IMG/VR virus record: IMGVR_UViG_3300025715_000012
Coordinates: 64,001 to 128,000 of that record
Strand: one strand, 5' to 3'
Origin: a virus
Lineage: Duplodnaviria > Caudoviricetes
DNA length: 64,000 bases
Part shown: piece by piece, positions 1-64,000 of the stretch
Layout of the letters: each line of letters begins with the position of its first letter
Numbering within the stretch: position 1 is the first letter of the stretch
Made by a program: the position numbers and the translations under genes
Notes under the pieces: model-generated
The model's database searches: none
The model's input: the letters and a program-made list of their open reading frames with translations, nothing else
Told to the model about the DNA's origin: nothing

Positions 1-1848
1 TATACCAGAAGAAGCTGTTCCTACAGCGTTTAGATATTTTATAGATGATGTTGTGCCCCCAGTAAATCTAACTTTTCTTCCAGGATCTATCTTTATTTCA
101 TTGATGATATTTCCATCTTCCATATCGAAATATCCTGTATGATTTCCAGAGAACCAGATATTATTTAATTTGTATCCGCTGGCATACCCCATAGATAAAA
201 TATAATTCGATGAAGTGGATGTAGGTTCAAATTTTATAGTAGAGTTACCCTCATTAAAAAGCATATAAGCCCCACAATAAAAATCCCTTTGAACTTTTAT
301 TGTGCCAGACCTAGCATAAATTTGCCCATTTTGACAATAGCTGACAGAGAAAGAAAGACAACTCAAATTATAATTATTGAAGTCTATGTTGTATAAAGAA
401 TCATTACCACCTGCTCCAAAACCACCCAGTAATGTTGTGTCACTTAAAAACACAAATCCACCATAACTTAGATAGATAGAATAATGAGTTTTATTGTATG
501 TGTTAATATTAGCTGTTGATCTATTATAGAAATAATACACATAATTACCACTTGGAGTAATATTATCTCCAAGTATGTAATCGCCAAAACAAGTTGCATT
601 ATTTACTGTTGTTGCCGTAATCGGAAAGGTTACACCAGACATATTGAGATTTCTTCCTAGACAACCACAATTTATTGTTAAAGTGCATCCAGTTATAAAA
701 GAATTTTCATCAAAAATAACATCATCTTGTGGAAGAGGAACTCTTCCTGGTATGACTCCATTAGTGTTCAGGTACCAGTTGTATGAATCTGACCACAAAG
801 CTGTTGTGCCCGTCGTATAAAAGTATTGAGTTTGACCAGATGTGAATGTTATACCAGAATTATTGTATTGATCGCCAGCTCCACCTGGTATATTTGATAG
901 ATCAAATATAGTTTCACCAGATAAATAAATATCTCGAAAATCTACATTAGCAGAATCAACATTATTTGTTGTAATTTTATACTGTGTTCCAAGAGATGAT
1001 GAATAAATTAACAATCTATTCGTAGTTGAATTATATCCTTTTATTGTAAGTGTGTCATAAATTGTTATATTTGGAAAACCGTATTCTCCTATACTTAATC
1101 CTCCACTTGATGTAGTAGTTTTATTGATCGTGACGTTATTGAAAGTACAATTTCCCCAAATTGAATAATTGTTAGCTATAACATTATAATAATTAGCAGA
1201 TGATAAATAACTACCTCCTCCAGAACCACCTGTTGTTTCTATGGTTGAAGTGCCTGGTATAATTGTCCATCCGCCATGACCATATATCGCGCCTACTAAA
1301 ATATAAGAAGAACCGAATGATAAAGTTCTGGTTCCGGTAATACCTAATGTACTTATAGTCCCAAGTGTAATATTTTTACTATTTGTATTCCAAGTGCCAT
1401 TTACTGGCAATAATGTTGTTGAGTTTGATGTCCAATTGTCTTGATTTACCCATGTTCCGCCTGAATTATCCATGTATATTCTATTCCAGTAAGATGTGTT
1501 TCCACTACTAGTTATCCACTGCATGTCACTAGCTTTTAAATATAAGTATCCAGTACTAGCGAAACTCGTACTTAATTTTTCTGATAAGAATAACGATCCA
1601 TATACATTTAGATTGTAAGACGAATTAACCAGGTTAACGCTCTGATTTATACCTGTCCAGATAAAATCATTACAATTGGCTTCAGAGTTTATTGTTACAG
1701 TAGAAGTCCCTGTAAAACTCAAATTATTAAAATAGACTGAATCGCCCGATGTCGGCACAGTTGCTCCACTGACACCGCCAGATGTCTCACTCCAATGACT
1801 AGAATCGTTCCAGTTGCCGCTATCATTTATCCAATATCTATTACTCAT
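1..1848 (-). CDS. Large Ser/Thr/Gly/Asn-rich beta-structured protein, probable tail fibre or virion surface protein (3' partial; absent from the ORF track)
   Basis: ATG at 1848 opens MSNRYWINDSGNWNDSSHWSETSGG...VPTSGDSVYF, with a second copy of the repeat (WSDSYNW...VPLPQDDVIFDENSF). The frame stays open to base 1. Confidence 0.7.
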   Translation of the reverse strand, partial: MSNRYWINDSGNWNDSSHWSETSGGVSGATVPTSGDSVYFNNLSFTGTSTVTINSEANCNDFIWTGINQSVNLVNSSYNLNVYGSLFLSEKLSTSFASTGYLYLKASDMQWITSSGNTSYWNRIYMDNSGGTWVNQDNWTSNSTTLLPVNGTWNTNSKNITLGTISTLGITGTRTLSFGSSYILVGAIYGHGGWTIIPGTSTIETTGGSGGGSYLSSANYYNVIANNYSIWGNCTFNNVTINKTTTSSGGLSIGEYGFPNITIYDTLTIKGYNSTTNRLLIYSSSLGTQYKITTNNVDSANVDFRDIYLSGETIFDLSNIPGGAGDQYNNSGITFTSGQTQYFYTTGTTALWSDSYNWYLNTNGVIPGRVPLPQDDVIFDENSFITGCTLTINCGCLGRNLNMSGVTFPITATTVNNATCFGDYILGDNITPSGNYVYYFYNRSTANINTYNKTHYSIYLSYGGFVFLSDTTLLGGFGAGGNDSLYNIDFNNYNLSCLSFSVSYCQNGQIYARSGTIKVQRDFYCGAYMLFNEGNSTIKFEPTSTSSNYILSMGYASGYKLNNIWFSGNHTGYFDMEDGNIINEIKIDPGRKVRFTGGTTSSIKYLNAVGTASSGI

Positions 1849-1856
1849 TCAAAATT

Positions 1857-2225
1857 TTACATTCTACTATTGTCATAAAATCCCAATTCCTCGCCAAAAC
1901 ATAATGTGCTCGTATTTGTATCATAAACAACAAAATATAAGCTTTTATTTTCACCGTTTTCATCAGGCATCAATCTCCATTTCATTGGATCATCACTATT
2001 ATCAACATTATTTTTTACTCTATCTATTATCTCACCCATAGATAATTTTTTCATATCATCGCCCGTGAATAAACTATTCATTTCATATTTTGAATCTAAG
2101 TCTTCGAGCAAATGATTGGGGTCGGGCTCATAATTCTCCATAACTTTAACTGAAAAGTCAATATTGTCCAAATCAATGACATCGTTTTGTAAACAATAAT
2201 AATAATCTTTGTAAATTGTTGTCAT
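1857..2225 (-). CDS. Hypothetical protein, possibly fibre-associated
   Basis: 122-aa ORF directly upstream of and co-oriented with the fibre-like gene. Confidence 0.55.
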   Translation of the reverse strand: MTTIYKDYYYCLQNDVIDLDNIDFSVKVMENYEPDPNHLLEDLDSKYEMNSLFTGDDMKKLSMGEIIDRVKNNVDNSDDPMKWRLMPDENGENKSLYFVVYDTNTSTLCFGEELGFYDNSRM

Positions 2226-2301
2226 ATATTTTTCATTTCTTTTTTTAAAAAAACTTGAATAAATTTTTTAATATATATATATTAAAAAAAATAGGGTCCT
2301 T

Positions 2302-3516
2302 GTGATGATTAATGATTATCCAAATTTTGTGATGAATGAAAATTTAAAAAAAGATCTCAAAAAACTTTTAACAAACATAAAATCTTATTTCAAAGATTAT
2401 GATGATATTGAAGTTTTGAAAAATAAACTTATAAAGTTTTTAAATAACTATAAACAGAAAGTTATATCTGGCGAGATAAAAAAAATAGATGATAATTTTA
2501 TTAAAGAGCTCGCAACAGAAATCGATAAAGAAACCATTGAAGCTTTAAATATAGATGTTTTTTTTAGAGGTATAAATAATATGCTTTTAAAGAAAAAAGA
2601 TAAAAAAATAGATAAATATTTTGATGATTATATAGATACTATACCAAAAAGAGTGGAAACATTGTATAACTCGGAGCAAGATATTGATATAACTGATGTT
2701 GATACAGAAGATATTTATTATGATCCATATTTGGGGGATAAAGAATTCGCCGAGTGGAAAAAGGCTGTTTCAAAAGCTCCAAGATTTCGTGTTAAAAGAA
2801 AAAGATTTGAAATAGAAAAAATTAGTTTACAAGTCGAACTATTGAAACTAAGAGATTGGTTACAAGAAAATAATAAAAAAGTGATTGTACTATGTGAGGG
2901 TCGGGACGCTGCGGGAAAGGGATCTTTTATTAGGACTGTCACAGAAAATTTACAACCACAGTCTTTCAGAATAAATACCTTTGGTATACCAACTGAACAC
3001 GAAAAAGAGCATTGGTTTGAAAGATATGAAAAAGTTCTTCCAACCGCAACACAACAGTTTGCTTTTTATGATCGTAGTTGGTACAATCGTGCTGTTACCG
3101 AGCCAGTTATGGGATATTGTACTCAAGAACAATACGAGCAATTTATGAAAGATGTTCTTCCATTTGAATATAAATTAATTGATAGTGGATATTATTTATT
3201 TAAATTTTGGTTCTCAATAACAAAAGAGACTCAGCACATAAGATTTGAATTGAGGAAAACAAGTCCAGTAAAATATTGGAAATTTTCACCAAATGATGCT
3301 CTTTCTATGAATAAATGGGATGCTTACACAGCTTATAAAGAAGAAATGTTTTACAAGACATCTACTGAAAAATCTCCTTGGGTAGCTGTCGATTCTAACG
3401 AAAAAAGATTATCAAAATTAAATGCTTTAAGATATATGCTTCGTCAAATACCATACGAAAATAAAAAAGAAGAAATATTGGATGTTTATCCAGAGATAGT
3501 TTTTCCAATTATATAA
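2302..3516 (+). CDS. ppk2: Polyphosphate kinase 2 with about 150-aa N-terminal extension
   Basis: EGRDAAGKG Walker A, YDRSWYNRA, KYWKFSPND, W..Y..YKEEMF..TST..SPW motifs. Confidence 0.93.
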   Translation: MMINDYPNFVMNENLKKDLKKLLTNIKSYFKDYDDIEVLKNKLIKFLNNYKQKVISGEIKKIDDNFIKELATEIDKETIEALNIDVFFRGINNMLLKKKDKKIDKYFDDYIDTIPKRVETLYNSEQDIDITDVDTEDIYYDPYLGDKEFAEWKKAVSKAPRFRVKRKRFEIEKISLQVELLKLRDWLQENNKKVIVLCEGRDAAGKGSFIRTVTENLQPQSFRINTFGIPTEHEKEHWFERYEKVLPTATQQFAFYDRSWYNRAVTEPVMGYCTQEQYEQFMKDVLPFEYKLIDSGYYLFKFWFSITKETQHIRFELRKTSPVKYWKFSPNDALSMNKWDAYTAYKEEMFYKTSTEKSPWVAVDSNEKRLSKLNALRYMLRQIPYENKKEEILDVYPEIVFPII

Positions 3517-3527
3517 AAAAATAGAGA

Positions 3528-4010
3528 ATGATAAAAAGGTTTAAAATTTTTGAACAACAACGAGAAGAAGATTTAGATGATCCTTGGGGAGAAGAAAAGA
3601 AAGTATCATTATTACCTGATTATTGGATAATTCATATTGAAGATGTGGAAGATATATTGGATGGTTTCGAAAACTTATTTGTCAATTCACTTCATTTACA
3701 TTTCTATACTGTTAATGATTATTGTGATGATGACAATTATAACGTTATAATATCTGACGCAAATTTAAATGGTGTTCAAATTGAAAAAATTTGCAAAAAT
3801 GATGGCAAATATGATGAGACAGATTATGTTTTTATAAAATGTGAAGATTTTAATGATATGATAGGCCTTTTTAATGATGCCATAGAACATTATGGGTTTC
3901 ACTTATATGAGGACATAGATGTGAATGGTGCGAAATTTATCGTTTCAAAAGAACCTTTGAGCGAAGAAGCTATATTACAAATATTAGATTATGAAGATGA
4001 AAATTACTAA
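3528..4010 (+). CDS. Hypothetical protein with CTS-like leader and DDPWGEE tag
   Basis: MIKRFKIFEQ...DLDDPWGEE. Confidence 0.7.
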   Translation: MIKRFKIFEQQREEDLDDPWGEEKKVSLLPDYWIIHIEDVEDILDGFENLFVNSLHLHFYTVNDYCDDDNYNVIISDANLNGVQIEKICKNDGKYDETDYVFIKCEDFNDMIGLFNDAIEHYGFHLYEDIDVNGAKFIVSKEPLSEEAILQILDYEDENY

Positions 4011-4051
4011 TTCCAAATATCACATATATTTTCCTTTTTGAATTTTATCTC

Positions 4052-4516
4052 TTAACCCAAAAAAACTATTGTGTTTCTTATTCTAGCAGCATTTTCATAA
4101 TCCTCAGCCAAAACATATTTATTCATTTTTTCTTTTAAATAGCCTAGTTGTATTCCAACTATCTCAGGATCTTCATATTTATAGTTTTCCAAAAGATCTT
4201 CAAATATTCTTTGGAAATTTTTATACTCTTTTATCATCAGATCATAAAAGTTATTATTCACCATTTCACTTAAAAAATTATTAAATTCCTCCTCAATACT
4301 TCTAGTTTTATCATATATTTGATAAGCATCTATCATTAATAGATCGATTGGATGAATTCTTGTATCTAACTGAGTCTTACTTAATTCATAAGTTTGAGCT
4401 TGTTCTAATAAATTCTGATATTTAAAATTTGTGTCATTACCACTAGTCATAAATGTCCACATCTTAACCCAATATAATAAAGTTAAAAAATCATCTATGT
4501 CTACACAACTTTTCAT
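4052..4516 (-). CDS. Hypothetical protein with C-terminal UVR (UvrB/UvrC) motif
   Basis: LKEKMNKYVLAEDYENAARIRNTI. Confidence 0.65.
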   Translation of the reverse strand: MKSCVDIDDFLTLLYWVKMWTFMTSGNDTNFKYQNLLEQAQTYELSKTQLDTRIHPIDLLMIDAYQIYDKTRSIEEEFNNFLSEMVNNNFYDLMIKEYKNFQRIFEDLLENYKYEDPEIVGIQLGYLKEKMNKYVLAEDYENAARIRNTIVFLG

Positions 4517-4749
4517 ATTATTTTTATATTAAAAAATATATGGAGTTTAAAAGAATTACATTGCATTAATGAATAATTTCTAAGGATTCGTCATGCCTTG
4601 CAAATATCCTGAAACATATGCCATTATAACTGATGGAGTTTCATGCCCACTTGTATGAAAAACGACTCTCCCTCTTATTGAAATTTCACCATAAAGCCCA
4701 TTATATTTGACAGAAAATGTTGGAGATATTTTTTTTTATTTTTTTTTTA

Positions 4750-5901
4750 CTATAAGACTCCAAGTACATTGGTTGATTTCACATAAAACGTGTCGAAATA
4801 TGGGTGATCTGCTGGTACACTATTTTTTAAAGTCACTGTAGTAGATTTAATTTTTCTTCTATCGTCGCCGTTATAAGTAAGCCAACCGTTTTTTAAAGCG
4901 AAGTTTTTCATAATTTGAGTTTTCGCCCCATTTATAGAATATATTCTATCCATATAAATCCTTCCATCATCTAAATTCCAAACAAGAGCCCTGGCAACCA
5001 ATTCATCATTTTCTATTAAAACCGCTAACGCTATTTTATCTGGATTATTGCCATATGTCCTTTGTATTCTAGATCGAAGACCTTTATACCTCATACAGGA
5101 ATTATTTAAAGAACCGCCTCCACTTTTATATCTACTTTCGTCATACCAATAAGCTATTTCTTCTCCTTTAACTATTTTGACTTTTTTTTCTTTTAATAAC
5201 TCATCCATTCTAGCTCTATATAAATCAACCAATTTTTCAATATCAGCTTCAGAATAATCTTTATTTAATTTCCTAAGAACTCTACCGACCCTAGATGATT
5301 GGCGATACCTTTCTTTATCTTCAGCTTTTACTCTTCTCGCTGGAATAAATGTAACATAAGTTGTAGGGTCTTCTTTTTGTATATCTATTGATGTTATGTC
5401 TAAATATTTTTCCTTCACTTCAAACTTAATCGACTTTAAAACTGATTTAAAAATTTGACTTGCTGTATATGGAATGAGTTCACCGGATTCTACTCTTTTT
5501 TTAATATCGAGATAGTCGCTCGTTAAAATTTCAACAAAATTTAGTTGTCCTGGCACTAATGATATCTCTTTTACCTTTTCGATTTCTACTCTATGATCAT
5601 ATCGCTGCCAATAATACGGTAGCATTTTTTTCAAATCTGGCGAAGACTCAACATATCCCCTTTGATACACTATTTTTTTTATTTCTACTGGCTCATCAAG
5701 TTCGACTTTTATTTCTTTTTGAGAATAATAACTGCTATTATCCACTAAAATTTTTTTGACTACACCAGTTTTACCCTTTAATTTCGTTAAACAGTCCAGT
5801 ATAGATACATTGGCAGTGAAAATGATTTTATCACCTACTTTAATATCAGCTATCTTAATTTCTTCATTTATAAAATCGAAATTGCTATAATTCAACAACA
5901 T
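4750..5901 (-). CDS. Phage protein, SCM/RALVW/DRIY/PYxD family, paralog 1
   Basis: GSLNNSCMRY, ARALVWN, YMDRIY, PYFDTF; CTS-like start (NFDFINEE). Confidence 0.75.
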   Translation of the reverse strand: MLLNYSNFDFINEEIKIADIKVGDKIIFTANVSILDCLTKLKGKTGVVKKILVDNSSYYSQKEIKVELDEPVEIKKIVYQRGYVESSPDLKKMLPYYWQRYDHRVEIEKVKEISLVPGQLNFVEILTSDYLDIKKRVESGELIPYTASQIFKSVLKSIKFEVKEKYLDITSIDIQKEDPTTYVTFIPARRVKAEDKERYRQSSRVGRVLRKLNKDYSEADIEKLVDLYRARMDELLKEKKVKIVKGEEIAYWYDESRYKSGGGSLNNSCMRYKGLRSRIQRTYGNNPDKIALAVLIENDELVARALVWNLDDGRIYMDRIYSINGAKTQIMKNFALKNGWLTYNGDDRRKIKSTTVTLKNSVPADHPYFDTFYVKSTNVLGVL

Positions 5902-5922
5902 TTAAAAATTTTATTTTTTTTT

Positions 5923-7452
5923 TTAATACTCATCCCTATTATTTGATAGTACCACAGACGTTTCTTTATAATCTTTATAATAAAATGTGTCTAAATAGGG
6001 GAAGTTTAATTTCTCACCTTTTTTTATTGGGGATAATGTTACTTGAATTTTTCCGCTAACACCTTCACTTCTAACAATCATACCATTTTGATGAGCAAAT
6101 TTTATAAACTTCAATTCATCTGGATATCTAACAGTATAAACTCTATCCATATAAACTCTTCCGTCATCCAAATTCCAAACCAAAGCTCTCCCTACAATTT
6201 TATCACCTTTACTATTTTTCATTATAGCGAGGCCTATTTTATCTGGAAATCTATCATATACATCCTTTATGAGGTATTGAGATCCACTACCACACATACA
6301 AGAGCTATTTAACGAACCACCACCGCTTTCATATCGAGTATTTAGGTACCAATATGAAATATCTTTGCCTCTTACGATCTCAATATTAACTGGTTTTTTC
6401 ATTTCTTCTATTTCAGCCCTAAATTTATTTGAAAAATCTTCAATGTCTTTTTCTGTTAAAAATGAATTCAATTTTCTTAGAACTCGACCCACCCTTGTTC
6501 TCTGTCTATATTTTTCTTTATCAGCGGCTTTATGCCTTCTAGCTGGTATAAATGTTAAATAAGCTGGATCCTCATCTAGATCGATATCAGTTATGTCGAA
6601 ATATGCTCCATACATAGAATATTCACTTCTTATAGAAAATCTTATAGCATTAATAATATAATTTACAGCTGTCGAAGATCTATATTGAGCTATTTCACCA
6701 GATTTTAATTCTTTATCAAATGAAAAATAATTTGAATATGTTTTAGCGTACGCTTTTACTTGTTCTGGTTTCAGTTCAAAATTTAATTTAGCTAAAACCT
6801 CTTCTATCGTACCACGTTCAACATTATCATTTGGAGATTTTGGATCATATTTATCAGAAGGAACATAAGTTATATATTTTTCTGGTTCTTCTTTATCCTC
6901 ATTCAGCTCTGTTATTTCAAAATATTGATGACCGTCTTTAGAAAGAGGATCTTTTAAGCCAACAACTCTGAAACCAATTCTATCTAATGTGTTTTTTAAT
7001 TTCGAGCTAGATTTAAACTTTAAAAGTTTGCCGTCTCTTATGTCTTTAATATCTTTTTTATATTTTTTAAAGGCTTCGATAACACTTTCTATTTCAGACT
7101 TTTTATAATATTCTTTTGTAAAAAGTTTTCTCAAAACACTTTCGCCATCTTCAAATATTCTATATCTTTTTAAAATTTTCTCGCTAGGTATCAATAAATT
7201 TGCTGGCATATAAGAAAGATTTTCTATGTTCTCGGGGTCGTTATCAAAACGAGAAAACTCTAAAAACATTTTCTTGTTCCAAGGAGTTTCTATTTGCAAT
7301 CTATAATTTCTTATCAAATTGTTTATAACTTCACGAGCGCCATTTCTTACTTGACACGCCACTATTTCATTTTTTTCAATTCTCTCTTTTTCTTCTTCTT
7401 CCTTACTCTCTTTTAGAGATGTTGAGAAATTCTTAAAATCTTTTATCGACAT
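5923..7452 (-). CDS. Phage protein, SCM family, paralog 2
   Basis: GSLNSSCMC, GRALVWN, YMDRVY, PYLDTF; leader MSIKDFKNF. Confidence 0.75.
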   Translation of the reverse strand: MSIKDFKNFSTSLKESKEEEEKERIEKNEIVACQVRNGAREVINNLIRNYRLQIETPWNKKMFLEFSRFDNDPENIENLSYMPANLLIPSEKILKRYRIFEDGESVLRKLFTKEYYKKSEIESVIEAFKKYKKDIKDIRDGKLLKFKSSSKLKNTLDRIGFRVVGLKDPLSKDGHQYFEITELNEDKEEPEKYITYVPSDKYDPKSPNDNVERGTIEEVLAKLNFELKPEQVKAYAKTYSNYFSFDKELKSGEIAQYRSSTAVNYIINAIRFSIRSEYSMYGAYFDITDIDLDEDPAYLTFIPARRHKAADKEKYRQRTRVGRVLRKLNSFLTEKDIEDFSNKFRAEIEEMKKPVNIEIVRGKDISYWYLNTRYESGGGSLNSSCMCGSGSQYLIKDVYDRFPDKIGLAIMKNSKGDKIVGRALVWNLDDGRVYMDRVYTVRYPDELKFIKFAHQNGMIVRSEGVSGKIQVTLSPIKKGEKLNFPYLDTFYYKDYKETSVVLSNNRDEY

Positions 7453-7518
7453 ATTTTTCTAATATTTTTTACAAATTTAAACATTTTAATTATATATAAA
7501 TTAAAAAATTTTATTTTT

Positions 7519-9597
7519 TTAATAGTTGGTTAAAACGTATTTTTTATATTCTTTTCTTTTCGAAAAAGAGTCTAGATATGGAAAATTTATATCAGAATTA
7601 TCTTCATTTGGAAGAGTTACTGTTAATTTTTTTTTCGTTTCATCTCTTATCAACATTTTATTGTCTTTAGCAAACTCTGTAAACTTATATACATCATGAC
7701 TTTTTACAGTATATATTCTATCCATATATAACTCACCACTATCTGTTTTCCAAACAACAGCTCTACCTTTTAATTTTTCCCCATCTTTTGTCAATAATAT
7801 GGCGAGTGATATTTTATCAGGATATCTATCATATATCTTCACTCTTGGTTGTGTTTCTTTATATCTCATACACGAATTATTTAACGAGCCACCTTCTTTT
7901 AAATATCTGTCTTGTAGATACCAATAAGATATATCGCTGCCATTAACTAGTTTTATATCAGCTGGTTCTAATAGATCATCCACTCGTGATTTGAATTTTT
8001 CACTAAATTTTTCAATTTCAGCTTCAGTATATCTTATACTTAATTTTCTCATCACTCTACCAGCTTTGGATGATTGACGATATCTTTCTTTGTTTTCATC
8101 ATAACTTCTACGAGCAGGTATAAAAGTAATATTACTACTATTTGTTCTATCTATATCTAGATCGGTTATATCAAAATATGTAAAAATTCTTTCATCATTC
8201 AATACACCACTGCTTTTACTGATCAAAAAATTTAAACCATTGAAAATGTCTCTTATAGTAGTCGAGCATTTATATAGTGCTAACATTTTTTTGTCCAATT
8301 TATCATAGAAATCAAAAGCATATTTATATCCCTTTATCAAATCGGTTAAACCTTCAGAAAAATATGTTTTTGAATTAAATTTTTCTTCCGTAATTGTTGT
8401 ATCATCTATTATTAATAATTTAAAAACATTTTCCAATGTATCTGTTTCTCTATATGTTTCAGAGTTTCTAAGTTTAGCATATTTAGCTGACACATATGAT
8501 AATTTGTTTGGATCGTTTTCAACAGTTTTTACATTTGTTATTTTTCGATAATTTTTTCTAATAAAATTACATTTAGTGAAATCTGATCCAATTTTTGCAA
8601 ACGCTTTTGAACAAATTGTGTTTCCGAATATCATTTTTTCAAAATTTCTATCAAAATGACATTCTACATACTCATTGGATGCAATTTTTTCTAACATTTT
8701 TATGTGTTTTGAATAATCTTCTATTGTCTTTTTTCTAACTCTTTCAGGTGTATAATATAAGATTTTATTAATAACATCTTCATAATTTTCAGATATTCTA
8801 TTTTTTTCTTTTACTACGGTTGGAGCGTTGGCATAAATGACATTAATATATGTTAATTTATTCACATCTTTTTCATCTAAATCAAAATTAGTTTGTTCGA
8901 TTTTATATGAGGCATCTATTTGAAAATATGTAATATATCTCAATCTTTCACTAATAATTGGTTGCCTCCTGTTTGGATTCTGATCTTGTGATGTTGCCCA
9001 ATAATAATATCTTCTTAATACATTTTGTTTATCATAATTTTCATCAAGAATTCCATCAAAAAATTCTTCAATTCTATACTCTCTTCGATATTTTTCTTTT
9101 TCTATTTCTGTAAAATATTTGTCATATGGTATAGCTGTTATTTTCATTGGATCAGTGGAGGATTTATCAATGGAGGTAAAAGGAAGAAATTTATTGACAA
9201 TTTTTAAATCCAACTTATATAAAATAAAAGCTAAGTTGCGGTCAGCCACAAATATAGATTCATTAGCCAACATACACTTTCCAATTTTATTTTCTAAAAT
9301 ATCATTCAAAAATTTTGTATCACTTCCAACTTTATCGACATTTTTTAATTGTCTGCTATTTAATGTGATATCGATTCCACGTTTTAACATAAGTATTCCC
9401 AACTCTTGACATCTCGTTATGGGATCATCTTTTATTTTACGTGTCACTATTCCTTTTTCATTACGAAAATTATGATAACCGCCACTGAATCTTCCATTCA
9501 ATTTCAGAATGTCACCTGGATTGATCCCGTCTATTTTTGCTTCATTTAAAATAAATCCTTTATATTTTAACAAACTATTATTTGGCATATTAAACAT
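7519..9597 (-). CDS. Phage protein, SCM family, paralog 3
   Basis: GSLNNSCMRY, GRAVVWK, YMDRIY, PYLDSF; repeated internal units. Confidence 0.75.
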   Translation of the reverse strand: MFNMPNNSLLKYKGFILNEAKIDGINPGDILKLNGRFSGGYHNFRNEKGIVTRKIKDDPITRCQELGILMLKRGIDITLNSRQLKNVDKVGSDTKFLNDILENKIGKCMLANESIFVADRNLAFILYKLDLKIVNKFLPFTSIDKSSTDPMKITAIPYDKYFTEIEKEKYRREYRIEEFFDGILDENYDKQNVLRRYYYWATSQDQNPNRRQPIISERLRYITYFQIDASYKIEQTNFDLDEKDVNKLTYINVIYANAPTVVKEKNRISENYEDVINKILYYTPERVRKKTIEDYSKHIKMLEKIASNEYVECHFDRNFEKMIFGNTICSKAFAKIGSDFTKCNFIRKNYRKITNVKTVENDPNKLSYVSAKYAKLRNSETYRETDTLENVFKLLIIDDTTITEEKFNSKTYFSEGLTDLIKGYKYAFDFYDKLDKKMLALYKCSTTIRDIFNGLNFLISKSSGVLNDERIFTYFDITDLDIDRTNSSNITFIPARRSYDENKERYRQSSKAGRVMRKLSIRYTEAEIEKFSEKFKSRVDDLLEPADIKLVNGSDISYWYLQDRYLKEGGSLNNSCMRYKETQPRVKIYDRYPDKISLAILLTKDGEKLKGRAVVWKTDSGELYMDRIYTVKSHDVYKFTEFAKDNKMLIRDETKKKLTVTLPNEDNSDINFPYLDSFSKRKEYKKYVLTNY

Positions 9598-9637
9598 TAT
9601 ATATTTTTAACTATATATAAAATAAAAAAATTAAAAA

Positions 9638-10642
9638 ATGAATTATAATGAAGATCTTTATAAAATCTTAGAGTTAGATAAAAATGCTACAGAAGAAAGT
9701 ATTAAAAAAAATTATAGAAAACTTTCAAAAAAGCATCATCCAGACATCAATAAATCAGGTGAGGACGAAGAATTTAAAAAAATATCATCCGCCTATGAAG
9801 TCCTTTCAGACAAGAATAAAAAGTCAGAATATGATAGAATGTCTCCTTATGGAAAAGATTATAATCCAGCAAATAGTTTTTTTGGTGGCGGGATGGGCGG
9901 TTTTGGTTCGGTTTTCGGATTCGATCCATTTGGTGGAGGAGGAGATCCATTTGATTTTATGAACAGGGTATTTAATAGAAGAGATGAATTTATAGAAAAC
10001 CTTGATATTCAATTAAATATAAATGTAACTCTAAAAGAAATCTACAATAATGAAAATATTAAAATAGTATATGATCATCAAGTTCAATGTGACGAATGCG
10101 GTTTTACAGGATTTGATCAAAATAGTGAATCGTATAGTTGTGATGTGTGTGATGGAAAGGGAACGGATGGATTTACAAAATGTAAATATTGTGGAGGAAC
10201 AGGTAAAATCCACACTGGAACTTGTAAAAAATGTAATGGGGATAAAGTGATATTCAAAAGAGAAGAATTTGCTCTGACTAGCTCGTTTAGAATAAATAGT
10301 AGCTCAGTAAAATATTTTAGATCTATGGGTCATCAATCCAGATATTATTCTACTAAGGTCGGAACTCTGATAATTAATATAAATTTTTTGGATGATAATA
10401 GATATGTGAGAAGAGGAAGTGATTTAATTCATAAACTGGATCTCCATTTTCAACGAGCCATAGATGGATATATTTTTGATTACGAGCATCTTGATGGAAA
10501 AAAATATTCTGTTTCCATACCGCCGAAAACAAAAGATGGTGATTTATTAAAAATGAGAGAGAAGGGGTTAATGATTAGCGAAAAGCAAAGAGGCGACTTG
10601 ATTTTTAACATAAATATAATTATAGACTACGATTTGTTCTAA
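9638..10642 (+). CDS. dnaJ: DnaJ co-chaperone
   Basis: J domain with HPD, G/F-rich linker, CxxCxGxG zinc-finger repeats, C-terminal domain. Confidence 0.92.
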   Translation: MNYNEDLYKILELDKNATEESIKKNYRKLSKKHHPDINKSGEDEEFKKISSAYEVLSDKNKKSEYDRMSPYGKDYNPANSFFGGGMGGFGSVFGFDPFGGGGDPFDFMNRVFNRRDEFIENLDIQLNINVTLKEIYNNENIKIVYDHQVQCDECGFTGFDQNSESYSCDVCDGKGTDGFTKCKYCGGTGKIHTGTCKKCNGDKVIFKREEFALTSSFRINSSSVKYFRSMGHQSRYYSTKVGTLIININFLDDNRYVRRGSDLIHKLDLHFQRAIDGYIFDYEHLDGKKYSVSIPPKTKDGDLLKMREKGLMISEKQRGDLIFNINIIIDYDLF

Positions 10643-10694
10643 AAATGAATAAAAAATAATAATATATAAGAATAAAAAAAATAATTATATAACT

Positions 10695-11534
10695 ATGGGC
10701 AATATTATTAAAGATTATAAAAGATTTGTCAATGAATCAGTTGATTCTTCAATAAAATCAATTACAGACATACCAGAAGAAGTTTTTATGACAGCTAAAA
10801 AAATTGCTGCGGACTATTATGATAAAACCAGAAAACCAGTTTTTGAATTTTCGCCAGAAAAAGGATTGTTGATGAAATTTGGCGTGACAGATAAAGACTT
10901 TAGATTTGCTGAAGAAGGAACTTTGGAATTGGATTTGAATACTGCAGCAAAAAGAAAAAGAGATTATAATGTCACTTTGATCTATGATGACAAAATAACG
11001 GAAACAGAAGAGGTTCAATATATTGTCAAATTTGAACCGAATACGGAGCCTTACATAGAAGTCGATGGTGAAGATGAAGATAATGATTTTGTCGATGAAT
11101 ATGAATTGAATAAAGATCCAGAAGAGAATTTCGATGATGAAGATATTGATAAAAATATCAATAGGAGGATCAAGCAAGATGTTCAATTTATAGATAATGA
11201 TGATGATGATGATGATGATTTTTTGGATGAAGAATTCAATCCTCTGAAAAAAGAAGATTGGAAAAAAGCTGGAAAAACCATAAGAAAAGGAGTTGGAATT
11301 CTAACAAAAGAAGAAGCCGTTGAAAAGGGAAGAGAAATTGTGATGAATCATGTAAATAGAAAAAAGAAATATTTAGATTTATTGGAAGAAGATCCTGAGG
11401 CCGCTGAAAAATATCTTGAATTTTTTGGTCATAATCCAAATGGTATACCCGAGTGGAATAGTGAAAAAGAAGAGTGGATCGATAGAGCATTCTATTCATC
11501 AAATGTTGGTGGAAGTTGGGGTGGCGAATACTAA
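10695..11534 (+). CDS. Acidic hypothetical protein with CTS-like leader
   Basis: IIKDYKRFVNES leader; TAATATATA at 10660. Confidence 0.7.
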   Translation: MGNIIKDYKRFVNESVDSSIKSITDIPEEVFMTAKKIAADYYDKTRKPVFEFSPEKGLLMKFGVTDKDFRFAEEGTLELDLNTAAKRKRDYNVTLIYDDKITETEEVQYIVKFEPNTEPYIEVDGEDEDNDFVDEYELNKDPEENFDDEDIDKNINRRIKQDVQFIDNDDDDDDDFLDEEFNPLKKEDWKKAGKTIRKGVGILTKEEAVEKGREIVMNHVNRKKKYLDLLEEDPEAAEKYLEFFGHNPNGIPEWNSEKEEWIDRAFYSSNVGGSWGGEY

Positions 11535-11554
11535 ACTTGTGAAAATTATACAAA

Positions 11555-11860
11555 ATGATTGACGTAAGAGTTGGACACAATATTTTAATCTTACCGAGAT
11601 TACAATATTATATTGAAAAGAGAGATTGGGATGATATGTCCAGTCTTATTGGAAATATTTATACCATTAATAGAATAGAAAAAGCTTCAAATTGGGAAAA
11701 AGATGGTGAGGGCGGGGATATAATATATTGGTTTCGTGATCATAATGAATTAAGTTGGTTTGTCTATAGAGATTGTTTTGAAATCACGACAAGAAAAAGA
11801 AAAAGAAAATTAAATTTAGAAGAAGATCCTTGGGGTGAAGAAAACTGGGGATGGGAATAA
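11555..11860 (+). CDS. Small SH3/KOW-like domain with C-terminal DPWGEENWGWE tag
   Basis: Paralog of 11874; core also shared with 60516 and 60784. Confidence 0.75.
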   Translation: MIDVRVGHNILILPRLQYYIEKRDWDDMSSLIGNIYTINRIEKASNWEKDGEGGDIIYWFRDHNELSWFVYRDCFEITTRKRKRKLNLEEDPWGEENWGWE

Positions 11861-12236
11861 AATTTTTTGAATTATGGATAGTTATGAAGATATAAAAGAA
11901 GGCGATGAAGTTTTAATTCTACCGAGATTGGAATATTATATTGATAAAAGAGAGTGGCCTCGTATAATGAAAGATCTCATTGGAAATATTTATGTGATCA
12001 AAGAAATAGGCTTCGATGAGAGAAATATCACAGATAGTGAAGGAGGATTTGTCATATATTGGATCAAAGATTTTGGAGAACGTTGGTATGTTTATAGAGA
12101 TTGTATAGAACATATAACTAGAAAAAGAAAATTAAATTTAGAGGAAGATCCTTGGGGTGAAGAAAACTGGGGATGGGAATAAAATTTTTTGAATTATGAA
12201 TAGTTATGAAGATATAAAAAAAGGCGATGAAGTTTT
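11798..12236 (+). repeat. 117-bp direct repeat (11798-11914 and 12120-12236, 3 mismatches)
   Basis: Tag-coding end, stop, spacer and start of the next copy; period 322 bp. Confidence 0.9.
11874..12182 (+). CDS. Small SH3/KOW-like domain with C-terminal DPWGEENWGWE tag
   Basis: Paralog of 11555. Confidence 0.75.
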   Translation: MDSYEDIKEGDEVLILPRLEYYIDKREWPRIMKDLIGNIYVIKEIGFDERNITDSEGGFVIYWIKDFGERWYVYRDCIEHITRKRKLNLEEDPWGEENWGWE

Positions 12237-12427
12237 GTTCTATGTTGTTTTGTGTCAATGTATAAAAATGGGGCATCATTTTTTATTTGTCGCAAAAGAA
12301 ATGGGTTTTTTAAATCATATTTAAAACATTTATCTTTGTAAATATCAATAAAATCTTTTTCTGATAATTCTTTTGTATATTTTTCATATTCTGTTTGTTC
12401 TTTTAAATATTCATTAAAATTTTTCAT
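12194..12427 (-). pseudogene. CTS-leader gene probably truncated by the third, partial repeat copy
   Basis: MKNFNEYLKE leader; the 3' end is read from the antisense of the duplicated segment. Confidence 0.5.
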
Positions 12428-12445
12428 AATAATATATATTTAAAA

Positions 12446-12847
12446 TCACATATCAAATTTTTGAGAATTTTTCATCTCTTTTTCTAAATCATCCTTGAAA
12501 TAAACTTTTAGATATTCTATATCAAAATTATCTAAATCATATCTTTGACGAACCAGATCATAATTTTTTTCTTTTTCGGTTGTCTTATTGGTGGATGATT
12601 TTTTTCTATCTTTCGCATCCCAATACCATTTCGGTATAGAATAAGTGTCTTTAAAAAATTCGAACCACAAGTCGATGGCTGACGCTTTATCTATCGACTT
12701 GTGATTAAAATTATTAGCAAAATCTGGAAATCCTTTTCCCAGTTTTCTATTAATAATGAAGAAAGCATCAATTTTATCTTGATCTCTAACTTCATTATAT
12801 AGATTTTTTTTAACAAAAATTCTATTTACAATTTCAATAAAATCCAT
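12446..12847 (-). CDS. Putative clamp loader small subunit (T4 gp62-like)
   Basis: FIINRKL...ANNFN...ID...PKW...DLVRQRY pattern and size resemble gp62. Confidence 0.45.
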   Translation of the reverse strand: MDFIEIVNRIFVKKNLYNEVRDQDKIDAFFIINRKLGKGFPDFANNFNHKSIDKASAIDLWFEFFKDTYSIPKWYWDAKDRKKSSTNKTTEKEKNYDLVRQRYDLDNFDIEYLKVYFKDDLEKEMKNSQKFDM

Positions 12848-12849
12848 TT

Positions 12850-13263
12850 TTAATAATAAGATTTATAATCAAAAGGATAAATTTTTACATTAAAAATAAA
12901 AACTCCTTCTTTATCATAATAGTTATATACAAAAATAACATCATTGTCTCTAAAAAGAGCTAAATCAGGTGAAGTTTTTATTTTATTTAATAGTTTTTCG
13001 GAAAATGGCACTTTTACAAGATCCCAATTACTTATGTCTGATTTTTTTCTATTGACAAGAGTGTAATTATAAGTCAATGTCTTTAAAGGGACAAAAAGAA
13101 CATTATCTGCCCTGGTCTCATTATCGACAACCATAGGTAAGTTGGTGTTTATAATAGATATGGACTCTTTCATTAGACTTGAAAAGTCATTATCGTTCAT
13201 TTTTTGTGAAAAGCCCAAAAAAGAAACAAAAATAAAGGCTAAAAGTAAAAATATTTTTTTCAT
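12850..13263 (-). CDS. Exported protein with signal peptide
   Basis: MKKIFLLLAFIFVSFLGFSQ Bacteroidota-style signal; NTNLPMVVDNETR core. Confidence 0.7.
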   Translation of the reverse strand: MKKIFLLLAFIFVSFLGFSQKMNDNDFSSLMKESISIINTNLPMVVDNETRADNVLFVPLKTLTYNYTLVNRKKSDISNWDLVKVPFSEKLLNKIKTSPDLALFRDNDVIFVYNYYDKEGVFIFNVKIYPFDYKSYY

Positions 13264-13342
13264 AGAGTTTGATTTTACAAATTATAACTTAGAAATCAAA
13301 AATTGTTTGAACTTATTTAGAATTTATTTATATAATGGTTAT

Positions 13343-14197
13343 ATGATAGATATTTACAAACAATTTATAAAAACAAAACTAGTCAAAAAAGATATCAATT
13401 TTTTCTTCGGAGTCATTAAGGAATTGGTAATGAATGATTTATATCCAAAATATTTAATAAGCCGCCGACTAAACAAATCATATAAAATTGTTAATTATCT
13501 GTGTGGTTTCAATGAAACTTGTCTTTGTTTCTATGAAGATATTTTAAATATAAATTTTTCAGTTGATAACAATCAAAAAAGCTACATACAAATTGTAGAA
13601 ATGTCTTATGATAATTTTAAAATGAAAATTGCTCTCGATATAAACATTTTTTTAAAAACGGATGAAAGAAAAAATAGACTCATATATGCTGATAATAAAT
13701 TTCTACATAGCTTACAAAAAACAATATACTTAATAAAAGAAGAGCATAAAAAAAGAATATTTGAAGATGAAATTTTGTATGATGAAATTTTACAAGATAA
13801 TTTGAAAAATATAAAAAAATCTGAAAATTTAAATGATATAATTTATATAATAAAAAAATCAACAGATCCATTTTTTAGAGAAAATCTTTCCAAGCTAGAT
13901 CCAATAATTTCAGGAATAAAAACAAAAACTTTAGATATTATATTTTTTATTATACATAGAATGCGATATTATAAAAATTATAAAAAACACATAAAACCAG
14001 CTAGAATAGAGAAAATCTTATTCACAGATGAAGAAGCAGTAGAAATAGCTGGTATATTAAATCATCAACTTACGGAAGAAAAAAATAAATTCTTGGAAGA
14101 TGTTGTTGAACATTACAATCAAAGAATGTTCAAATCATCAATGGAAATAGATGGCCATATAACAAAAACATTTCACAAAATAAAAGAGAAAAATTAA
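13343..14197 (+). CDS. Hypothetical protein
   Basis: Long ORF; start moved to ATG 13343 to avoid overlap with the minus-strand gene. Confidence 0.6.
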   Translation: MIDIYKQFIKTKLVKKDINFFFGVIKELVMNDLYPKYLISRRLNKSYKIVNYLCGFNETCLCFYEDILNINFSVDNNQKSYIQIVEMSYDNFKMKIALDINIFLKTDERKNRLIYADNKFLHSLQKTIYLIKEEHKKRIFEDEILYDEILQDNLKNIKKSENLNDIIYIIKKSTDPFFRENLSKLDPIISGIKTKTLDIIFFIIHRMRYYKNYKKHIKPARIEKILFTDEEAVEIAGILNHQLTEEKNKFLEDVVEHYNQRMFKSSMEIDGHITKTFHKIKEKN

Positions 14198-14226
14198 TAT
14201 ATAGAAAAAGAAAATAATTTATTCTT

Positions 14227-16737
14227 GTGGATTATCTATTATCTAAAAAATTTGATGGAACCTTTACAATTAATTTCATTGGTGTCGAAACTCTAACACC
14301 AGAAGATCCAGTTATGAAACTCCGATTGGCATCACCAATAGTGGGAGTTAAAAAAATTACTGGATACGAACAAATTATAAATGGAGTGATCGACGCATCC
14401 CAGTATGTTGTTGTTAAATTTAAATGGCAAAATCGATATGATATAGAAATACCTTGTGGAGATTGTTGGAGTGATCTTTTACCCATATCTGCTTTAACTG
14501 GTATAACAACCATACCGACCGAGCCTTTTGATTTAGAATTATATTTTTATAGAGTTGATGAAAAAGTTGATAGTCTTCTACCAACCCCGATATATGTTGG
14601 GAACGATGCGACAAGCGTCGCCGTTAAAATAAGTGGAGAATATGAGTTTAATTGGACAGATGGTCCGTTTATTTTAACAAATGAGCTGAGCGATCAAGGG
14701 GGCGTAATCTTATCTCCATCAGATATTTATAAAATTTTCAACATAACAGATTATACTATCTTATCGGATGATAATGATAATTTATTGATTTATTGGCGAG
14801 TAACACAAGATAATGGAAGAACATATTCTAAATGGGAGCCGCTGACAAAAGAAAATATATCCACTTATCGTTTCAATCAACTTCGTTTTGCTAAAATGCA
14901 ATATTTAATAAAATTGATTAATCCTGTATATACACCGATTAATGTTTATGATGTAATTTTGAGTGGCGAGTTTCAAAATATATCAGCCAATTCAATGAAA
15001 ACAAATTTTTATGGTATAAGAGCGGATTGTGTCACAGGACTTTTAAATCCGAACAATACTGGTGTGACGAGCGGTGTAACTACTTGTGCTAGAAACATAG
15101 ACACAGGACTACAATCTTATTCACAGGGTAATGGTGTGTTTGCTCCAGCTATGACAAATTACGAGTTGGATATGAATTTTTGGACACAAGGACTTAGTTG
15201 CTATTCTTCTGGACAACCTTCTAATAGTTTGACTAGCTCGGCTATCGCAGCGAGCACCAATTCAACCAGTGGAAATGGTGCATCTTGGAATCCATATGAT
15301 ATAAATAAAATAGCTGGCTTTGCCAACACATTAGCTAATCAATTAAATGAAATATTTGCTTGGGAAGTTGATTATCACTTGACTGATCCAGATGAAAATG
15401 GCACAGATTTCATTCTACATGAATATCAGCTATTTAATATAGTGGATGTTAAAAAATTGAAAGTGTTAGTGCCAGATAATAAATTTCCAGATAACACAGT
15501 GAAAATGAATGCTTTCAGTTTAGAATTATTTGACACATTTGAAATACATATATTAAAAGATGAATTCAAAAGAAAATTTGGAATAGATCGTCGCCCAGCT
15601 GAAAATGATGTTTTGTTTTTCTGTGTTATAAATCGTTTGTTCTATGTAAAACATGCTCAAATTTATAGAGATATAATGAATGCTGGTTTTTATTATAAAG
15701 TTATTCTCGAAAAATACGAACAAAAAGCCAATATACGAAATCTTTCAGAAGAGTCGAAACAAATGCTTGATATACTTACGAATAACACCACAATGCAAGA
15801 ATTATTCGGAGAAGAAGTTAAAAATGAAGAAGAAAAGATCGCTAATATCGAACAATTTAAACCTTTCACATTTGATCCAATGCGTTATGTGATAAGCAAT
15901 GATGTCATTAGAGTACAACAAGATATATTGAACTATGATATAAATTTTTCAAAAACTCATTATGATTTCAAAGACACTGTTGGAAAAACAGCAATTTTTT
16001 ACAAAAAGACAGATAATACGCTTGGTCTTTCAGACAATAGAACTTTCATATTTTGGATAAATTTTAATAACGCGTGGGATTCTAATGTTAGACCAACAAG
16101 AAACTCTTGGAAACATTACAACATAGATTCTACTTTAAATTATTGGTTTTTGAACAATTTTGACACAGATACGAATAAGGGATACAGGGTGTGGTATCAT
16201 AATAAGAATTTAAACATCCAAATAAATGATAAATTTTATAGTATATCGAACTTGAATTTATTGACAAACATTTGGTACGGAGTAGTAATTATTATGGATC
16301 AAAGACAAAAAACTATGGATCTAAAAGTATATCAAAGAGATAATGACTATGATATAGTTATGATGCATACTACAACTCAACATATTGTCAGAGTTGATTG
16401 GCTTGACACGGCCAGTTATACTCAATACATATCGGCTGGATATAAACCAGTGGATAACGAAGAAAAAAAATCATCTACTACGATTTTCAAGACAGTTAAA
16501 GAAAATTATTATGAAAATATTGAAAATCAATCATTTGAGCACGAGGTAGATTTAACAATTACTGGCTCGAATATAAAGATGACAAACATAAGAATAATGA
16601 TTGATTCGGTGCCTGTTGATGAAATAAATAACTTATTGAATCAATGGATAATAAGAGATTCACAGAGAGTCCTATTGGCCGACAATGCTGACAAAAATAT
16701 TTATACAGATAATTTTGTAAATAAAAATTGGATATAA
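14227..16737 (+). CDS. Virion structural protein with central T4 gp14-like neck domain and C-terminal LamG-like region
   Basis: FSLELFDTFEIHI..DEF...RRPAENDVLFF...RLFYV; late motif at 14195. Confidence 0.65.
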   Translation: MDYLLSKKFDGTFTINFIGVETLTPEDPVMKLRLASPIVGVKKITGYEQIINGVIDASQYVVVKFKWQNRYDIEIPCGDCWSDLLPISALTGITTIPTEPFDLELYFYRVDEKVDSLLPTPIYVGNDATSVAVKISGEYEFNWTDGPFILTNELSDQGGVILSPSDIYKIFNITDYTILSDDNDNLLIYWRVTQDNGRTYSKWEPLTKENISTYRFNQLRFAKMQYLIKLINPVYTPINVYDVILSGEFQNISANSMKTNFYGIRADCVTGLLNPNNTGVTSGVTTCARNIDTGLQSYSQGNGVFAPAMTNYELDMNFWTQGLSCYSSGQPSNSLTSSAIAASTNSTSGNGASWNPYDINKIAGFANTLANQLNEIFAWEVDYHLTDPDENGTDFILHEYQLFNIVDVKKLKVLVPDNKFPDNTVKMNAFSLELFDTFEIHILKDEFKRKFGIDRRPAENDVLFFCVINRLFYVKHAQIYRDIMNAGFYYKVILEKYEQKANIRNLSEESKQMLDILTNNTTMQELFGEEVKNEEEKIANIEQFKPFTFDPMRYVISNDVIRVQQDILNYDINFSKTHYDFKDTVGKTAIFYKKTDNTLGLSDNRTFIFWINFNNAWDSNVRPTRNSWKHYNIDSTLNYWFLNNFDTDTNKGYRVWYHNKNLNIQINDKFYSISNLNLLTNIWYGVVIIMDQRQKTMDLKVYQRDNDYDIVMMHTTTQHIVRVDWLDTASYTQYISAGYKPVDNEEKKSSTTIFKTVKENYYENIENQSFEHEVDLTITGSNIKMTNIRIMIDSVPVDEINNLLNQWIIRDSQRVLLADNADKNIYTDNFVNKNWI

Positions 16738-16739
16738 TA

Positions 16740-17069
16740 ATGAAACATATAAAATTATATGAACAATTTGACTTTGAAGACTTTTCTGATGAAGAACTTT
16801 TTGGAAAAGAGACGTTTAAACTCATTTTCAGTGGTCGTAGATTTTATATAGTAGAAAAAATTGAAAATAATATAGTTTTTTTATATAAAGGTTATAAATG
16901 GATATCTGATGAAAATTTAAAAAAATATTGTTTATTTTGTTTAGAAGAATTGGGAGAAAATGATGAAATAGCAATTTTTATCGGACATAATAATACGAAT
17001 TACCAGAAATATTGGGATATTTATACAAAAGATACATTACCAAAAGAAATAAAATATGAATTGAATTGA
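16740..17069 (+). CDS. DEELFG-leader cassette protein
   Basis: MKHIKLYEQFDFEDFSDEELFG...LPKEIK. Confidence 0.8.
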   Translation: MKHIKLYEQFDFEDFSDEELFGKETFKLIFSGRRFYIVEKIENNIVFLYKGYKWISDENLKKYCLFCLEELGENDEIAIFIGHNNTNYQKYWDIYTKDTLPKEIKYELN

Positions 17070-17470
17070 AACATATAAAACTATACGAACAATTTCATTT
17101 TGAAAACATTTTAAATAGAGATGGTTTTCAATTTATATCGCATTCAACTAAAGAAGATTGGGGTGAATCTATTTTAATAATGGAAAAAGAGGGAAAAGCT
17201 TTTGGTCGAATCTATTGGTATAATGATGATGATACTACAGTTTATCTTGATTGGCTCAGTGTAGATAAAGATGCCAGAAAAGGAGGATTAGGGACAATAT
17301 TACAAAAAATAAGAGAAGATATTGGTAAAGAATTGGGCGCCAAGTTCGCCTGTTTGTGGGTAAAAAAGGATAGTTGGATGCATGATTGGTATGAAAGAAG
17401 AGGATACAAAGATTATATGAATTATAAAGAAGATAAAAATTATATATGGATGCAAAAAACAATTGAATAG
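17066..17470 (+). CDS. GNAT acetyltransferase with CTS-like leader
   Basis: LSVDKDARKGGLGT acetyl-CoA motif; WYERRGY. Confidence 0.8.
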   Translation: MKHIKLYEQFHFENILNRDGFQFISHSTKEDWGESILIMEKEGKAFGRIYWYNDDDTTVYLDWLSVDKDARKGGLGTILQKIREDIGKELGAKFACLWVKKDSWMHDWYERRGYKDYMNYKEDKNYIWMQKTIE

Positions 17471-17791
17471 ATGAAGCACATAAAAATATATGAGCAATAT
17501 GATTTTGAGGATCTATCGGATGAGGAGCTTTTTGGAAAAGTTTCCTTTAAATTGATCAAGTTAAAAAATGATATATATTTTATATTAGAAAAAATTGAAA
17601 ATGGATATCTTTTTTTATATAATGGATATGAATGGAAAAAAGAAGAATTATATGAAGAGCCCAGCGTTAATATTGAAGATTTGAGTGATGATGATATAAT
17701 AACAACTCATGAAGAAATTAATGGAAATGGATTTTGGATGCGCTGGAATAAATACACGTTGCCAGAAGAAATAAAAGATAAGTTGAAATGA
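17471..17791 (+). CDS. DEELFG-leader cassette protein
   Basis: Leader plus LPEEIK end; paralog of 16740 and 61082. Confidence 0.8.
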   Translation: MKHIKIYEQYDFEDLSDEELFGKVSFKLIKLKNDIYFILEKIENGYLFLYNGYEWKKEELYEEPSVNIEDLSDDDIITTHEEINGNGFWMRWNKYTLPEEIKDKLK

Positions 17792-18132
17792 AACATATAA
17801 AATTATATGAACAATTTGATTTTGAGGATCTATCGGATGAAGAACTTTTCGGAATAGATAGTAATAAAGGACCTTATGATGATATTTTGATATACGGCGA
17901 TAGTGGGCCTAGTTTTAAATGTGGGGATAGAGTTAAAGTAATTAATAATGATGAATTTTATTATGAAGGAAAAAAAGGTGACATTGGTACAGTGATCACA
18001 TATAGTGATGGATCTTATTTAGTTTGCTTAGATGATTTTACTGCTGGACATAAAGGAGATCGTGATACAGATTATGAGGACACGGGTGGTGGTTTGTTCC
18101 AGAAGATCTTGAAAAATATGAAAAAAAAATGA
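17788..18132 (+). CDS. DEELFG-leader cassette protein, SH3-like; probable late frameshift
   Basis: Paralog of 61429. Confidence 0.75.
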   Translation: MKHIKLYEQFDFEDLSDEELFGIDSNKGPYDDILIYGDSGPSFKCGDRVKVINNDEFYYEGKKGDIGTVITYSDGSYLVCLDDFTAGHKGDRDTDYEDTGGGLFQKILKNMKKK

Positions 18133-18443
18133 AACACATAAAAATATACGAACAATTTAATCTTGATGACTTTTCAGATGAAGAGCTTTTCGGAAATGAT
18201 GACAATTATTTTCCAAAAGAAAATATAGAGAAATATTATTATGATTATAAAGAATTATTCAATCACACAAAATATGATGAAGAATACGGATATACAAATT
18301 ATGAATTATGGACTGAAGTTGGGCAATTGACTCTCAAATATAATCTCACAAGAGACGATGTCAAATGGATACTTGATAATAAAAACACGAGATTTGATAG
18401 TGATAAATTTCTAGAAGATACATATCTTCATTGGGACGATTAA
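18129..18443 (+). CDS. DEELFG-leader cassette protein
   Basis: MKHIKIYEQFNLDDFSDEELFG. Confidence 0.8.
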   Translation: MKHIKIYEQFNLDDFSDEELFGNDDNYFPKENIEKYYYDYKELFNHTKYDEEYGYTNYELWTEVGQLTLKYNLTRDDVKWILDNKNTRFDSDKFLEDTYLHWDD

Positions 18444-18768
18444 TTTTAATTAAAAAAAGTTAAAACAGGACTAAAACATTTTAATATATAATAATAAGTT
18501 TTTTGGTTATTGGTAGTTTCGAGTTTAAAGACTTTGGAAATGTTTTTAAAAAAAGCATTAAAGAAATTATCAAAACATAAATAAAAAATAAAAAGAAAAA
18601 GTGAGAAAAGTACCACTCAATAAATTACGCTTTCATTTATTTCCTCAATTTTTATTTGTTTTGACTCGAATATTTCCAATATATCAGAAATCGATATAAT
18701 TTGGAATTTGTTTATTTTTTGGCGCGCGAAAAGTAAGCATTTCACAAATAAAAAATAAAAATTATATT

Positions 18769-19632
18769 ATGGCACACTATCGAATGAGTGAAAGATTTCC
18801 ATCTGCTGTTATTACAAGCGGTGGAAACGAAAAGAAAATCTACAATGGTGGTTTTATCTATTTAAATGATGGAGAAAACTTCGAGATCCGATTTTTCAAT
18901 CCGACCCAGTTTAAACTTGGAGTTGAGATAATTTTTAACGGATATAAAAAAGGAGATGGTTATTTGGTTCTAAATCCTGGACAAGATGTCACGCTGGATC
19001 GTTTCTTGGACGAGCAACGTAAAATGGTGTTTGAGACATATACCATCGATGGAAATAATCAAGCTGCGGTTGAGGCGGCAGCCAATAACGGATTAATACA
19101 ATTTAATTTCTATAGAGAATCATATTTTAGATATGGCTCAAATACTGGATATGGTACTAGTGGATATAGTGGTAATAGCGGCACTCGCGGTTTTGCTGGA
19201 ACCGGTGGCGGTTTTGCTGGAACCGGTGGATTACCAAGATTTAAATCTAGCAATACAAATAGTCGTACATATTCTGATAACAACATTACATATTTTGATG
19301 CTGACTTTGAACAGGGCACTACGTCTTATACATCAAGTTTCACAACAACAATTGATTATGCTCCAGATACTATGTATAGAACATCAACATCCAATAGCAA
19401 TCCAGTAGAAACTGGAAGAGTTGAAGCAGGTGATGTATCCAATCAAACATTGGAAAATGTGTCTGTTCAATTTGAGACATCCCCAATGCATAGAATTAGT
19501 TATAAGTTGTTACCATACTCAGCTAAACCAATGGAGGTCACTGAAATAAGACAATATTGCCCGAACTGCGGATACAGAATTCGTAATAATAGTTGGAAAT
19601 ATTGTCCAAAATGCTCACAAAAAATTGAGTAA
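18769..19632 (+). CDS. Hypothetical protein with Gly-rich linker and C-terminal zinc ribbon
   Basis: CPNCG...CPKC. Confidence 0.75.
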   Translation: MAHYRMSERFPSAVITSGGNEKKIYNGGFIYLNDGENFEIRFFNPTQFKLGVEIIFNGYKKGDGYLVLNPGQDVTLDRFLDEQRKMVFETYTIDGNNQAAVEAAANNGLIQFNFYRESYFRYGSNTGYGTSGYSGNSGTRGFAGTGGGFAGTGGLPRFKSSNTNSRTYSDNNITYFDADFEQGTTSYTSSFTTTIDYAPDTMYRTSTSNSNPVETGRVEAGDVSNQTLENVSVQFETSPMHRISYKLLPYSAKPMEVTEIRQYCPNCGYRIRNNSWKYCPKCSQKIE

Positions 19633-19650
19633 AAAATAATTTATAAAAAC

Positions 19651-20271
19651 ATGAAAAAGAATATAGATATAATTTGTATAATAGATAAATCTGGTTCTAT
19701 GAGCCCCATAAAGAATGACGCCATAGGGGGATTTAATAGTTTTCTTGAAGATCAGAAAAAAGCTGAATATCAAGCTTTTATGACAATTGTTTTATTTGAT
19801 ACTCGATTTAAAAAAATATCTGATGAGATTGCTGTACAAAAAATAGAGCCTTTAAATGGAACCACTTATAGTCCTGGTGGCAATACCGCTCTATATGATG
19901 CTATCGGACAAGAGATCGATAACTATTTAGATTATTTAGCATCTTTACCAAAAGAAGAAAGAAGCGAAAAAGCTCTTTTTGTGATATTAACAGATGGGGA
20001 AGAAAATTCCTCCAAAATCTATCATAAAGAATTGATAAAGAATATGATAGAAGATGTGAGAGAAAATATCGGAATAGAATTTATTTATTTGGGTGCAAAT
20101 CAAGACTCGTTTTTGGCAGCGACAAATATAGGAATATCCGGTAATAATTCTTTCAATTATGCTGCAACTGGGGATGGAATAAAACTAGCCTACTCTAAGA
20201 TATCCGAGGCAACAGCATATTATTCAACAACAGAAGCCAAAGAAGATTTGTTTCAACAAGAAAAGAAATAA
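19651..20271 (+). CDS. von Willebrand factor A domain protein
   Basis: DKSGSM MIDAS, TALYDAI, LTDGEEN, FIYLGAN. Confidence 0.9.
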   Translation: MKKNIDIICIIDKSGSMSPIKNDAIGGFNSFLEDQKKAEYQAFMTIVLFDTRFKKISDEIAVQKIEPLNGTTYSPGGNTALYDAIGQEIDNYLDYLASLPKEERSEKALFVILTDGEENSSKIYHKELIKNMIEDVRENIGIEFIYLGANQDSFLAATNIGISGNNSFNYAATGDGIKLAYSKISEATAYYSTTEAKEDLFQQEKK

Positions 20272-20290
20272 TTTTTAAATTATTTTTGTT

Positions 20291-20323
20291 AAAAAAACCA
20301 GATTTAAAAAATCTGGTTTTTTT
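20291..20323 (+). terminator. Intrinsic terminator
   Basis: AAAAAAACCAGATTT/AAATCTGGTTTTTTT hairpin. Confidence 0.85.
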
Positions 20324-20361
20324 ATTTAAATATATAACTATAATAAAAAAATGTATTCAAC

Positions 20362-20814
20362 ATGATAATAAAGTTTGAAAATTATTTGAATGAAAACATA
20401 TTTATAAAAAATAAATATAAGAAACTTTATGATAAACTTTATGATTATATAGAGAACGGTCGTATAAGAATGATACCGAATATTTATTCAAATTTATATA
20501 GATTCAAAATTGAAAAAAATGCTGTATCAGTCGAGGATGATCCATTTGGTGAAGAAGGGGGGAGAAAAATCACTGTTGAAGTGTCAATAAAAAAACAAGT
20601 TGACATGGATATATTAAGATTGTATGAATATATTTTAGCAATAGATGGGAATGAAGTTGATATGCCAAGTTATTATGTCAAAAAATTATATGATTTATTG
20701 GATGATAGAGAAGAAGAAAATAGAGAAGAAGAAGAAAGGAAAAAGGAAGAACTGGAAATAAAACGTCAAAAAGAACGAGAAGATAAAATTAGAAATATAG
20801 AAGAAATATTGTAA
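20362..20814 (+). CDS. CTS-leader protein with internal DDPFGEE tag
   Basis: MIIKFENYLNE; same domain as both halves of 20819. Confidence 0.75.
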   Translation: MIIKFENYLNENIFIKNKYKKLYDKLYDYIENGRIRMIPNIYSNLYRFKIEKNAVSVEDDPFGEEGGRKITVEVSIKKQVDMDILRLYEYILAIDGNEVDMPSYYVKKLYDLLDDREEENREEEERKKEELEIKRQKEREDKIRNIEEIL

Positions 20815-20818
20815 AATT

Positions 20819-21679
20819 ATGTTAATCAAATTTGAAGATTATTTAGGTGAAAGTATATTCAATAAAAAATATCAAAAATTATTTGATAATTTATATAATT
20901 ATATTAAAAAAAACATACAACTTATAGATGTTGAAACGACAAAAGATTATCCATACAACACTTATGCTTTCAACATTGTGAGATCTATTAAACCTGATTC
21001 AGATGATCCATTTGGAGAAGATTCTGAATCCAAAAAAATTAGAATAAGATTATCAAGAGGTTACGCTTCATTTACATTGGTGATCAATAAAGATATAATT
21101 GATATGCCATCCAATGATATTAGAAAATTATACAATTTGATAGATAATAGAGCTTCAATAATAAGAAAAAATATAGAAAAAGGAAAAGAAAGGGAAAAAG
21201 AGGAAAGAATTAAAAATCTTGATAGTTTTTTTGAAAAAAAAATGTCGAAAAAAGATTATTTAGACGAGTCTCTGTTCAAATCCAATAAATTATATAGCGA
21301 ATTGTATAAAAATTTATATAACTATATTCTCAAAAACTATTCTAAATTGAATGTCATAAAAGATAGAAATAATGAATACGAAATCAATCTAATAAAAACA
21401 GATCTTATGGATGAAGATGAATTCGGTGAAGATTCATCAACGACAATTTTGAAAATAAAAATCGAAAAAAATCGTGATTTTTCTTCATGGTTTAAAGATT
21501 ATTGGTATGCATTATATATCAATGGAGATAGAATAGATATGGAATATCGATATCTCATTAAATTGTATAATTTAATAGATAAAATAGAAAAGTCAAAAGA
21601 AAAAGAAGAGTTCAAACATTCTGAAAAAGAAAAAGATGAAAAGTTGACGAGTGTTATTGATATTTTAAAAAATAAATAA
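20819..21679 (+). CDS. CTS-leader protein with two tandem copies of the 20362 domain
   Basis: YLGESIF and YLDESLF unit starts; DDPFGED and EDEFGED. Confidence 0.75.
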   Translation: MLIKFEDYLGESIFNKKYQKLFDNLYNYIKKNIQLIDVETTKDYPYNTYAFNIVRSIKPDSDDPFGEDSESKKIRIRLSRGYASFTLVINKDIIDMPSNDIRKLYNLIDNRASIIRKNIEKGKEREKEERIKNLDSFFEKKMSKKDYLDESLFKSNKLYSELYKNLYNYILKNYSKLNVIKDRNNEYEINLIKTDLMDEDEFGEDSSTTILKIKIEKNRDFSSWFKDYWYALYINGDRIDMEYRYLIKLYNLIDKIEKSKEKEEFKHSEKEKDEKLTSVIDILKNK

Positions 21680-21684
21680 AAAAT

Positions 21685-21900
21685 ATGAAAATTAAAAAAT
21701 TTGATGAGCAATTTTTATGGGATGCTGGTAATATGAAAGCTCTAAAATCATATATAGATAAAGATGATAATAAATTATATCAAATAAAAGTAAATGAGCC
21801 TTTTGAAATAAAAACAAAGGATTCAGAAACTTATTACAAATTAAAGTTCATATTGAACTCATATAAAATATCTTTCGAAGATTCTATAACGAATCTATAA
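21685..21900 (+). CDS. Small CTS-leader protein
   Basis: MKIKKFDEQF. Confidence 0.6.
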   Translation: MKIKKFDEQFLWDAGNMKALKSYIDKDDNKLYQIKVNEPFEIKTKDSETYYKLKFILNSYKISFEDSITNL

Positions 21901-21917
21901 TTCAAAAAACACAAAAA

Positions 21918-22163
21918 ATGATGGAGAATAAAAAATTCACAGATGATGAATTTGAAAAACTTTTAGATAAAAGAAATAAAACTCTTCATATGATAATGGA
22001 ATCATATAATGAAAGAACAAAAGATTACGATTTATCTTTTTATAATCTTGATATAATTGAAAATGAAATATATAACCATTTAAAAACAAAGGATGATGAG
22101 TTTATAAATAAAATAATAGAAAAAAATGATTGGATAAAAAGAAAGAGGATAGAAGAATTATAG
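21918..22163 (+). CDS. Hypothetical protein
   Basis: 81-aa ORF in the operon. Confidence 0.55.
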   Translation: MMENKKFTDDEFEKLLDKRNKTLHMIMESYNERTKDYDLSFYNLDIIENEIYNHLKTKDDEFINKIIEKNDWIKRKRIEEL

Positions 22164-22835
22164 TTTCAACTTTTTAGCTACATCCATAACACCTTTGACA
22201 TCTCCTTCACAATATTTCATGATAGATTCTTTGTCTTTTCTGTTCCAATAATAATCATAAATCTTTTTTCCATCCAGTGTAGACTTGGGATTTTCTATGC
22301 CGAGAGCATAAGTAACTTCTTCGAGCGAGGCACCGAGATTTGAACCATTTTTCCATATATCATAAATATCTGTGACAAGTATTTCCCAAGGCTTTAATCC
22401 ATTGAAATTCAATGATAAAGGTATGTCTATATTATATTTATACATCTTTCTTACAATCCAAGGTATATCGAAACTTTTTATTCTAAATCCGCATATTCTT
22501 TTATTTGTTTTGCTAACTCTATCAAAGACTCCCTTTATCTTTTGAATCAATTTTTCTTCATCATCATCAATAACACTTCTTATTTGTATAACTCCTTCTG
22601 TATCATACACACCAAAAGACATACAAATTATTTTTCCAAACTCTGGCAAAAGCGGAGCATTTTCTATATAGAAATTTTCAATGTTGGCAGACGGATCCGT
22701 CAATCTTTTCGTAAAAATATTTCTACCTTCGGCATTCATATCCATAAAATTAGGATATTCTGATGTCGTTTCAATATCAAAATAAAAAAGGTCTTTATAC
22801 ATTTTTATACTACTTGGCATATTAATTAATATCAC
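22158..22835 (-). CDS. PolB-related 3'-5' exonuclease (RNase H fold); true start probably slightly downstream
   Basis: FDIET, FGKIICMS, FDIPWI, YCEGDV. Confidence 0.85.
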   Translation of the reverse strand: MILINMPSSIKMYKDLFYFDIETTSEYPNFMDMNAEGRNIFTKRLTDPSANIENFYIENAPLLPEFGKIICMSFGVYDTEGVIQIRSVIDDDEEKLIQKIKGVFDRVSKTNKRICGFRIKSFDIPWIVRKMYKYNIDIPLSLNFNGLKPWEILVTDIYDIWKNGSNLGASLEEVTYALGIENPKSTLDGKKIYDYYWNRKDKESIMKYCEGDVKGVMDVAKKLKL

Positions 22836-22908
22836 AAATATAGTAAATTGTTTTTAATTAAAAAAGTTGATTTGAAAAAAATAATATATAAGAAAAAAAA
22901 CGTGTTCT

Positions 22909-23277
22909 ATGTTCAAAAAGAAAAAAAATCTGTTAATAGTTGAAGATGACTTTGATACAGTAAAAATGTTAAAGAAAATGTTAAAAAAGTTTAATTTAAA
23001 CATCTATGTGAGCGATACTGGAGAAAACGCTCTTGATGTTATGAAAAATAAAAAAATAGATATTGTTTTAATGGACTATAAACTGCCTTATAAAAATGGT
23101 ATATTATTGACAAAAGAAATAAGAAAAATAAATGGGGATATTCCAATAATTTTGGAAACTGGTGAATCAAAACTTTTTGGCAATATGGATACTGTAAAAG
23201 GATTTCAGTTCGATGATATAATTGAAAAGCCATTGACAATGGATAAAGTGACGGATGTAGTAAAAGAATATATTTAA
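22909..23277 (+). CDS. Single-domain response regulator (receiver)
   Basis: LIVEDD, LMDYKLP, T and KP conserved. Confidence 0.9.
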   Translation: MFKKKKNLLIVEDDFDTVKMLKKMLKKFNLNIYVSDTGENALDVMKNKKIDIVLMDYKLPYKNGILLTKEIRKINGDIPIILETGESKLFGNMDTVKGFQFDDIIEKPLTMDKVTDVVKEYI

Positions 23278-23278
23278 A

Positions 23279-23608
23279 ATGAAACACTTGAAATTATATG
23301 AGCAGCTTGATTTTGAGGATCTATCGGACGAAGAACTTTTTGGTGATGAGAAAGATTTATTTCTAGGTAAAAATGGAAATACACTATATGTTTTATATGA
23401 TCCAGAATGCAAATCTGGAAGATTTAATAGATATTTGATGTATCGTGACCGATCAGATTATTATCCTTCGTATCCAAGAACTATTTTTACTCTGAATGTT
23501 TTGCCAGAAGAAAATTCTAAGATTGGATATTCATCTTATCAAGGTGGTATTCATTACACAACATGGAAAAATTTGGATCCAGAAATAAAGAAAAGAATAA
23601 AATTATGA
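23279..23608 (+). CDS. DEELFG-leader cassette protein
   Basis: Leader plus WKNLDPEIK end. Confidence 0.8.
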   Translation: MKHLKLYEQLDFEDLSDEELFGDEKDLFLGKNGNTLYVLYDPECKSGRFNRYLMYRDRSDYYPSYPRTIFTLNVLPEENSKIGYSSYQGGIHYTTWKNLDPEIKKRIKL

Positions 23609-23936
23609 AACATATAAAATTATACGAGCAATATGATTTTGAAGATCTGTCAGACGAGGAGTTATTCGGTAAACAAGAAAAAGATTTATTTTTAGGTGAA
23701 AATGGGGGGGGGGGGGGGGGGCATTGTATATTTTGTGTCCTTCTGATAATTCACTTGATGTTGTTATATATGATCATATGGATGGAGTTGGCAAAGAAAT
23801 ATACCCAAGAGCAATGTTCGAATATAAATTTATTGTTAAAGAAAATTCTAGAATAGCGTATTTAGAGAATCGCAGGTTTCATTATACAACATGGAAAAAA
23901 CTGGATCCAGAAATAAAAGAAAGAATAAAAATATGA
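23605..23936 (+). pseudogene. DEELFG-leader cassette frameshifted at a G18 tract
   Basis: Both halves align to 23279; G run at 23704-23721. Confidence 0.8.
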
Positions 23937-24253
23937 AACACGTAAAACTATACGAACAATTTGATTTTGAGGATCTTTCGGACGATGAACTTTTTGGTAA
24001 ACAAGAGAAAGATTTAACGATTGCAATATGTTCTGGTGATTATTATATTGTATATGCTTTTACAAATGAGATTCATATTTTTAATGAATACTTAACAAAT
24101 GATGATGAACCTGGATATCCTATGAGAATATTTCATTTCGCTGAATATGTCCCAAGAGACACCCAAACCATATGTTATAGAAAAGGGGGTAATACAGCTA
24201 GATGTCTATGGAAAGATTTGTCAGAAGAAATAAAAGAAAGAATACAAATATGA
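23933..24253 (+). CDS. DEELFG-leader cassette protein
   Basis: MKHVKLYEQFDFEDLSDDELFG...WKDLSEEIK. Confidence 0.8.
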   Translation: MKHVKLYEQFDFEDLSDDELFGKQEKDLTIAICSGDYYIVYAFTNEIHIFNEYLTNDDEPGYPMRIFHFAEYVPRDTQTICYRKGGNTARCLWKDLSEEIKERIQI

Positions 24254-24558
24254 AACATTTGAAAATATATGAACAATTTGACGAGAATGATCCTTGGGGT
24301 GAAGAGATCGTTCGTAATAATGACGAAATAAGACCAGAAATATATTTTACAATTGATTGTGATGGCGATATTGAATACGTGACTCCAATGGAATATGAAG
24401 ACTTTGTGGAAAATTTAGTAAATGGTGGAACTATACCTGTCGCTGAAAGAACCGAAGGAACTATATATCCAGATGGAAGAATTGTTTATCGGATTTGTAC
24501 AGAAGTCAGTGAAGATTGGAATGATGATGTTTGGGAAGACAACGAAGTATTTATTTAA
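24250..24558 (+). CDS. Cassette protein with hybrid leader (CTS plus DPWGEE)
   Basis: MKHLKIYEQFDENDPWGEE. Confidence 0.75.
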   Translation: MKHLKIYEQFDENDPWGEEIVRNNDEIRPEIYFTIDCDGDIEYVTPMEYEDFVENLVNGGTIPVAERTEGTIYPDGRIVYRICTEVSEDWNDDVWEDNEVFI

Positions 24559-24574
24559 AAAAATGAAAAAAAAA

Positions 24575-24625
24575 ATGAAGAAACTGAAACTATATGAACA
24601 ATTTCGATCAGTATTTAGATGTTAA
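24575..24625 (+). pseudogene. Empty leader stub
   Basis: MKKLKLYEQFRSVFRC-stop. Confidence 0.6.
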
Positions 24626-24662
24626 AAAAATTATATATAATAAAAAAAATAAAGACATTTAG

Positions 24663-25382
24663 ATGATAACCAAATATAATGAATATATTAAAGAAAACTC
24701 AGAATATAAACTCGATGGAAGAAATGGATTTTTTATGTTTTTGAAGACATTAGATGAGTTGAAAATGACATTTATAAAAACGAATCATTATTTATCAATA
24801 GGTAAATATTTATATTTTTTCACAACAGAAAATTTGAAAAACAAAGACTCTGCTATTGATATATTAGATGATGTCATTTCTCTAAAAGTTTTATCAAAGA
24901 CCTTGGAAGAAAATAAAGACAAAAGATTATCTTTTTATTTTGGCGTCAAAGGATATAGTTTTGAATACGGGCTATGTGATGATATGACAAGCGAAGTTTA
25001 TATGACGGGTGAATTTGTTATAGATAATAATTTTTTGAAAAGTTTAAAATCGTATAAATGTTTGGTTATGATAGAAGATATTCTAAAAAAATCTAATGTG
25101 AGAAACCTCATACTATTACACGAGATAAAAAATCATTTAAAGTCTTGGTATCCAGATAAAGGAAAACCAGTTATATTGAGCGAAGAAGTTCTAAAAAAGA
25201 CAATATCCAGATCTGATATAGGAGATGAAGCATATGATAAAGTGCTCTTTCGATATGAGCAATGGTGCGAAAAATATAAATGGATAGATAAAGTTTTTTA
25301 TTATCTTGATGATGACGAAGAGAAAAAAGAGATAACATTTTATATAAAAATTAAACCGAAAATTAAAGATAAAGAGTTGTGA
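24663..25382 (+). CDS. CTS-leader hypothetical protein; stop codon supplied by an IS-type end
   Basis: MITKYNEYIKE; TGA is the first triplet of the inverted repeat. Confidence 0.75.
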   Translation: MITKYNEYIKENSEYKLDGRNGFFMFLKTLDELKMTFIKTNHYLSIGKYLYFFTTENLKNKDSAIDILDDVISLKVLSKTLEENKDKRLSFYFGVKGYSFEYGLCDDMTSEVYMTGEFVIDNNFLKSLKSYKCLVMIEDILKKSNVRNLILLHEIKNHLKSWYPDKGKPVILSEEVLKKTISRSDIGDEAYDKVLFRYEQWCEKYKWIDKVFYYLDDDEEKKEITFYIKIKPKIKDKEL

Positions 25383-25490
25383 ACTACCACTAAACTAAAG
25401 ATTTAGTGGTTTTCTTTGGAAATTGATTATAAATATTTTTTTATTAAAAATAATTATCATATTTTTGTTTAAAATAAAATATTGAGCCCT

Positions 25491-25811
25491 ATGCACGAAG
25501 AAACTGATAACTATAATGTTATAGATGACTTAAATGAAACAAATCTTCTTATCAAAAAATATGACAGGAAGATAAAAATCTTTGGTTCTTTATATAAAGT
25601 GTCGAGAGTATTATATTTTTTGACACCACTTGTTTTGTTTGCGGCAATATTTGGCGTAAATATTTTTGTAGTGCTGGGAATAACAGCATTTTCTATTTTA
25701 TTTACCGGATATCTATCTCTAAGATTTAAAACTCTATATTATATAAATTATTATGCTCTAAGTGGATTTGGTCAGTATAAAGAAAAGTTGATAGGAGAGA
25801 TGTCAAAATGA
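25491..25811 (+). CDS. Small membrane protein (about 2 TM segments)
   Basis: Hydrophobic VLYFLTPLVLFAAIFGVNIFVVLGITAFSILFTGYL. Confidence 0.65.
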   Translation: MHEETDNYNVIDDLNETNLLIKKYDRKIKIFGSLYKVSRVLYFLTPLVLFAAIFGVNIFVVLGITAFSILFTGYLSLRFKTLYYINYYALSGFGQYKEKLIGEMSK

Positions 25812-25963
25812 AAAATATATTGAAACTCTTTATCATTCTCATTGTTGTTTTATTTTTTTCATCTTGTGCGACAACATACAACAATTGCTCGATAAACGAA
25901 TATAATAAATATAGACAGGTACAAAGAACTATGTACAATATCGATAATCAATGTAAATTTTAA
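25808..25963 (+). CDS. Small lipoprotein (51 aa, absent from the ORF track)
   Basis: MKNILKLFIILIVVLFFSSC lipobox; ATGA overlap with the upstream gene. Confidence 0.6.
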   Translation: MKNILKLFIILIVVLFFSSCATTYNNCSINEYNKYRQVQRTMYNIDNQCKF

Positions 25964-25982
25964 ATAAAAAAAATATAAATAT

Positions 25983-26330
25983 ATGGAAATCAAAGATTTT
26001 GAATGGAAAGCTGTTTATAATCATTGTAAAAAAGTTGAGCCTTCTTTAAATGATTATGAAGTAAATGATGTTATCGCTACAAAAGATATCGGTATATTTA
26101 TACCAGATATGGAAAATGAATATCTCCATAAAGAAGAAAGTGAAGATTTCAAAGTATATTCTCGAAAAGAGCAGTTTGATATCGAGCCACTCAAAGGAGA
26201 TATATTATACTTTGAAAGATTAAACTCCCTATATAGTGTTGATAACGTTGAAGATAAAAATGATTGTTGGTGCTTTACCATTAAAAGATTTTTGGCTTCA
26301 GAAGATTTTGTTTATAATCAATTTTTATAA
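25983..26330 (+). CDS. Hypothetical protein with gp14-like motif
   Basis: EPLKGDILYFERLNSLYSVDNVE resembles the motif in 14227. Confidence 0.55.
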   Translation: MEIKDFEWKAVYNHCKKVEPSLNDYEVNDVIATKDIGIFIPDMENEYLHKEESEDFKVYSRKEQFDIEPLKGDILYFERLNSLYSVDNVEDKNDCWCFTIKRFLASEDFVYNQFL

Positions 26331-26459
26331 TGACCCTTTAGTTTGGTGGATGAATTTGACATTTTTTGATATTTAAATATATAATATATATAATATAAGT
26401 TCATTGACACCTTGATTAATTTGGTTCTGTCATAGGTAAAAATCAAGCAAAGCAAAAAA

Positions 26460-26574
26460 TTAGTCTGGTTGTGGGACGCAAGACGGACTTAAAACAAAAA
26501 TGCGGTGAGGCGTTCTCGTTGGAGAAGTCTATGAAACGCGAAACTACTAAATCTTTAGTTTAGTGGTAGTTCAT
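26460..26574 (+). ncRNA. Putative TnpB omegaRNA scaffold remnant
   Basis: Locally GC-richer segment ending in a hairpin plus GGTAGTTCA, the typical right end of TnpB elements. Confidence 0.5.
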
Positions 26575-26612
26575 ATGGATGAAGAGATCCTCCTTTCTTA
26601 ATTCATTAAAAC

Positions 26613-26642
26613 AAAACCCGGTTGTAGGAAACCGGGTTTTTT
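26613..26642 (+). terminator. Intrinsic terminator
   Basis: AAAACCCGGTT...AACCGGGTTTT followed by a T run. Confidence 0.85.
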
Positions 26643-26675
26643 ATTTTAATATATATTTCTAAAAAATAAATAGTC

Positions 26676-27203
26676 TTGAAACATTTAAAAATATACGAAC
26701 AATTTGACTTTGATGATTTTTCAGATGAAGAACTTTTTGGATTCAAAGACGACAATATAAAGATTGGTGATAAAGTTTATTTAATAAATGATGAAAACGC
26801 TCTCTATTATGAATATGGAGGTGAATTTGTTTCTTCGGCTAATAGAATTAATTTTTCTGAAGAAGTAAAAGATATACAATTTATAAATGGCGAGAAATGT
26901 TTAAAAATAACCGGACTATGGTATAAATCAAGTTGTTTTTCTCTTACATCATTATTGGCGAAAATATCAAAAAAAGAACAATATGATTTTGAAGATCTAT
27001 CTGATGAAGAACTTTTTGGTAAGGAACCATTTGATTATACTGAATTGAAAGTTGGAGATTTGTTAGAATTAAAGAATGGTGAAATTGTAGAAGTTTATGC
27101 GGTGCCAAACAAAACAAGTTCATTATTATACATATTTGGTAGAAGAAGTGGGATTAGAAAAATTGACACAGAAGAAATAAAAAAAGTTATCAAAAAGAAA
27201 TAA
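26676..27203 (+). CDS. Fusion of two DEELFG cassettes (two SH3/KOW-like domains)
   Basis: Leader at the start and EQYDFEDLSDEELFG again at 26976. Confidence 0.8.
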   Translation: MKHLKIYEQFDFDDFSDEELFGFKDDNIKIGDKVYLINDENALYYEYGGEFVSSANRINFSEEVKDIQFINGEKCLKITGLWYKSSCFSLTSLLAKISKKEQYDFEDLSDEELFGKEPFDYTELKVGDLLELKNGEIVEVYAVPNKTSSLLYIFGRRSGIRKIDTEEIKKVIKKK

Positions 27204-27231
27204 AAAACCCAGTTTAAAACTGGGTCTTTTT
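27202..27231. terminator. Bidirectional terminator between convergent genes
   Basis: ACCCAGTTT-A-AAACTGGGT flanked by A and T runs. Confidence 0.8.
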
Positions 27232-27248
27232 CATATTTACTTGTTTTT

Positions 27249-28877
<1,629 letters not shown>

Positions 28878-28885
28878 TTATTTTT

Positions 28886-29110
28886 TTAATTTTTTTTTAT
28901 ATTCTCCACAGTTACTATAAAACTCTTATACATGTCAGTTTCATTTTCTTCCATTACATATAATGGAGTTTTATTTTCCAATTTATCTGGATCATACATT
29001 ATTGGGGATATTTTTAGATTTTTAGAATCTAAAAAATCTCTAATCATATTTAATAAATCTTTTGTTTCCATAAACATTATTTTTTTTTTATTTTTCACAC
29101 CACAATTCAA
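28886..29110 (-). CDS. Hypothetical protein (start probably downstream)
   Basis: ORF within the groES-groEL run. Confidence 0.5.
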   Translation of the reverse strand: MNCGVKNKKKIMFMETKDLLNMIRDFLDSKNLKISPIMYDPDKLENKTPLYVMEENETDMYKSFIVTVENIKKN

Positions 29111-29576
29111 TCAAATCATTAATTGCTTCATCAAATGGTTTATATCTTTCATTAATTTCATCAAGCCTGGCTCGAACTCTTCTGACCAAATCTTTAGTTT
29201 TTTTATCACATTCTTCTGGGGTATCGCCATAAACATCATGTTCTAACGATCCTAACCATTCCTTTTTTATTGATTTATTTCGAAATATAATAATTTGTTG
29301 TAAAGCCTTTGGATAATTGTCTTTGCATTCGATATCATGTCCCCATCCTGCCCAATCAGAGTGACCTTTACATCCTGATGCGCCACTGATACCTGATTGA
29401 ACTTGATTTTCTGTGTTTTTATTCAATTTTTCAATTTCATTCTCTGTGAAAACCAACATTTTAACACCAGTTTTTTCACCATTTTTATAAGTGTCACAAA
29501 AACCATTTCCGTCTCGCTCACCGCAAGTAATTTCTCCATCACTTATTTCTTTTTTTCTTTTAAAAAATTTCATCAT
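29088..29576 (-). CDS. Hypothetical protein
   Basis: 162-aa ORF coupled to its neighbours. Confidence 0.6.
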   Translation of the reverse strand: MMKFFKRKKEISDGEITCGERDGNGFCDTYKNGEKTGVKMLVFTENEIEKLNKNTENQVQSGISGASGCKGHSDWAGWGHDIECKDNYPKALQQIIIFRNKSIKKEWLGSLEHDVYGDTPEECDKKTKDLVRRVRARLDEINERYKPFDEAINDLIELWCEK

Positions 29577-29761
29577 CCCTTAAATCCTATTTTTTGATGA
29601 GACCCGTCGCAATGTGGTTTTGATTTTGATGCTCCGCATCTACATAAGTAACATCTATGCGGCTCAGATATAGTTTTTCCATCATCTTGGACCAATTTAA
29701 TATCTCCTAAAATCATTATTGGCCCATCTTTCAAAATTGTCACAGATACTTTTTCATCCAT
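29573..29761 (-). CDS. CDGSH iron-sulfur domain protein
   Basis: LCRCGASKSKPHCDGSH. Confidence 0.92.
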   Translation of the reverse strand: MDEKVSVTILKDGPIMILGDIKLVQDDGKTISEPHRCYLCRCGASKSKPHCDGSHQKIGFKG

Positions 29762-29764
29762 AAT

Positions 29765-30055
29765 TTATTCCTCCTCTTTATTTAAAATACAATAGATATC
29801 ACTTTGTTTTATGATGTAATGTTTTTCATCACCGGCATTTAATTCTACGGATCCCCATTTTCTAAAAAACACATCATCATTAACTTTTACTTCCATCACT
29901 TCATCTTTAGTTCCGGGACCAACAGCCAACACTGTTCCTTTTAAATTATCATCTTCTTTTGCGGTTCCAGGTATTATTATACCACCTTTTGTTTTTTCTT
30001 CTGCTGGATAAGGTTTAACCAACACATGATCTTTCAATAGACTTTTTATTACCAT
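29765..30055 (-). CDS. groES: Co-chaperonin GroES
   Basis: EEKTKGGIIIPGTAKE, GTVLAVGPG. Confidence 0.95.
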   Translation of the reverse strand: MVIKSLLKDHVLVKPYPAEEKTKGGIIIPGTAKEDDNLKGTVLAVGPGTKDEVMEVKVNDDVFFRKWGSVELNAGDEKHYIIKQSDIYCILNKEEE

Positions 30056-30083
30056 AATTTTTTTATTTTTTTTTATAATTACC

Positions 30084-30260
30084 TGTCAAAGAAAACCTCT
30101 AAATCTTTAGTTTAGTTGATGAATTTGACAAAAAATGACTCAAATTATTTAATATATACATTTAACTAGAAATAGTTTAAAGTTCTTTGACGTGATGATA
30201 TATGGTTCTGGATTAAAAACTTGATCCAGGTAAAATCATAAAAGTAGTCAGCGAAAACCA
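30084..30260 (+). mobile_element. IS-type left-end remnant homologous to 26337-26445
   Basis: Shared TTTAGTTT.GT.GATGAATTTGACA...AATATATA...AAGTTC.TTGAC...TGGTTCTG...AGGTAAAA. Confidence 0.55.
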
Positions 30261-30443
30261 AGCATTAATGACTTTCAAGAATTCAGATAGTTGTGCTACT
30301 GTCATTAATTCATCTCTACTTTTCATATTTTTTATATTAATTTTTAAATAATTACAAGCTTCTTTTATTAAAAAGATCTCTTTATTAACGCATAGTTTTA
30401 CAATTTTTATACCAATAAATGATATATGACAAAATGACACTTT

Positions 30444-31217
30444 TTAGAAGTACCAATCCTCATCATCATAATAATATTTTCTCATACTATCATCTATCTT
30501 TGGCACTCCTTCTTTTGGCAGTCTTTCCCATCTAACACGACAAGCCGCCCTAGCCAATAACTCAACATATTCAATATCAGTTATTTCGCTATGTGTGTGC
30601 TCGCCCGAGTATCCACAAGATAAATTTGTAACATTAGGTATAATTCCCATAAATGATGCACTATCTGTATAAATGCCAGTTCTATCGAGATAATAATTCA
30701 GCCCGCTTTTATTGAGTTCCTTGGCTAAAGCGTCACCGAATTCATCTGTGCATCCTCTTCTGCCCATTTGATGTGTTATAACAGAGTCATATCCTCGTCT
30801 GTCGAAAGAGACCATTCTATCAAAATTATCCGAGAAGAAATTTTTATTTTTTGATATTATTTTGTGTGCACCAGCCATGCCGCTCTCTTCACCAGCGAAG
30901 AAATAATATGTGCCGGGTATGTTTCTCTCTATCATGTAAAGTAAAATTGTCATACCATTTTTATCATCACTTCCCAGTATAGTCGTTCCATCTGATCTGA
31001 TATAATTTCCATCTATGACATGATTAACTTTTTCCATGTGCCATGAAGCAGTGTCCATATGACAAGTAAAGCAAGTTCTGCTTTTTCCTATAACAACATA
31101 GTAATTTCCACATCCATCTTCAATATGATTTTCTGGCAAATATGGTTTCAACAAATGCTCTTGTCCGTATGTTATAGTATATTCTGTGAGTTTTAAAAAA
31201 GTGTCTAAAAAATTCAT
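30444..31217 (-). CDS. Zn-dependent M28/M20-like peptidase or hydrolase
   Basis: CHMDT, LGSDDKNG, GEESG, SFDRRG, EHT. Confidence 0.8.
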   Translation of the reverse strand: MNFLDTFLKLTEYTITYGQEHLLKPYLPENHIEDGCGNYYVVIGKSRTCFTCHMDTASWHMEKVNHVIDGNYIRSDGTTILGSDDKNGMTILLYMIERNIPGTYYFFAGEESGMAGAHKIISKNKNFFSDNFDRMVSFDRRGYDSVITHQMGRRGCTDEFGDALAKELNKSGLNYYLDRTGIYTDSASFMGIIPNVTNLSCGYSGEHTHSEITDIEYVELLARAACRVRWERLPKEGVPKIDDSMRKYYYDDEDWYF

Positions 31218-31427
31218 CTTATTTATTTTTTTTTCTTATATGTCGTTTGTGTTATATTTGTTTAAAAAATTATCTATCAGATACCGTCGAAAAAATGTTC
31301 AAGGATAAATGCTGGGTTTGGCTCGCCAGCGGCTACGGGCACTGGCTGTTCAGTTACTGCATTAACTCCTTGAATACCACGTTCATACTCCTTTTTCTCT
31401 ATTCTATGAATCCAATCTTTTTTGAAA

Positions 31428-31688
31428 CTATCTATCACAACGTGTGGAGACTCCACATATTTTATTTACTTCTAATGATATACTTTTGGCTCTATATAAA
31501 TTGGAAGCACAAAAATTTCTTAATTCTTTTTTTAGAAGTTTTTCTTCTCTTTTTTGAACAATATTATCATCCACTTTAATAACAACTTGACAATCAATGT
31601 CTTCATCTAAGTTTAGAACACTAACTATCTCGTAATTATAATCTATGAAGGCTAAAATTTCTTCTTTCATTTGCGTAAATATTTTCAT
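31428..31688 (-). CDS. Hypothetical protein
   Basis: TATATTTG promoter just upstream. Confidence 0.5.
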   Translation of the reverse strand: MKIFTQMKEEILAFIDYNYEIVSVLNLDEDIDCQVVIKVDDNIVQKREEKLLKKELRNFCASNLYRAKSISLEVNKICGVSTRCDR

Positions 31689-31741
31689 ACTTGAAGTTTT
31701 ACAAATATAAAAATATTTTTTGAAATAAAAAAATGTAAATA

Positions 31742-32212
31742 TTAAAAATCGGTGTCAAAAAATGTATAAGGGGCATCCTTTGTTGGTAATATGGCTCCAT
31801 CTCCCTGATACTCGTCGAAATTGTTTAAGAAATCCTGTAGTTGATCTGTTTTTGGATATTCTTTTTTATTGATCCATGATTTTATATCTTCCAAATCTTC
31901 TGTTAAATTGAATTCAAAAACCGCTGTTCCTGAATACATTCTTTCTTCACCATTTGGTAATATCATTCTATAATGTTTATCTTCATTTGTTCCACTAACA
32001 AATATCATGTCACATGGTGGTTCTATTGGAAATCGTTTATATCCGCCTTGGTATTTAACTTCAACATTTCCTTTAAACATGTTTTTTATACTTTTATAAA
32101 CATCTTTATATTTCTCTGGAATCTTTTCACCAAAGATATTTGGAAAATTAAATTCTTCTTTTACTGAATAATCTTTTTTTGTGTAATCTTCAAATTTCAA
32201 TAACTTTTTCAT
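31742..32212 (-). CDS. CTS-leader hypothetical protein
   Basis: MKKLLKFEDY...VKEE. Confidence 0.7.
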   Translation of the reverse strand: MKKLLKFEDYTKKDYSVKEEFNFPNIFGEKIPEKYKDVYKSIKNMFKGNVEVKYQGGYKRFPIEPPCDMIFVSGTNEDKHYRMILPNGEERMYSGTAVFEFNLTEDLEDIKSWINKKEYPKTDQLQDFLNNFDEYQGDGAILPTKDAPYTFFDTDF

Positions 32213-32283
32213 GTTGTAATTATTTTTTTTATAAAAAACGATTTTATTATATAAATATATATTAAAAAAATAATCATAAAAAA

Positions 32284-32460
32284 ATGAAAAACATACAACT
32301 ATTTGAAGAATTTTGTAAATCTTGTTTATCTGAAGACGACAAAGATTTTGCCGAAGTAATGAAAAAAAAGGCTAAAAGAAGTCGTTACAAAGACTCCGAT
32401 AGAGATAAAGAAAGAGGAGCCTATATGAAAGAGAGAATGAAAGATAGAATGAAGAAATAA
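32284..32460 (+). CDS. Small basic CTS-leader protein (58 aa, absent from the ORF track)
   Basis: MKNIQLFEEFCKSCLSE followed by a K/R-rich body; late-type motif upstream. Confidence 0.65.
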   Translation: MKNIQLFEEFCKSCLSEDDKDFAEVMKKKAKRSRYKDSDRDKERGAYMKERMKDRMKK

Positions 32461-32519
32461 TTATAAAATTTTTAAATCCGTTTAATTTTTTGTAATTTTG
32501 TCCAATAAAATAGAGTTAT

Positions 32520-32747
32520 ATGGACATCGCTGTTTGCAACGCTTGTGGTAAATGTTGTAAGAAACATTGGATATTGAAATTAACCAACCAAAAAGAAATC
32601 GAACTTTTTGGTGATGATGTTGTTTTTGGCAACTACATATGGACTGACAGTTGTAAATATATGGGGGCTAATGGATTATGCTCTATACATGATGAAAGAC
32701 AGCCCTACAAATGTAAAGAATATTTCTGTGAAGGAAATATTATATAA
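32520..32747 (+). CDS. YkgJ-like cysteine cluster protein
   Basis: CNACGKCC...C...CSIH..QP..C..YFC. Confidence 0.8.
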   Translation: MDIAVCNACGKCCKKHWILKLTNQKEIELFGDDVVFGNYIWTDSCKYMGANGLCSIHDERQPYKCKEYFCEGNII

Positions 32748-33006
32748 TTTCATCTGTATTTTCTCGAGTTAATCCTGGAAACATGCCAGATGATTTCATA
32801 TCGTGGAATAATCTCGATATGTGTGATTTTCCGCTTTCGGTTACATCATCCAATTTCGATTCAGAGAAGAACCCTCGCCAAAATTTCAAGCTCTCTTCTA
32901 ACTCCGGATAATCATATGGAATCAAAGGAGTAATTGTTACTTTACCGTGCTCTTCTTTTCGTTCTTCACCCCAAGGGTCGTCTTCATTGAATATATCTGT
33001 GCTCAT
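32740..33006 (-). CDS. Hypothetical protein with N-terminal DDPWGEE tag
   Basis: MSTDIFNEDDPWGEE. Confidence 0.65.
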   Translation of the reverse strand: MSTDIFNEDDPWGEERKEEHGKVTITPLIPYDYPELEESLKFWRGFFSESKLDDVTESGKSHISRLFHDMKSSGMFPGLTRENTDEII

Positions 33007-33296
33007 AATATTTTATAATATTTTATAATTTTTATAATTTTTATAATTTCTTGTGATGTTACGACATTACATTTGAATTGAATTTCATTTATTCTTCTTT
33101 TTGGAATATCATAATGTGTTTTATGAAACCAACATGGTATGAAGATTTTCTATACTATACGGAACACACACCAGATGTCTATCATTGTCACAATAAAAAT
33201 CCATTATCTTAGTCTATTTAAATTAAATCTTATTTTTTCAGCAATGATTTATCCGAATATTCTTACAAGTTCATCTTCATTAAGACCAAACGATCG

Positions 33297-33656
33297 TTAT
33301 TTTTGTTTTGAGTTAATTGATATCAAATGACCAATAAAATTACCCATCTTATCAGAAGATATTACTTCATTGATCTTACTTTCTAATTCATCATCTTTGA
33401 TATAAAATGTTTCATTATTTTTGAAATAAAAGATTGTTAATGATATATTACCAATCATATCTAAAAAACAAATTTCAAATATCTTACAACTAACATTATC
33501 CCCATATTTTATTTTAAAGTCTAGTATGATTTTATTATCCACGATTCGATGTTCAATTAAACCGTTTAAAACACCGCCACTATCTAATGATAAAGATGAT
33601 GAATATCCATTAAGTAATTTAACGATTCTTTCACTATATATGTCTTCTGTTTTCAT
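33297..33656 (-). CDS. Hypothetical protein
   Basis: 119-aa ORF. Confidence 0.55.
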   Translation of the reverse strand: MKTEDIYSERIVKLLNGYSSSLSLDSGGVLNGLIEHRIVDNKIILDFKIKYGDNVSCKIFEICFLDMIGNISLTIFYFKNNETFYIKDDELESKINEVISSDKMGNFIGHLISINSKQK

Positions 33657-33819
33657 ATTTCACCATTGTTAATTCATTATCGATAATATCAATTACTCTT
33701 TCAATTAAATATTTTGTATAACCAAAATCTATTGATGAATGTGTTATGTGCCACTCAGTTTTACCAGCAGGTAATTCTTCGCCCCAAGGATCATCTTCGT
33801 TGAATATATCTACGATCAT
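33634..33819 (-). CDS. Hypothetical protein with N-terminal DDPWGEE tag
   Basis: MIVDIFNEDDPWGEE. Confidence 0.65.
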   Translation of the reverse strand: MIVDIFNEDDPWGEELPAGKTEWHITHSSIDFGYTKYLIERVIDIIDNELTMVKYENRRHI

Positions 33820-33984
33820 ATTCTTTTAATTTAATGGTGGTAAATAATGGTTGGGATGATAACCCAAGCATAACAAAGATGATTTTACCCATATTGGCAT
33901 ACGGACACCCAAACTTGAGAAATGTTTCAAATAATTCTTTCATAATTCTAATTTTTGTTTTTTATAATTGTTTTTAATTTATTT

Positions 33985-34860
33985 TTATAATATTTTATAT
34001 TTTTGAAAGATTCTGAAATTTCCTTTTCCGACTTCTGATATATCAAGTTGATTGCCTTTCTTTTTTGTTTTATAATTATAAAAAGATATTATTTGATTAA
34101 TAGCGTCTTTAACTGATGTTGTTGGTTTCAATTCGTCATTCAATATTATCGTATCAACTTTTTTGAAATCAACATCTGTTTTTAACAGAAATTCCAATAT
34201 AGCTTTTAAATAATATCTTCTTCCTATTTTATCTATCTTTATTGAATATTTAATCAATTTATCGAAAATTTTCTTCAAAAAATCTTGATCATTTTCATCA
34301 AAAACCAGTTTGCCTCTTTTAAAATCATCATAACTAGTTCTCTTATTTTGTTTTATACTTAAAGTGTGCAACATCATTTCGTGTTCAAAACCACTGCCAA
34401 CTGGATCACAATTTTTATATTCTTCATATACATCTTTGTATAATATATAATCCTTTACACCTAAAACAGCTTTTGAATTCATAAAATTTGTAATATCCCA
34501 TTCTTTACTGGCGGTATTCAATAACTCCACCATTTCAAGAGATTTTTCTTTTAAATTTATATCAAAATCTCCCATTAAAATAAAAGATATTGGTAAATCT
34601 AATTTTTTACAGGCTTCATATCTATGTTGACCATCAATAATTTTCAGAAATTTTCCATCGGGATCAGATGGATCAAAACCAACAATAACAGATGATTCAG
34701 GAATTAATTTCTTTTTAATGGATTCAACAATTTTTGATAAATTGGGCTGATCTATGTTCCTGTTTCCTTTAATAAAACCAAAAATATCATAATTTCTAGT
34801 TTTGTAGACATCTGTGAACTTCTCAGCATGCTCGGTTAATAAATCTTCTAGATTTTTCAT
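33985..34860 (-). CDS. ParB/Srx N-terminal domain protein
   Basis: GNRNID, IIDGQHRYEAC, LN..SKEW. Confidence 0.8.
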   Translation of the reverse strand: MKNLEDLLTEHAEKFTDVYKTRNYDIFGFIKGNRNIDQPNLSKIVESIKKKLIPESSVIVGFDPSDPDGKFLKIIDGQHRYEACKKLDLPISFILMGDFDINLKEKSLEMVELLNTASKEWDITNFMNSKAVLGVKDYILYKDVYEEYKNCDPVGSGFEHEMMLHTLSIKQNKRTSYDDFKRGKLVFDENDQDFLKKIFDKLIKYSIKIDKIGRRYYLKAILEFLLKTDVDFKKVDTIILNDELKPTTSVKDAINQIISFYNYKTKKKGNQLDISEVGKGNFRIFQKYKIL

Positions 34861-35003
34861 TTTTCTTACATTTATTTTTTATTATTTTCGGTGATCACTA
34901 TCAAAATAGTCTTTGATCAAATCTCTAAAAATAATGCACAAACATTATAGATTTTGTAATATAAAAAGTTTATTTTAATATATAAACAAAATAATTATTT
35001 TTC

Positions 35004-35273
35004 ATGTACAACAAAATAAAAGATATAAGTAATAAATGGTGGGCGGCTAAAAATCTTGGCGGAGAATGCGAAAGATGTCATGAAGTGAATATTAAACGAA
35101 ACGAAGAAGATATTTTTAAATTGTGTTTTCACCATAAAGACGGCGATGAAAAGCTTAAAAATATATCTAAAATGATGCAGCTCAATAGAGAAAAAATTGA
35201 AAAAGAATTACAAAAATGTGAACTTTTATGCTTTAATTGTCATGCCGAAGAGCACTATCATAAAAAAAAGTAG
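35004..35273 (+). CDS. HNH endonuclease-like protein
   Basis: CERC...FHH...CELLCFNCHAEEH. Confidence 0.75.
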   Translation: MYNKIKDISNKWWAAKNLGGECERCHEVNIKRNEEDIFKLCFHHKDGDEKLKNISKMMQLNREKIEKELQKCELLCFNCHAEEHYHKKK

Positions 35274-35307
35274 CGTTTTGACAGATAAGACTAATGTCAT
35301 TAAATGT

Positions 35308-35964
35308 TCATCGTTTCACCCTATATTTTAACTGAATTCTGTCATATTCTCTCCAAAAACTTTGAGCATATACCCATTTAAATTCAACATCACTAATGGA
35401 CACAACTCTATCCATTAAAATAATATAATCAATGCCACTTATCATTTTTTCCTTAATATATTCGAGCGTTCCGTCGTTCAACAAACTATTAAAAAATTTT
35501 CTAAGATTTTCATTATATAATTTTTTGTTTTTATATTTCCAGACATTATCCCAAGTACATATTTTCATTATAGGTTCGCTAAATAACTCCCAATCGGATG
35601 TCGATGGATATTTTTTTATTTCGTATCTAAATCCTTTATTATCAACAGAATCTCTTTTTTCATATAAAGATCCTAAAAAATCTAATTCAATATCATCTGA
35701 TGAGAAATCTTGATAATATATTGAATCTATTTTAGAACTTCCGTTCTTTTTACTTAACCATTTTATATTCGGTTTTATTCTATTAATCGTTAAAGAACGT
35801 CTTTCGTTAATTTCATTCTTAAAAACATTACCTGAAAATGCTCTAACTTGTGTAAAATCATCATATAACGGCATATTGTTTAATTTTTTAAATTTATAAA
35901 TTTGTTTTTCTTTCTTTATTTTTCCAGAGATAAGATTATTTATACTTTGCAATCCACTCATCAT
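35308..35964 (-). CDS. Hypothetical protein, possibly PD-(D/E)xK nuclease
   Basis: KRDSVD...YEIKKY. Confidence 0.5.
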   Translation of the reverse strand: MMSGLQSINNLISGKIKKEKQIYKFKKLNNMPLYDDFTQVRAFSGNVFKNEINERRSLTINRIKPNIKWLSKKNGSSKIDSIYYQDFSSDDIELDFLGSLYEKRDSVDNKGFRYEIKKYPSTSDWELFSEPIMKICTWDNVWKYKNKKLYNENLRKFFNSLLNDGTLEYIKEKMISGIDYIILMDRVVSISDVEFKWVYAQSFWREYDRIQLKYRVKR

Positions 35965-36196
35965 AGGTTAACGAGTTATGTTTTAAATATTCCTTTGCAG
36001 TTTTTCTATTATCCCAACTATTTTCTGATGCCGGAAACATTTCTCTCGCATAAACTTCTGGCCTCATTGGTGTCCATTCAACACTTTTGCCCAAATTCTT
36101 TTTAAATATCAAGCAAATATAAAGCTAATTTTCTATATAAAAAACCCTGGAATAAAATATATTTTATATAACGAATTTACTTTTTTTCTCTATTTT

Positions 36197-36575
36197 TTAA
36201 TGAAAATAATGTTTATTCAGATTCAGATTATAACTAAATATATCAAAATTTTTATTTGGTAAAAATCTCCAATTTGATAGATCGCAAAGATATTTATCAC
36301 CGTTTTCATCAATTATTAGAGTGTCTTTATATCTTTTTGTTTTTTCCAAACAATAAAAATCATATCTAGTTCCAGCATTGAAAGTTTTAATACCATCTGA
36401 TGTATTATGTATTTCCAAATAATGAATTTGATTCGATATAATTATTTCATACAAACCATTATTTTTACTTTTTTCACTTTCTGGTTTTCTCCAAGCTGCT
36501 GGATGAACATAAACTAGATAACCATTTTCATATAATAAAGATAATGATTTTAATACAAATTTATCCCATTTGTCT
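36197..36575 (-). pseudogene. Fragment of an Eco57I-like adenine methyltransferase
   Basis: WDKFVLKSLSLLYENGYLVYVHPAAWRKP...FNAGTRYDFY; the SAM-binding and NPPY parts are missing. Confidence 0.65.
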
Positions 36576-36735
36576 CGTGATCTATAAAAAACATGAATTT
36601 CATTTTTCCTTCTTTTTTATTGATTATCTTTTTTCTCTATTCTCATTTTTTTAGATAAAATTTTTATCTGCCTGTGAAGTTTACCACTTTTTATTTGCCT
36701 ATAACCTTTATTGTTATGATGTCTTCGAAATTTCA

Positions 36736-36930
36736 TTATTTCAAATGGTCTAAATAAGCCTCGCATCCATCACAAATATAGTTATAATGGTTTCTGCATT
36801 TTTCATATACTTTATCGAACATTGGCTGTGGAGTTTCATAAACGCCACAATCAGGACAAGGCTTTAACGTCACACGATGTTTTCTTTTGCAAGCGCCACA
36901 ATATTCTAACCAAACTTTCTTTTCTTTCAT
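36736..36930 (-). CDS. Small Cys-rich zinc-binding protein
   Basis: CGAC, CPDC, CDGC. Confidence 0.6.
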   Translation of the reverse strand: MKEKKVWLEYCGACKRKHRVTLKPCPDCGVYETPQPMFDKVYEKCRNHYNYICDGCEAYLDHLK

Positions 36931-36940
36931 TGTTTTTAAT

Positions 36941-37357
36941 TTATTTGGTCCAAGACCAATTCAAAGTACTTTTTGTTTCGAACATCGTTTTATAGTCTGT
37001 TGCTGTATCAATAGGTCGACTAATTTTGAGATTGGTGAAATCTTTCAGATTAAAATTATCAATTATTCTTTTGATTTCTTCTTCGGCTTTAGATATTCCG
37101 CTTTCTAAGACATACCAATAATTTGATCTCATAAAACCATCTTCTGGCTCAGTCATGCAAGTCTCTCTACCTCCCCAAGTTCCTATTTCGTTTTTAAACA
37201 ATTGATAAGTGATGGTTGTCAATGACGCATCATATCTTTCCCATTCGTCAGCGCTTGCATCCTTATGAATCTCTAAATCAATACTTACAATTTTTTCAAT
37301 GATCTTTTTTTCTTCTCCCCAAGGGTCATTTTCATCCATTTCTTTCATATCAACCAT
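36941..37357 (-). CDS. Hypothetical protein with N-terminal NDPWGEE tag
   Basis: MDENDPWGEE. Confidence 0.7.
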   Translation of the reverse strand: MVDMKEMDENDPWGEEKKIIEKIVSIDLEIHKDASADEWERYDASLTTITYQLFKNEIGTWGGRETCMTEPEDGFMRSNYWYVLESGISKAEEEIKRIIDNFNLKDFTNLKISRPIDTATDYKTMFETKSTLNWSWTK

Positions 37358-37803
37358 TATTGTTTGAATTTTTTAATATACAAAACCAAAATCCATATAT
37401 CATCTTCGCTAAGATCGCTCTGTTTATACATTCTACCTTTACCATTCAATATCACGTAATAAACCTCGTTGTCACTTTTATTTTCTTTGGACAAGTCATA
37501 CGGGCATAAAGTTGTGTCCAATCGGGCTTTCAAACCTTCGCCTGTACCATCTACGCCGTGACAAAATTTACAATGTTTCATATATAAATGGCTGGATTTC
37601 AACTCTTTAAAATTAACAATCTTTATTGAATCGACCAAATATTTTTCATTGTCAATTACTATTGGGGTGGAGCACATCGTAGTATCCGCTACATTGGATT
37701 TACAAACACTTTCATTCCTTTTTTGGAAATTGATGAAGATAAAAGCTAAAACTCCCATCAATAGTATGCTCAAACACAGTAAAATAAGTCCTTTTTTTGT
37801 CAT
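37357..37803 (-). CDS. Membrane-anchored monoheme c-type cytochrome
   Basis: N-terminal TM helix, CKFCHG, distal GRM, LSEDDIWILVLYIK. Confidence 0.85.
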   Translation of the reverse strand: MTKKGLILLCLSILLMGVLAFIFINFQKRNESVCKSNVADTTMCSTPIVIDNEKYLVDSIKIVNFKELKSSHLYMKHCKFCHGVDGTGEGLKARLDTTLCPYDLSKENKSDNEVYYVILNGKGRMYKQSDLSEDDIWILVLYIKKFKQ

Positions 37804-38087
37804 AAACTTTTTATTTTTTTAATATCTTTTTTTCTTGTTGGATATACAGTTAATATAACATTTCTTTTCTTGGAAAAAACACACCAAAGTTGGATATTCT
37901 TATACAACACGATCATTTTATATGTTTTATGTCTGCTTGTTTGCTTAAAAAGAACATTTTCTTCTTCTTCTTTTTGACAAATATTACATAATTTAACATA
38001 ATCCTCATTTTTTAAAGGAGATCTACCTGGAAATTTTTCTTCAAATCTTTTTAAAGTATGTTCTTGATGCGTATTAATCTTTTCCAT
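37800..38087 (-). CDS. Hypothetical protein, possibly RelE-like fold
   Basis: HTLKRFEEK...VILTVYP. Confidence 0.55.
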   Translation of the reverse strand: MEKINTHQEHTLKRFEEKFPGRSPLKNEDYVKLCNICQKEEEENVLFKQTSRHKTYKMIVLYKNIQLWCVFSKKRNVILTVYPTRKKDIKKIKSL

Positions 38088-38557
38088 TATTTGTCAAAAG
38101 TATATGGATTGTAAAGATAAGTTGATTTTTTTTCATATTCGTCATAACTCCTTGTCCATTTCCCCCAAACACTATCCATCTTTTTTTTCAATTCTTTTTC
38201 TTTTATTAATTGTTCCATTTTCTTTTCATATTCCTTTTTCTTTTCACTCAAATCCCAAGATTTTTCACAAATTTTTGTATAAATTTCCTTGGAGTCTTCA
38301 CCCCATTCATCTCCCTCATTTAAAATGGTTTCTATTTTATAAACTTCAACTTTCACTTTATCGTGATGACAAAATTTATCTGGCACAATAAAATATCTTA
38401 TTTCTTCGTTTATAAAAATAAAGTCATTGTCATACACCACATCATTATCATGTATAACAACAACTCTACCTTTTATATCATATCCTGAAAGATTGAGAAC
38501 ATCAATCCTATTTGTGTCATTCTCTATGAATAACATAAATTTTTCACTATTTGGCAT
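38087..38557 (-). CDS. Hypothetical protein with degenerate tag
   Basis: EGDEWGEDS. Confidence 0.65.
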   Translation of the reverse strand: MPNSEKFMLFIENDTNRIDVLNLSGYDIKGRVVVIHDNDVVYDNDFIFINEEIRYFIVPDKFCHHDKVKVEVYKIETILNEGDEWGEDSKEIYTKICEKSWDLSEKKKEYEKKMEQLIKEKELKKKMDSVWGKWTRSYDEYEKKSTYLYNPYTFDK

Positions 38558-38627
38558 GGCTTTTCTATTTTAAACGACAAATATAGAAATAAATTTTGAA
38601 ATAAAAAAATATATTTTCAACCAAATT

Positions 38628-38858
38628 CTAATTTTCCCAATATTTGATCACTTCTTCAACATCATTCAATCTATCAGTGCTAAAATCATGTTCTTCCTCA
38701 ACATGTTTATATCCTATTAAACGTATGGTTATATTATCTTTATCACCTTGCACATCAATGTGTACTGGATAGAATTTATCCATATAAAAATGATCTATTC
38801 TTTTGGTTTTATCCAAAGAAAATCCAAGTTGTTTAAAAAAATTAATAACACGCTCCAT
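38628..38858 (-). CDS. Hypothetical protein
   Basis: TAATTTTG promoter upstream. Confidence 0.55.
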   Translation of the reverse strand: MERVINFFKQLGFSLDKTKRIDHFYMDKFYPVHIDVQGDKDNITIRLIGYKHVEEEHDFSTDRLNDVEEVIKYWEN

Positions 38859-38939
38859 TAATAATTATCTTTTCTTATATTATTATAACAAAATTAATAT
38901 ATTTTTTCAAATAAAAAAATATTAATATATAATAATCAC

Positions 38940-39194
38940 ATGAAACATATAAAATTATACGAGCAATTAAATAACAATGTAGATGATGAAGATCCTTGGG
39001 GAGAGGATATTGATAGAAATGATAGAATAAAATATTTAAAAGACCGCATTAGTTTGTTGAAAGACGAATTAAAAATTCTCGAAAATGAATTACAAAATAT
39101 ATCACCTAAACCTACTCATATCATTCCTCCTCGTAGACAATATTATGATGATTTTAATTGGTTAGATCATTTCGATATCGATCAACGTTGGTGA
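38940..39194 (+). CDS. CTS-leader plus DPWGED protein with coiled coil
   Basis: MKHIKLYEQLNNNVDDEDPWGED. Confidence 0.7.
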   Translation: MKHIKLYEQLNNNVDDEDPWGEDIDRNDRIKYLKDRISLLKDELKILENELQNISPKPTHIIPPRRQYYDDFNWLDHFDIDQRW

Positions 39195-39481
39195 TTTTAT
39201 AGAAGTAACAATTAGTGGTTGGAATCAAGATTTTAAAGATATGGATTGGGTTAAAATAGCATAGAATTTGATATCCATAATATTCTTGTTGTTCATCAGG
39301 TATTTCAATGAAATTTATAGAATCATTTATGAAATTATATTCGCTTAATTGGTTGGAGTGTAGAAATAATAATTTTTCGGATGATTATAATAAACACATA
39401 GAAGATCATTGTAATGAAAACAATATACAGTTAAAAATGTAATATTTCCTTTTTGTATAATAGTTTTTCATCTTCAATTAA

Positions 39482-39514
39482 ACCCCTGGATTCAAATCAG
39501 CGACCTAATGATTA
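39482..39514 (-). pseudogene. Degenerate tRNA 3' half
   Basis: TAATCATT-AGGTC-GCTGATTTGAATCCAG-GGGT resembles anticodon 3' strand, variable loop and a mutated T arm. Confidence 0.45.
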
Positions 39515-39516
39515 TA

Positions 39517-40395
39517 TTAATATCTTTTTACGAAATCATTATAGTTCACATCATCATAAGAGTATATTTCATTAAAATTTTTCATCTCTAATAATTCATC
39601 GACACTATTGAAGTTTTTTATAATATGATGATCATTAATCATTTTTAAAATTATTTTATGTTCTTCTATCACATTCAACATTTTATATATGTCTTTGGAA
39701 TATAAATAACCTTTAATTTCAATAAAAATATTATATTTTGGTAAATAAAAATCTGGTGTATAATAATGACAATTTTTAAATTTTATCACATGCCTAAGAA
39801 ATAAAATATTTAATTCATTACATCTATTAGCAAAATCGAATTCCCATTGACCTTGAATCTTAATATTTTGATCGTTGATGTTTTTTATTTCAAACCATTT
39901 AACATTTTTATTTAATGATAGATGCTCTAATCTTTTCTTAGAAATCTTTTCCTTAGCAGAATCGCTTACTTTATAGTTTATGCATTTTTTAGAACAAAAT
40001 CTATTAGCTTTTCCTCCCCTATATAAAAATTCTTTGCCACACGTTTCACATATTTTCTTTTTTCTTTGTTTCCCCTCTCTCAAATAATAATTATTTACGC
40101 TGTTCTTTATTTTATTTTTAACATTTTCTGTTATTTTTTTTCCCTTACCATTATATTCGGCTGAACATTTACTACAACAAAATTTTCTTTCTGATTTGAT
40201 CAAATCAGAAAAAACAACACTACAATTTTTACAGGTATAATCTTTATAATATTCGACACCAACGCCCAATTTCGATGCTCTATTTTTTAGATAACCAATG
40301 CTATATCCTAATTCCACTGATATTTCTTTATATCTCTTACCGATTTTGAGTAATTTTTTTAAATCATCGTCTAAATCTTTATTGCGTCTTTTCAT
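39517..40395 (-). CDS. Free-standing homing-endonuclease-like protein (HTH, zinc fingers, PD-(D/E)xK)
   Basis: CKNC..FCCSKC, CETC..FCSKKC, YTPDFYL..IEIKG. Confidence 0.75.
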   Translation of the reverse strand: MKRRNKDLDDDLKKLLKIGKRYKEISVELGYSIGYLKNRASKLGVGVEYYKDYTCKNCSVVFSDLIKSERKFCCSKCSAEYNGKGKKITENVKNKIKNSVNNYYLREGKQRKKKICETCGKEFLYRGGKANRFCSKKCINYKVSDSAKEKISKKRLEHLSLNKNVKWFEIKNINDQNIKIQGQWEFDFANRCNELNILFLRHVIKFKNCHYYTPDFYLPKYNIFIEIKGYLYSKDIYKMLNVIEEHKIILKMINDHHIIKNFNSVDELLEMKNFNEIYSYDDVNYNDFVKRY

Positions 40396-40489
40396 ATCTA
40401 TAATTTTTTATTTATATATAAAAGGTCATAGGTTCAAAAAATCAAAAAGTAATTTTTCTTTATTAAAAAAATTTATATGAGTTTTTAAG

Positions 40490-40561
40490 TGACTCCTGCC
40501 TGACTCGAACAGGCATTTTAAATTTAGAAGATTTAAGTTCTATCCCTTGAACTAAGGAGTC
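40490..40561 (-). tRNA. tRNA-Arg(UCU)
   Basis: GACTCCT/AGGAGTC acceptor, GTTC/GAAC D stem, TTAAAT-CT-TCT-AA-ATTTAA anticodon arm, TTCGAGT T loop; no encoded CCA. Confidence 0.9.
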
Positions 40562-40612
40562 AAATGTATTTATCTACGACAAAATTACAACAAAGTTTTA
40601 AATAAAAAAAAA

Positions 40613-40855
40613 TTACATTCTCCATATATTCAAAGAACGATCAAATTCTTTTATTTTATCCCGATCTCCCTCAACGTCTATAGAATATTCTACGTTTATA
40701 ATTCCCCCAAGATTCTTCATTTTAATATCTAATTCAAATTCTTTAGCCTTATTTCTGACATAAGGTTCAAAATCACTAGAACCAAATCTTCCGATATTAA
40801 TATTAATGGTGGAATGAGATTCATTCATTTCGTTAAATTGATAAAAATTTTTCAT
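40613..40855 (-). CDS. Small CTS-leader protein
   Basis: MKNFYQFNEMNES. Confidence 0.7.
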   Translation of the reverse strand: MKNFYQFNEMNESHSTININIGRFGSSDFEPYVRNKAKEFELDIKMKNLGGIINVEYSIDVEGDRDKIKEFDRSLNIWRM

Positions 40856-40861
40856 AAAACT

Positions 40862-41206
40862 TCATATATTATTTTTTTTTTTATTTTTCACGTCTTCAAA
40901 AAAACTCCTCAAATCTGAAATATATTTAGTGGTCTTATTAAGAAAATTTTCCAAATATTCCTCATCCACTCTAACATTATCTGATAATATACCATCATAA
41001 TCTCTTCTAATTAATTCTATTTCATAAATATAACTTCCTATGGCGGTTAGTAGGAATTTTTTATCACTGATAGAATTTAGAAAATCCATATCCAGTTCAC
41101 GAAATTTCCTTGACAAATCTAACTTTATATCATCAAATTTTTTGTTGCCGTTAACACTCAAGTCTTTTGACTCATTAAATTTTTTTACACGTTTTAATTT
41201 TTTCAT
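40862..41206 (-). CDS. CTS-leader protein
   Basis: VKKFNES; late motif at 41229-41237. Confidence 0.7.
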   Translation of the reverse strand: MKKLKRVKKFNESKDLSVNGNKKFDDIKLDLSRKFRELDMDFLNSISDKKFLLTAIGSYIYEIELIRRDYDGILSDNVRVDEEYLENFLNKTTKYISDLRSFFEDVKNKKKNNI

Positions 41207-41258
41207 ATTAGTAAATTTATTTTTTATGTATATATTAAAAAAAAAATGTAAATATATC

Positions 41259-41287
41259 TGTAACCTTTTTAAAAAATTACGTCAAAT
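41259..41287 (+). promoter_or_regulatory. Putative ECF sigma promoter
   Basis: TGTAACC-N14-CGTCAAAT, same as 43936. Confidence 0.7.
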
Positions 41288-41311
41288 ATGTAAAAATAAG
41301 AAAAAAATATT

Positions 41312-41701
41312 ATGAATAAAAAAAATTACAAAATTTTATTTCTGTCAACAGTAATAACAATTTTATTTTCAAGCATGTCACTACACAATGTCGCTGGAAA
41401 CGCTAATGATCCAGCCTTTTCCACCAAAATTTCAACAAAGATGGTTATGAACGACGAAATATACGTGAATGATATTCCATTTAATACTGAGAATATCGCT
41501 AAAAGATATTCTATGATAAATTTGATTCCAGTGTTAGAAGAAGAGAAATATGCAAATGATATACCGTTTGACACTAAGAAAATATCATCTGATTTTATAA
41601 TAGCGGAAAAATATAAAAAATATAAATTTGATGTGAATGATTTTATTAACAAAAACAACAACAATGTTGTTATTGCTAATGAATTACCAGAAAAAGAATA
41701 A
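41312..41701 (+). CDS. Exported protein with NDIPF repeats
   Basis: Signal peptide; paralog of 43986. Confidence 0.7.
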   Translation: MNKKNYKILFLSTVITILFSSMSLHNVAGNANDPAFSTKISTKMVMNDEIYVNDIPFNTENIAKRYSMINLIPVLEEEKYANDIPFDTKKISSDFIIAEKYKKYKFDVNDFINKNNNNVVIANELPEKE

Positions 41702-41708
41702 AAGAGAT

Positions 41709-41963
41709 ATGAAAAGAATCTATAGAAGAAGAGAAAGAAAAGATGAAAAATCTTTTTTATTAAATGATGATGAATTTGATACATTTAAAAGAATTTTGCA
41801 AAAATCTTCTCAATCGTTCGAGCATTCTCCTTCTATGTCATTTACACCAAACATAATGAGAATGATAGATAAAGCCAACATAAAGATAGGTTGGGTTGGA
41901 TGGACAAAAAGAAGTGCCTCGCTCTGTTCAACTGAGCTACAGGGCCCTGTGTTTTTTTTTTAA
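41709..41963 (+). pseudogene. Truncated copy of the 44275 membrane protein
   Basis: SPSMSFTPNIMRMI...IGWVGW, then runs into antisense tRNA sequence. Confidence 0.7.
41910..41946 (-). pseudogene. 5' half of a second tRNA, probably Arg(UCU)
   Basis: GGCCCTG-TA-GCTC-AGTTGAACA-GAGC-G-AGGCA-CT-TCT, then unrelated sequence. Confidence 0.8.
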
Positions 41964-42071
41964 TCATTTTTGCCATCCAGACCTCTCGCTTACATTCCAC
42001 CGAAAAAACGGCTCGGTTATCCCGATATTATGTAGAATGCACGGGATTTGAACCCGCGACTAAAATGATTA
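41961..42071 (-). ncRNA. Circularly permuted tRNA-like RNA (YrlA-like)
   Basis: 10-bp terminal stem, T arm first, loop-closed acceptor stem, D-like loop last. Confidence 0.6.
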
Positions 42072-42113
42072 TTATTATTTACAAAAGTATATATTTTTTC
42101 ATTTATAAAAAAA

Positions 42114-42404
42114 TTAATTTTCACTAATTTCCTCCCAACCCCAGTTTTCCTCGCCCCAAGGATCATCTTTTAAATTTAGTATTCTTTTACTGTTCGATGG
42201 ATAAATTAAATGAAAATATACATCATAACAACAATTATCTTTACCGTGTAAATATTTGTTAAAACTTGTGGGGAATTTAATTCTAGCCCACCCAGCCGAA
42301 GAATGGATTAATATAATTTCTCCAATTTCACCTTTAAAATCAATGTTGTCCATTTTTCCATAAACAGAAACTTTATCTCCAATATGTAATTCTTCTATTT
42401 TCAT
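42114..42404 (-). CDS. SH3-like domain with C-terminal DPWGEENWGWE tag
   Basis: Core shared with the 45873 N-terminus and 55548 domain 2. Confidence 0.75.
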   Translation of the reverse strand: MKIEELHIGDKVSVYGKMDNIDFKGEIGEIILIHSSAGWARIKFPTSFNKYLHGKDNCCYDVYFHLIYPSNSKRILNLKDDPWGEENWGWEEISEN

Positions 42405-42485
42405 ATAACATATATATTAAAAATTTCACCAATTTTCCTCTCCCCACGGGTCATCTTCTAAATTTAATTTTCTTTTATATGGATT

Positions 42486-43889
42486 TTAAAAATAACTACT
42501 TCCATCCCAACAATGTGTGCATAACTTACATTTTGGTAATCCTATCGCGTCAACCAGATCTCCAAGTTCTTGATATTTTAAAGACGAGCATCCCATATTT
42601 TCACTTATTTTATTTACCATATTATTATATCTATCGCTTTTGGGATTAGAATATTCATCCAAATGTGAATCTTCTTTTCCTTCTATTTCTTTAATAACTC
42701 TTCGACCTATTAAATCCAATGATGTTCTCGAGATTGAGAAGTTTAAAAACTCACAAGGAAAAATCAATGGCGGGCAAGCCGGTCTAATATGAACTTCTTT
42801 TGCCCCATATTTGAACAAAGTTTGGGCATTGTTTTTTAGCTGAGTTCCTCTTACAATAGAATCATCCAATAATGCGATTTTAGCATTTTCTGTTATTTCT
42901 TTTATTGGTATAAGTTTCATTGTTGCCACTAGATCTCTATCTGCTTGATTTTGAGGCATAAAACTACGGGGCCAAGTAGGAGTATATTTAACTTCTGATC
43001 TTTTATAAGGTATCTTTTTTTCATTTGAATATCCTATGGCGTGAGCTACTCCTGAGTCAGGCACACCTGTAACAAAATCTACTTCTACATAATCTTTTTT
43101 TGCTAGCGCTCTTCCACAACGGTATCTAGATGATTCAACATTCAACCCCTCATAATAAGAACCAGGAAATCCATAATAAACCCAAAGAAAACTACAAATT
43201 TGCATTTTTTCTTCTTCTGGTTTAATTTGTTCATATTTATCTGGCGTTATAAATAATATTTCACCTGGTCCAATGTATTTTTCAACTTCATATCCCAAAT
43301 TAACAAAAGATGTTGTTTCCGAGCCAACTGCAAAAGCTCCATCTTTTTTACCCAAAACTATCGGTGTCCTGCCCAATTTATCTCTCACTGCGTACATTCC
43401 ATCTTTTGTTAGTACGATCATCGAGCACATACCCCTCACTTGCTCGAAAACATTTCTAAATCCTTCCTCAAAGGTGTCGCATTCATTAATAAGAGCAGCG
43501 ACGACCTCTGTTGGATTAACACCTATTCCACTCATTTCCAGAAAATGGACGCCTTTCTTTAAAAATCTATCTGTTATCTCTTTTAAATTGGTTATGCGAT
43601 TTGTTGTCGTGATGGTATATTCACCCAAATGAGATTTTAAAATAAGCGGTTGAGATTCATTATCACTTATGCAACCTATTCCACTATTACCTTTAAAATT
43701 TTTTAGTTCGTCTTCAAATTTTGTTCTAAAATATGAATTTTCTATACTATGTATAACTCTTGTAAAACTTCTGCCATCAAAAACTGACATTCCCCCTCTA
43801 CGTGTTCCAAGATGAGTGTTATAATCTGTGCCATAATATAAATCCCTGACACAATCTTCTTTAGAAATTACTCCGAATATTCCTCCCAT
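42486..43889 (-). CDS. purF: Amidophosphoribosyltransferase (no N-terminal catalytic Cys)
   Basis: GVPDSG, LLDDSIVRGTQ PRPP motif, CPP..FPC, C..CW Fe-S ligands. Confidence 0.92.
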   Translation of the reverse strand: MGGIFGVISKEDCVRDLYYGTDYNTHLGTRRGGMSVFDGRSFTRVIHSIENSYFRTKFEDELKNFKGNSGIGCISDNESQPLILKSHLGEYTITTTNRITNLKEITDRFLKKGVHFLEMSGIGVNPTEVVAALINECDTFEEGFRNVFEQVRGMCSMIVLTKDGMYAVRDKLGRTPIVLGKKDGAFAVGSETTSFVNLGYEVEKYIGPGEILFITPDKYEQIKPEEEKMQICSFLWVYYGFPGSYYEGLNVESSRYRCGRALAKKDYVEVDFVTGVPDSGVAHAIGYSNEKKIPYKRSEVKYTPTWPRSFMPQNQADRDLVATMKLIPIKEITENAKIALLDDSIVRGTQLKNNAQTLFKYGAKEVHIRPACPPLIFPCEFLNFSISRTSLDLIGRRVIKEIEGKEDSHLDEYSNPKSDRYNNMVNKISENMGCSSLKYQELGDLVDAIGLPKCKLCTHCWDGSSYF

Positions 43890-43935
43890 AAATTTTCTTT
43901 TTATTTAATATAAAGAAATTAAAATTAAAAGTTTT

Positions 43936-43964
43936 TGTAACCTTTTTAAAATTTAGCGTCAAAT
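43936..43964 (+). promoter_or_regulatory. Putative ECF sigma promoter
   Basis: TGTAACC-N14-CGTCAAAT. Confidence 0.7.
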
Positions 43965-43985
43965 AAATAAAAAGAAAAATAAGTT

Positions 43986-44297
43986 ATGAAAAAGTTTTTA
44001 TTAATTTTAGGTATTATCGGTATTTCAATGATGAGTTTAGCCGAAGGCGAACAGCCAATTAAGAAATATAAAGAAACAAATTATTCCGAAAGTAAAAGTA
44101 TAAATGAGATTGAAAGTCATTTGAAGTTTAATGTCAATTATTTTATTGAAAAAGATAGTTTGAGAATGGTAGAAGAAACTCCATCATCGTTGAAGTATTT
44201 GAAAGTGAATGACGAACCAAATGTTAATGATATTCCGTTTAACACAAAAAAGATTTTTAACATTTATAATAAAAATGAAAAAAGAACTAGAAAATAA
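43986..44297 (+). CDS. Exported protein with NDIPF motif
   Basis: MKKFLLILGIIGISMMSLA signal peptide. Confidence 0.7.
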   Translation: MKKFLLILGIIGISMMSLAEGEQPIKKYKETNYSESKSINEIESHLKFNVNYFIEKDSLRMVEETPSSLKYLKVNDEPNVNDIPFNTKKIFNIYNKNEKRTRK

Positions 44298-44664
44298 TAA
44301 CTTCTCTGTTTTTAGAGAAATATTACATAGGACTGAAATAGAAGATTCTCCTTCATTCTCTTTTACATTTAATGTCATGAGAAAGATAGAAAATGTCAAT
44401 GTGAAATTGGGATGGACAGGATGGTTAACTCGAGGAATTTCTTTGGCGATGATTATGTTGATTTTAGCAATAATTGTTGTGTCAAAATATTATGGAATAA
44501 GTTATCAGTTGCTAGATTTTTCAAAATTTATTCCGACAAGTATCAATCTTTCTACAATTCAATTAATTATAAAAACAATATCCATCGCTGGAACTTTATT
44601 TATGGGAACAATTCTAGTAGATAAAATAAAAAATAATAAGATAAAAAATGAAAACATTATTTAG
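44275..44664 (+). CDS. Membrane protein, anti-sigma-like
   Basis: EDSPSFSFTFNVMRKI followed by 2 TM helices. Confidence 0.6.
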   Translation: MKKELENNNFSVFREILHRTEIEDSPSFSFTFNVMRKIENVNVKLGWTGWLTRGISLAMIMLILAIIVVSKYYGISYQLLDFSKFIPTSINLSTIQLIIKTISIAGTLFMGTILVDKIKNNKIKNENII

Positions 44665-44839
44665 ATCAAGAAAGTATAAAATTTTAGGTGGAGTTTGCGG
44701 AGGCATAGCCGAATATTTTAATGTGGATCCAATTCTGATCAGATTACTTTATTTAATAACAGCCTTTTTAACTCCTTGGGCCATTGCTGTTTATCTAATT
44801 GCTTGGATCGCCATACCTCGAGAAGTTATATCCATCTAA
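44648..44839 (+). CDS. pspC: PspC domain protein
   Basis: LFRSR..KILGGVCGGIAEYFNVDPILIRL...YLIAWIAIP. Confidence 0.9.
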   Translation: MKTLFRSRKYKILGGVCGGIAEYFNVDPILIRLLYLITAFLTPWAIAVYLIAWIAIPREVISI

Positions 44840-45770
44840 CAGAATGGAGATCTAAAAGTTTCTTCCCGCCACCATAACTTATGGAGCTTTGTAAGCATTC
44901 TGTTAGATAATCCATATATTCCAACATGGTTATATTTTTCAACTTGTTTAATTTAACCGTTCCCTCTATACGATTTATCTTATTTCCTTGACGTGAGGAA
45001 GCACTACCATAAAACTCTCTATATTTAACATCGTCTATTTCAACTATTCTACCAGGAGAATCCAAGAATGATGATAACATTCCTCCAACCATAACCATAG
45101 AAGCTCCGAGCACTATCGACTTGGTTATATCTGCTGGATATCTTATGCCGCCATCAGCTATGATAAGTTTTTTTGTTACTTGTGAGCATTCATTAATAAC
45201 AGCGGCTTGCATATTTTTGCTACCAAACCCAGTTGTTGGGGCTGTCGTGCAGGCGCTGCCAGGCGATACACCCACCTTTATAGCATCAGCCCCCCAGTTG
45301 TCTAGGTCAGCTGTTGCGTCAACGCTAGCCACATTACCTGCTATGATAAAAGTATCTTTTAGATTTTCTTTTAAAAATTTCAACATCTTTTTCATCTTTT
45401 TACAGTGTCCATGAGCGATATCTATTGTTATATAGTCTGGTGCAAGATCTTCATCAATCAAATTACTTACTATGTCATATGAATCCTGATTTACCCCTAT
45501 GGATATTGATGTAATAAGATTTTCTTTTTTCATATTGATAATGAATTGTTTAGGATCTACTCCAAATCTGTGCATTATATAAAAATATCCATTGAGGGCC
45601 AGTTTTTTTGCAAGCTCTTCATTTATAACAGCTTCCATATTTGCTGGTATAATAGGATTTTTAAAAACAAATTTTCCAACTCTTATACTTGTATCGCATT
45701 CTTGTCGAGAATCAACCGTGCTATATTTTGGTATCAAATTAATATCATCAAAATCGAATTTTCTATTCAT
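44826..45770 (-). CDS. guaC: GMP reductase
   Basis: PANM, TIDIAHGH, KVGVSPGSACTT, IADGGIR, LQSSISYGGG. Confidence 0.92.
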   Translation of the reverse strand: MNRKFDFDDINLIPKYSTVDSRQECDTSIRVGKFVFKNPIIPANMEAVINEELAKKLALNGYFYIMHRFGVDPKQFIINMKKENLITSISIGVNQDSYDIVSNLIDEDLAPDYITIDIAHGHCKKMKKMLKFLKENLKDTFIIAGNVASVDATADLDNWGADAIKVGVSPGSACTTAPTTGFGSKNMQAAVINECSQVTKKLIIADGGIRYPADITKSIVLGASMVMVGGMLSSFLDSPGRIVEIDDVKYREFYGSASSRQGNKINRIEGTVKLNKLKNITMLEYMDYLTECLQSSISYGGGKKLLDLHSVRWI

Positions 45771-45872
45771 ATATTATTTCTTTTTTTTTGTAATAGTTAG
45801 TTTGTTTTTTTATGAAAGTTTTTTGAAAAAAAAATATTTATATATAATAGTTGAAAAAAAAAATTATTAGAT

Positions 45873-47123
45873 ATGGTTAAATCTTTTCTTTCTTATATAA
45901 AAGAGGCCAACGACTATGTTATTTATCGCGTTGGGGATAATGTTCAATGCTATGGTGAAATGGATAGTATTAATTTTAATGGCGAAATTGGTACAATAAT
46001 TGAAGATGCGGGGCAAAATTGTTTGATCAGGTTTCCGACCAGATTTAATTCCAATTTACATAATGGTAACGGAAAAGATCCATCTAATAGTTCTTATTAT
46101 GTTCGAAAAAATTTATTGAGATTGATCAATGATGATAAAATTAGAATATTTTTATCTAACGAATTAGTTGGATTGTTGAAAAAAATGAAAGATTGTAAAT
46201 TGGCCGAATTATATTTGAGCTTATTAAATGGAGTAGATAAAGAATATGTAAAAGATGATTATGTAGATTTTCTAGACATAGAAAATGATAAGACCATATC
46301 ATTTCTAAAAAAGAAGTGGTGGGCTGAAGAAGCAGCCAAAATGTTCAGCAAAAGACGAGATAAACAAAGAATAAATAGAGTCATAAAACTCATATTGAAA
46401 GATGATTATGTTGACTCGATCATAAAACAAACTGATGTCGAACTATTTATGAACACACTAAACGCCATATTCAAACCATGTGAGGTTTTGGAGCTTCGTG
46501 GCGAAGACATGTTAAGGGCATTTAATTTTACAAATGAGTTGGATTTGAGAAAGTTTTCAGCATCTTGCGCCAATTATACTGGTGGTAAAAAAAATACTGA
46601 AAATTTTAAAATCTACACCGATAATCCAAAAAATATGGCAGCTATCGTGACATATGAATTTGGTAAAATAACAGGTAGAAGAACCATACAACAAGGACCT
46701 GTGACGAGATCTCCAAACGAGGAGGACATAGGCAAAATATATACATTCATTGGTAATTTCTATGGAGAAAATGGTGGTGGTTCGAAATATGATTTGGCAA
46801 TATTGAAATATATAAAAGAAAAATATCCATTTTCTGGTATGTCCACAGAAAAAAGAGGAATAACGATATTAATTGAAAACACTAGATTTCCACATTATCC
46901 GCCATTTGATGACATGAGGGTAAATTTCAAAACAAATGAAATGGGTTGTGTTGGGGGCGAAGAATGGCGAGATGCTTATGGGGCACGTTGTCCAGAAAAA
47001 TATCTAACAAACAAAGATGTATCAAAGGATTATGGTGAGACTGTCTATGTCTATGATGATGATGATGATGACGATGGTTATTATGATGGAGATGATGATT
47101 ATGTCGATGATGATGATTATTAA
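45873..47123 (+). CDS. CTS leader, SH3-like domain, divergent SCM-family domain and acidic tail
   Basis: MVKSFLSYIKE; LRGED...ASCANY...PPFDD. Confidence 0.7.
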   Translation: MVKSFLSYIKEANDYVIYRVGDNVQCYGEMDSINFNGEIGTIIEDAGQNCLIRFPTRFNSNLHNGNGKDPSNSSYYVRKNLLRLINDDKIRIFLSNELVGLLKKMKDCKLAELYLSLLNGVDKEYVKDDYVDFLDIENDKTISFLKKKWWAEEAAKMFSKRRDKQRINRVIKLILKDDYVDSIIKQTDVELFMNTLNAIFKPCEVLELRGEDMLRAFNFTNELDLRKFSASCANYTGGKKNTENFKIYTDNPKNMAAIVTYEFGKITGRRTIQQGPVTRSPNEEDIGKIYTFIGNFYGENGGGSKYDLAILKYIKEKYPFSGMSTEKRGITILIENTRFPHYPPFDDMRVNFKTNEMGCVGGEEWRDAYGARCPEKYLTNKDVSKDYGETVYVYDDDDDDDGYYDGDDDYVDDDDY

Positions 47124-47511
47124 AAAGGTATAAAAATTATGAAATATTTAAAGATATACGAACAATTTGATTTCGAAGATCTTTCAGACGAAGAGATCTT
47201 TGGTAGAGAGCCAAAAAATTTCGAAATAGGCGATGTTGTTCATTTTACAAGAACGAGTTCAGTGAGATGGAATACGGAAAAATTACAAAAGAATAAACCG
47301 TTGTGGTTAGATAGTACATTTTTTTCTAAAGAAAAATGGTTTGTTGTAACAGCAATAGGTCGTGTTGAAGATATGGATTTTATCAAGATTGTAGCATATA
47401 ATAAAAAAACAATTGGGAATCATCCGTATCAATTTTTCTGGTATGATGCTGACGCTTTTGAAAAGGTATAAAAATTATGAAATATTTAAAGATATACGAA
47501 CAATTTGATTT
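47123..47511 (+). repeat. 51-bp exact direct repeat (47123-47173 and 47461-47511) flanking one cassette
   Basis: AAAAGGTATAAAAATTATGAAATATTTAAAGATATACGAACAATTTGATTT occurs twice. Confidence 0.92.
47139..47471 (+). CDS. DEELFG-leader cassette protein, SH3-like
   Basis: MKYLKIYEQFDFEDLSDEEIFG. Confidence 0.8.
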   Translation: MKYLKIYEQFDFEDLSDEEIFGREPKNFEIGDVVHFTRTSSVRWNTEKLQKNKPLWLDSTFFSKEKWFVVTAIGRVEDMDFIKIVAYNKKTIGNHPYQFFWYDADAFEKV

Positions 47512-47602
47512 TGAGGATTATTATGAAGTTTTGAAAAGAGAGACTAAAAAAGAAATTATTTTTTTAACGTCTCATAAAAATCTCCGATCTTTATCTCTTT
47601 GA
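47477..47602 (+). pseudogene. Leader stub
   Basis: MKYLKIYEQFDFED, then runs into the antisense of the helicase gene. Confidence 0.6.
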
Positions 47603-48281
47603 TTTCCATAGTGTTCTTATTCTTTATAACTATTTGAGTATCAAACGATTCGCATTTACCCACATTTGTTTCCCCCATTAAAACATTAAAAGTCCCTTTA
47701 TCCCATCCACCACCAAGCAATAAATCAACATTTCCCCAACCAGATGATATTTTATTTACGGAGACTTCTTGTTTGTGAGACTCGGGATCATCAAAATCGG
47801 CTCCTAGATCTTCATCATCATCTTCTATGATAGACAAATTATTGTATATGGATTTAACTTGCGCCAGTACATCAGAAGCATTATTATAGTCTATTCCCTT
47901 TAAATTTCTTATTTTTTCAATGCTGTCATAAGCTGTGTTTTTCAATAATTTTTGAAGTTTCCAAGCTTTAAATTTGTCTTCTAACCACTCGGGATCATGT
48001 GAGCTATTGTCGTTTTTTAAAACAGCTTTTATTATATTATTTGATATTTTTTCCTCTGGATCACGAAGTTTTATCATAGCCAATATTTGCTGCGGAGCAG
48101 GAACTCTTTTTGATTTGCTTACCAAATATTCATCCCGCACGGTTTTATATATGAATTGTATGTCTTCATTATCAAAAAAGGTCGGTTCTATTTTATAGAA
48201 TTGTGTTGGATGATCCAATATCCAAGTAAAGAAAAATTTTTCCATTTGAGAGTTCATTACCTCCATATTCTCATTTGCCAT
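47556..48281 (-). CDS. Replicative helicase (gp41/DnaB-like) N-terminal part fused to a split intein N-fragment
   Basis: ISSGWGNVDLLLGGGW...MGETNVGK then CESFDTQIVI...IKIGDFYE-stop. Confidence 0.82.
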   Translation of the reverse strand: MANENMEVMNSQMEKFFFTWILDHPTQFYKIEPTFFDNEDIQFIYKTVRDEYLVSKSKRVPAPQQILAMIKLRDPEEKISNNIIKAVLKNDNSSHDPEWLEDKFKAWKLQKLLKNTAYDSIEKIRNLKGIDYNNASDVLAQVKSIYNNLSIIEDDDEDLGADFDDPESHKQEVSVNKISSGWGNVDLLLGGGWDKGTFNVLMGETNVGKCESFDTQIVIKNKNTMEIKEIKIGDFYETLKK

Positions 48282-48337
48282 ATTTTAGAAATTATTTTTT
48301 AATATATAGATTCATTGATATTAAAAGTTTTTTAATT

Positions 48338-48970
48338 ATGAGACATTTAAAAGTATACGATGAATATTTAAAAGAGGAAAAAAGTTGGTTCAATTTTTTA
48401 AAAAAACCAACGAAATATAAACCAATTCCAATTGACGAAAATGATCCTTGGGGTGAAGATACTCATAGAGAATATACTTTTGGTGATTGGTTTAAAAACA
48501 ATCGATCAAAAATAAAAAATTCTAGATTTCCTTTTTTAATAAAAACAATTGACTGCTCTCAAAGTATGATAACCAGTCTCAAAGGAATCGAGAAATTAAT
48601 AAATCTTAGTTCTTTGACCTGCGCAGGAAATCTATTAAGTGATTTAAAGGGAATAGAAAATTTAAAACATCTGGAAATTCTATGGGTCTATGACAACAAA
48701 CTGAAAAGTATAAAAGAAGTGAAAAATTTAAAAAATTTAAAAGAATTTTCTTGTTCTGGCAATCTATTAACAAGTTTAGAGGGAATAGAGAATTTGATAA
48801 ATCTTGAAAGATTATATTGCTATCTAAATCCAATAACTTGCGTCATTGGTATAGAAAAATTGAAGAATCTTCAGCAACTATATGCGTTTGGTGGCACTAT
48901 GTTTTCAGAAACATATAAAGAATATTTGAAAAAATATTGTAGGAAAAAAAATATAGGATATATAATATGA
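48338..48970 (+). CDS. Leucine-rich repeat protein with CTS leader and DPWGED tag
   Basis: LxxLxCxxNxLxxLxGIExL repeats. Confidence 0.85.
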   Translation: MRHLKVYDEYLKEEKSWFNFLKKPTKYKPIPIDENDPWGEDTHREYTFGDWFKNNRSKIKNSRFPFLIKTIDCSQSMITSLKGIEKLINLSSLTCAGNLLSDLKGIENLKHLEILWVYDNKLKSIKEVKNLKNLKEFSCSGNLLTSLEGIENLINLERLYCYLNPITCVIGIEKLKNLQQLYAFGGTMFSETYKEYLKKYCRKKNIGYII

Positions 48971-50898
48971 AAGTTAAAAAGATAAAAGATTTTAAGAGAA
49001 AAAACGTTTTAATATTTTCTGGATCGGCACGTTATAGAAATAATTGCCCTGGACAAGATAGCAAGACATTACAAATGATAAAGAGTTTGGATTTTCCAGA
49101 TTTCGATTTTGAAATTATAGATTTGTCAATAAAAGATGAAGATCCTATCATTCAACCTTGTAAAGGATGCATTTCAACGGCCGGTGGAGCGCACTGTCAT
49201 TGGACTTGTATAGGTGGTGATCAAAGAGTACAGACTGAATACGGATATAAAGAAATATCGCAGATTATAGAAAATGACATCTTATCTACCGGTTTGGTTG
49301 AAAAATCTTGGAATACTTCACCGAAAGAAAATATATATGAAATTGTTTTAACAGATGGAAGAAGATTAAAATGTACTAAAAATCACTATATAAAAACTTT
49401 AAGTAATAAAAGAATTAGAACGATTAATAGTTTATGGAAATTTTATAGAGAAGAAGAATATAAAAAACTAGAAGATATCAAAATAGGTGATTTTATGCCT
49501 GAACCAATTTTAGGAGGGAAATTTAAAGTTGGCGGAGAATATGATGAAAAATATTTTTTGATGGCGGGATTGATTTGGGGAGATGGAACATTTTGTAATG
49601 ATAGTTTAATATTATTTTATGATAATATAACAGAACCAGAACACGGTAAAAAAATACAAGAATTTTTTTCAGATTATATAATTAGTATAAAGGAGCATAA
49701 AACTAATATACAAGACGATTATATTAGAGAAGGATTTAGAACAAAATGTGAAATGATGAAAATAAATTTTGGTGCTAAAAATGGTAGGATTATAAAAAAT
49801 ATGGGATTTATAAAAAATTCCTCACATACTAGGAGATTGCCAGAAATACTGTTCAATTCTAATGAAATGGAATTGGGTTATTTTTTTAATGGCTGGTTTT
49901 CGACTGATGGATCAGTAAATAATAAAGGAATATCACTTTATAATGTGAGTTATGAATGTTTAAGAGATGCCCAATTATTATTGTTTAAGATGGGCATTAA
50001 ATCTAGTGTTTATGATATGAGAAAACACAAAACAATTGTGCGAGGAAAGGAATTAGAAAGGGCATCAATGTTATCAATAACAGGACATGATAATTTAATT
50101 TTATATAAAAATAAAATTGATTTTATTAATCCTTATAAAAAAAACCAATTAGATAAAATATTATCGGTTAAAACAAAAAGAATGAAAAACAAACCGCCTA
50201 AAGTAAAGGAAATAAATTATATTGGCGAAGGCCCGGTTTATGATTTAACTATATCTGGGACACACGAATTTATAACCGAAGGGATATTGGTTCATAATTG
50301 CGATTGTTATAAAAAAGATGATAAGGAGCATCCAGATTTTATGTATGAAAAAAATATCTATGAAAAATTGGAAAAATGCGATGCTTTTATGGTTATAACT
50401 CCAATAAACTGGTGGAGCGTTCCAACACAAGTAAAAGCGTTGTTTGATAGACTGACATGTGCATCTTTAACCATGACAACCGAGCAGGCTAAGAAAATTT
50501 TTGGCGAAAAAAATGTTAAAGATCCAGATGTGACAAAGCCTTTTTCAGAAACAGAAGAGTTCAAAAAAATAGCTAAGAATCATTTGGAAGGAAAGGTCGC
50601 TGGATTTTTTATTCATGGTGATGATGGGGCAGATGATTATGTGGATAAAAAAATACCAGATTCATATAAAAAATATAAACAAGGAATTTGGGAAGATCCA
50701 AAAAGTGCCATAATGCCGATAGTTTGGCAATGTAGATATATGGGTATAGATGTTCCAGATGATTTAATAGAATCTTTCTATATGAATGAAGAAATAAGTT
50801 ATAGCGAAGCCAATGATAAATACGAAAAAGGAAAACTTGATTTCGCAGTTGATAAAATGAATAATTTTGTAAAAAAAGTATATAATTACATAAAATGA
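48967..50898 (+). CDS. Flavodoxin-fold iron-sulfur flavoprotein or FMN reductase, intein-containing
   Basis: FSGSAR, PCKGCISTAGGAHCHWT/CDCY, TPINWWSVPTQVKALFDRL. Confidence 0.85.
   Translation: MKVKKIKDFKRKNVLIFSGSARYRNNCPGQDSKTLQMIKSLDFPDFDFEIIDLSIKDEDPIIQPCKGCISTAGGAHCHWTCIGGDQRVQTEYGYKEISQIIENDILSTGLVEKSWNTSPKENIYEIVLTDGRRLKCTKNHYIKTLSNKRIRTINSLWKFYREEEYKKLEDIKIGDFMPEPILGGKFKVGGEYDEKYFLMAGLIWGDGTFCNDSLILFYDNITEPEHGKKIQEFFSDYIISIKEHKTNIQDDYIREGFRTKCEMMKINFGAKNGRIIKNMGFIKNSSHTRRLPEILFNSNEMELGYFFNGWFSTDGSVNNKGISLYNVSYECLRDAQLLLFKMGIKSSVYDMRKHKTIVRGKELERASMLSITGHDNLILYKNKIDFINPYKKNQLDKILSVKTKRMKNKPPKVKEINYIGEGPVYDLTISGTHEFITEGILVHNCDCYKKDDKEHPDFMYEKNIYEKLEKCDAFMVITPINWWSVPTQVKALFDRLTCASLTMTTEQAKKIFGEKNVKDPDVTKPFSETEEFKKIAKNHLEGKVAGFFIHGDDGADDYVDKKIPDSYKKYKQGIWEDPKSAIMPIVWQCRYMGIDVPDDLIESFYMNEEISYSEANDKYEKGKLDFAVDKMNNFVKKVYNYIK
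49207..50298 (+). mobile_element. Intein with LAGLIDADG homing endonuclease (364 aa)
   Basis: C1 CIGGD, block B CTKNH, MAGLIWGDG, FFNGWFSTDG, VYDLTI..HEF..GILVHN followed by Cys. Confidence 0.93.
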
Positions 50899-51710
50899 TA
50901 GAATATAAGATGTCAGCGGAAAACAGAAAGATATACTCGGATAATATAAATCGAGTTTTATTTCCTATGTATAGAAAAATGGGCAAATTGAAAAGATTGA
51001 GCCCCCATAGTATGTTTGGAGTAGTTGACACTGGATATGATTTACCAAGTGGAACAAGATCTTATGATTTTTATAATGGAAAAGATCCATATTGGTCTTT
51101 TTTGAATTATGTTAATACCAACATGCGTTCTTTCGCTGTTATTATGAAGCATTATAATGAAATGAATGATGAAAAAATATATAACGTGGACACCGCAGAT
51201 AAAGTCACAAAAGTAAATAATTTTATAAATGAATATGCCGAAGAAATATTCAAACCGAGCGATGGTGTGTTTCGAGATTGTTTGTGGGATATACTTGGAA
51301 AAATATCAACGACTAGATTTTATGGAGATTATGCCGAAGAAATAGCCGCTAGATTGTTGACAGAGAAATATAATATGGAAAATGTGGATAAAAGTGTTCC
51401 TGGCGATAAAAGAGATGCTTTCTATGGAGTTGATATAACATTTGACTTTAAAGGTAAAAATCAAACAGCTCAATGTAAGATTTATAACAATACTGGTTTA
51501 AAATTAGAAAATGGCGGTTATCTATTTAGTGGTCCAGCAATTACAAATTATAAAAACATAGATTATTTTATTTTTGTGAATATGAATATGAGACATTTCT
51601 ACATATTTCGCACAATTAGTAAAGCCACAGGCGATAGAATAGAAATAAATGAAAATGGATACTTTTTTAAAGAATCCCTAAAAGTAGATGATGGAAGATA
51701 TGAATATTGA
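50895..51710 (+). CDS. Hypothetical protein, PD-(D/E)xK-like
   Basis: GDYAE...DAFYGVD...TAQCK. Confidence 0.6.
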   Translation: MIEYKMSAENRKIYSDNINRVLFPMYRKMGKLKRLSPHSMFGVVDTGYDLPSGTRSYDFYNGKDPYWSFLNYVNTNMRSFAVIMKHYNEMNDEKIYNVDTADKVTKVNNFINEYAEEIFKPSDGVFRDCLWDILGKISTTRFYGDYAEEIAARLLTEKYNMENVDKSVPGDKRDAFYGVDITFDFKGKNQTAQCKIYNNTGLKLENGGYLFSGPAITNYKNIDYFIFVNMNMRHFYIFRTISKATGDRIEINENGYFFKESLKVDDGRYEY

Positions 51711-52704
51711 AACATACATATTACAACATGCTTTTGAATTAAAGTTTCATGAGTCTAGGGATGATTATTTTGAATTTTTTCGAAATAAACTCGAAAACTC
51801 TTATATAAGATGTAAGCTCATTTCAGGTGCACGAGAAATAGAAGAGCACGGTAAAATAAAAAAAGTTACAATCAATCCAATAGATACAAGATCCATTGCG
51901 ATTTATATAATTATGGATAATGGTGATGAGGGATATATACATGTTTATGAACCAATTGTAATATCAAAGAAACCGTTCGAAAAAATTATAAAATTTGATT
52001 CAGAAGATGATCCATTTGGTGAAGATGCAGAATGGCATTGGGGTGAAATAAAAGAATCGAACCATACAATAGAAAATTTTACTATTGGCGATATAGTAAG
52101 ACTGGATAGGAATACAAAAGAATATAAAGAACTTTATCCACATCGCAGATATTTTTATGAGGTAGGAGAAGACGAATTTGGAGTTGTGGAAAGGGTTCTA
52201 TATAACGAAAATTTTATTATAGTTAAATGGGGAAGTGGATATTCAAATGCCTATAGATCAAATGAACTTATTATTGATATAAAAAAAGAAAAAAGAAAAC
52301 AAAATTTAGAAGATGATCCTTGGAATGAAGAAGATTGGGGATATGAAGAAATAAAAGAAAAAAATCATATGAAAAATTTTAGAATGTTTATAAACGAAAA
52401 TTATACTTTAACCATCGCTGATGGAGAAAGTGATTCTGAAGCCGTGTGGCTCGAAGAATGTGATGTGTCTGATATCTGGTCTGATTATAAAAGTGAAAAG
52501 ATAAATGAAAACAATTTCATCAACACTTATAATAGAAGACTCGTTGGGAAGAAAGATAAGCTCGTAAAAATTGGAGTTAAATGTTGGAATGAATTAGCTA
52601 AATTGATAAGAGAAGGAAATGATGATATGATGAAATATTTAGATGACATTTATGATTGGGCCGATAAATACGGAGTTAAAATAATATCAAAGAAAAATGA
52701 TTGA
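51688..52704 (+). CDS. Three-module tagged polyprotein
   Basis: DDPFGED..WGEIKE and DDPWNEEDWGYEEIKE linkers; internal leader MKNFRMFINE at 52369. Confidence 0.75.
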   Translation: MMEDMNIETYILQHAFELKFHESRDDYFEFFRNKLENSYIRCKLISGAREIEEHGKIKKVTINPIDTRSIAIYIIMDNGDEGYIHVYEPIVISKKPFEKIIKFDSEDDPFGEDAEWHWGEIKESNHTIENFTIGDIVRLDRNTKEYKELYPHRRYFYEVGEDEFGVVERVLYNENFIIVKWGSGYSNAYRSNELIIDIKKEKRKQNLEDDPWNEEDWGYEEIKEKNHMKNFRMFINENYTLTIADGESDSEAVWLEECDVSDIWSDYKSEKINENNFINTYNRRLVGKKDKLVKIGVKCWNELAKLIREGNDDMMKYLDDIYDWADKYGVKIISKKND

Positions 52705-53383
52705 TGTCAAAAAACTTTTTGTGAAATATCATGGTTATGTTGAATGTCTACATATAGCTAAGATTTTGGCTAATATGGGATTTAAAGTTTATGGATACAA
52801 TTTCACATTTAAGAGTCATTTGATTGATTTATATATGGATTATAAGGGATTATATTTTAAATATGATGAAAAGTTTGAAACGCCATATTTTACTCTGATA
52901 GATGATGATTCAATTGAAGGATATAAAACTATTGAATATGAAGATTTTATAAAAATTATTAAAAAAGATTTTCCAGAATTCATGGCAAAAAAATTAAAAA
53001 GAAAAATAACTGAAGATGATCCTTGGGGCGAAGATTCTACATTTGAAAAATTTAATATATACAATCATATGATAACAAAATTTCAAATATTCGAGAAAAG
53101 ATTTCATCCGGCCGTGGGTGAATATTATCAAATAAATTACTGGGTTACAGGAGAAGTTGCGCCTGTTAAAATTTTAAAAGTCAATCCGAATAATACTTAT
53201 TTGGTTGGATTTGATGTTGAAGGAAGCTCGGTCCGAGGAGCTCCGAATGTCGTTATAAAAAATTCTGATATTGTTGCTCCATATAAACCAATAAGAAGTC
53301 CGGTTGGATCAGGGTTTATATCAACGAACACGAATATGAGTATACGTCAGGTGCATCAAGTTTCAAATGATATGTACTTGTAA
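52697..53383 (+). CDS. Two-module fusion with internal promoter and start (53069)
   Basis: DDPWGEDS, then TAATATATA, then MITKFQIFE and a Tudor/SH3-like domain. Confidence 0.7.
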   Translation: MIDVKKLFVKYHGYVECLHIAKILANMGFKVYGYNFTFKSHLIDLYMDYKGLYFKYDEKFETPYFTLIDDDSIEGYKTIEYEDFIKIIKKDFPEFMAKKLKRKITEDDPWGEDSTFEKFNIYNHMITKFQIFEKRFHPAVGEYYQINYWVTGEVAPVKILKVNPNNTYLVGFDVEGSSVRGAPNVVIKNSDIVAPYKPIRSPVGSGFISTNTNMSIRQVHQVSNDMYL

Positions 53384-53392
53384 ATCAAATAA

Positions 53393-53869
53393 TTAACTAT
53401 CTTCTCCCCAAGGATCATCCAATTTTTGCTCTTCTGGTAAATCTTCTATCGCAAAATATATATCATTGAATATTTTCTTTAAAGTGGACTCTCTTCTTCT
53501 TTTACAATATTCATATGGCTGTAATCCAATTTTTGGTCCAGTATCGTTGAAACTATCTATAATATGATCTCCGCGTAAAACAATGGCATCATAAAGCATA
53601 AATTGGTATTCTTTTTCAGAAACATATTTAAAAATATAAATATCATAATTCTTATGATGACAAAGGGCATATGTTGAATAATCGGTAGATTTGCCATAAG
53701 CGGCTTTAAACTCTATATTTGGAAAATCTCTTATTATTTCAAATCCAGCAGCATTTAGAATCTCGGTTTCAAAATCATTGAAATATGGTCGTTCTTGATT
53801 ATTTTGAATTCTCCTTTTACGAATTTCATCATCTGATGGCATGAATTTGAACTGTTCGAAACTCTTCAT
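53393..53869 (-). CDS. CTS-leader protein with C-terminal DDPWGEDS tag
   Basis: MKSFEQF...LDDPWGEDS. Confidence 0.7.
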   Translation of the reverse strand: MKSFEQFKFMPSDDEIRKRRIQNNQERPYFNDFETEILNAAGFEIIRDFPNIEFKAAYGKSTDYSTYALCHHKNYDIYIFKYVSEKEYQFMLYDAIVLRGDHIIDSFNDTGPKIGLQPYEYCKRRRESTLKKIFNDIYFAIEDLPEEQKLDDPWGEDS

Positions 53870-53916
53870 TTTAAATTTTCATTTTTCTTTATATATTAAA
53901 AAAATAATTCATTTTT

Positions 53917-55101
53917 TTAACTGATGAGTTCTCTCAGATTTCTATTAAATATTTCTTCTATTTCTTTTTTATATTTTATTGGAAAATTTATTGAATCGTG
54001 AACAGTAAACAAATTAATTTTTGGATATTTTTCATAAATTTCTTTAATAACTTTTCCGAAAATAAAATCGCTTTCCATTCTTTGTAGTCTATGACTCAGA
54101 AATCTATAATCCTCTTTCTCCTTTTTATATTCTAGTATATACTCATAGATTTTAGGGAAGACCCCTTTAAATATCTTATTTTCAGTTGTTTTCAATCCAT
54201 TTTTACCGAAAAGCACTTTATATATAATGAGTTTTATTTCTTTTCTATTCAAATTTTTAAATTTATCTTGAAAATAATCATAGAACAAACCATTCTTTGT
54301 CAGCTCGATATATTTTCTTATTTCTTCATCTGATGGATCCATTTCTTCTTGTAAGAGAACTCCGAGAAAAAGTGGTTGTGAATTTCTAATATCAAGCTCC
54401 ATTATATCCGAGCTGCCAATCATTAAAAATTTTTGTCTTATTTCTCTTTTTAATATAGTAAAATTTGTGTGAAATCTACCATATTCATCAAATTTAAAGA
54501 ATAGATGACCATTTTTTATACCTTCTATACTATTTAGATTTTTATAAAATTTGTTGCTATCAATTTGTTTTGTTTCTTTTAGAGATTTCAAATATTCTAT
54601 AGATTTTTTATAATCTATTTTAACTTTATAGATATCATCCACTAGTTTCTTTCTTATATCTGGTGATATAGGAGATAAATTATGGCTCGTTATAGATTCT
54701 TCAATAAACTCTTTTGAGTATTTTTTTAACAATATTTTATCATATATCGAGCATTCTTTAATGCTATCTGGATCAAAGGGATTGATTTTATAAGTTTTAG
54801 ATTTTTTACCAGCATAATAGTTCGATACTAGTGTAATGAAACCATCTTCAATTAAATAATCAATATATTTGGAATAGTCCATGCCATATTTTTTCCTCAG
54901 TATGAGACTCCACAGATTAAAATTATTTTCATTGAAGACCGAAAGCTCGACATCTTCAACAAAATAATGTTTTAAGATTAACTCATGTATAATATTGATG
55001 AGATAGGCTGTTTTTAGACTACTATCTTTATATGAAATTTTACTGGTTTTGGTCAAATATTCATATTTCTGTGGTATAAATTGGTGAATCTGATTAATCA
55101 T
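53917..55101 (-). CDS. Protein with PolA-superfamily palm motifs
   Basis: GRFHT, ELDIRNSQP, RKEIK..YKVLFG, LQRMES, TVHDSI. Confidence 0.6.
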   Translation of the reverse strand: MINQIHQFIPQKYEYLTKTSKISYKDSSLKTAYLINIIHELILKHYFVEDVELSVFNENNFNLWSLILRKKYGMDYSKYIDYLIEDGFITLVSNYYAGKKSKTYKINPFDPDSIKECSIYDKILLKKYSKEFIEESITSHNLSPISPDIRKKLVDDIYKVKIDYKKSIEYLKSLKETKQIDSNKFYKNLNSIEGIKNGHLFFKFDEYGRFHTNFTILKREIRQKFLMIGSSDIMELDIRNSQPLFLGVLLQEEMDPSDEEIRKYIELTKNGLFYDYFQDKFKNLNRKEIKLIIYKVLFGKNGLKTTENKIFKGVFPKIYEYILEYKKEKEDYRFLSHRLQRMESDFIFGKVIKEIYEKYPKINLFTVHDSINFPIKYKKEIEEIFNRNLRELIS

Positions 55102-55120
55102 ATTTCATATCTTGTAAAGA

Positions 55121-55537
55121 AAAATCATAAAAAGTTTTTTAATATATAGAACAAAATTTAAATAATTTTAAATGAATATTCTCAAATTCAATACTTTTAA
55201 TTCTGTAAATGAGCAAGATGATAATGGTTTTTATGTCGGGCAAAAAGTTTCTTTAAAAGAAGAATTGATAGGTGGTTACTCAGCATATTTTACTAGAAGA
55301 GTTATAAAAGATAATGATGGGACCATTGTTCGTATTAACTTTAATATGGAATATCCATTAATTATCGACTGGGGAGATGATTCTGTTGCCAATTATCGTG
55401 TGAGTGAAATAATACCAAAGGGAATGAAAATAAAAAGAAAACAAAATCTAAAAGACGATCCTTGGGATGAAGAAAATTGGGGGCATGAATTTGTGAAAGA
55501 AAATCATAAAAAGTTTTTTAATATATAGAACAAAATT
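55121..55537 (+). repeat. 38-bp exact direct repeat containing the late promoter (55121-55158 and 55500-55537)
   Basis: AAAATCATAAAAAGTTTTTTAATATATAGAACAAAATT occurs twice. Confidence 0.9.
55172..55528 (+). CDS. CTS leader, SH3-like domain and DPW tag
   Basis: MNILKFNTFNSVNE...DDPWDEENWG. Confidence 0.75.
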   Translation: MNILKFNTFNSVNEQDDNGFYVGQKVSLKEELIGGYSAYFTRRVIKDNDGTIVRINFNMEYPLIIDWGDDSVANYRVSEIIPKGMKIKRKQNLKDDPWDEENWGHEFVKENHKKFFNI

Positions 55538-55547
55538 CAATAATTGA

Positions 55548-56546
55548 ATGGTTAATTCTTTTTATGTCGGGCAAAAAGTTTCTTTAAAAGAAGAATTGAT
55601 AGGTGGTCGCTCAGTGTTTTTTAGTAGAAGCGCTATAAAAGACAACGATGGAACTATTGTTGATATTAATTTCAATAATGAATATCCATTAACTATCGAC
55701 TGGAAAAACTCCAAGGATGTTGATTACACAAAATGTTATCGTTATGGGGTAGATGAAGTTGTACCAAAGGGGATGAAAAGAAAACTGAATTCGGATGATC
55801 CCTGGGGAGAAGAGAATTGGGGATGGGAAGAAGTGAAAGAAAATAATAACTATAAAGGTTTCAATATTGGAGATGAAGTTTTTGTACATGGGCACATGTC
55901 CAACATTCACTTTACTGGTCAAAAAGGAACTGTAATAAAGATTTTTGATTATTCAGATAGAATTTTAGTTAAATTTCCAGAACGATTTGATGACAATTTA
56001 CACGATGGAAATGGAGATGATGAAACAAATAGTTCATATTATATTGATTATGAACTTTTAACATTAGCCGACAATAAAAAAAGAAGAAGAAAACAAAATC
56101 TAAAAGACGATCCTTGGGATGAGGAGTATTGGGGATGGGAATTTAAAAGAAAAACCAATCCAGATGATGATCCTTGGAATGAAGAAGACTGGGGATGGGA
56201 GGAAGTAAGTGAATCTAATAAATTTGATAATTTAATTGATTATTATATACCTTTTAAAACGAAAGAAGAAATGATCACAATAGCTAAAAAATTGGATGAG
56301 TTGGAATATATTGTTGCAAATTATAGAGAAGTTATTGTTGGAGTAGGATTTGATAATCCAGGACACAAGGTTTATTGTTACCATAAAGGAAAATTTATGA
56401 GGGCGACAATAGATTTTGCTAATTATAATAATAAAAAAAAATTGAGCCTTGAAGATCTCATTGGGTTCAAAAAAGGAAAAAGAATAACTAATCCAGATGT
56501 TGATCCTTGGAATGAAGAAGACTGGGGATGGGAAGAGATAAAATAA
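55548..56546 (+). CDS. Three-domain polyprotein with four DPW tags
   Basis: DPWGEENWGWEEVKE, DPWDEEYWGWE, DPWNEEDWGWEEVSE, DPWNEEDWGWEEIK. Confidence 0.8.
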   Translation: MVNSFYVGQKVSLKEELIGGRSVFFSRSAIKDNDGTIVDINFNNEYPLTIDWKNSKDVDYTKCYRYGVDEVVPKGMKRKLNSDDPWGEENWGWEEVKENNNYKGFNIGDEVFVHGHMSNIHFTGQKGTVIKIFDYSDRILVKFPERFDDNLHDGNGDDETNSSYYIDYELLTLADNKKRRRKQNLKDDPWDEEYWGWEFKRKTNPDDDPWNEEDWGWEEVSESNKFDNLIDYYIPFKTKEEMITIAKKLDELEYIVANYREVIVGVGFDNPGHKVYCYHKGKFMRATIDFANYNNKKKLSLEDLIGFKKGKRITNPDVDPWNEEDWGWEEIK

Positions 56547-56601
56547 TTTTTAAACCATTCCATTTTTTCTCAATATATTAGTAAAAATAATTTTTTCAAA
56601 A

Positions 56602-56814
56602 ATGCTTTACGACGCTAGAAAACAAAAAAGAAAATTTAGATTAACATTCTATATTATTTTATTTTTTCAAAAAAACTGGAAAATTCTTTTAAAAGTTTTA
56701 TTGGTATTATCTATTTTTTCTATTATATTCTTACCGACATTATCTGGTAACATAATCGGCAATTGGATAAAAGATTTTTTTGGAACAATTATCAATATAT
56801 TGAAAACTATATAG
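56602..56814 (+). CDS. Small membrane protein
   Basis: Hydrophobic helix ILLKVLLVLSIFSIIFLP. Confidence 0.6.
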   Translation: MLYDARKQKRKFRLTFYIILFFQKNWKILLKVLLVLSIFSIIFLPTLSGNIIGNWIKDFFGTIINILKTI

Positions 56815-56816
56815 TT

Positions 56817-57005
56817 ATGAGTGAAATTAACAGCGAATTACCTACAGCGAGCGATATGGGTATAAATGATGAATTTGTTTATGCCGCCAAAATTGTAAAG
56901 GCTTTATCTAAAATCGATTTTTCAAAACCATGTGAAAGAGATGAAGCAATAAGAGCAATTGAAAAAACTTTTTATGAATATAAGGATAAAATATTAAAAA
57001 AATAA
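56817..57005 (+). CDS. Hypothetical protein
   Basis: ORF between the membrane gene and dut. Confidence 0.55.
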   Translation: MSEINSELPTASDMGINDEFVYAAKIVKALSKIDFSKPCERDEAIRAIEKTFYEYKDKILKK

Positions 57006-57014
57006 AAATTTTAT

Positions 57015-57530
57015 ATGATAGTTGATGTTAAAATATTTAATAAGAGCCCAAATGAATTGCCTAAATACGCAAAACTAGGTGATGCTGGTTTCGATCTAAG
57101 AGCGGATCTCAGTAGAATAACAAAAAAATCAGACTTGGTTGGTAATGGAAATTATTCTCTAAAACAAAATGAAAATGAAAACTATATCATCCTATATCCA
57201 AAAGGCAGAATAGTCATACCCACTGGAATACATGTCGCCATACCCGAGGGGTATGAAATACAAGTGAGACCACGTAGTGGCTCGGCTATAAAATATGGTA
57301 TCAGCGTTTTAAATTCGCCAGGCACAATAGATACTGGTTGGAGGGATGAGATTGGGGTGATTTTATTAAACACAAATGATGTCGAATTCTTCATTTATCA
57401 AGGAGATAGAATCGTACAAGGTGTCTTGAAAGAAGTCTGCTATTGTAATTGGATTGAAGTAGAAAATGAAGAAGAGCTGGGCGAGACAGAAAGAGGGAAA
57501 GGTGGATTTGGCCACACAGGTAAAGAATGA
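57015..57530 (+). CDS. dut: Trimeric dUTPase
   Basis: AGFDL, RPRSG, NSPGTID, GDRI.Q, RGKGGFGHTG. Confidence 0.96.
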   Translation: MIVDVKIFNKSPNELPKYAKLGDAGFDLRADLSRITKKSDLVGNGNYSLKQNENENYIILYPKGRIVIPTGIHVAIPEGYEIQVRPRSGSAIKYGISVLNSPGTIDTGWRDEIGVILLNTNDVEFFIYQGDRIVQGVLKEVCYCNWIEVENEEELGETERGKGGFGHTGKE

Positions 57531-57796
57531 AAAATATGAGAAAAGATAAAAATTACTACATAAAAGAAATAGAAGTCGAAGAGTGGTTGTCTATTGATGA
57601 AGGAATTCAAAAACATAGATTTAATGATAGAATCGAATATAAAAAGAATTACGAGCTTCATCGCGAGGATGGTCCAGCTGTAGAATATTTTGATAACATC
57701 GGAAATCAATATTATCTAAATGGAAAGAAATATACAGAAGATGAATGGAAAAATATACAAAAAGATAAAATTATGGGATTGATTATATCATCGTAA
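57527..57796 (+). CDS. LHRxDGPA-motif phage protein
   Basis: LHREDGPAVEY...YYLNGKK. Confidence 0.75.
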   Translation: MKNMRKDKNYYIKEIEVEEWLSIDEGIQKHRFNDRIEYKKNYELHREDGPAVEYFDNIGNQYYLNGKKYTEDEWKNIQKDKIMGLIISS

Positions 57797-58789
57797 AGAC
57801 ATATAATTATAATTCAATCTTATAGCGTTATCCAAACAATGTTCTTCTATTTGATTAGCATAATTTCTATCAAAATTATTTGATACGGCGTCGAGTTCTT
57901 GTAAATCTTTCAGCTCTTTTATTTCGTCTATATTGTTCAATTTATTATGGCTAACATCCAATATACCTAAACTAAAACATTTTGTTAAATGCTTTAAAGT
58001 GGTTATTTCATTATAAGAACAATCCAAATTGAATAAACTATAAGAATCTTCTATTCCACTAAGATTTTCTAGTTTATTATGCGAGCAATCAACATAATCC
58101 ATATTTTTGCCTTTTAACCAATGTAATGATTCTATTGAGTTATGCGAGCAATCTAAAATCGCTAAATTCTTTAAATGTTTTAAATAATATAAATTTTTTA
58201 TGTTGTTATATTGACAAGCCAAACTTTTCAAATTTGTGAGATTTTGAATACCGTCTAAAGAATCAATATTTTCTCTCGAACAATCTATAAAAGATATTTT
58301 ATTCCAAAACGATTTATCAGGATATTTTTTCTTTATGAATTTCATTAAACTGTTATCTTCTGGCTCAGCAAATTTAAAAGTATAGTTCTCTATTTTAGGA
58401 GATTTCATATTAAAAATATATATCAGATCATCAACACAATCCTCGATAAAAAGGCTATCATTAGAGATAATGTTATTGTTATATTTTTCTCCCCCTTTAA
58501 CAACAAAAACATTTACTTTATGCTGGTTAATTATAACTTTTTCTTTAGTATTTATATTATGAATTTCAATATAATTTCCATAATCTTTTATGACATCATT
58601 GATAAAATTCCTTAGAGTGTTTATATCTTCTTTACAAATATACCAAGCTCCTTTCAAGTTAAAAACTTTATTTTTTCTAAAATACTGCATAACTGGATCA
58701 TCTTTATGGGGTGGCAATAAAAGTTGTCCGGATTCATATACCCGATTCGATTTTAATTCACTAACAAATTTAGAATATGGACCTAACAT
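57788..58789 (-). CDS. Leucine-rich repeat protein
   Basis: LDCSHN.I..L repeats in the C-terminal half. Confidence 0.85.
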   Translation of the reverse strand: MLGPYSKFVSELKSNRVYESGQLLLPPHKDDPVMQYFRKNKVFNLKGAWYICKEDINTLRNFINDVIKDYGNYIEIHNINTKEKVIINQHKVNVFVVKGGEKYNNNIISNDSLFIEDCVDDLIYIFNMKSPKIENYTFKFAEPEDNSLMKFIKKKYPDKSFWNKISFIDCSRENIDSLDGIQNLTNLKSLACQYNNIKNLYYLKHLKNLAILDCSHNSIESLHWLKGKNMDYVDCSHNKLENLSGIEDSYSLFNLDCSYNEITTLKHLTKCFSLGILDVSHNKLNNIDEIKELKDLQELDAVSNNFDRNYANQIEEHCLDNAIRLNYNYMSLR

Positions 58790-58823
58790 ATTACATATAT
58801 ATTCTATTTAAAAAATGAATTTT

Positions 58824-59231
58824 TTATTCTTCTTCTCCCCAAGGATCATCCTCTGGACTCAAATTGCTTTTTTTTCTTTCTGTTTTATGATAAATGGTGT
58901 TATCAAAATTATTATCAATATATCTCCTTAAAATAACCTCGTAATATTTCGTGTTTGAAAACATCCTATCTTTCATTTCTTCGTAATATTTCTCAGTGGA
59001 TAATTGAGCAAAGGATGTTGCAACACCGTCTTCATAACGAATTTCGAATAAACCATAAGGTTCTTTAGTAACTTCATCGAAGCCTCCACCATCTTCTTTT
59101 AAAGTTCTATTATAACTATATCCACATTTACTACAAAAAATATATTCTTCATCGCTTTTGTAGTAATATTCATCAAAGCACTCGCTTTCACATCTCGGAC
59201 AAGAATAATCATATGATATAACGCTTCCCAT
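58824..59231 (-). CDS. Zinc-ribbon protein with C-terminal DDPWGEEE tag
   Basis: CPRC...CSKCG. Confidence 0.7.
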   Translation of the reverse strand: MGSVISYDYSCPRCESECFDEYYYKSDEEYIFCSKCGYSYNRTLKEDGGGFDEVTKEPYGLFEIRYEDGVATSFAQLSTEKYYEEMKDRMFSNTKYYEVILRRYIDNNFDNTIYHKTERKKSNLSPEDDPWGEEE

Positions 59232-59238
59232 ATCTTTT

Positions 59239-59505
59239 TTAATAATTAACTTTCATTAAAGATGTTTCATATAATAAATCATGTTTTATAACATAATCTA
59301 ATATGTTATCTACCTGCTTTTCAGTTAGATGTTTATTGGCTGCCACTGCCATAGCATAGGGAATTTCTCCGTCCTCACCCATATAGACAGAAATGATTTT
59401 TTTATCATATATTTTTAAGTTCTCTAAAATTTCATCCATATCGAGATCTTTAACGTAATCTCTATACGCGAAACCATAAAAAATTATATCATCGAACATA
59501 ATCAT
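59239..59505 (-). CDS. Hypothetical protein
   Basis: TAAATTTG promoter upstream. Confidence 0.55.
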   Translation of the reverse strand: MIMFDDIIFYGFAYRDYVKDLDMDEILENLKIYDKKIISVYMGEDGEIPYAMAVAANKHLTEKQVDNILDYVIKHDLLYETSLMKVNY

Positions 59506-59569
59506 AAGTGCAAATTTAATAAAAATATTTTAATATATACAAATAATAAATAAAAAAAAATGATATCAA

Positions 59570-59668
59570 ATGAAAAAATTTAATGAATTTCTATTAGAGA
59601 ATTTAAAATGGAAAATGAGAGATAGAGGCAGATATTTAGAAACCGAAGCACCCGATTTTAAATGGTGA
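59570..59668 (+). CDS. Short CTS-leader ORF (32 aa), possibly a frameshifted remnant
   Basis: MKKFNEFLLE; late motif at 59531. Confidence 0.5.
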   Translation: MKKFNEFLLENLKWKMRDRGRYLETEAPDFKW

Positions 59669-59746
59669 GAAATTTCTGGATCATTGTGTGGAATTGGGCG
59701 CTGACGTAGATAGTAAAGATTACAATTAAAAAAAAATATTAAAAAA

Positions 59747-60523
59747 ATGGATTCACAGACATTCAAAAAGTTTTTTGAAAACTCTAGCACATATCATTCT
59801 TTTACAGATATTTTAAATTTGGCAAAAGAAACATCAGATTATATCTACAACAACGATATAATAAAAAGTAAGTTGTTCAACTCCTTTAAAGAAACCGATA
59901 AAGGATTTCAACTCATTTTTGATAGAGTAGATAAAGATGATATATTTATAGACGCTAGCAAAAAGACAATTAAAGATAAAGAAGGAATAGATATAAATTT
60001 AGATAAAGCCTATAGTGACATCGAAGATTTATATAGAGATATCAAATTGGAATTTTATGTAAATATAAAACAGATGAACGAAGGATTAAAAACCTTTGAA
60101 AAGTTCGCTGGAAATAAAATAAAAACTTTCTCTGAAATGTCTTTGATAAATGAAAAATTTACAGAAGAGTTTGATATGAAACTATCAGATGATTATAAAT
60201 CTTTAAAGAAAGGAATTTTAGAATTAATTGATCAAACATTAAAAGGTGATGTTACAAAAATACAAAAATTTATCAATGATTATATTGAAGAAGACTCGGA
60301 AGAGGTCTTGGATGGTTTCATCGAAGACGCGGACATATTCGATACCTATTTGAAATACCAATCGGATATAGACGAATTGCTTGATGAAGAATTAAATTAT
60401 TTTAATGATGCTCCAACAGAAATTGGATTATATAATTATGTTGTTCGCGGAACATTTGAAGCAGTTGTCTATTGTATGAAATTAATAAAAGAAGAATTAT
60501 TTGGAAAAGAAGAAAATGAATAG
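59747..60523 (+). CDS. Acidic protein with leader-like repeats, ending in EELFG
   Basis: TFKKFFE, LKTFEKF, IKTFSEMSLINE. Confidence 0.7.
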   Translation: MDSQTFKKFFENSSTYHSFTDILNLAKETSDYIYNNDIIKSKLFNSFKETDKGFQLIFDRVDKDDIFIDASKKTIKDKEGIDINLDKAYSDIEDLYRDIKLEFYVNIKQMNEGLKTFEKFAGNKIKTFSEMSLINEKFTEEFDMKLSDDYKSLKKGILELIDQTLKGDVTKIQKFINDYIEEDSEEVLDGFIEDADIFDTYLKYQSDIDELLDEELNYFNDAPTEIGLYNYVVRGTFEAVVYCMKLIKEELFGKEENE

Positions 60524-60776
60524 AATTAAACTATACGAACAATTTGATTTTGAGGATCTCTCGGATGAAGAGCTCTTTGGTAAAAAAACTGCACCAGAAG
60601 TTGGAGACAGGATTTTAATTTTAGATACATTAAGATATTACGTTATTCGACATGAATGGGATAAAAATATGTTAGAGATCATAGGAAAAGAGACCTATAT
60701 CACTGAAATTTATCATAATAAATATTATATAAGAGAAGGTTGGTACGTTTATAGAGATTGTTTTGAAATAATTTAG
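60516..60776 (+). CDS. DEELFG-leader cassette protein (11555-type core)
   Basis: WYVYRDCFE. Confidence 0.8.
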   Translation: MNRIKLYEQFDFEDLSDEELFGKKTAPEVGDRILILDTLRYYVIRHEWDKNMLEIIGKETYITEIYHNKYYIREGWYVYRDCFEII

Positions 60777-60783
60777 AAAAAAT

Positions 60784-61074
60784 ATGAAACATTTGAAACT
60801 ATACGAACAATTTGATTTCGAAGACCTATCTGACGAGGAGCTTTTTGGTAAAAAAACTGAACCAGATATTGGAGATAAAATTTTAATTTTACCGAATTTA
60901 AAAGATTATATTTATGAATACAATTGGTCTGAAAAGATGTTGGATTTTATAGGAAAAGAATTTTCTATTACTAAAATAGTATTAAAAAATGATTATATAA
61001 GTCTTTATAATCAAAATAGATATTATATAAGAGATGGGTGGTTTATTTTTAGAGATTGTTTTGAATTAATTTAG
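60784..61074 (+). CDS. DEELFG-leader cassette protein (11555-type core)
   Basis: WFIFRDCFE. Confidence 0.8.
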   Translation: MKHLKLYEQFDFEDLSDEELFGKKTEPDIGDKILILPNLKDYIYEYNWSEKMLDFIGKEFSITKIVLKNDYISLYNQNRYYIRDGWFIFRDCFELI

Positions 61075-61081
61075 AAAAGAT

Positions 61082-61432
61082 ATGAAGCATTTAAAATTAT
61101 ATGAGCAATATGATCTCGAAGATCTCTCAGATGAAGAGATTTTTGGTGAAGAAGTGAAAAGAAATATGTTCAAAGCTAAAGAAGGATACTATGCTATTGA
61201 ATTGAAAAGAAATATGAGAGGCGAAAGACTTTATTTATATAAAGATTTTGAGTGGATTGATGTTGAAACTTATAATAAACATATTGTGAATGATTATCCG
61301 TTCTTTAACTTTGATGAATTAAATGATGATGATGAAATAATGATATATAATGATGGAATTTGGAATAAGCATAGAAAAAAAGATCTTCCAGAAAATATAA
61401 AAAAAGAAATAAATGATTTAAATTTTTTATGA
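61082..61432 (+). CDS. DEELFG-leader cassette protein
   Basis: Paralog of 17471. Confidence 0.8.
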   Translation: MKHLKLYEQYDLEDLSDEEIFGEEVKRNMFKAKEGYYAIELKRNMRGERLYLYKDFEWIDVETYNKHIVNDYPFFNFDELNDDDEIMIYNDGIWNKHRKKDLPENIKKEINDLNFL

Positions 61433-61761
61433 GACACGTAAAACTATATGAACAATATGATTTCGAAGATCTCTCGGACGAGGAGCTTTTTGGGACAAAT
61501 AGAGGACCTTATGACAATATTTTAGAATATGGTGAGAATGGACAGGAATTTAAAGCCGGTGATAGAGTTGTTTTAAAAAAAGATCAAAACCGACATTTAA
61601 GAGAAGGCGAGATAGGAACTGTAGTTTGTTGTTCTGCTGACGATTACTTGATTTGTTTCGATTTTTATACATATGGGCATGAAGGAAATCCAGATGAAAC
61701 TTATAATATACCCAGTGGTCACGGCTGGTATGTTCAAGAAAAATATTTAGAAAAGATATGA
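61429..61761 (+). CDS. DEELFG-leader cassette protein, SH3-like
   Basis: Paralog of 17788. Confidence 0.8.
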   Translation: MRHVKLYEQYDFEDLSDEELFGTNRGPYDNILEYGENGQEFKAGDRVVLKKDQNRHLREGEIGTVVCCSADDYLICFDFYTYGHEGNPDETYNIPSGHGWYVQEKYLEKI

Positions 61762-62096
61762 AACACGTAAAACTATATGAGCAATTTAATTTTGATGATT
61801 TTTCGGACGAGGAGCTTTTTGGTGGACCAGAGAAAGATCTAAATTTGATGGCTACCGCTGATGATGATGGTAACAATAGTTACTATGTTGTTAAAAAATC
61901 TTATAAGAAAGATCATTATGTCATTTTATTTGATGATGAATCCAATGTGGAGATTGAAGACGCTCTATTTGGAAACATAGATCCTCCACCTCCATTAGAA
62001 AATAGTAAAATTTCCGTTTTTGTAAATAGTAGAGGATTCGATGAATATAAATGGAAAGATCTACCTAAAGAAATAAAAGATAGAATAAATATTTAA
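61758..62096 (+). CDS. DEELFG-leader cassette protein
   Basis: Leader plus WKDLPKEIK end. Confidence 0.8.
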   Translation: MKHVKLYEQFNFDDFSDEELFGGPEKDLNLMATADDDGNNSYYVVKKSYKKDHYVILFDDESNVEIEDALFGNIDPPPPLENSKISVFVNSRGFDEYKWKDLPKEIKDRINI

Positions 62097-62122
62097 TATA
62101 TAATAAAAAAAAAATTAAAAAA

Positions 62123-62986
62123 ATGAAACATTTAAAGCTTTTCGAATATTTTGAAAAAAGAAATGAGGAGGAAGAATCAAAAAGAGATCTTCTTTATTTC
62201 TCATTTGATATAGATGATAATTTACTTCATATGCCAACAAGAATACATATGGAACATCTAGTGGATGGCGAGTGGGTAGTCGAGCCTGTTGACACAGATA
62301 AGTTTGCGATAGTTCGTAAAGATAAAGAAAATTGGAGATATGGACCAGGTGATGAATCATTTGTTGAGTTCAGAGATTGGGGGCCAAGAGGAAAAGATAC
62401 TTTTATGCATGATTTTAAAAAAGCCGTGTATGATGGCAAATTTGGTCCATCTTGGAAAAAATTTATAGAATGCTTGGTAAATGGAAACATATTTTCAATC
62501 ATAACATCTCGAGGGCATTCACCAATTAATGTCAGAAGAGCTATAGAATGGTTAATATATGAATATGGATTAAATAAATTCAAAAAACTTAATATAAAAA
62601 ATGTTGATAATCAAGAAGATTTCGAAGAGCAAATGACAAATAATCTTTTAGAGTATCACGAGCTTTTTGGAACGGATCCAGATTATGTCATTGATCAATA
62701 CCTTGATCTTTGTCCGATATATACAATATCATCACCTGAGTTCAAAGAAAGATTTCCAGGACTAAGTGCAGAGGAAAGTAAAAAGGTCGCCCTTAGAGAT
62801 TTCAATAAAATAGTGCATGAATACGCTAATATATTGGGAGTTACTGCAAAATTAGGATTTTCTGATGACGATCCAGCATTTGTGAAAGCAGCCGCTGATG
62901 AGTTTTCAAAATTGAGAGATGATTTCAAAAACGTAGATTATTCTGTTTTTGATACAGGCGGAAGACAGATGAAAAAATTTATGTAA
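62123..62986 (+). CDS. HAD-superfamily hydrolase with CTS-like leader
   Basis: FDIDDNL, IITSRGH, K, GFSDDD. Confidence 0.75.
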   Translation: MKHLKLFEYFEKRNEEEESKRDLLYFSFDIDDNLLHMPTRIHMEHLVDGEWVVEPVDTDKFAIVRKDKENWRYGPGDESFVEFRDWGPRGKDTFMHDFKKAVYDGKFGPSWKKFIECLVNGNIFSIITSRGHSPINVRRAIEWLIYEYGLNKFKKLNIKNVDNQEDFEEQMTNNLLEYHELFGTDPDYVIDQYLDLCPIYTISSPEFKERFPGLSAEESKKVALRDFNKIVHEYANILGVTAKLGFSDDDPAFVKAAADEFSKLRDDFKNVDYSVFDTGGRQMKKFM

Positions 62987-63038
62987 TCTTTAAAACAATT
63001 TTGTTTTTGTCGTCTATATTTTAAAAAAGAAATTAAAT

Positions 63039-63323
63039 ATGGAAGATTTATTTTTTGGTCTAATTGAAAAATACGGAGAGAAAGGTTTGCTAGATCTCTA
63101 TGTTGAAAAAACAAGCAAATTAAATTCTTCATTAATGCGTCACAAGACATTGGATAAAGATAAAGATTATTTAGAATATGTCACATCATATAACAATATC
63201 TGTAAAGAAATAGCTGATGTTCAAATATTTACAGAAGCGATTGAATTTTTATTCAATAATTTCGAAATAAATAAACATTATGATAATTTGAGAGAAATGT
63301 ATGATTCAACATATTTCAGATAA
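63039..63323 (+). CDS. Degenerate MazG-like all-alpha protein
   Basis: NICKEIADVQIF. Confidence 0.45.
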   Translation: MEDLFFGLIEKYGEKGLLDLYVEKTSKLNSSLMRHKTLDKDKDYLEYVTSYNNICKEIADVQIFTEAIEFLFNNFEINKHYDNLREMYDSTYFR

Positions 63324-63343
63324 TGTATAAAGTTTCTGGATAG

Positions 63344-64000
63344 TTATAATCCAAATCTTCCTTTTGTTGAATTGTAATTTTGTAAAAAATCATTTGAAGA
63401 CAAATTCGTGTTATATATAGACAAACAAGATATATAACCATTATAATAATTATGACCAGGATAAAAGTAATGTCCGATTCTTATCGGATCAGTATTCGAT
63501 GCCAATGTGCCAGAACCAACTGGCCCACCTGATACCTCATATCCATTCAAAAATAATCTTCCACCAATAACACTATCATACGACCAACCTATATTATACC
63601 AAGTATTTAATTCCAAAGCAGGACTCATTGGTGAAACAGGACCCCATGTCCCACCTCTATTAGCACCAAAATCAATCATTCTAGTATAAGGAGCCGATTT
63701 ATAAAAATAATTAACAAAATTCGAATTCGATGTTGTTCCATTTTGACACTTTGATATGTGATGACTAGCATAACCAGTTGGAGTTGATATATTATAACAC
63801 CAAAAAGAAATTGATATTTTTGATGTCAAATTTAAATTTGTAGTTCCACTGATTGATACATGACCATCAGAACCATTAAATAAAAATTTTCCTTCATTTT
63901 CACTATAATATGTTGCGCCTGTTATTGTTCCATCATAACCATTTCCGCTCAAATCATACCAATCATTTCCACTTCCAGAATAACTCTTTGAATTGGCTGC
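63344..64000 (-). CDS. LamG/concanavalin A-like virion protein (5' partial)
   Basis: SYSGSGNDWYDLSGNG...YNGYISCLSIYN..LS...QNYN..KGRFGL; frame open to the window end. Confidence 0.8.
   Translation of the reverse strand, partial: AANSKSYSGSGNDWYDLSGNGYDGTITGATYYSENEGKFLFNGSDGHVSISGTTNLNLTSKISISFWCYNISTPTGYASHHISKCQNGTTSNSNFVNYFYKSAPYTRMIDFGANRGGTWGPVSPMSPALELNTWYNIGWSYDSVIGGRLFLNGYEVSGGPVGSGTLASNTDPIRIGHYFYPGHNYYNGYISCLSIYNTNLSSNDFLQNYNSTKGRFGL

Follow-up and report, generated by a model that had tools for sequence, protein, structure and literature searches.

A short D-P-[W/Y/F]-G-E-E peptide recurring on unrelated proteins of a huge-phage lineage, with the T4-like prohead as a candidate destination

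The window analysed here, a stretch of 64,000 nucleotides (positions 64,001 to 128,000 of IMG/VR virus record IMGVR_UViG_3300025715_000012), raises the question of why one acidic-aromatic peptide should recur on so many unrelated proteins, at either end or between their modules. We propose, at a probability of roughly 0.45, that this peptide (hereafter the tag) is a portable, disordered address label for one lineage-specific receptor, the destination most likely being the core of a T4-like prohead. Below, we describe the copies and their carriers, the distribution of the tag among phages, its links to head proteins, and the alternatives.

Copies, positions and carriers

A sequence-only reading of the window had counted about 23 copies of DP[W/F]xE[E/D]. 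A six-frame scan with the regular expression DP[WFY]x[ED][ED] returned exactly 23 matches in the window, 36 in its contig of 147,412 bp and 164 across seven related contigs; tagged open reading frames (ORFs) number 124 of 1191 (approximately 10 per cent). No matches were obtained from 20 mononucleotide shuffles or from a reversed-pattern control in the genome search. The core of the tag is [ED]-x-D-P-[W/Y/F]-G-E-E-x-W, with D, P, E and E near-invariant, and the KRKxNL prefix and NWGWE extension noted earlier are confirmed for linker and C-terminal copies (21-copy consensus).

Twenty-two of the window copies lie in frame inside intact ORFs, and the N-terminal, internal and C-terminal classes to which their carriers had been assigned agree with the ORF coordinates. 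On the plus strand, the N-terminal class comprises DPWGEE at 3579..3596 (residue 18 of ORF 3528-4010, after a leader of the MIKRFKIFEQ type), the copies at 24289..24306 (ORF 24250-24558, after the leader MKHLKIYEQF) and 38991..39008 (ORF 38940-39194, also after a leader), and an N-proximal copy at 48443..48460 on an LRR protein (ORF 48338-48970); on the minus strand, it comprises 32962..32979 (ORF 32740-33006) and 33775..33792 (ORF 33634-33819), both at residue 10, and 37310..37327 (ORF 36941-37357) at residue 11. C-terminal copies are found on the plus strand at 11825..11842 (ORF 11555-11860, with KRKLNL prefix and NWGWE extension), at 12147..12164 in its paralogue (ORF 11874-12182) and, C-proximally and in the long form, at 55457..55474 (ORF 55172-55528). 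The minus strand has a long-form C-terminal tag at 42147..42164 (ORF 42114-42404) and extreme C-terminal tags at 53399..53416 (ORF 53393-53869, one residue ahead of the stop on a protein that has an N-terminal leader too) and 58830..58847 (ORF 58824-59231, a zinc-ribbon protein).

The internal copies, all on the plus strand, begin with DPFGEE at 20539..20556 (ORF 20362-20814) and DPFGED at 21005..21022 in its paralogue (ORF 20819-21679). ORF 51688-52704 carries two linker tags, one of the DPFGED form between modules (52009..52026) and one followed by EIKE and the leader-like start of the next module (52315..52332). Because the leader-like MITKFQIFE follows the internal tag at 53018..53035, ORF 52697-53383 would appear to be two fused genes. 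The four-tag protein of ORF 55548-56546 has linker tags at 55797..55814, 56109..56126 and 56169..56186, the second and third back-to-back, and a C-terminal tag at 56502..56519. The single window match outside an intact ORF (42435-42452, minus strand) belongs to an intact 18-codon tag (42432..42485) past the in-frame TAA that terminates the AsnB-like gene 42486-43889; this tag has either been cut off recently or is part of a read-through isoform.

Among the 164 copies, 44 are N-terminal, 76 are internal, and 44 lie at most 14 residues from the C-terminus, many of them only 1-4 residues ahead of the stop; in multi-tag proteins, the inter-module tags are spaced roughly 100 aa apart. One candidate cargo protein, PPK2, was rejected, as its match in contig G005 (DPYIED) lies in the N-domain of the enzyme, where it is conserved, and is hence a false match of the regular expression.

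Eighty of 99 carriers are without a Pfam family, and 62 of 97 tagged modules are BLAST singletons. LRR, zinc-ribbon and SH3-like carriers had been suggested: the first are recognized by Pfam and the second by CxxC-x18-CxxC in ORF 58824-59231, while the third are plausible only, on the basis of a beta-rich module in a weak model and one Pfam SH3_13 match among the carriers. The AlphaFold model of the four-tag protein is weak (mean pLDDT 40.9, two-sequence alignment). That of the LRR carrier has a pLDDT of 91, with residues 1-20 (leader plus tag) below 50 and devoid of secondary structure; leader and tag are thus predicted to be disordered beside the LRR domain. Tagged cargo is not more basic in net charge than other proteins.

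Movement of the tag between contexts is seen most directly on one 70-aa domain, which bears either a C-terminal tag (ORFs 11555-11860 and 11874-12182) or an N-terminal leader instead (60516-60776 and 60784-61074), the two being mutually exclusive on it. Furthermore, orthologues gain or lose whole modules exactly at tags: between tags 2 and 3 of ORF 55548-56546, the orthologue P0002 has a whole extra module, and P0008 contains tandem module-plus-tag duplications. The earlier view of a short linear motif rather than a domain therefore holds, given a portable and position-independent peptide, unrelated carriers and disorder in the confident LRR model.

Lineage restriction and the aromatic position

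The source phage is huge, of freshwater type, and its lineage is uncultured; the hosts of such phages are of Bacteroidota type (PMC7162821). The tag marks one Mahaphage lineage: the 735-kb genome LR756501 has 111 copies, in the Tyr form, and no copies are present in four sister huge phages (Mahaphages) or in Lak; LR756502, LR756504 and LR745206 are among the tag-free sisters. A search among 1.84 billion proteins matched 91 representative proteins, a single protein having as many as 11 matched stretches. The W form was not found in 185,579 species-representative bacterial and archaeal genomes, and no match was returned by tblastn of a 10-tag protein against GenBank phages or by the tag profile against PDB sequences. 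Searchable literature yielded only unrelated eukaryotic matches to the motif.

The W-lineage contigs contain 72 W, 10 F and 1 Y tags, contig G005 contains 47 Y-form tags, and W never occurs together with Y or F in one multi-tag protein. The uniformity of the aromatic residue within a lineage (W, Y or F) suggests a single co-evolving receptor, i.e. a common partner that very probably reads the tag on its carriers. The W, F and Y forms offer a natural specificity series for a receptor search.

Links to a T4-like head

Related contigs encode a T4-type portal, an MCP and a protease-scaffold fusion whose scaffold part has approximately 13-14 tandem repeats of the Y-[ST]-E-Y-I-A-E-N type; the portal, the fusion and an MCP of the Gp23 family occur in G004, G005, G008 and LR756501. 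The link to the head rests on these related contigs because the window's own contig is without head genes. In G005, the head module (120-146 kb) has no tagged gene inside, the tagged genes being scattered. Truncated copies of MCP (three), portal (one), protease (one) and scaffold repeats (one) do carry the tag, and 3 of 6 head-protein fragments are tagged versus 3 of 45 fragments of other large proteins, although these numbers are very small. A CTS-like N-terminal leader is enriched on tagged proteins, also where the tag is C-terminal (38 per cent versus 17 per cent, p = 0.002). The promoter-like AATATATA, found upstream of head genes, does not distinguish tagged genes significantly (27-29 per cent versus 22-23 per cent of other genes).

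Sites of a possible cleavage type accompany the linker form. The motif [IVL]xE follows approximately 21 of 25 long linker tags (counted by eye), and the [IV]xE[NS] after linker tags resembles the scaffold repeats, within which I-A-E occurs; downstream of extreme C-terminal tags, no cleavage-type site is seen. In T4, the CTS loads diverse internal proteins and is then removed by gp21, and a C-terminal propeptide of the SPN3US protease has been proposed to target it into the prohead (PMC7411985, PMC3012670). The prohead proteases of T4, phiKZ and SPN3US all cleave after Glu (PMC5694885).

Under our preferred reading, the label would be attached at the N-terminus (after a T4-CTS-like leader), at the extreme C-terminus or in every inter-module linker, and would be read by one lineage-specific receptor. 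Tagged proteins would then co-assemble with the protease-scaffold protein in the core of a T4-like prohead, module strings would be cut at [IV]xE[NS] downstream of linker tags, and the cargo would finally lie inside the head or be ejected from it. We hold the head as destination and the linker cleavage less firmly than the single receptor. The scaffold as such needs no tag, since the tag-free sister Mahaphages keep the protease-scaffold architecture, and the scaffold repeats were rejected as a tag-specific dock, the matches of those sisters spanning both the repeat region and the C-terminal domain. Transmembrane helices, which would be odd in head cargo, are predicted in 6 of the 124 tagged ORFs.

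Should the tag prove to be such a label, it would reveal how a phage of 0.7 Mb sorts about one-tenth of its proteins. Approximately 100 proteins per genome, LRR proteins and numerous orphan domains among them, would at once become candidates for head-internal or ejected effectors, and foreign proteins could be loaded into a very large capsid by means of a compact peptide that works at any position. A more general formulation, in which one receptor has co-evolved with an eight-residue label on approximately 100 proteins per genome and thereby sorts on the scale of the proteome, is a tentative one that we would place somewhat below even odds. Such a system would take in single-tag clients, multi-tag strings with as many as 11 modules and the tagged fragments from all prohead components; its tags would double as junctions for module shuffling, and phages would offer no precedent for such a cargo-loading or compartment-targeting code.

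The tag had been likened to the acidic-aromatic tails of SSB. The SSB tip is indeed an acidic-aromatic, disordered docking peptide, as the tag putatively is, but it is strictly C-terminal, whereas the phage tag occurs at any position; moreover, the analogy is inverted, as SSB is one carrier with many receptors and here many carriers presumably share one receptor. The T4 capsid targeting sequence (CTS) and the cargo-loading peptides of encapsulins are the closer analogues. Encapsulin peptides are short, conserved and situated on a flexible C- or N-terminal tail, and they bring cargo into the interior of an HK97-fold shell. The tag resembles them as a short conserved peptide on a flexible tail of diverse cargo (to judge from the LRR model), but the motif is another one, encapsulin peptides have no internal or linker copies, and encapsulin cargo genes adjoin the shell gene, whereas tag carriers are scattered over hundreds of kilobases.

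With the T4 CTS of IPI-III and Alt, the tag shares its portability on unrelated, fast-evolving small proteins, its proximity to putative Glu-specific prohead-protease sites and the company of T4-type head genes (equivalents of gp20, gp21, gp22 and gp23, found in related contigs and LR756501), and it is often paired with a leader similar to both the T4 CTS and the scaffold repeats (PMC7411985, PMC3012670). The CTS, however, is N-terminal, approximately 10 residues long and of the MKTYQEFIAE type, to which the tag is unrelated in sequence; the tag is also internal or extreme C-terminal, occurs up to 11 times per protein and is carried by approximately 10 per cent of ORFs. The long N- or C-terminal propeptides on head and ejection proteins of phiKZ and SPN3US likewise belong to giant phages with many head-internal proteins, processing after Glu, a proposed C-terminal targeting propeptide and a diverged prohead-protease paralogue (PMC5694885, PMC7411985), but they are family-specific stretches of 20-130 residues rather than one shared octapeptide.

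A literal likeness lies outside the phages. DP[FW] motifs of eukaryotic endocytic adaptors bind the AP-2 alpha appendage, and they share with the tag the D-P-[F/W] core, its occurrence in several copies within disordered regions, and acidic surroundings. These motifs are eukaryotic and lack the further G-E-E-x-W positions of the phage tag, and the likeness is at most convergent.

Other readings and selection on the peptide

The tag could dock its carriers onto a cytoplasmic hub instead of the head, i.e. onto a phage-made compartment or condensate, or onto a host factor, with multi-tag proteins (valency 3-11) as scaffolds and single-tag proteins as clients. We regard this as unlikely, although several observations fit it: the multi-tag strings, in which basic (KRK) and acidic-aromatic blocks occur, look like sticker-and-spacer scaffolds, a small number of the tagged proteins are membrane proteins, the AsnB-like enzyme has or had a tag, and lineage specificity would be expected of a host-specific or newly invented hub. 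It leaves aside, however, the enrichment of tags on head-protein fragments, their coupling to the CTS-like leader and the scaffold-type [IV]xE[NS] sites after linker tags, and nothing that could serve as a hub came to light. We also rejected a Clp degron system encoded by the phage, as ClpP was found neither in any contig nor in LR756501.

It is more doubtful still that the tag itself is the site of a processing protease, with cleavage, for instance, behind [W/Y/F]-G-E; multi-module ORFs would then be polyproteins and N-terminal leaders would be removed. Tags do lie between modules at a spacing of roughly 100 aa, Glu occupies two fixed positions with a hydrophobic residue two places ahead of the first, and the related prohead proteases of T4, phiKZ and SPN3US cut after Glu (PMC5694885). 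A polyprotein site should nonetheless make a useful cut between functional units, and 76 tags are internal but 44 of 164 lie at most 14 residues from the C-terminus, many of them extending only 1-4 residues past the second Trp, where a cut would be useless. The tag also has at least eight invariant positions, far beyond the needs of a T4-type site, and a separate [IV]xE[NS] already stands downstream of linker tags.

We give little credence to a passive structural element without a partner, whether an inter-domain spacer, a solubility tail or a self-folding mini-motif inherited with its modules. High charge and recurrence as a linker are as such an element would have them, but the tag sits on unrelated folds at either terminus, is mutually exclusive with the other leader on the same 70-aa domain and is disordered in the LRR model; a lineage-wide W/Y/F switch with near-invariant D, P, E and E is, in addition, hard to explain without a reader.

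Selection on the tag acts at the protein level, its synonymous sites being free. Its Gly and Glu codons match genome usage, and its Pro bias towards CCT, common also to Pro-Trp pairs outside the tag, arises because CATG is avoided genome-wide (O/E 0.47). The synonymous sites of tags are not homogenised, which is evidence against gene conversion. A DNA-level element translated by chance, such as a recombination or homing site, is accordingly very improbable and largely ruled out by the codon analysis: module gains and losses fall exactly at tags and P0008 has its tandem duplications, but the copies are in frame and in sense, their third positions show the variation expected from genome codon usage, the W and Y forms lie two bases apart with the peptide pattern kept, and the reversed pattern scores zero. 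Recombination at tags is better read as a by-product than as the function of the tag.

Occurrence of the tag and its source phage

The short peptide DP[WFY]x[ED][ED] is a portable, disordered tag that acts at the protein level and is confined to one Mahaphage lineage. It occurs 23 times in the window, the number that the sequence-only reading had estimated, and 36 times in the whole contig (147,412 bp, viral, 29% G+C), every copy lying in the sense frame; 20 shuffles and the reversed pattern yielded none. Seven contigs together have 164 tags, carried by 124 of their 1191 ORFs; 44 tags are N-terminal, 76 internal, and 44 C-terminal, and the earlier assignment of the window's copies to these position classes was correct. 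N-terminal copies follow an M-K-x-L-K-x-Y-E-Q-F-type leader after two to five residues. At module ends, the consensus of 21 copies reads KRKxNL, an acidic pair, the tag, xWG[WYF]EE, and [IV]xE[NS], containing both the KRKxNL prefix and the NWGWE-like extension noted previously, and the second Trp is kept in 97% of the C-terminal tags of the seven contigs. The AsnB-like amidotransferase gene (42486-43889, minus strand) ends in TAA, beyond which the reading frame continues through an intact 18-codon tag (42432-42485, minus strand) to TGA; either this tag was recently cut off or stop-codon read-through gives a tagged isoform. Additionally, a 22-aa leader is common to arrays of small genes (16740-18443, 23279-24253, and 60516-62096): MKHLKLYEQF precedes an acidic stretch with L-F-G at its end, and the second half of the leader resembles a degenerate tag with the pattern acidic, acidic, x, aromatic, G, x, E.

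The window, which covers bases 64,001-128,000 of its contig, also encodes GroEL, DnaJ, PPK2, and a flavodoxin/FMN-reductase-like protein, the gene for which (48967-50898) is split by an intein in which Pfam recognizes a LAGLIDADG endonuclease domain. The GroEL shares 77.5% identity with its counterpart in the related 735-kb Mahaphage genome LR756501, and related contigs carry T4-type head genes for a portal, a Gp23-family capsid protein (85.5% identity to the LR756501 protein), and a protease-scaffold fusion; on these sequence grounds, the contigs are identified as pieces of Mahaphage-type huge phages, for which CheckV completeness figures carry no meaning. The largest genome described by Al-Shayeb et al. 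2020 falls within the Mahaphage clade, whose predicted hosts are Bacteroidetes (PMC7162821). An M28-family peptidase homologue (30444-31217, minus strand; phrog_4191) has longer counterparts in related contigs, with an added module that is also found as a tagged module.

Occurrence of the tag is confirmed far past the window. LR756501 holds 111 copies; searched against 1.84 billion proteins, a 30-position profile of linker tags (copies between modules) matched 91 representative proteins, with at most 11 matched stretches in any one protein; and the Y form, D-P-Y-G-E-E-x-W, occurs in about 30 further IMG/VR contigs, one 243-kb contig carrying 47 copies on 39 of 294 ORFs. The tag was absent from three other Mahaphages (634-642 kb), LR756500, and one Lak phage, and was not found in cultured phages (tblastn of a 10-tag protein against GenBank phages) or, in its W form, in 185,579 species-representative bacterial and archaeal genomes.

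A proposed destination in the phage head

We propose that a single co-evolving receptor reads the tag and that tagged proteins are loaded into the head, a joint reading to which we assign a probability of roughly 0.45. Among destinations, the head is the best supported, through four indirect lines of evidence. The T4 capsid targeting sequence (CTS) is MKTYQEFIAE. The protease-scaffold protein of related contigs (about 810 aa; G004:53933-56380, G005:127379-129805, and G008:55710-58181) joins a gp21-type protease domain to about 13-14 tandem repeats, each 14 residues long and of the type Y-[ST]-E-Y-I-A-E-N; beyond these lie an acidic, Q-rich stretch, a small beta domain, and, at the C-terminus, a helical domain. 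The repeats are close to the CTS and contain the hydrophobic-x-Glu site characteristic of T4-type proteases; proteases of related giant phages all cleave after Glu (PMC5694885). Of 25 long linker tags, about 21 (counted by eye) run into [IVL]xE, mostly with N or S next, an arrangement that the scaffold repeats also show. A CTS-like leader, separate from the tag, lies in the first 13 residues of 59% of N-tagged and 38% of C-tagged ORFs (odds ratio for the latter 3.0, p = 0.002), and of 17% of untagged ORFs versus 4% at control positions. As precedent, the T4 CTS serves to load internal proteins that are unrelated to one another and is afterwards removed, and a C-terminal propeptide of the SPN3US protease has been proposed as prohead-targeting (PMC7411985, PMC3012670).

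Truncated tagged paralogues exist for every prohead component: three capsid-protein pieces, one portal piece, a second protease domain, and a 207-aa scaffold piece with three scaffold repeats. One capsid-protein piece (236 aa; 9755-10465 of the window's own contig, outside the window) is paralogous to the last third of the T4-type major capsid protein, its tag sitting in a loop that reads V-D-P-Y-M-R-W-D-D in the true capsid protein. The protease copy (178 aa, tag C-terminal; LR756501:11315-11851, minus strand) has G-Y-P and F-R-P-R where the main enzyme has D-H-P and S-S-R, and may be catalytically dead. Of head-protein fragments, 3 of 6 are tagged; for other large proteins the figure is 3 of 45 fragments. 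These numbers are small. In G004 and G005, several ORFs of 250-650 aa with similar, homing-endonuclease-like N-termini lie between the genes for the portal, protease, and capsid protein, and may explain the scatter of head-gene fragments.

Against the head reading count the transmembrane helices of six tagged ORFs, a tagged cargo that is not basic, a promoter class that does not set tagged genes apart, and an identical scaffold architecture in tag-free sister Mahaphages; all four tag-free LR genomes have the protease-scaffold fusion (the scaffold part had no match in the Lak phage). Among rival readings, docking to a cytoplasmic hub or condensate is rather unlikely, and a dedicated cleavage site is less probable still.

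About 23% of ORFs have, 25-35 nt upstream, a promoter-like motif that consists of a T-run and then AATATATA(A/G). The motif is 11-fold enriched and recurs throughout the window, for example before 48338, 53869 (minus strand), 55172, and 55548; capsid, portal, and protease genes of related contigs have it as well.

Portability and the putative receptor

Taken alone, a portable docking tag is probable. Once the tag is masked, the carriers form numerous small families, and BLAST finds no relative for 62 of 97 tagged modules; among the 99 carriers with a length of 100 aa or more, Pfam recognized 14 LRR proteins, a carrier class already named from sequence, and a handful of other families, leaving 80 without any. 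Two of four paralogues of a domain of about 70 aa lack a leader and end in a long tag; the other two begin with a 22-aa leader and stop directly after the domain. The four-tag protein at 55548-56546 differs from its orthologue by whole modules placed exactly at tags, and its adjoining tags at 56109 and 56169 mark an absent module. When one LRR carrier was modelled with AlphaFold from 15 paralogues, the model was confident (pLDDT 91), but residues 1-20, comprising leader and tag, had pLDDT below 50 and no secondary structure. The earlier view of a linear motif rather than a domain is thus borne out, the modules being mostly unrelated and the tag disordered in this model.

A passive linker is improbable. 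Within each lineage the aromatic residue is uniform: 72 W, 10 F, and 1 Y in the window's group, 47 Y in G005, and 22 Y and 12 F in G008, with no protein of at least three tags mixing W with Y or F. This uniformity is unlikely to stem from gene conversion because synonymous sites near the aromatic residue are scrambled; lineage-specific duplication could lie behind part of the pattern. The simplest reading is that a single putative receptor, its pocket differing by lineage, selects the residue, and one co-evolving receptor likely reads the tag.

Selection on the peptide

Synonymous sites, suggested earlier as a means of separating protein-level from DNA-level selection, were analysed in 91 tag copies from five related contigs. 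Gly codons (GGA 23, GGT 24, GGC 11, and GGG 2) and first-Glu codons (GAA 69 and GAG 22) agree with genome usage, and two tags have the same Gly codon with an observed probability of 0.34 (expected 0.34); therefore, synonymous sites are not homogenized. The Pro codon is CCT in 65 of 91 copies, the genome's common Pro codon being CCA. This bias is a sequence-avoidance effect, not selection on tag DNA, because Pro-Trp pairs elsewhere are equally biased (35 CCT versus 4 CCA) and CATG is scarce across the genome (O/E 0.47); the Y form uses CCA freely. Selection therefore acts on the peptide, and a DNA element is very improbable. In the contig set, GGCC (O/E 0.46) is strongly depleted along with CATG, a pattern that suggests restriction-site avoidance and skews the Pro codon before Trp.

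Follow-up and report, generated by a model that had tools for sequence, protein, structure and literature searches.

What do two short acidic peptide labels do on the small proteins of a huge phage, and do both of them carry the same signal? The question is raised by a 64,000-nucleotide stretch of viral DNA (the window), which is part of a 147-kb contig from an uncultured T4-like huge phage. The nearest sequenced relative of the contig is a sister phage, LR756501 (735 kb), and all members of the clade are known from metagenomic sequence alone. Two such labels mark, one or the other, dozens of small, unrelated, fast-evolving modules. The first is a 22-residue leader, MKHxKLYEQFDFEDLSDEELFG (the DEELFG leader). 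The second is the motif DP[W/Y/F]xEExW (the DP tag), which is placed N-terminally, C-terminally or as a repeated linker and which in its long form consists of a basic patch followed by DP[W/Y/F]xEExW(G[WY]). The window holds 15 copies of the leader (0 expected) and 20 DPWxE[ED] sites (0.01 expected), and a chance origin is excluded for both. About 1 in 8 to 11 proteins bears a tag, roughly a tenth of the proteome. Taken together, labels and modules look like an undescribed address-and-cutting system.

The original prediction held that the same domains occur under either label and that the domain bodies move between contexts. When both labels were masked, the core A domains with a C-terminal DPW tail (11555 and 11874, which end in KRKLNLEEDPWGEENWGWE) aligned in BLASTP with those opened by the 22-residue DEELFG leader (60516 and 60784) at 34-39% identity over 70-73 residues (E 2e-8 to 9e-8), with 18 invariant columns that include the ILILP and YRDC blocks. 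For core B, again with the labels masked, 42114 matched 45873 (43% identity, E 1e-10); 42114 also matched residues 105-186 of 55548 (37% identity, E 2.5e-8), and 45873 matched 55548 (45% identity, E 1e-17). As predicted, core B has a C-terminal tag in 42114, lies between tags in 55548 and, in 45873, belongs to a protein that starts with MVKSFLSYIKEA; the leader gene 61429 encodes a weak relative of it. Core A was found in four settings: after the DEELFG leader, before a C-terminal DPW tail, flanked by DPY linkers (P0015, P0063 and P0077, multi-module proteins from metagenomes) and at the protein start (P0030 and P0034, of the same kind). The spread of contexts of core B matches that of core A, and movement of modules between contexts is strongly supported. 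The change of label falls, in each family, on a single old split (35-38% identity) and does not reflect repeated recent swaps.

The two labels were also said to share one slot, and this holds for gene 24250 (MKHLKIYEQFDENDPWGEE). It carries DPWGEE at residues 14-19 and its sister genes carry DEELFG at residues 17-22, so that the slot is the same within three residues. The arrangement of head plus DPW recurs in 3528, 38940 and 48338 and in four genes that lie beyond the window; paralogues of 48338 either have the head plus DPW or are unlabelled. Both labels are portable, and at least six unrelated body families stand behind the leader. DPW is the repeated internal linker of three chains, those of 55548 (three modules), of 51688 and of a 601-aa contig protein (five modules), and P0027 has at least 12 modules. 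The linkers of 55548 end in EEVKE followed by N and in EEVSE followed by S. The labelled genes of the window are listed in Table 1.

Table 1. Labelled genes and related features in the window.
Position	Strand	Feature	Remark
3528..4010	+	MIKRFKIFEQ head, then DPWGEE at residue 18	
11555..11860	+	Core A (SH3-like barrel), long C-terminal DPW tail (KRKRKLNLEEDPWGEENWGWE)	
11874..12182	+	Core A, long C-terminal DPW tail, tandem paralogue of 11555	
16740..18443	+	Four DEELFG-leader genes (16740, 17471, 17788, 18129)	Directly 3' of 807-aa neck-like gene
20362..21679	+	Two paralogues with internal DPFGE[ED]	
23279..24253	+	Three DEELFG-leader genes (23279, 23605, 23933)	
24250..24558	+	MKH head, DPWGEE in DEELFG slot	Last gene of 23279-24558 array
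26676..27203	+	Two leader-plus-body modules, TTG-start ORF	Second DEELFG is internal linker
32740..33006	-	Short N-terminal DPWGEE, residue 10	
33634..33819	-	Short N-terminal DPWGEE, residue 10	
36941..37357	-	Short N-terminal DPWGEE, residue 11	
38940..39194	+	MKH head, then DPWGED	
42114..42404	-	Core B (SH3-like), long C-terminal DPW tail ending EEISEN	
42436..42476	-	Relic tag KLNLEDDPWGEENW, then stop, body missing	
45873..47123	+	T4-CTS-like head (MVKSFLSYIKEA), core B, 320-residue body with acidic tail	DPW tag absent
47139..47471	+	DEEIFG-leader gene	Leader stub after it at 47477
48338..48970	+	Leucine-rich-repeat protein, MRHLKVYDEYLKE head, DPWGED at residue 36	
51688..52704	+	Three-module chain, DPFGED and DPWNEE linkers	Second linker ends EEIKE followed by K
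52697..53383	+	N-module, DPWGED linker, C-domain	
53393..53869	-	MKSFEQFKF head and C-terminal DPWGEDS	
55172..55528	+	Stand-alone paralogue (66%) of 55548 module 1, long DPW tail	
55548..56546	+	Three-module chain, four DPW tags, second module core B	
58824..59231	-	Zinc-ribbon-like protein ending DPWGEEE	
60516..60776	+	Core A after N-terminal DEELFG leader	
60784..61074	+	Core A after DEELFG leader	AF2 core pLDDT > 90
61082..62096	+	Three leader genes (61082, 61429, 61758)	
62123..62986	+	287-aa protein, MKHLKLFEYF head, without acidic label	

Selection on the labels acts at the peptide level, since their amino acids are near-invariant and their synonymous sites vary freely. All ten amino-acid-invariant columns of the leader use two to four synonymous codons each, and none of the 36 tags in the contig departs from D-P-aromatic-x-E, while their Gly and Pro codons are mixed. 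Rare codons are enriched in the leader (GAG 49% versus 18% in the bulk, TCG 57% versus 8%) and in the tag (CCT 76% versus 24%), and the common rare codons show that the label copies share ancestry. Both labels look flexible in the structure predictions: the tags of 55548 have a pLDDT below 50, and in the AF2 model of 60784 leader residues 1-22 are of low pLDDT and adjoin a confident core. The choice of aromatic residue is genome-specific. It is W in 32, F in 3 and Y in 1 of the contig tags, and Y in all 109 tags of LR756501 (DPYGE[ED], with W in none); four relatives that are more distant gave no tag. Profile searching yielded 97 further metagenomic proteins with 278 tag copies in regular chains of modules (median spacing 116 residues, maximum 12 per protein), and a single aromatic residue is used in 87 of the 96 that bear the motif. 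Among homologues F and W occupy the aligned tag position; the homologues of the 20362..21679 pair in a relative, L011, have DPW there, and an MKHLKLYEE head. One-aromatic use per genome could also stem from the recent spread of a single tag copy.

The tagged bodies turn over fast: a structural protein is 60% identical in LR756501, yet four of six tagged proteins queried had no match there. The C-domain of 52697 shares 65% identity with the final part of a 380-aa LR756501 protein that has no tag. The labelled modules comprise SH3-like barrels, leucine-rich repeats and small alpha/beta domains and are mostly orphans; the tagged chains tested against Pfam (E <= 0.001) gave no family except one zinc-ribbon-like match, and comparison with PHROGs gave matches of unknown function only. 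Bacteroidetes are the predicted hosts of the largest Mahaphage genomes (PMC7162821). A promoter-like box is identical upstream of tagged and untagged genes and therefore gives no evidence on timing.

In T4, capsid targeting depends on residues 4 and 7 and processing on residues 8 and 10, and gp21 cleaves after L/I-X-E (PMC9026906). With the T4 heads taken from the T4 record, a head of the form [FYW]xx[FYWH][ILVM]xE was found on 12 of the 199 proteins of the contig (0.8 expected), 45873 among them, and on 20 of the 97 tag proteins; its Glu is followed by S or N in 20 of 32 heads. A looser head, K-x-[FY]xx[FY], is present on 42 of the 199 (6 expected). Ordinary enzymes bear heads too: a PPK2 kinase and a DeoC-like protein (assigned by sequence reading) have one, and their packaging would not be expected. 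A site of the same kind follows the tags: [ILV]xE lies within 12 residues after 161 of 212 internal tags (76%), against 38 +/- 5 in control windows, an enrichment measured beside an E-rich motif, and S or N comes next in 112 of the 161. The occurrence of [ILV]xE[S/N] after linker tags agrees with the T4 prohead-protease rule. No capsid, portal or protease genes were found in the contig, itself a fragment. LR756501 has a T4-type head module, with a portal (E 8e-71), a gp23-like capsid protein (E 6e-24) and between them a protease-like domain that scores 25.7 bits as Peptidase_S80 (cut-off 23.4) and 23.5 bits as S77, below the cut-off of 27.

Our best guess, held at a confidence a little short of even, is that the labelled proteins are loaded into the capsid and that the cargo is then separated by proteolysis. 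Some common factor would read the flexible labels as peptides, in three putative layers. The first would be an N-terminal head of general type, M-x-K-x-[FY]-x-x-[FY]-[IL]-x-E-[S/N/A], which mirrors T4 MKTYQEFIAE, with aromatics at i and i+3 and including the L/I-x-E site. The second would be the clade-wide tail and linker, that is, the basic patch and DP motif of the long form, with [ILV]xE[S/N] after internal copies. The third, the lineage-specific DEELFG leader, may be a head derivative that has lost the I-x-E site, its acidic-aromatic-Gly element filling the position that DPWGEE has in other genes. The leader keeps Y-x-x-F, has D/N-F/L-E in place of T4 I-A-E and falls outside the T4-type head pattern; in its internal copies L-x-E is not kept, and K or R stands at P3 of the upstream Y-E. 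The labels would address modules to the assembling prohead, a Glu-specific prohead protease would cut the chains at [ILV]xE[S/N], and each freed module would retain its DP tail and be delivered together with the DNA. With one tagged protein in eight to eleven the cargo list would be large, a point against capsid loading.

The T4 internal proteins IPI, IPII, IPIII and Alt are small and differ greatly, yet all open with the same short N-terminal head, and here as well an unchanging head was found on bodies that are diverse and evolve fast. The capsid-targeting sequence of T4 is removed by the gp21 prohead protease, whereas the present system is known from sequences alone. T4 has no second label; here the DP-aromatic-xEExW motif is far more abundant, mainly as C-terminal tail and repeated linker, the labels are borne by about one protein in ten, and the DEELFG leader is 22 residues long without the I-x-E site. 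Mature T4 internal proteins are basic, and the strongly acidic tails described here are unlike them. The T4 internal proteins are described as diverse defence proteins with the targeting sequence as their only common feature (PMC3012670). For the phage subset of the polyvalent proteins of phages and conjugative elements, head packaging and proteolytic release have been predicted (Iyer et al. 2017, PMC5512222). Polyvalent proteins too hold several unrelated modules per polypeptide, and the chains here fall within their 2 to 15 domains; polyvalent proteins are defined by known conflict enzymes, often with peptidase domains of their own, whereas the modules here are orphans of about 90 residues outside Pfam, joined by one conserved repeated linker that doubles as a terminal tag on single-module proteins. 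In phiKZ, 201phi2-1 and SPN3US, gp175-type (S80) proteases cut inner-body/ejection proteins after S/A-X-E, and giant phages pack many paralogous head proteins that are cut after Glu at a minimal motif (PMC9026906). The protease-like domain of LR756501 scores above the Peptidase_S80 cut-off; no common tail or linker motif is described for the three phages in the literature compared, and the present clade is T4-like. Encapsulin cargo-loading peptides are likewise short, flexible, usually C-terminal and lineage-variable, and direct unrelated cargo into an HK97-fold shell. They differ in their unrelated sequence, in serving the shells of bacterial nanocompartments and not phage heads, and in lacking repeated linkers and chains.

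Small orphan genes number in the hundreds in huge phages, and a means of approach to them has been lacking. A label on so large a share of the proteome groups such orphans into one jointly testable class, and its reader, once found, would account for many proteins together. If the labels are signals for capsid loading and cutting, these phages would deliver with their DNA a large set of small proteins that is reshuffled quickly, and the T4 internal-protein idea would be enlarged and recast in the form of modular chains. The choice among W, Y and F, which differs by genome, provides a natural co-variation experiment toward the reader, and short portable tags could become tools to load proteins into phage particles.

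The two acidic labels had also been proposed to be functionally equivalent, which is plausible; that DEELFG and DPWGEE are fully interchangeable forms of one signal with one partner is possible but, in our estimate, somewhat unlikely. Both stand in the same slot after the same MKHxKLYEQF head, have an acidic-[L/P]-aromatic-Gly core in common, occur on the same body families and act as repeated linkers (DEELFG in 26676-27203 and three times in L029), and two arrays close with a DPW-headed gene directly after the DEELFG genes. No ORF carries both labels, an absence that is not significant because only about two co-occurrences are expected by chance. Against full interchangeability, the DEELFG element is a module tail in no case, whereas DPW is mostly a tail, and it lacks the basic patch, the WGW/second Trp and the [IV]xE[S/N] site of the long DPW form. 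It is absent from LR756501, though the 109 DPY tags are present there, and its exact DNA pattern matches only 7 IMG/VR contigs; the leader is limited to a narrow lineage. The 15 leader copies of the window form arrays that all share a strand, whereas genes with DPW are found on either strand. The presence of both labels in one genome would fit two readers no less than one, and also two addresses or two timings.

It is unlikely that the labels are uncut docking motifs for a hub other than the capsid (a chaperone, compartment, condensate or host complex), with the chains as multivalent clients. Placement of the motif at either terminus or internally, its predicted flexibility and an aromatic residue that varies by genome, as co-evolution with one reader would give, all suit such a hub. 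The two tag-bearing phages each have a phage GroEL, which four tag-less relatives lack, and GroES-like and DnaJ genes lie within the window; the GroEL pattern, however, comes from only two sister genomes and is thus confounded by descent, and we know of no linear acidic chaperonin tag. Docking leaves unexplained the conserved [ILV]xE[S/N] that follows internal tags and ends N-terminal heads, and the contig yielded no candidate for the hub. The DPW/DPF adaptor-binding motifs of eukaryotes, which bear a resemblance, are bare DP[FW] repeats in disordered regions of endocytic proteins that bind the AP-2 appendage, whereas the unit here is longer (DPxxEExW plus basic patch) and the predicted host is bacterial.

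The labels could also be two orthogonal zip codes, DEELFG and DP-aromatic-xEExW, with separate readers and cargo sets that differ in place or time, the W/Y/F dialect and its reader co-evolving, which would keep related huge phages in a co-infection from loading each other's cargo. We hold this to be distinctly improbable; if true, it would amount to a private, programmable protein-sorting system over about a tenth of the proteome. Very unlikely, too, is that the motifs are passive domain-boundary linkers, copied with the modules by duplication and read by nothing. The common rare codons do show tag descent from common DNA, many tagged genes are tandem paralogues, and duplication and decay are seen to continue from the relic tags and leader stubs; but near-invariant amino acids beside scrambled synonymous sites and bodies diverged beyond recognition do not fit, nor do motifs at free termini of unrelated folds, where a linker is not needed, or an aromatic residue that is uniform within a genome and different between genomes. 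That the conserved stretches act mainly as DNA microhomology for recombining modules into arrays and chains is highly improbable, for although modules are plainly shuffled, a leader stub lies at 47477 and 17-nt runs such as GATCCTTGGGGTGAAGA recur, conservation tracks reading frame and amino acids, long identical DNA tracts are the exception since synonymous positions vary freely, and the shuffling may be a by-product of repeats.

The DEELFG leader was also compared with double-glycine leaders of peptidase-ABC export, and this assignment was rejected. It ends F-G followed by K, E, I, N or T, not GG, GA or GS, and its bodies are folded domains of 60-90 residues, whereas the cargo of double-glycine leaders is a short peptide. 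Within the leader arrays, that of 16740 begins 2 nt past the neck-like gene, an untagged ORF (17180-17470) sits between 16740 and 17471, and a run of 18 G throws 23605 out of frame.

Core A (the module in 11555, 11874, 60516 and 60784; genes are named by their window start) and core B (that in 42114, 45873 and the middle of 55548) were compared by BLASTP with their labels masked. The labels are the DEELFG leader, N-terminal with an MKH head, and the DP tag, DP[W/Y/F]xEExW, in a tail or linker. With the labels replaced by X, 11555 and 11874 aligned to 60516 and 60784 at 34-39% identity (E about 1e-8) with 18 invariant columns; the leader is carried by one pair only and the DPW tail by the other pair only. 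The three copies of core B were 37-45% identical (E 2.5e-8 to 1e-17). HMM searches placed core A behind the leader, ahead of the DPW tail, flanked by DPY linkers in three metagenomic chains, and as the opening module of two further chains. Core B followed T4-like heads, preceded W, Y or F tails and lay within six chains; its connection to the leader-bearing 61429 family is weak (E 1e-3). The C-terminal domain of 52697, which follows a DPWGED linker, shares 65% identity with the end of a 380-aa protein that carries no tag and belongs to LR756501, a 735-kb sister huge phage. Since these bodies are seen in many contexts, module exchange is real and widespread; that bodies move between contexts had been proposed in the original prediction. 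Gene 24250 was also as described there, with a standard MKH head and then DPWGEE where DFEDLSDEELFG is usual. Every sequence observation made there was confirmed. The claim that the tags are interchangeable stood in part: the same bodies do occur under either label, but in this genome the families each divide by label type once, in an old split, with no repeated recent swapping. That the DEELFG and DP labels are functionally equivalent is, on this evidence, rather doubtful.

The AlphaFold model of core A had a pLDDT above 90, with the leader at low confidence. Fold searches with core A gave nothing better than weak SH3-like matches (best E 0.014, TM about 0.5), and in an Atlas structure search core B came out near SH3_12 models (TM about 0.42); SH3-like is used as a descriptive term only. 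The whole-chain AF2 model of 55548 was poor (mean pLDDT 44), its usable part being the beta-rich core B. The tags in it scored below 50, a weak indication that they may be disordered. No family of known function was matched by the tagged bodies in Pfam or PHROGs.

The leader consensus is MKHxKLYEQFDFEDLSDEELFG, with 10 positions amino-acid-invariant over 16 copies. The contig contains 36 copies of the DP motif, with D-P-aromatic-x-E invariant. Its short form is placed after an N-terminal head; the long form, KRKxNLxDDPWxEExWGWEE[IV]xE, ends small proteins or connects modules in chains, and free-standing tagged proteins stop 1-8 residues from the conserved W. In the window, 20 DPWxE[ED] sites (0.01 expected) and 15 leaders (0 expected) were counted. 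DEELFG also serves as an internal linker: a TTG-initiated ORF holds two leader-plus-body modules in a single frame, two contig proteins outside the window have an internal leader, and a 269-aa protein of an IMG/VR relative has KEQFxxDDFSDEELFG ahead of each of its three modules. Both labels thus mark module boundaries, DEELFG before the module and DP after it. No ORF carries both, where an overlap of only about 2 would be expected. The role of the leader as a further boundary label, doubling as a linker, is new, as is the exchange of the same bodies between labels. The ending W-K-[DN]-L-[PD]-x-E-I-K-x-R-I is conserved at the C-terminus of several leader-bearing families, and the stop codon of these leader genes overlaps the ATG of the next gene, giving wrong-frame N-terminal extensions in plain ORF lists. 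Relatives also have a second linker or tail motif, which is basic: (K)IRWY[KS]KG[KR]L. In LR756501 (L017:725-1555) and in the metagenomic proteins P0046 and P0092 it connects or terminates SH3-like modules, and it seems to be used in place of the DP tag.

In T4, IPIII and IPII start with MKTYQEFIAE and IPI with MKTFKEF. The first ten residues are enough for T4 packaging, with a role in targeting for residues 4 and 7 and in processing for residues 8 and 10, and gp21 cleaves after L/I-X-E (PMC9026906). A K-x-[FY]-x-x-[FY] start was found in 42 of 199 contig proteins (about 6 expected), and the full head, [FYW]xx[FYWH][ILVM]xE, in 12 contig proteins (0.8 expected) and 20 of 97 tag proteins, as in 45873 (MVKSFLSYIKEA) and the metagenomic P0104 (MKTYKDFLNEA). 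S or N is the commonest residue after the head E. Within 12 residues after an internal tag, [ILV]xE was present in 161 of 212 cases against 38 +/- 5 in controls, with S or N next in 70% of those. As the same rule ends the heads and follows the internal tags, the order of a chain is head, IKE|S, module, tail, EEIKE|S, module, repeating. This [IL]xE[S/N] ending common to heads and linkers is new. The MKH leader aligns with the T4-like heads but has D-F-E instead of I-x-E; it is a derived head that lacks the canonical site.

Word-index protein searches returned little beyond the proteins of this phage itself and a few close relatives and carried little information on distribution; a profile search was informative. 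The 33-column profile of the long tag, run against 1.84 billion representative proteins (E <= 0.001), matched 98, many with 3 to 10 matched stretches. With 42114, itself a match, left out, the other 97 contained 278 motifs at a median spacing of 116 residues, and the W at position +8 was retained in 269. Of the 96 motif-bearing proteins, 87 had the same position-3 aromatic throughout: 42 had Y, 26 had F and 19 had W. DPWGEE, KLYEQF and DEELFG are all absent from LR756501, where the motif becomes visible only once Y is allowed: there are 109 DPYGE[ED] sites against 0 for the reversed control pattern, and none in two other 630-640-kb phages, nor in PTm1 or PAU. In three sampled stretches of LR756501, 29 of 49 motifs closed a small protein as roughly its last ten residues, the tail consensus being [RK][IV][FY][ST][ED][LA]DPYGEExW. 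F and W stand at the aligned position in homologous proteins of the contig and its relative L011. A search of LR756501 for tagged orthologues in which W had been replaced in place by Y left four queries unmatched, and one matched an untagged context only; in-place change of the aromatic was demonstrable only for F versus W, in closer homologues. By exact DNA pattern, the leader was found in seven IMG/VR contigs, and it also occurs in two metagenome relatives. A full-text literature search with the motif strings returned nothing relevant. The W and F dialects, uniform per genome, are new, and no description of the motifs was found in the searchable literature, Pfam or PHROGs.

The window (bases 64001-128000) lies within a single 147,412-bp IMG/VR virus contig with a G+C of about 28%. 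The contigs concerned come from JGI and ENA metagenomes of digester and wastewater type. One 807-aa ORF has 60% identity to a protein of LR756501 ('uncultured phage') and weaker kinship to other 630-640-kb records, Sphingomonas phage PAU gp88 and a 'neck protein' of Tenacibaculum phage PTm1. In PMC7162821 the biggest genome reported is 735 kb, and the largest genomes there belong to the Mahaphage clade, with predicted replication in Bacteroidetes. Encoded in the window are GroEL, DnaJ, PPK2, a PurF-like amidotransferase, a GMP-reductase/IMPDH-like enzyme, a vWA protein, an exonuclease and an intein-bearing flavoprotein, the last an FMN-reductase/flavodoxin-like gene split by an intein with a LAGLIDADG domain. 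Three neighbouring paralogues (383, 509 and 692 aa) have in common a C-terminal domain of ~260 residues (34-43% identity) that matched nothing in Pfam or PHROGs. Portal, capsid and protease genes were not found in the 147-kb contig. Both a portal of T4 type (E 8e-71) and a capsid protein resembling gp23 (E 6e-24) are encoded by LR756501; the N-terminus of an ORF between them matches prohead proteases, with Peptidase_S80 above the cut-off and S77 just below.

Window positions of the features described
Feature	Position	Strand
Three paralogues	4750-9597	-
DnaJ	9638-10642	+
807-aa ORF	14314-16737	
W-K-[DN]-L family	16740-17069	
W-K-[DN]-L family	17471-17791	
W-K-[DN]-L family	23279-23608	
Poly-G run	23704-23721	
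W-K-[DN]-L family	23933-24253	
Leader stub, early stop	24575-24625	+
Two-module leader ORF	26676-27203	
GroEL	27249-28865	-
GroES-like protein	29765-30055	-
Promoter-like box	38915-38930	
Promoter-like box	42410-42420	-
Tag without body	42436-42476	-
Leader stub, early stop	47477-47602	+
Intein-split flavoprotein	48967-50898	+
Promoter-like box	55140-55150	
Promoter-like box	55518-55528	
W-K-[DN]-L family	61082-61432	
W-K-[DN]-L family	61758-62096	

The most economical reading of these sequences would be a reading of the labels in trans, since four points coincide: their peptide stays constant as the DNA drifts, they can sit at either terminus and on unrelated folds, they are predicted to be flexible, and each genome keeps to one dialect that differs from that of other genomes. 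Three features (T4-like heads, Glu sites, and head genes of T4 type in the sister phage) favour capsid loading with proteolytic separation of cargo, which the labels may quite possibly serve; the head genes missing from the contig, the heads on ordinary enzymes and the very acidic tails count against it. A non-capsid hub that reads the labels is unlikely. Its one lead, a weak one, is GroEL, present in this genome and LR756501 and absent from LR756502, LR745206, PTm1 and PAU; its presence parallels the DP tag, in few genomes and confounded by descent. It is highly improbable that the labels, read in trans on the preferred reading, are passive linkers. A role in DNA-level recombination has very little probability: all 10 invariant leader positions use 2-4 synonymous codons each, so the conserved entity is the peptide; the leaders have in common codons rare in this genome and therefore also descend from one piece of DNA. 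A nucleotide-level signal (rare codons, SD-like GAGGAG) was rejected as the main constraint, since synonymous sites vary and the tag Glu/Asp codons match bulk. Double-glycine bacteriocin leaders, type 1, 7 and 9 secretion signals, SSB or clamp-binding tails, 2A-like skipping peptides and acid-labile Asp-Pro bonds were dismissed because defining residues were absent or the position was unfit.

A decayed tag and leader stubs suggest frequent duplication and loss within the arrays. An 18-nt poly-G run inside leader gene 23605, the sole G/C homopolymer of at least 8 nt in the contig, frameshifts this gene as assembled, and addition of one G or removal of two gives a full 109-110-aa member of the 23279/23933 family; the run would reflect slipped-strand switching or else an error of assembly. 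Many starts have a promoter-like box 6-29 nt 5′ of them, made up of a T-run and then AATATATA, and the box occurs contig-wide. Of 220 upstream regions, 36 contained it, where its 90 genome-wide copies would predict about 5, and it stands before tagged and untagged genes alike.

Follow-up and report, generated by a model that had tools for sequence, protein, structure and literature searches.

A conserved 22-residue leader on arrays of small variable genes in a Mahaphage-related virus is most likely an address label

Introduction

The internal proteins of phage T4 are diverse and yet carry a common capsid-targeting sequence or CTS (PMC3012670); the peptide MKTYQEFIAE was verified twice in T4. 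Among the giant phages with many internal head proteins, diverged paralogs such as the phiKZ gp93 family and SPN3US gp53 and gp54 retain an N-terminus with protease motifs, the latter two having 15 identical N-terminal residues which include the cut motifs (PMC5694885). These proteins are large, their propeptides extend over about 100 residues or more, and there is proteomic proof for them. Short motifs of another kind close T4 gp43 (..SLDFLFG) and gp55 (..SLDFLYE), the clamp-binding tails, which lie at or near the C-terminus; they are a textbook case of a single peptide through which many proteins are held on one hub. Encapsulin cargo-loading peptides are short and disordered, occur at either terminus, and send diverse cargo into an HK97-fold shell.

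The 22-residue leader described here comes from a large phage that has not been cultured, a relative of the record-size "Mahaphages" represented by a 147-kb virus contig. The window, that is the whole stretch of DNA analysed, comprises 64,000 nt (positions 64,001 to 128,000 of IMG/VR record IMGVR_UViG_3300025715_000012), and coordinates refer to it unless given as genome positions. Contig-wide, this highly conserved leader opens at least 17 small proteins, which are of eight kinds, and it is most likely a short, portable, disordered address label consisting of two modules.

Occurrence and conservation of the leader

A degenerate DNA pattern for DFEDLSDEE has 16 matches in the window against 0.01 expected, and the head pattern MKHxKxYEQ has 20 against 0.05; chance is excluded as the source of either. 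The former comprise the 14 gene starts and the internal copy (26985, within 26676-27203) reported in a sequence-only reading of this DNA, all of which the pattern and the translations confirm, plus a weak body-internal match at 17669. Three extra copies lie beyond the window on the same contig (genome positions 38386, 38727 and 133939, minus strand). Residues E8, D14, S16, F21 and G22 are invariant in all 29 aligned sequences, another six are conserved at ≥90%, and behind the closing F-G of the leader the next residue varies. The triplet [LI]-Y-E is found at residues 6-8 in 16 of the 17 copies, with fourteen conserved residues beyond it.

Among 1.84 billion representative proteins only 45 possess the leader, and in 40 of these the best match begins within the first six residues. 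It is described in no family library and no paper. When leader or body was compared with Pfam, PHROGs and NCBIfam, the only matches were to PHROGs of unknown function, and these were weak (E no better than 4e-4); profile searches against the PDB had a best E value of 0.097 and fold searches returned nothing clear.

Gene arrays

The window genes described here are on the plus strand, and the leader genes were identified from the DNA pattern, the alignment and BLAST families. As the sequence-only reading had proposed, most of them sit in three tandem arrays (16740-18443, 23279-24253 and 60516-62096); among the junctions are seven ATGA overlaps and one TTGA. Array 1 begins 2 nt past the gene for an 836-aa neck-like structural protein (14227..16737), which displays 60% full-length identity to a protein of the 735-kb huge phage LR756501 and weaker similarity to the PTm1 'neck protein' and PAU gp88. 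LR756501 likewise has an array of tagged small genes at the corresponding position. The array 1 leader genes encode two family A proteins of 109 and 106 aa (16740..17069 and 17471..17791), a 114-aa family B protein with a GDRV small beta domain (17788..18132) and a 104-aa protein with a singleton body (18129..18443). Between the family A genes lies a GNAT acetyltransferase with a TTG start (17066..17470; Pfam Acetyltransf_1, E=3e-8) which carries the head only (LKHIKLYEQFHFEN).

Array 2 consists of three family C genes: 23279..23608 (109 aa), 23605..23936, which an 18-nt poly-G run at 23704-23721 breaks into two frames, and 23933..24253 (106 aa). The ENA contig L006 terminates exactly at this poly-G run. 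The adjoining gene (24250..24558) has the head followed by an alternative acidic tag (MKHLKIYEQFDENDPWGEE). Further downstream are a two-module gene of 175 aa with a TTG start (26676..27203), in which leader and body are followed by an internal leader (KKEQYDFEDLSDEELFG, residues 100-116) and another body, and a 110-aa leader protein with a singleton body (47139..47471). Array 3 contains two family D genes (60516..60776, 86 aa, and 60784..61074, 96 aa) and one each of families A (61082..61432, 116 aa), B (61429..61761, 110 aa) and C (61758..62096, 112 aa). At its end is a 287-aa protein (62123..62986) with the head-like start MKHLKLFEYF, without the acidic module and with no family match.

The content of the arrays varies between related phages and even between strains, as had been suggested for the cassettes and was observed in a strain comparison. 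L007 and L008 are identical up to about position 18259, inside gene 18129, and are unrelated beyond it, the 3' half of this gene being swapped in strain variants.

Bodies, modules and a second tag

BLAST placed the bodies in five families and three singletons, so that the constant leader does stand on several unrelated small bodies as claimed, although their diversity is limited to these eight classes. Body identity is 28-53%, that of the leader being far higher, and the bodies are mostly acidic, 12 of 15 having pI values of 4.4-6.4. The AF2 model of the family C protein from gene 23279 has pLDDT <50 for residues 1-20 and a beta-rich body (25-109) whose 10-residue blocks average 61-92, most of them being confident. 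The leader is thus predicted to be disordered and to lie outside the folded body; the small beta-rich domains behind it are of at least eight different kinds.

The leader has two parts, the head MKHLKLYEQF and the acidic module DFEDLSDEELFG, an acidic-aromatic stretch with the pattern [DN][FL][ED]D[LF]SDEE[LI]FG. The contig has roughly 219 genes, and about 30 of them (about 14%) open with the head, including those for the GNAT enzyme, DeoC and LRR proteins. The idea of an N-terminal signal describes most copies of the leader, but not those at domain junctions: the acidic module is present between domains in 26676, at genome positions 37174 (residue 287) and 135527 (residue 73), in P0006 (three copies) and in P0038. 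P0006 is the three-module homolog of 26676 in relatives, and at two of the three internal junctions of these two proteins I-K-E-Q or L-K-E-Q is kept. A second tag, DDPWGEE(NWGWEE), is found on about 25 other proteins in N-terminal, internal or C-terminal position. Among these are two leaderless paralogs of family D (11555..12182; BLAST identity 34-39% to 60516 and 60784), where the tag is at the C-terminus (..NLEEDPWGEENWGWE); leader and second tag have thus been interchanged on one body family.

Comparison with T4 and giant phage head proteins

Like the CTS of T4 IPII and IPIII, the leader is a short N-terminal peptide common to unrelated small proteins, has a hydrophobic-x-Glu motif inside, and belongs to a clade with a T4-like protease and scaffold core; the T-even internal-protein genes are likewise clustered and vary in content among relatives. 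The leader differs in being twice as long and two-part, with an acidic module also between domains, and in not being confined to the N-terminus. Nor does T4 offer a parallel for a second tag at C-termini, acidic bodies, at least 17 copies, or a head shared by about 30 genes, some of them for enzymes. The leader copies differ at synonymous sites, whereas the two T4 CTS copies are identical in DNA. The resemblance to SPN3US and phiKZ lies in paralogs that diverge behind a retained N-terminus; here the proteins have a length of about 100 aa, the tag comprises 22 aa, and the lineage is a different one, that of the Bacteroidota-associated relatives of Mahaphage, PTm1 and PAU. Encapsulin peptides offer a pure analogy, with different assembly and no sequence similarity, which would accommodate C-terminal DPWGEE tags.

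Selection on the peptide

The leader block has a mean nucleotide identity of 80%, and identical codons are used at a frequency of 0.578, where genome codon usage predicts 0.587. Since the synonymous sites are fully randomised, selection acts on the peptide: strong protein-level selection holds the leader while its DNA has drifted to saturation. The conserved block of about 66 nt noted earlier is therefore conserved as peptide and not as DNA. It is very improbable that the block is maintained mainly as a DNA handle by which cassettes are shuffled, the peptide being incidental, and the recombination role first assigned to the leader is not borne out. There is a single recent scar, the 61-nt, 95% identical repeat flanking gene 47139 (a copy of 47120-47180, comprising the first 14 codons and 19 nt of sequence before them, that forms a leader remnant ahead of a 41-aa ORF at 47458..47602). 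Truncated leader remnants at 24575 and 47477, and exact runs of ≥20 nt in 18 of 136 leader pairs, also speak for a handle. Against it stand the codons of the conserved residues, which are as random as genome usage predicts, the shortness of the exact runs shared by copies (median 12.5 nt), and the strain-level breakpoint, which falls inside a body and not a leader.

Two further readings were considered. The leader might have no targeting role, being a lineage-specific N-terminal extension that arose by duplication or capture behind an existing start and was kept for solubility, expression or masking of the domain. The head is indeed generic, most copies sit in tandem arrays derived from duplication, the leader is disordered, and starts of the Bacteroidota type, which lack a Shine-Dalgarno sequence, favour A-rich 5' coding regions. 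We nevertheless consider this improbable: five invariant residues and six at ≥90%, over saturated synonymous divergence, are too strict for solubility or expression, RNA-level constraint is excluded because codon choice is random, and the motif is retained at internal junctions and in another lineage. The other reading is export. Double-glycine leaders, with the consensus LSxxELxxIxGG, belong to class II bacteriocins and peptide pheromones, and a host ABC transporter that contains a peptidase would secrete the proteins. The stretch L-S-D-E-E-L resembles this consensus, and leader length and product size are similar, but no Gly-Gly stands where the spacing would require it, the leader families of NCBIfam and Pfam gave no match even at E≤1, and the C39 peptidase (PF03412) was absent from five related contigs, with positive controls in 7 of 14 genomes. 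The reading also fits poorly with the internal copies and with enzymes that bear the head only. Export of this type is largely refuted and hardly credible.

Destination of the labelled proteins

The likeliest single destination is the assembling prohead or capsid, a view which we hold tentatively, at somewhat less than even confidence. Phages of this clade (Mahaphage, PTm1 and PAU relatives) would build their heads from a portal like that of T4, a fused protease-scaffold and a capsid protein. In the scaffold portion YSEYIAEN would recur about 13 times, every repeat closing with an [IL]-x-E cut site of the T4 type. On this core the leader would dock in the manner of the T4 CTS and be cut after [LI]-Y-E (residues 6-8); the small proteins would then stay in the head until they are ejected along with the DNA. 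A second docking element, usable internally and C-terminally as well, may lie in the acidic module and its interchangeable counterpart, the DDPWGEE tag.

Capsid targeting is feasible because relatives have this T4-like module: G006, which has the same head, encodes a portal, an 815-aa protease-scaffold with the approximately 13 YSEYIAEN repeats and a capsid protein, and PTm1 is annotated with a 'prohead core scaffolding protein and protease'. LR756501 and LR756502 give a weak Peptidase_S77 signal (Pfam E about 1e-5, below cut-off), and the protease specificity for the clade is deduced solely from the YSEYIAE repeats of relatives. The portal, protease-scaffold and capsid genes are absent from the 147-kb contig, which is an estimated 80% complete. 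The position of array 1, directly behind a neck-like structural gene, speaks for the capsid, as does the enrichment of [LI]xE in this phage's proteins, at residues 3-14 in 27.9% against 13.3% ± 2.2% internally, and its retention at the internal junctions of P0006 and 26676 named above. A profile of the scaffold repeats places the leader in the top 0.6-8% of 41,556 sequence segments scored, with far higher scores at other N-termini of this genome (MITKYNEYIKEN at 24663, and 20362, 20819, 10695 and 12194). The T4 CTS precedent invoked by the sequence-only reading thus holds for the head module of same-head relatives and for the fit of [LI]-Y-E to a T4-type cut site, and is weakened by the acidic bodies, the preference of the scaffold profile for other N-termini and the head on metabolic enzymes. 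Several further features tell against the capsid. Twenty-two conserved residues go far beyond the needs of a cut site; an N-terminal propeptide leaves the second tag at C-termini unexplained; the acidic module is internal, and in other lineages it is a multi-copy inter-domain motif; the head also precedes DeoC and the GNAT enzyme; and T4 internal proteins are basic whereas these bodies are mostly acidic.

Several of these features suit a different proposal, which we regard as the main rival and as only somewhat less likely, namely that the leader docks as a short linear motif and is not used for packaging. During infection the acidic-aromatic module, like the DDPWGEE/NWGWEE tag, would bring many small domains and some enzymes to one cytoplasmic hub. 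Candidate hubs would be a sliding clamp, a chaperone or a polymerase, of phage or host. A disordered, acidic leader with conserved aromatics is consistent with such docking, as are its position-independence (N-terminal or internal, with the second tag C-terminal), the swapping of tags on the same body family, and the presence of the head on enzymes expected to act in the cytoplasm. The acidic module is moreover repeated 3-5 times within the single proteins P0006, P0036, P0043 and P0044, and a distant, higher-GC phage-like lineage has the version MRYxELIE..SD[DE]ELFG. Finally, the leader end S-D-E-E-L-F-G shares its acidic context and five of seven positions (S, an acidic residue, L, F and G, in the form S-x-acid-x-L-F-G) with the T4 clamp-binding tails of gp43 (..ASLDFLFG) and gp55. 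This resemblance is short and was seen after the fact, and the T4 motif is C-terminal whereas the leader is N-terminal or internal. No hub was identified: a gp45-like or DnaN-like clamp (PF02916, PF02768) was not found in the contigs, and PF02916 is absent from the complete 735-kb LR756501. No replication protein bears the motif, E[LI]FG being almost confined to the leader, and it would be hard to account for at least 17 small paralogs sharing one hub.

Significance

The leader marks gene arrays whose content differs between phages and strains, and the prohead remains its likeliest destination. A broader proposal, which we offer as speculation, is that Mahaphage-related huge phages run a peptide address code. 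A generic N-terminal head, combined with the interchangeable motifs DFEDLSDEELFG and DDPWGEE-NWGWEE, which work at either terminus and between domains, would connect small beta-barrel modules, LRR proteins and enzymes, dozens in all, to a single hub or to two (prohead core or clamp-like platform). If true, the virus would encode a network of short linear motifs, to which the SD[DE]ELFG system of at least one phage lineage not related to it would be analogous.

Leader genes and their junctions

The IMG/VR virus contig, from which bases 64001-128000 make up the window, is 147,412 bp long and has a G+C content of 28.7%. The acidic core of the 22-residue leader, searched as a degenerate DNA pattern, gave 16 matches in the window versus 0.01 expected, and the corresponding pattern for the leader's head (MKHLKLYEQF) gave 20 versus 0.05 expected. 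Translation bore out all 14 leader-gene starts and the internal copy claimed in the sequence-only reading, so that the observation of leader genes is confirmed. Three more full copies lie beyond the window on the same contig, and two truncated remnants are located at window positions 24575 and 47477. Tandem leader genes form array 1 (16740-18443), array 2 (23279-24253) and array 3 (60516-62096); the ATGA overlaps reported at many junctions are present at seven, and one junction has TTGA. In 29 aligned leaders of this phage and related ones, residues E8, D14, S16, F21 and G22 are invariant, while M1, K5, Y7, Q9, D17 and E18 are conserved in at least 90%.

An 18-nt poly-G run (23704-23721), in a genome of 28% G+C, splits gene 23605 into two frames, and an independent ENA contig terminates exactly at this run. 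The run probably arose in sequencing or assembly, the alternative being a slippery, phase-variable tract.

Modules, tags and bodies

The leader is built from two modules, the head and an acidic module ([DN][FL][ED]D[LF]SDEE[LI]FG). The head stands at the start of approximately 30 of the ca. 219 predicted genes of the contig. Its bearers include a GNAT acetyltransferase (by family match) within array 1, deoxyribose-phosphate aldolase, to which it is a 16-residue extension, LRR proteins, and proteins that have another acidic tag, DDPWGEE, behind it. Joined to the [KY]EQ[FY] in front of it, the acidic module is also found inside proteins at domain junctions. Gene 26676 has two modules, with the acidic module internal; the products of the genes at genome positions 37174 and 135527 carry it at residues 287 and 73, respectively; and a homolog in relatives (P0006) has three modules, with internal copies of the acidic module.

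The second tag has the extended form ..RKxNLxD-DPWxEE-xWGWEE (or ..RKxNLxD-DPW[GNDSQ]EE-[DN]WGWEE[IV]xE) and occurs in about 25 proteins in N-terminal, internal/linker or C-terminal position. These are encoded at window 3528-59231 (e.g. 11555, 11874, 42114, 51688, 55172, 55548 and 58824) and genome 50657-52462, and one protein of 601 amino acids carries the tag five times.

The bodies behind the leader, most of which are acidic, fall into five BLAST families and three singletons, with within-family identities of just 28-53%. Two paralogs of body family D (11555 and 11874) lack the leader and have the second tag at their C-terminus instead; the tags have therefore been swapped on one type of domain. 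AlphaFold2, supplied with an alignment of 19 sequences, modelled leader residues 1-20 at pLDDT <50 and residues 25-109 as a beta-rich domain, confident in most blocks (10-residue block means of 61-92); the model of family B was poor (pLDDT 61). Foldseek searches with the body fold against the PDB and BFVD gave no match at E≤0.001, and nothing was found in the ESM Atlas. The best VIA-align score, Z = 3.3 to MBT/Tudor/SH3-like small barrels, is not significant.

Selection on the peptide

Residues shared between leaders are specified by the identical codon 57.8% of the time, against 58.7% predicted from genome codon usage, and the copies have a mean nucleotide identity of 80% with a median longest exact run of 12.5 nt. 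The copies are therefore old, and selection is on the peptide rather than on DNA or RNA. The exception is gene 47139, flanked by a 61-nt direct repeat (95% identical), the scar of a recent duplication or deletion at the level of the leader. The picture of cassettes and tags is partly supported: a tag fused to many unrelated bodies stands, while its proposed role as a recombination handle is mostly contradicted, a purely DNA-level handle having no support apart from this single scar. No match to the full Bacteroidota-type promoter pattern was found near the arrays.

Other features of the contig

A replicative-helicase-like gene at 47556-48281 stops shortly past its Walker A motif; the 643-aa gene at 48967-50898 has, as judged by eye, an intein-like insertion (C..HNC). 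The phage encodes GroEL, GroES, DnaJ and Hsp70 (window 27249-30055 and 9638-10642; genome 737-4045), the last apparently split by an inserted ORF, and a PPK2 polyphosphate kinase (2305-3516). A 3524-aa ORF runs off the start of the window (1-1848, continuing to genome 55274), three LamG/concanavalin-like paralogs are located at its end from 63344 onward, and collagen-like proteins are specified at the end of the contig. These products are probably fibres or decoration proteins.

Distribution and variation

Pfam, PHROG and NCBIfam contained no matching family, and no paper in the literature was found to mention the motifs in phages. A near-identity DNA search of 50,697 phage records returned nothing, and a word-based homolog search returned solely the phage's own proteins. 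The leader profile recovered 45 proteins out of 1.84 billion representatives; the majority are 79-131 amino acids in length, and in 40 of them the best match begins within residues 1-6. Five related IMG/VR contigs possess 2-8 leader copies each, in differing arrangements and neighbourhoods.

Array 1 is retained in contigs of this phage obtained from other samples. The comparison of cassettes between strains proposed in the sequence-only reading does reveal a difference in content: two such contigs (L007 and L008) are identical to approximately 18259 and unrelated from there on; at strain level, the last gene of array 1 has had its 3' half replaced.

The weakest profile matches belong to a phage-like lineage of higher GC content (L023, L024, short metagenome contigs), with proteins beginning MRYxELIE..SD[DE]ELFG in which SD[DE]ELFG recurs at domain boundaries, with three to five copies per protein. 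Adjacent genes all begin MRY[KSA]EL[IV]E, and one protein has the C-terminal end ..EDPWDSIE. These tags form an analogous or related system outside the Bacteroidota-phage clade. The distant SDEELFG contigs are <3 kb, one neighbouring gene matches PHROGs of unknown function, and no cultured-phage homolog of the distant SDEELFG proteins was found.

Affiliation and head assembly

Immediately upstream of array 1 stands an 836-aa gene with a 60%-identical counterpart in LR756501, a 735-kb phage of the Mahaphage clade, whose predicted hosts are Bacteroidetes (PMC7162821). More distant kin are the "neck protein" of Tenacibaculum phage PTm1 and gp88 of Sphingomonas phage PAU. In LR756501 an array of small genes likewise lies behind the neck gene, with other heads (MIKTFDEFINES-like) and with DPYGEE as its version of the second tag; the exact leader DNA pattern is absent from this phage and from LR756502, other heads and DPYGEE being used there.

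The head-assembly module is absent from the 147-kb contig, on which the Pfam models of T4 gp21 and gp23 had no match, and lies off-contig. The relative G006, from the same kind of sample, has MKHLKLYEQF-DPWGEE genes 68% identical to those of the phage studied, and encodes a portal, an 815-aa protease-scaffold and a capsid protein. Its scaffold part comprises about 13 repeats of YSEYIAENVDKNI, kept in eight relatives, each repeat terminating in a T4-type I-A-E site. The repeat closely resembles the T4 capsid-targeting sequence (CTS) MKTYQEFIAE, which was found twice in the T4 genome here. A protease-scaffold fusion is encoded at L033:10004-12451 (IMGVR_UViG_3300009776_000018), and also in L020, L021, L026, L030, L043, L044 and L052. 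In the Mahaphage clade head protease and scaffold region are fused, the latter consisting of ca. 12-13 tandem 13-residue repeats, Y[SA]EYIAEN[VL]DKNI, with an acidic Q/A-rich stretch and then a C-terminal domain behind them; the PTm1 annotation reads "prohead core scaffolding protein and protease".

Destination of the tag

Since the leader is portable, disordered, selected at the peptide level and carried by many unrelated bodies, it is most likely an address or docking peptide. We tentatively regard the capsid as its best-supported destination, and packaged effectors as a plausible reading, because T4-like machinery exists in the clade, the leader contains [LI]-Y-E (residues 6-8) in 16 of 17 copies, [LI]xE is enriched N-terminally (27.9% at this phage's N-termini versus 13.3% at internal positions), and array 1 adjoins a structural gene. 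Precedents are the shared N-terminal peptides of proteins in T4 (PMC3012670) and SPN3US (PMC5694885). Several results tell against a plain T4-like reading: on a profile of the scaffold repeat the leader ranks only within the top 0.6-8% of windows, both the acidic module and the second tag also work in internal and C-terminal positions, the bodies are acidic, and the head is present on metabolic enzymes. A general docking system based on short linear motifs would accommodate these features equally well. One lead to a cytoplasmic hub is the sliding clamp, the end of the leader (..SDEELFG) being similar to the T4 clamp-binding tails ..SLDFLFG and ..SLDFLYE; however, no clamp was found in the contigs searched, the motif is on no replication protein, and ELFG is in no other protein class.

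As a test for mimicry of the scaffold repeat the profile gave a mixed result and does not single out the leader. The top-scoring N-termini are those at window 24663, 20362, 20819, 10695, 12194 (minus strand) and 45873, which with genome 32616 and 139233 (both minus strand) make up a third class (MITKYNEYIKEN, MLIKFEDYLGES, MDMKKWNEFVNEN and similar). They match both the T4 CTS and the YSEYIAEN repeat of the clade closely, and the genome has no stronger CTS-like candidates. Covariation of heads with the scaffold repeat across lineages was uninformative, the repeat being constant while heads vary, and a double-glycine-type export leader was rejected after searches that gave no match to a leader family and no C39 peptidase in five related contigs.

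At 18769-20271, 3' of array 1, are genes for two proteins, one with a zinc ribbon and the other with a VWA domain that has a DxSxS metal site. Acidic ligands are bound by VWA domains, and the latter protein is therefore a candidate partner for the acidic tags.

If the tag loads the capsid, it would define from sequence alone the cargo list of an uncultured clade of huge phages, and its 22 residues could serve as a handle with which to package foreign proteins. Should it dock to a cytoplasmic hub instead, it would rank among the earliest extensive short-linear-motif systems known from a bacterial virus. In both cases there is a direct experimental entry into genes whose function is unknown, some 17 with the tag and about 50 when related tags are counted, and part of the dark proteome of huge phages is organised via peptide tags and not by operons alone.
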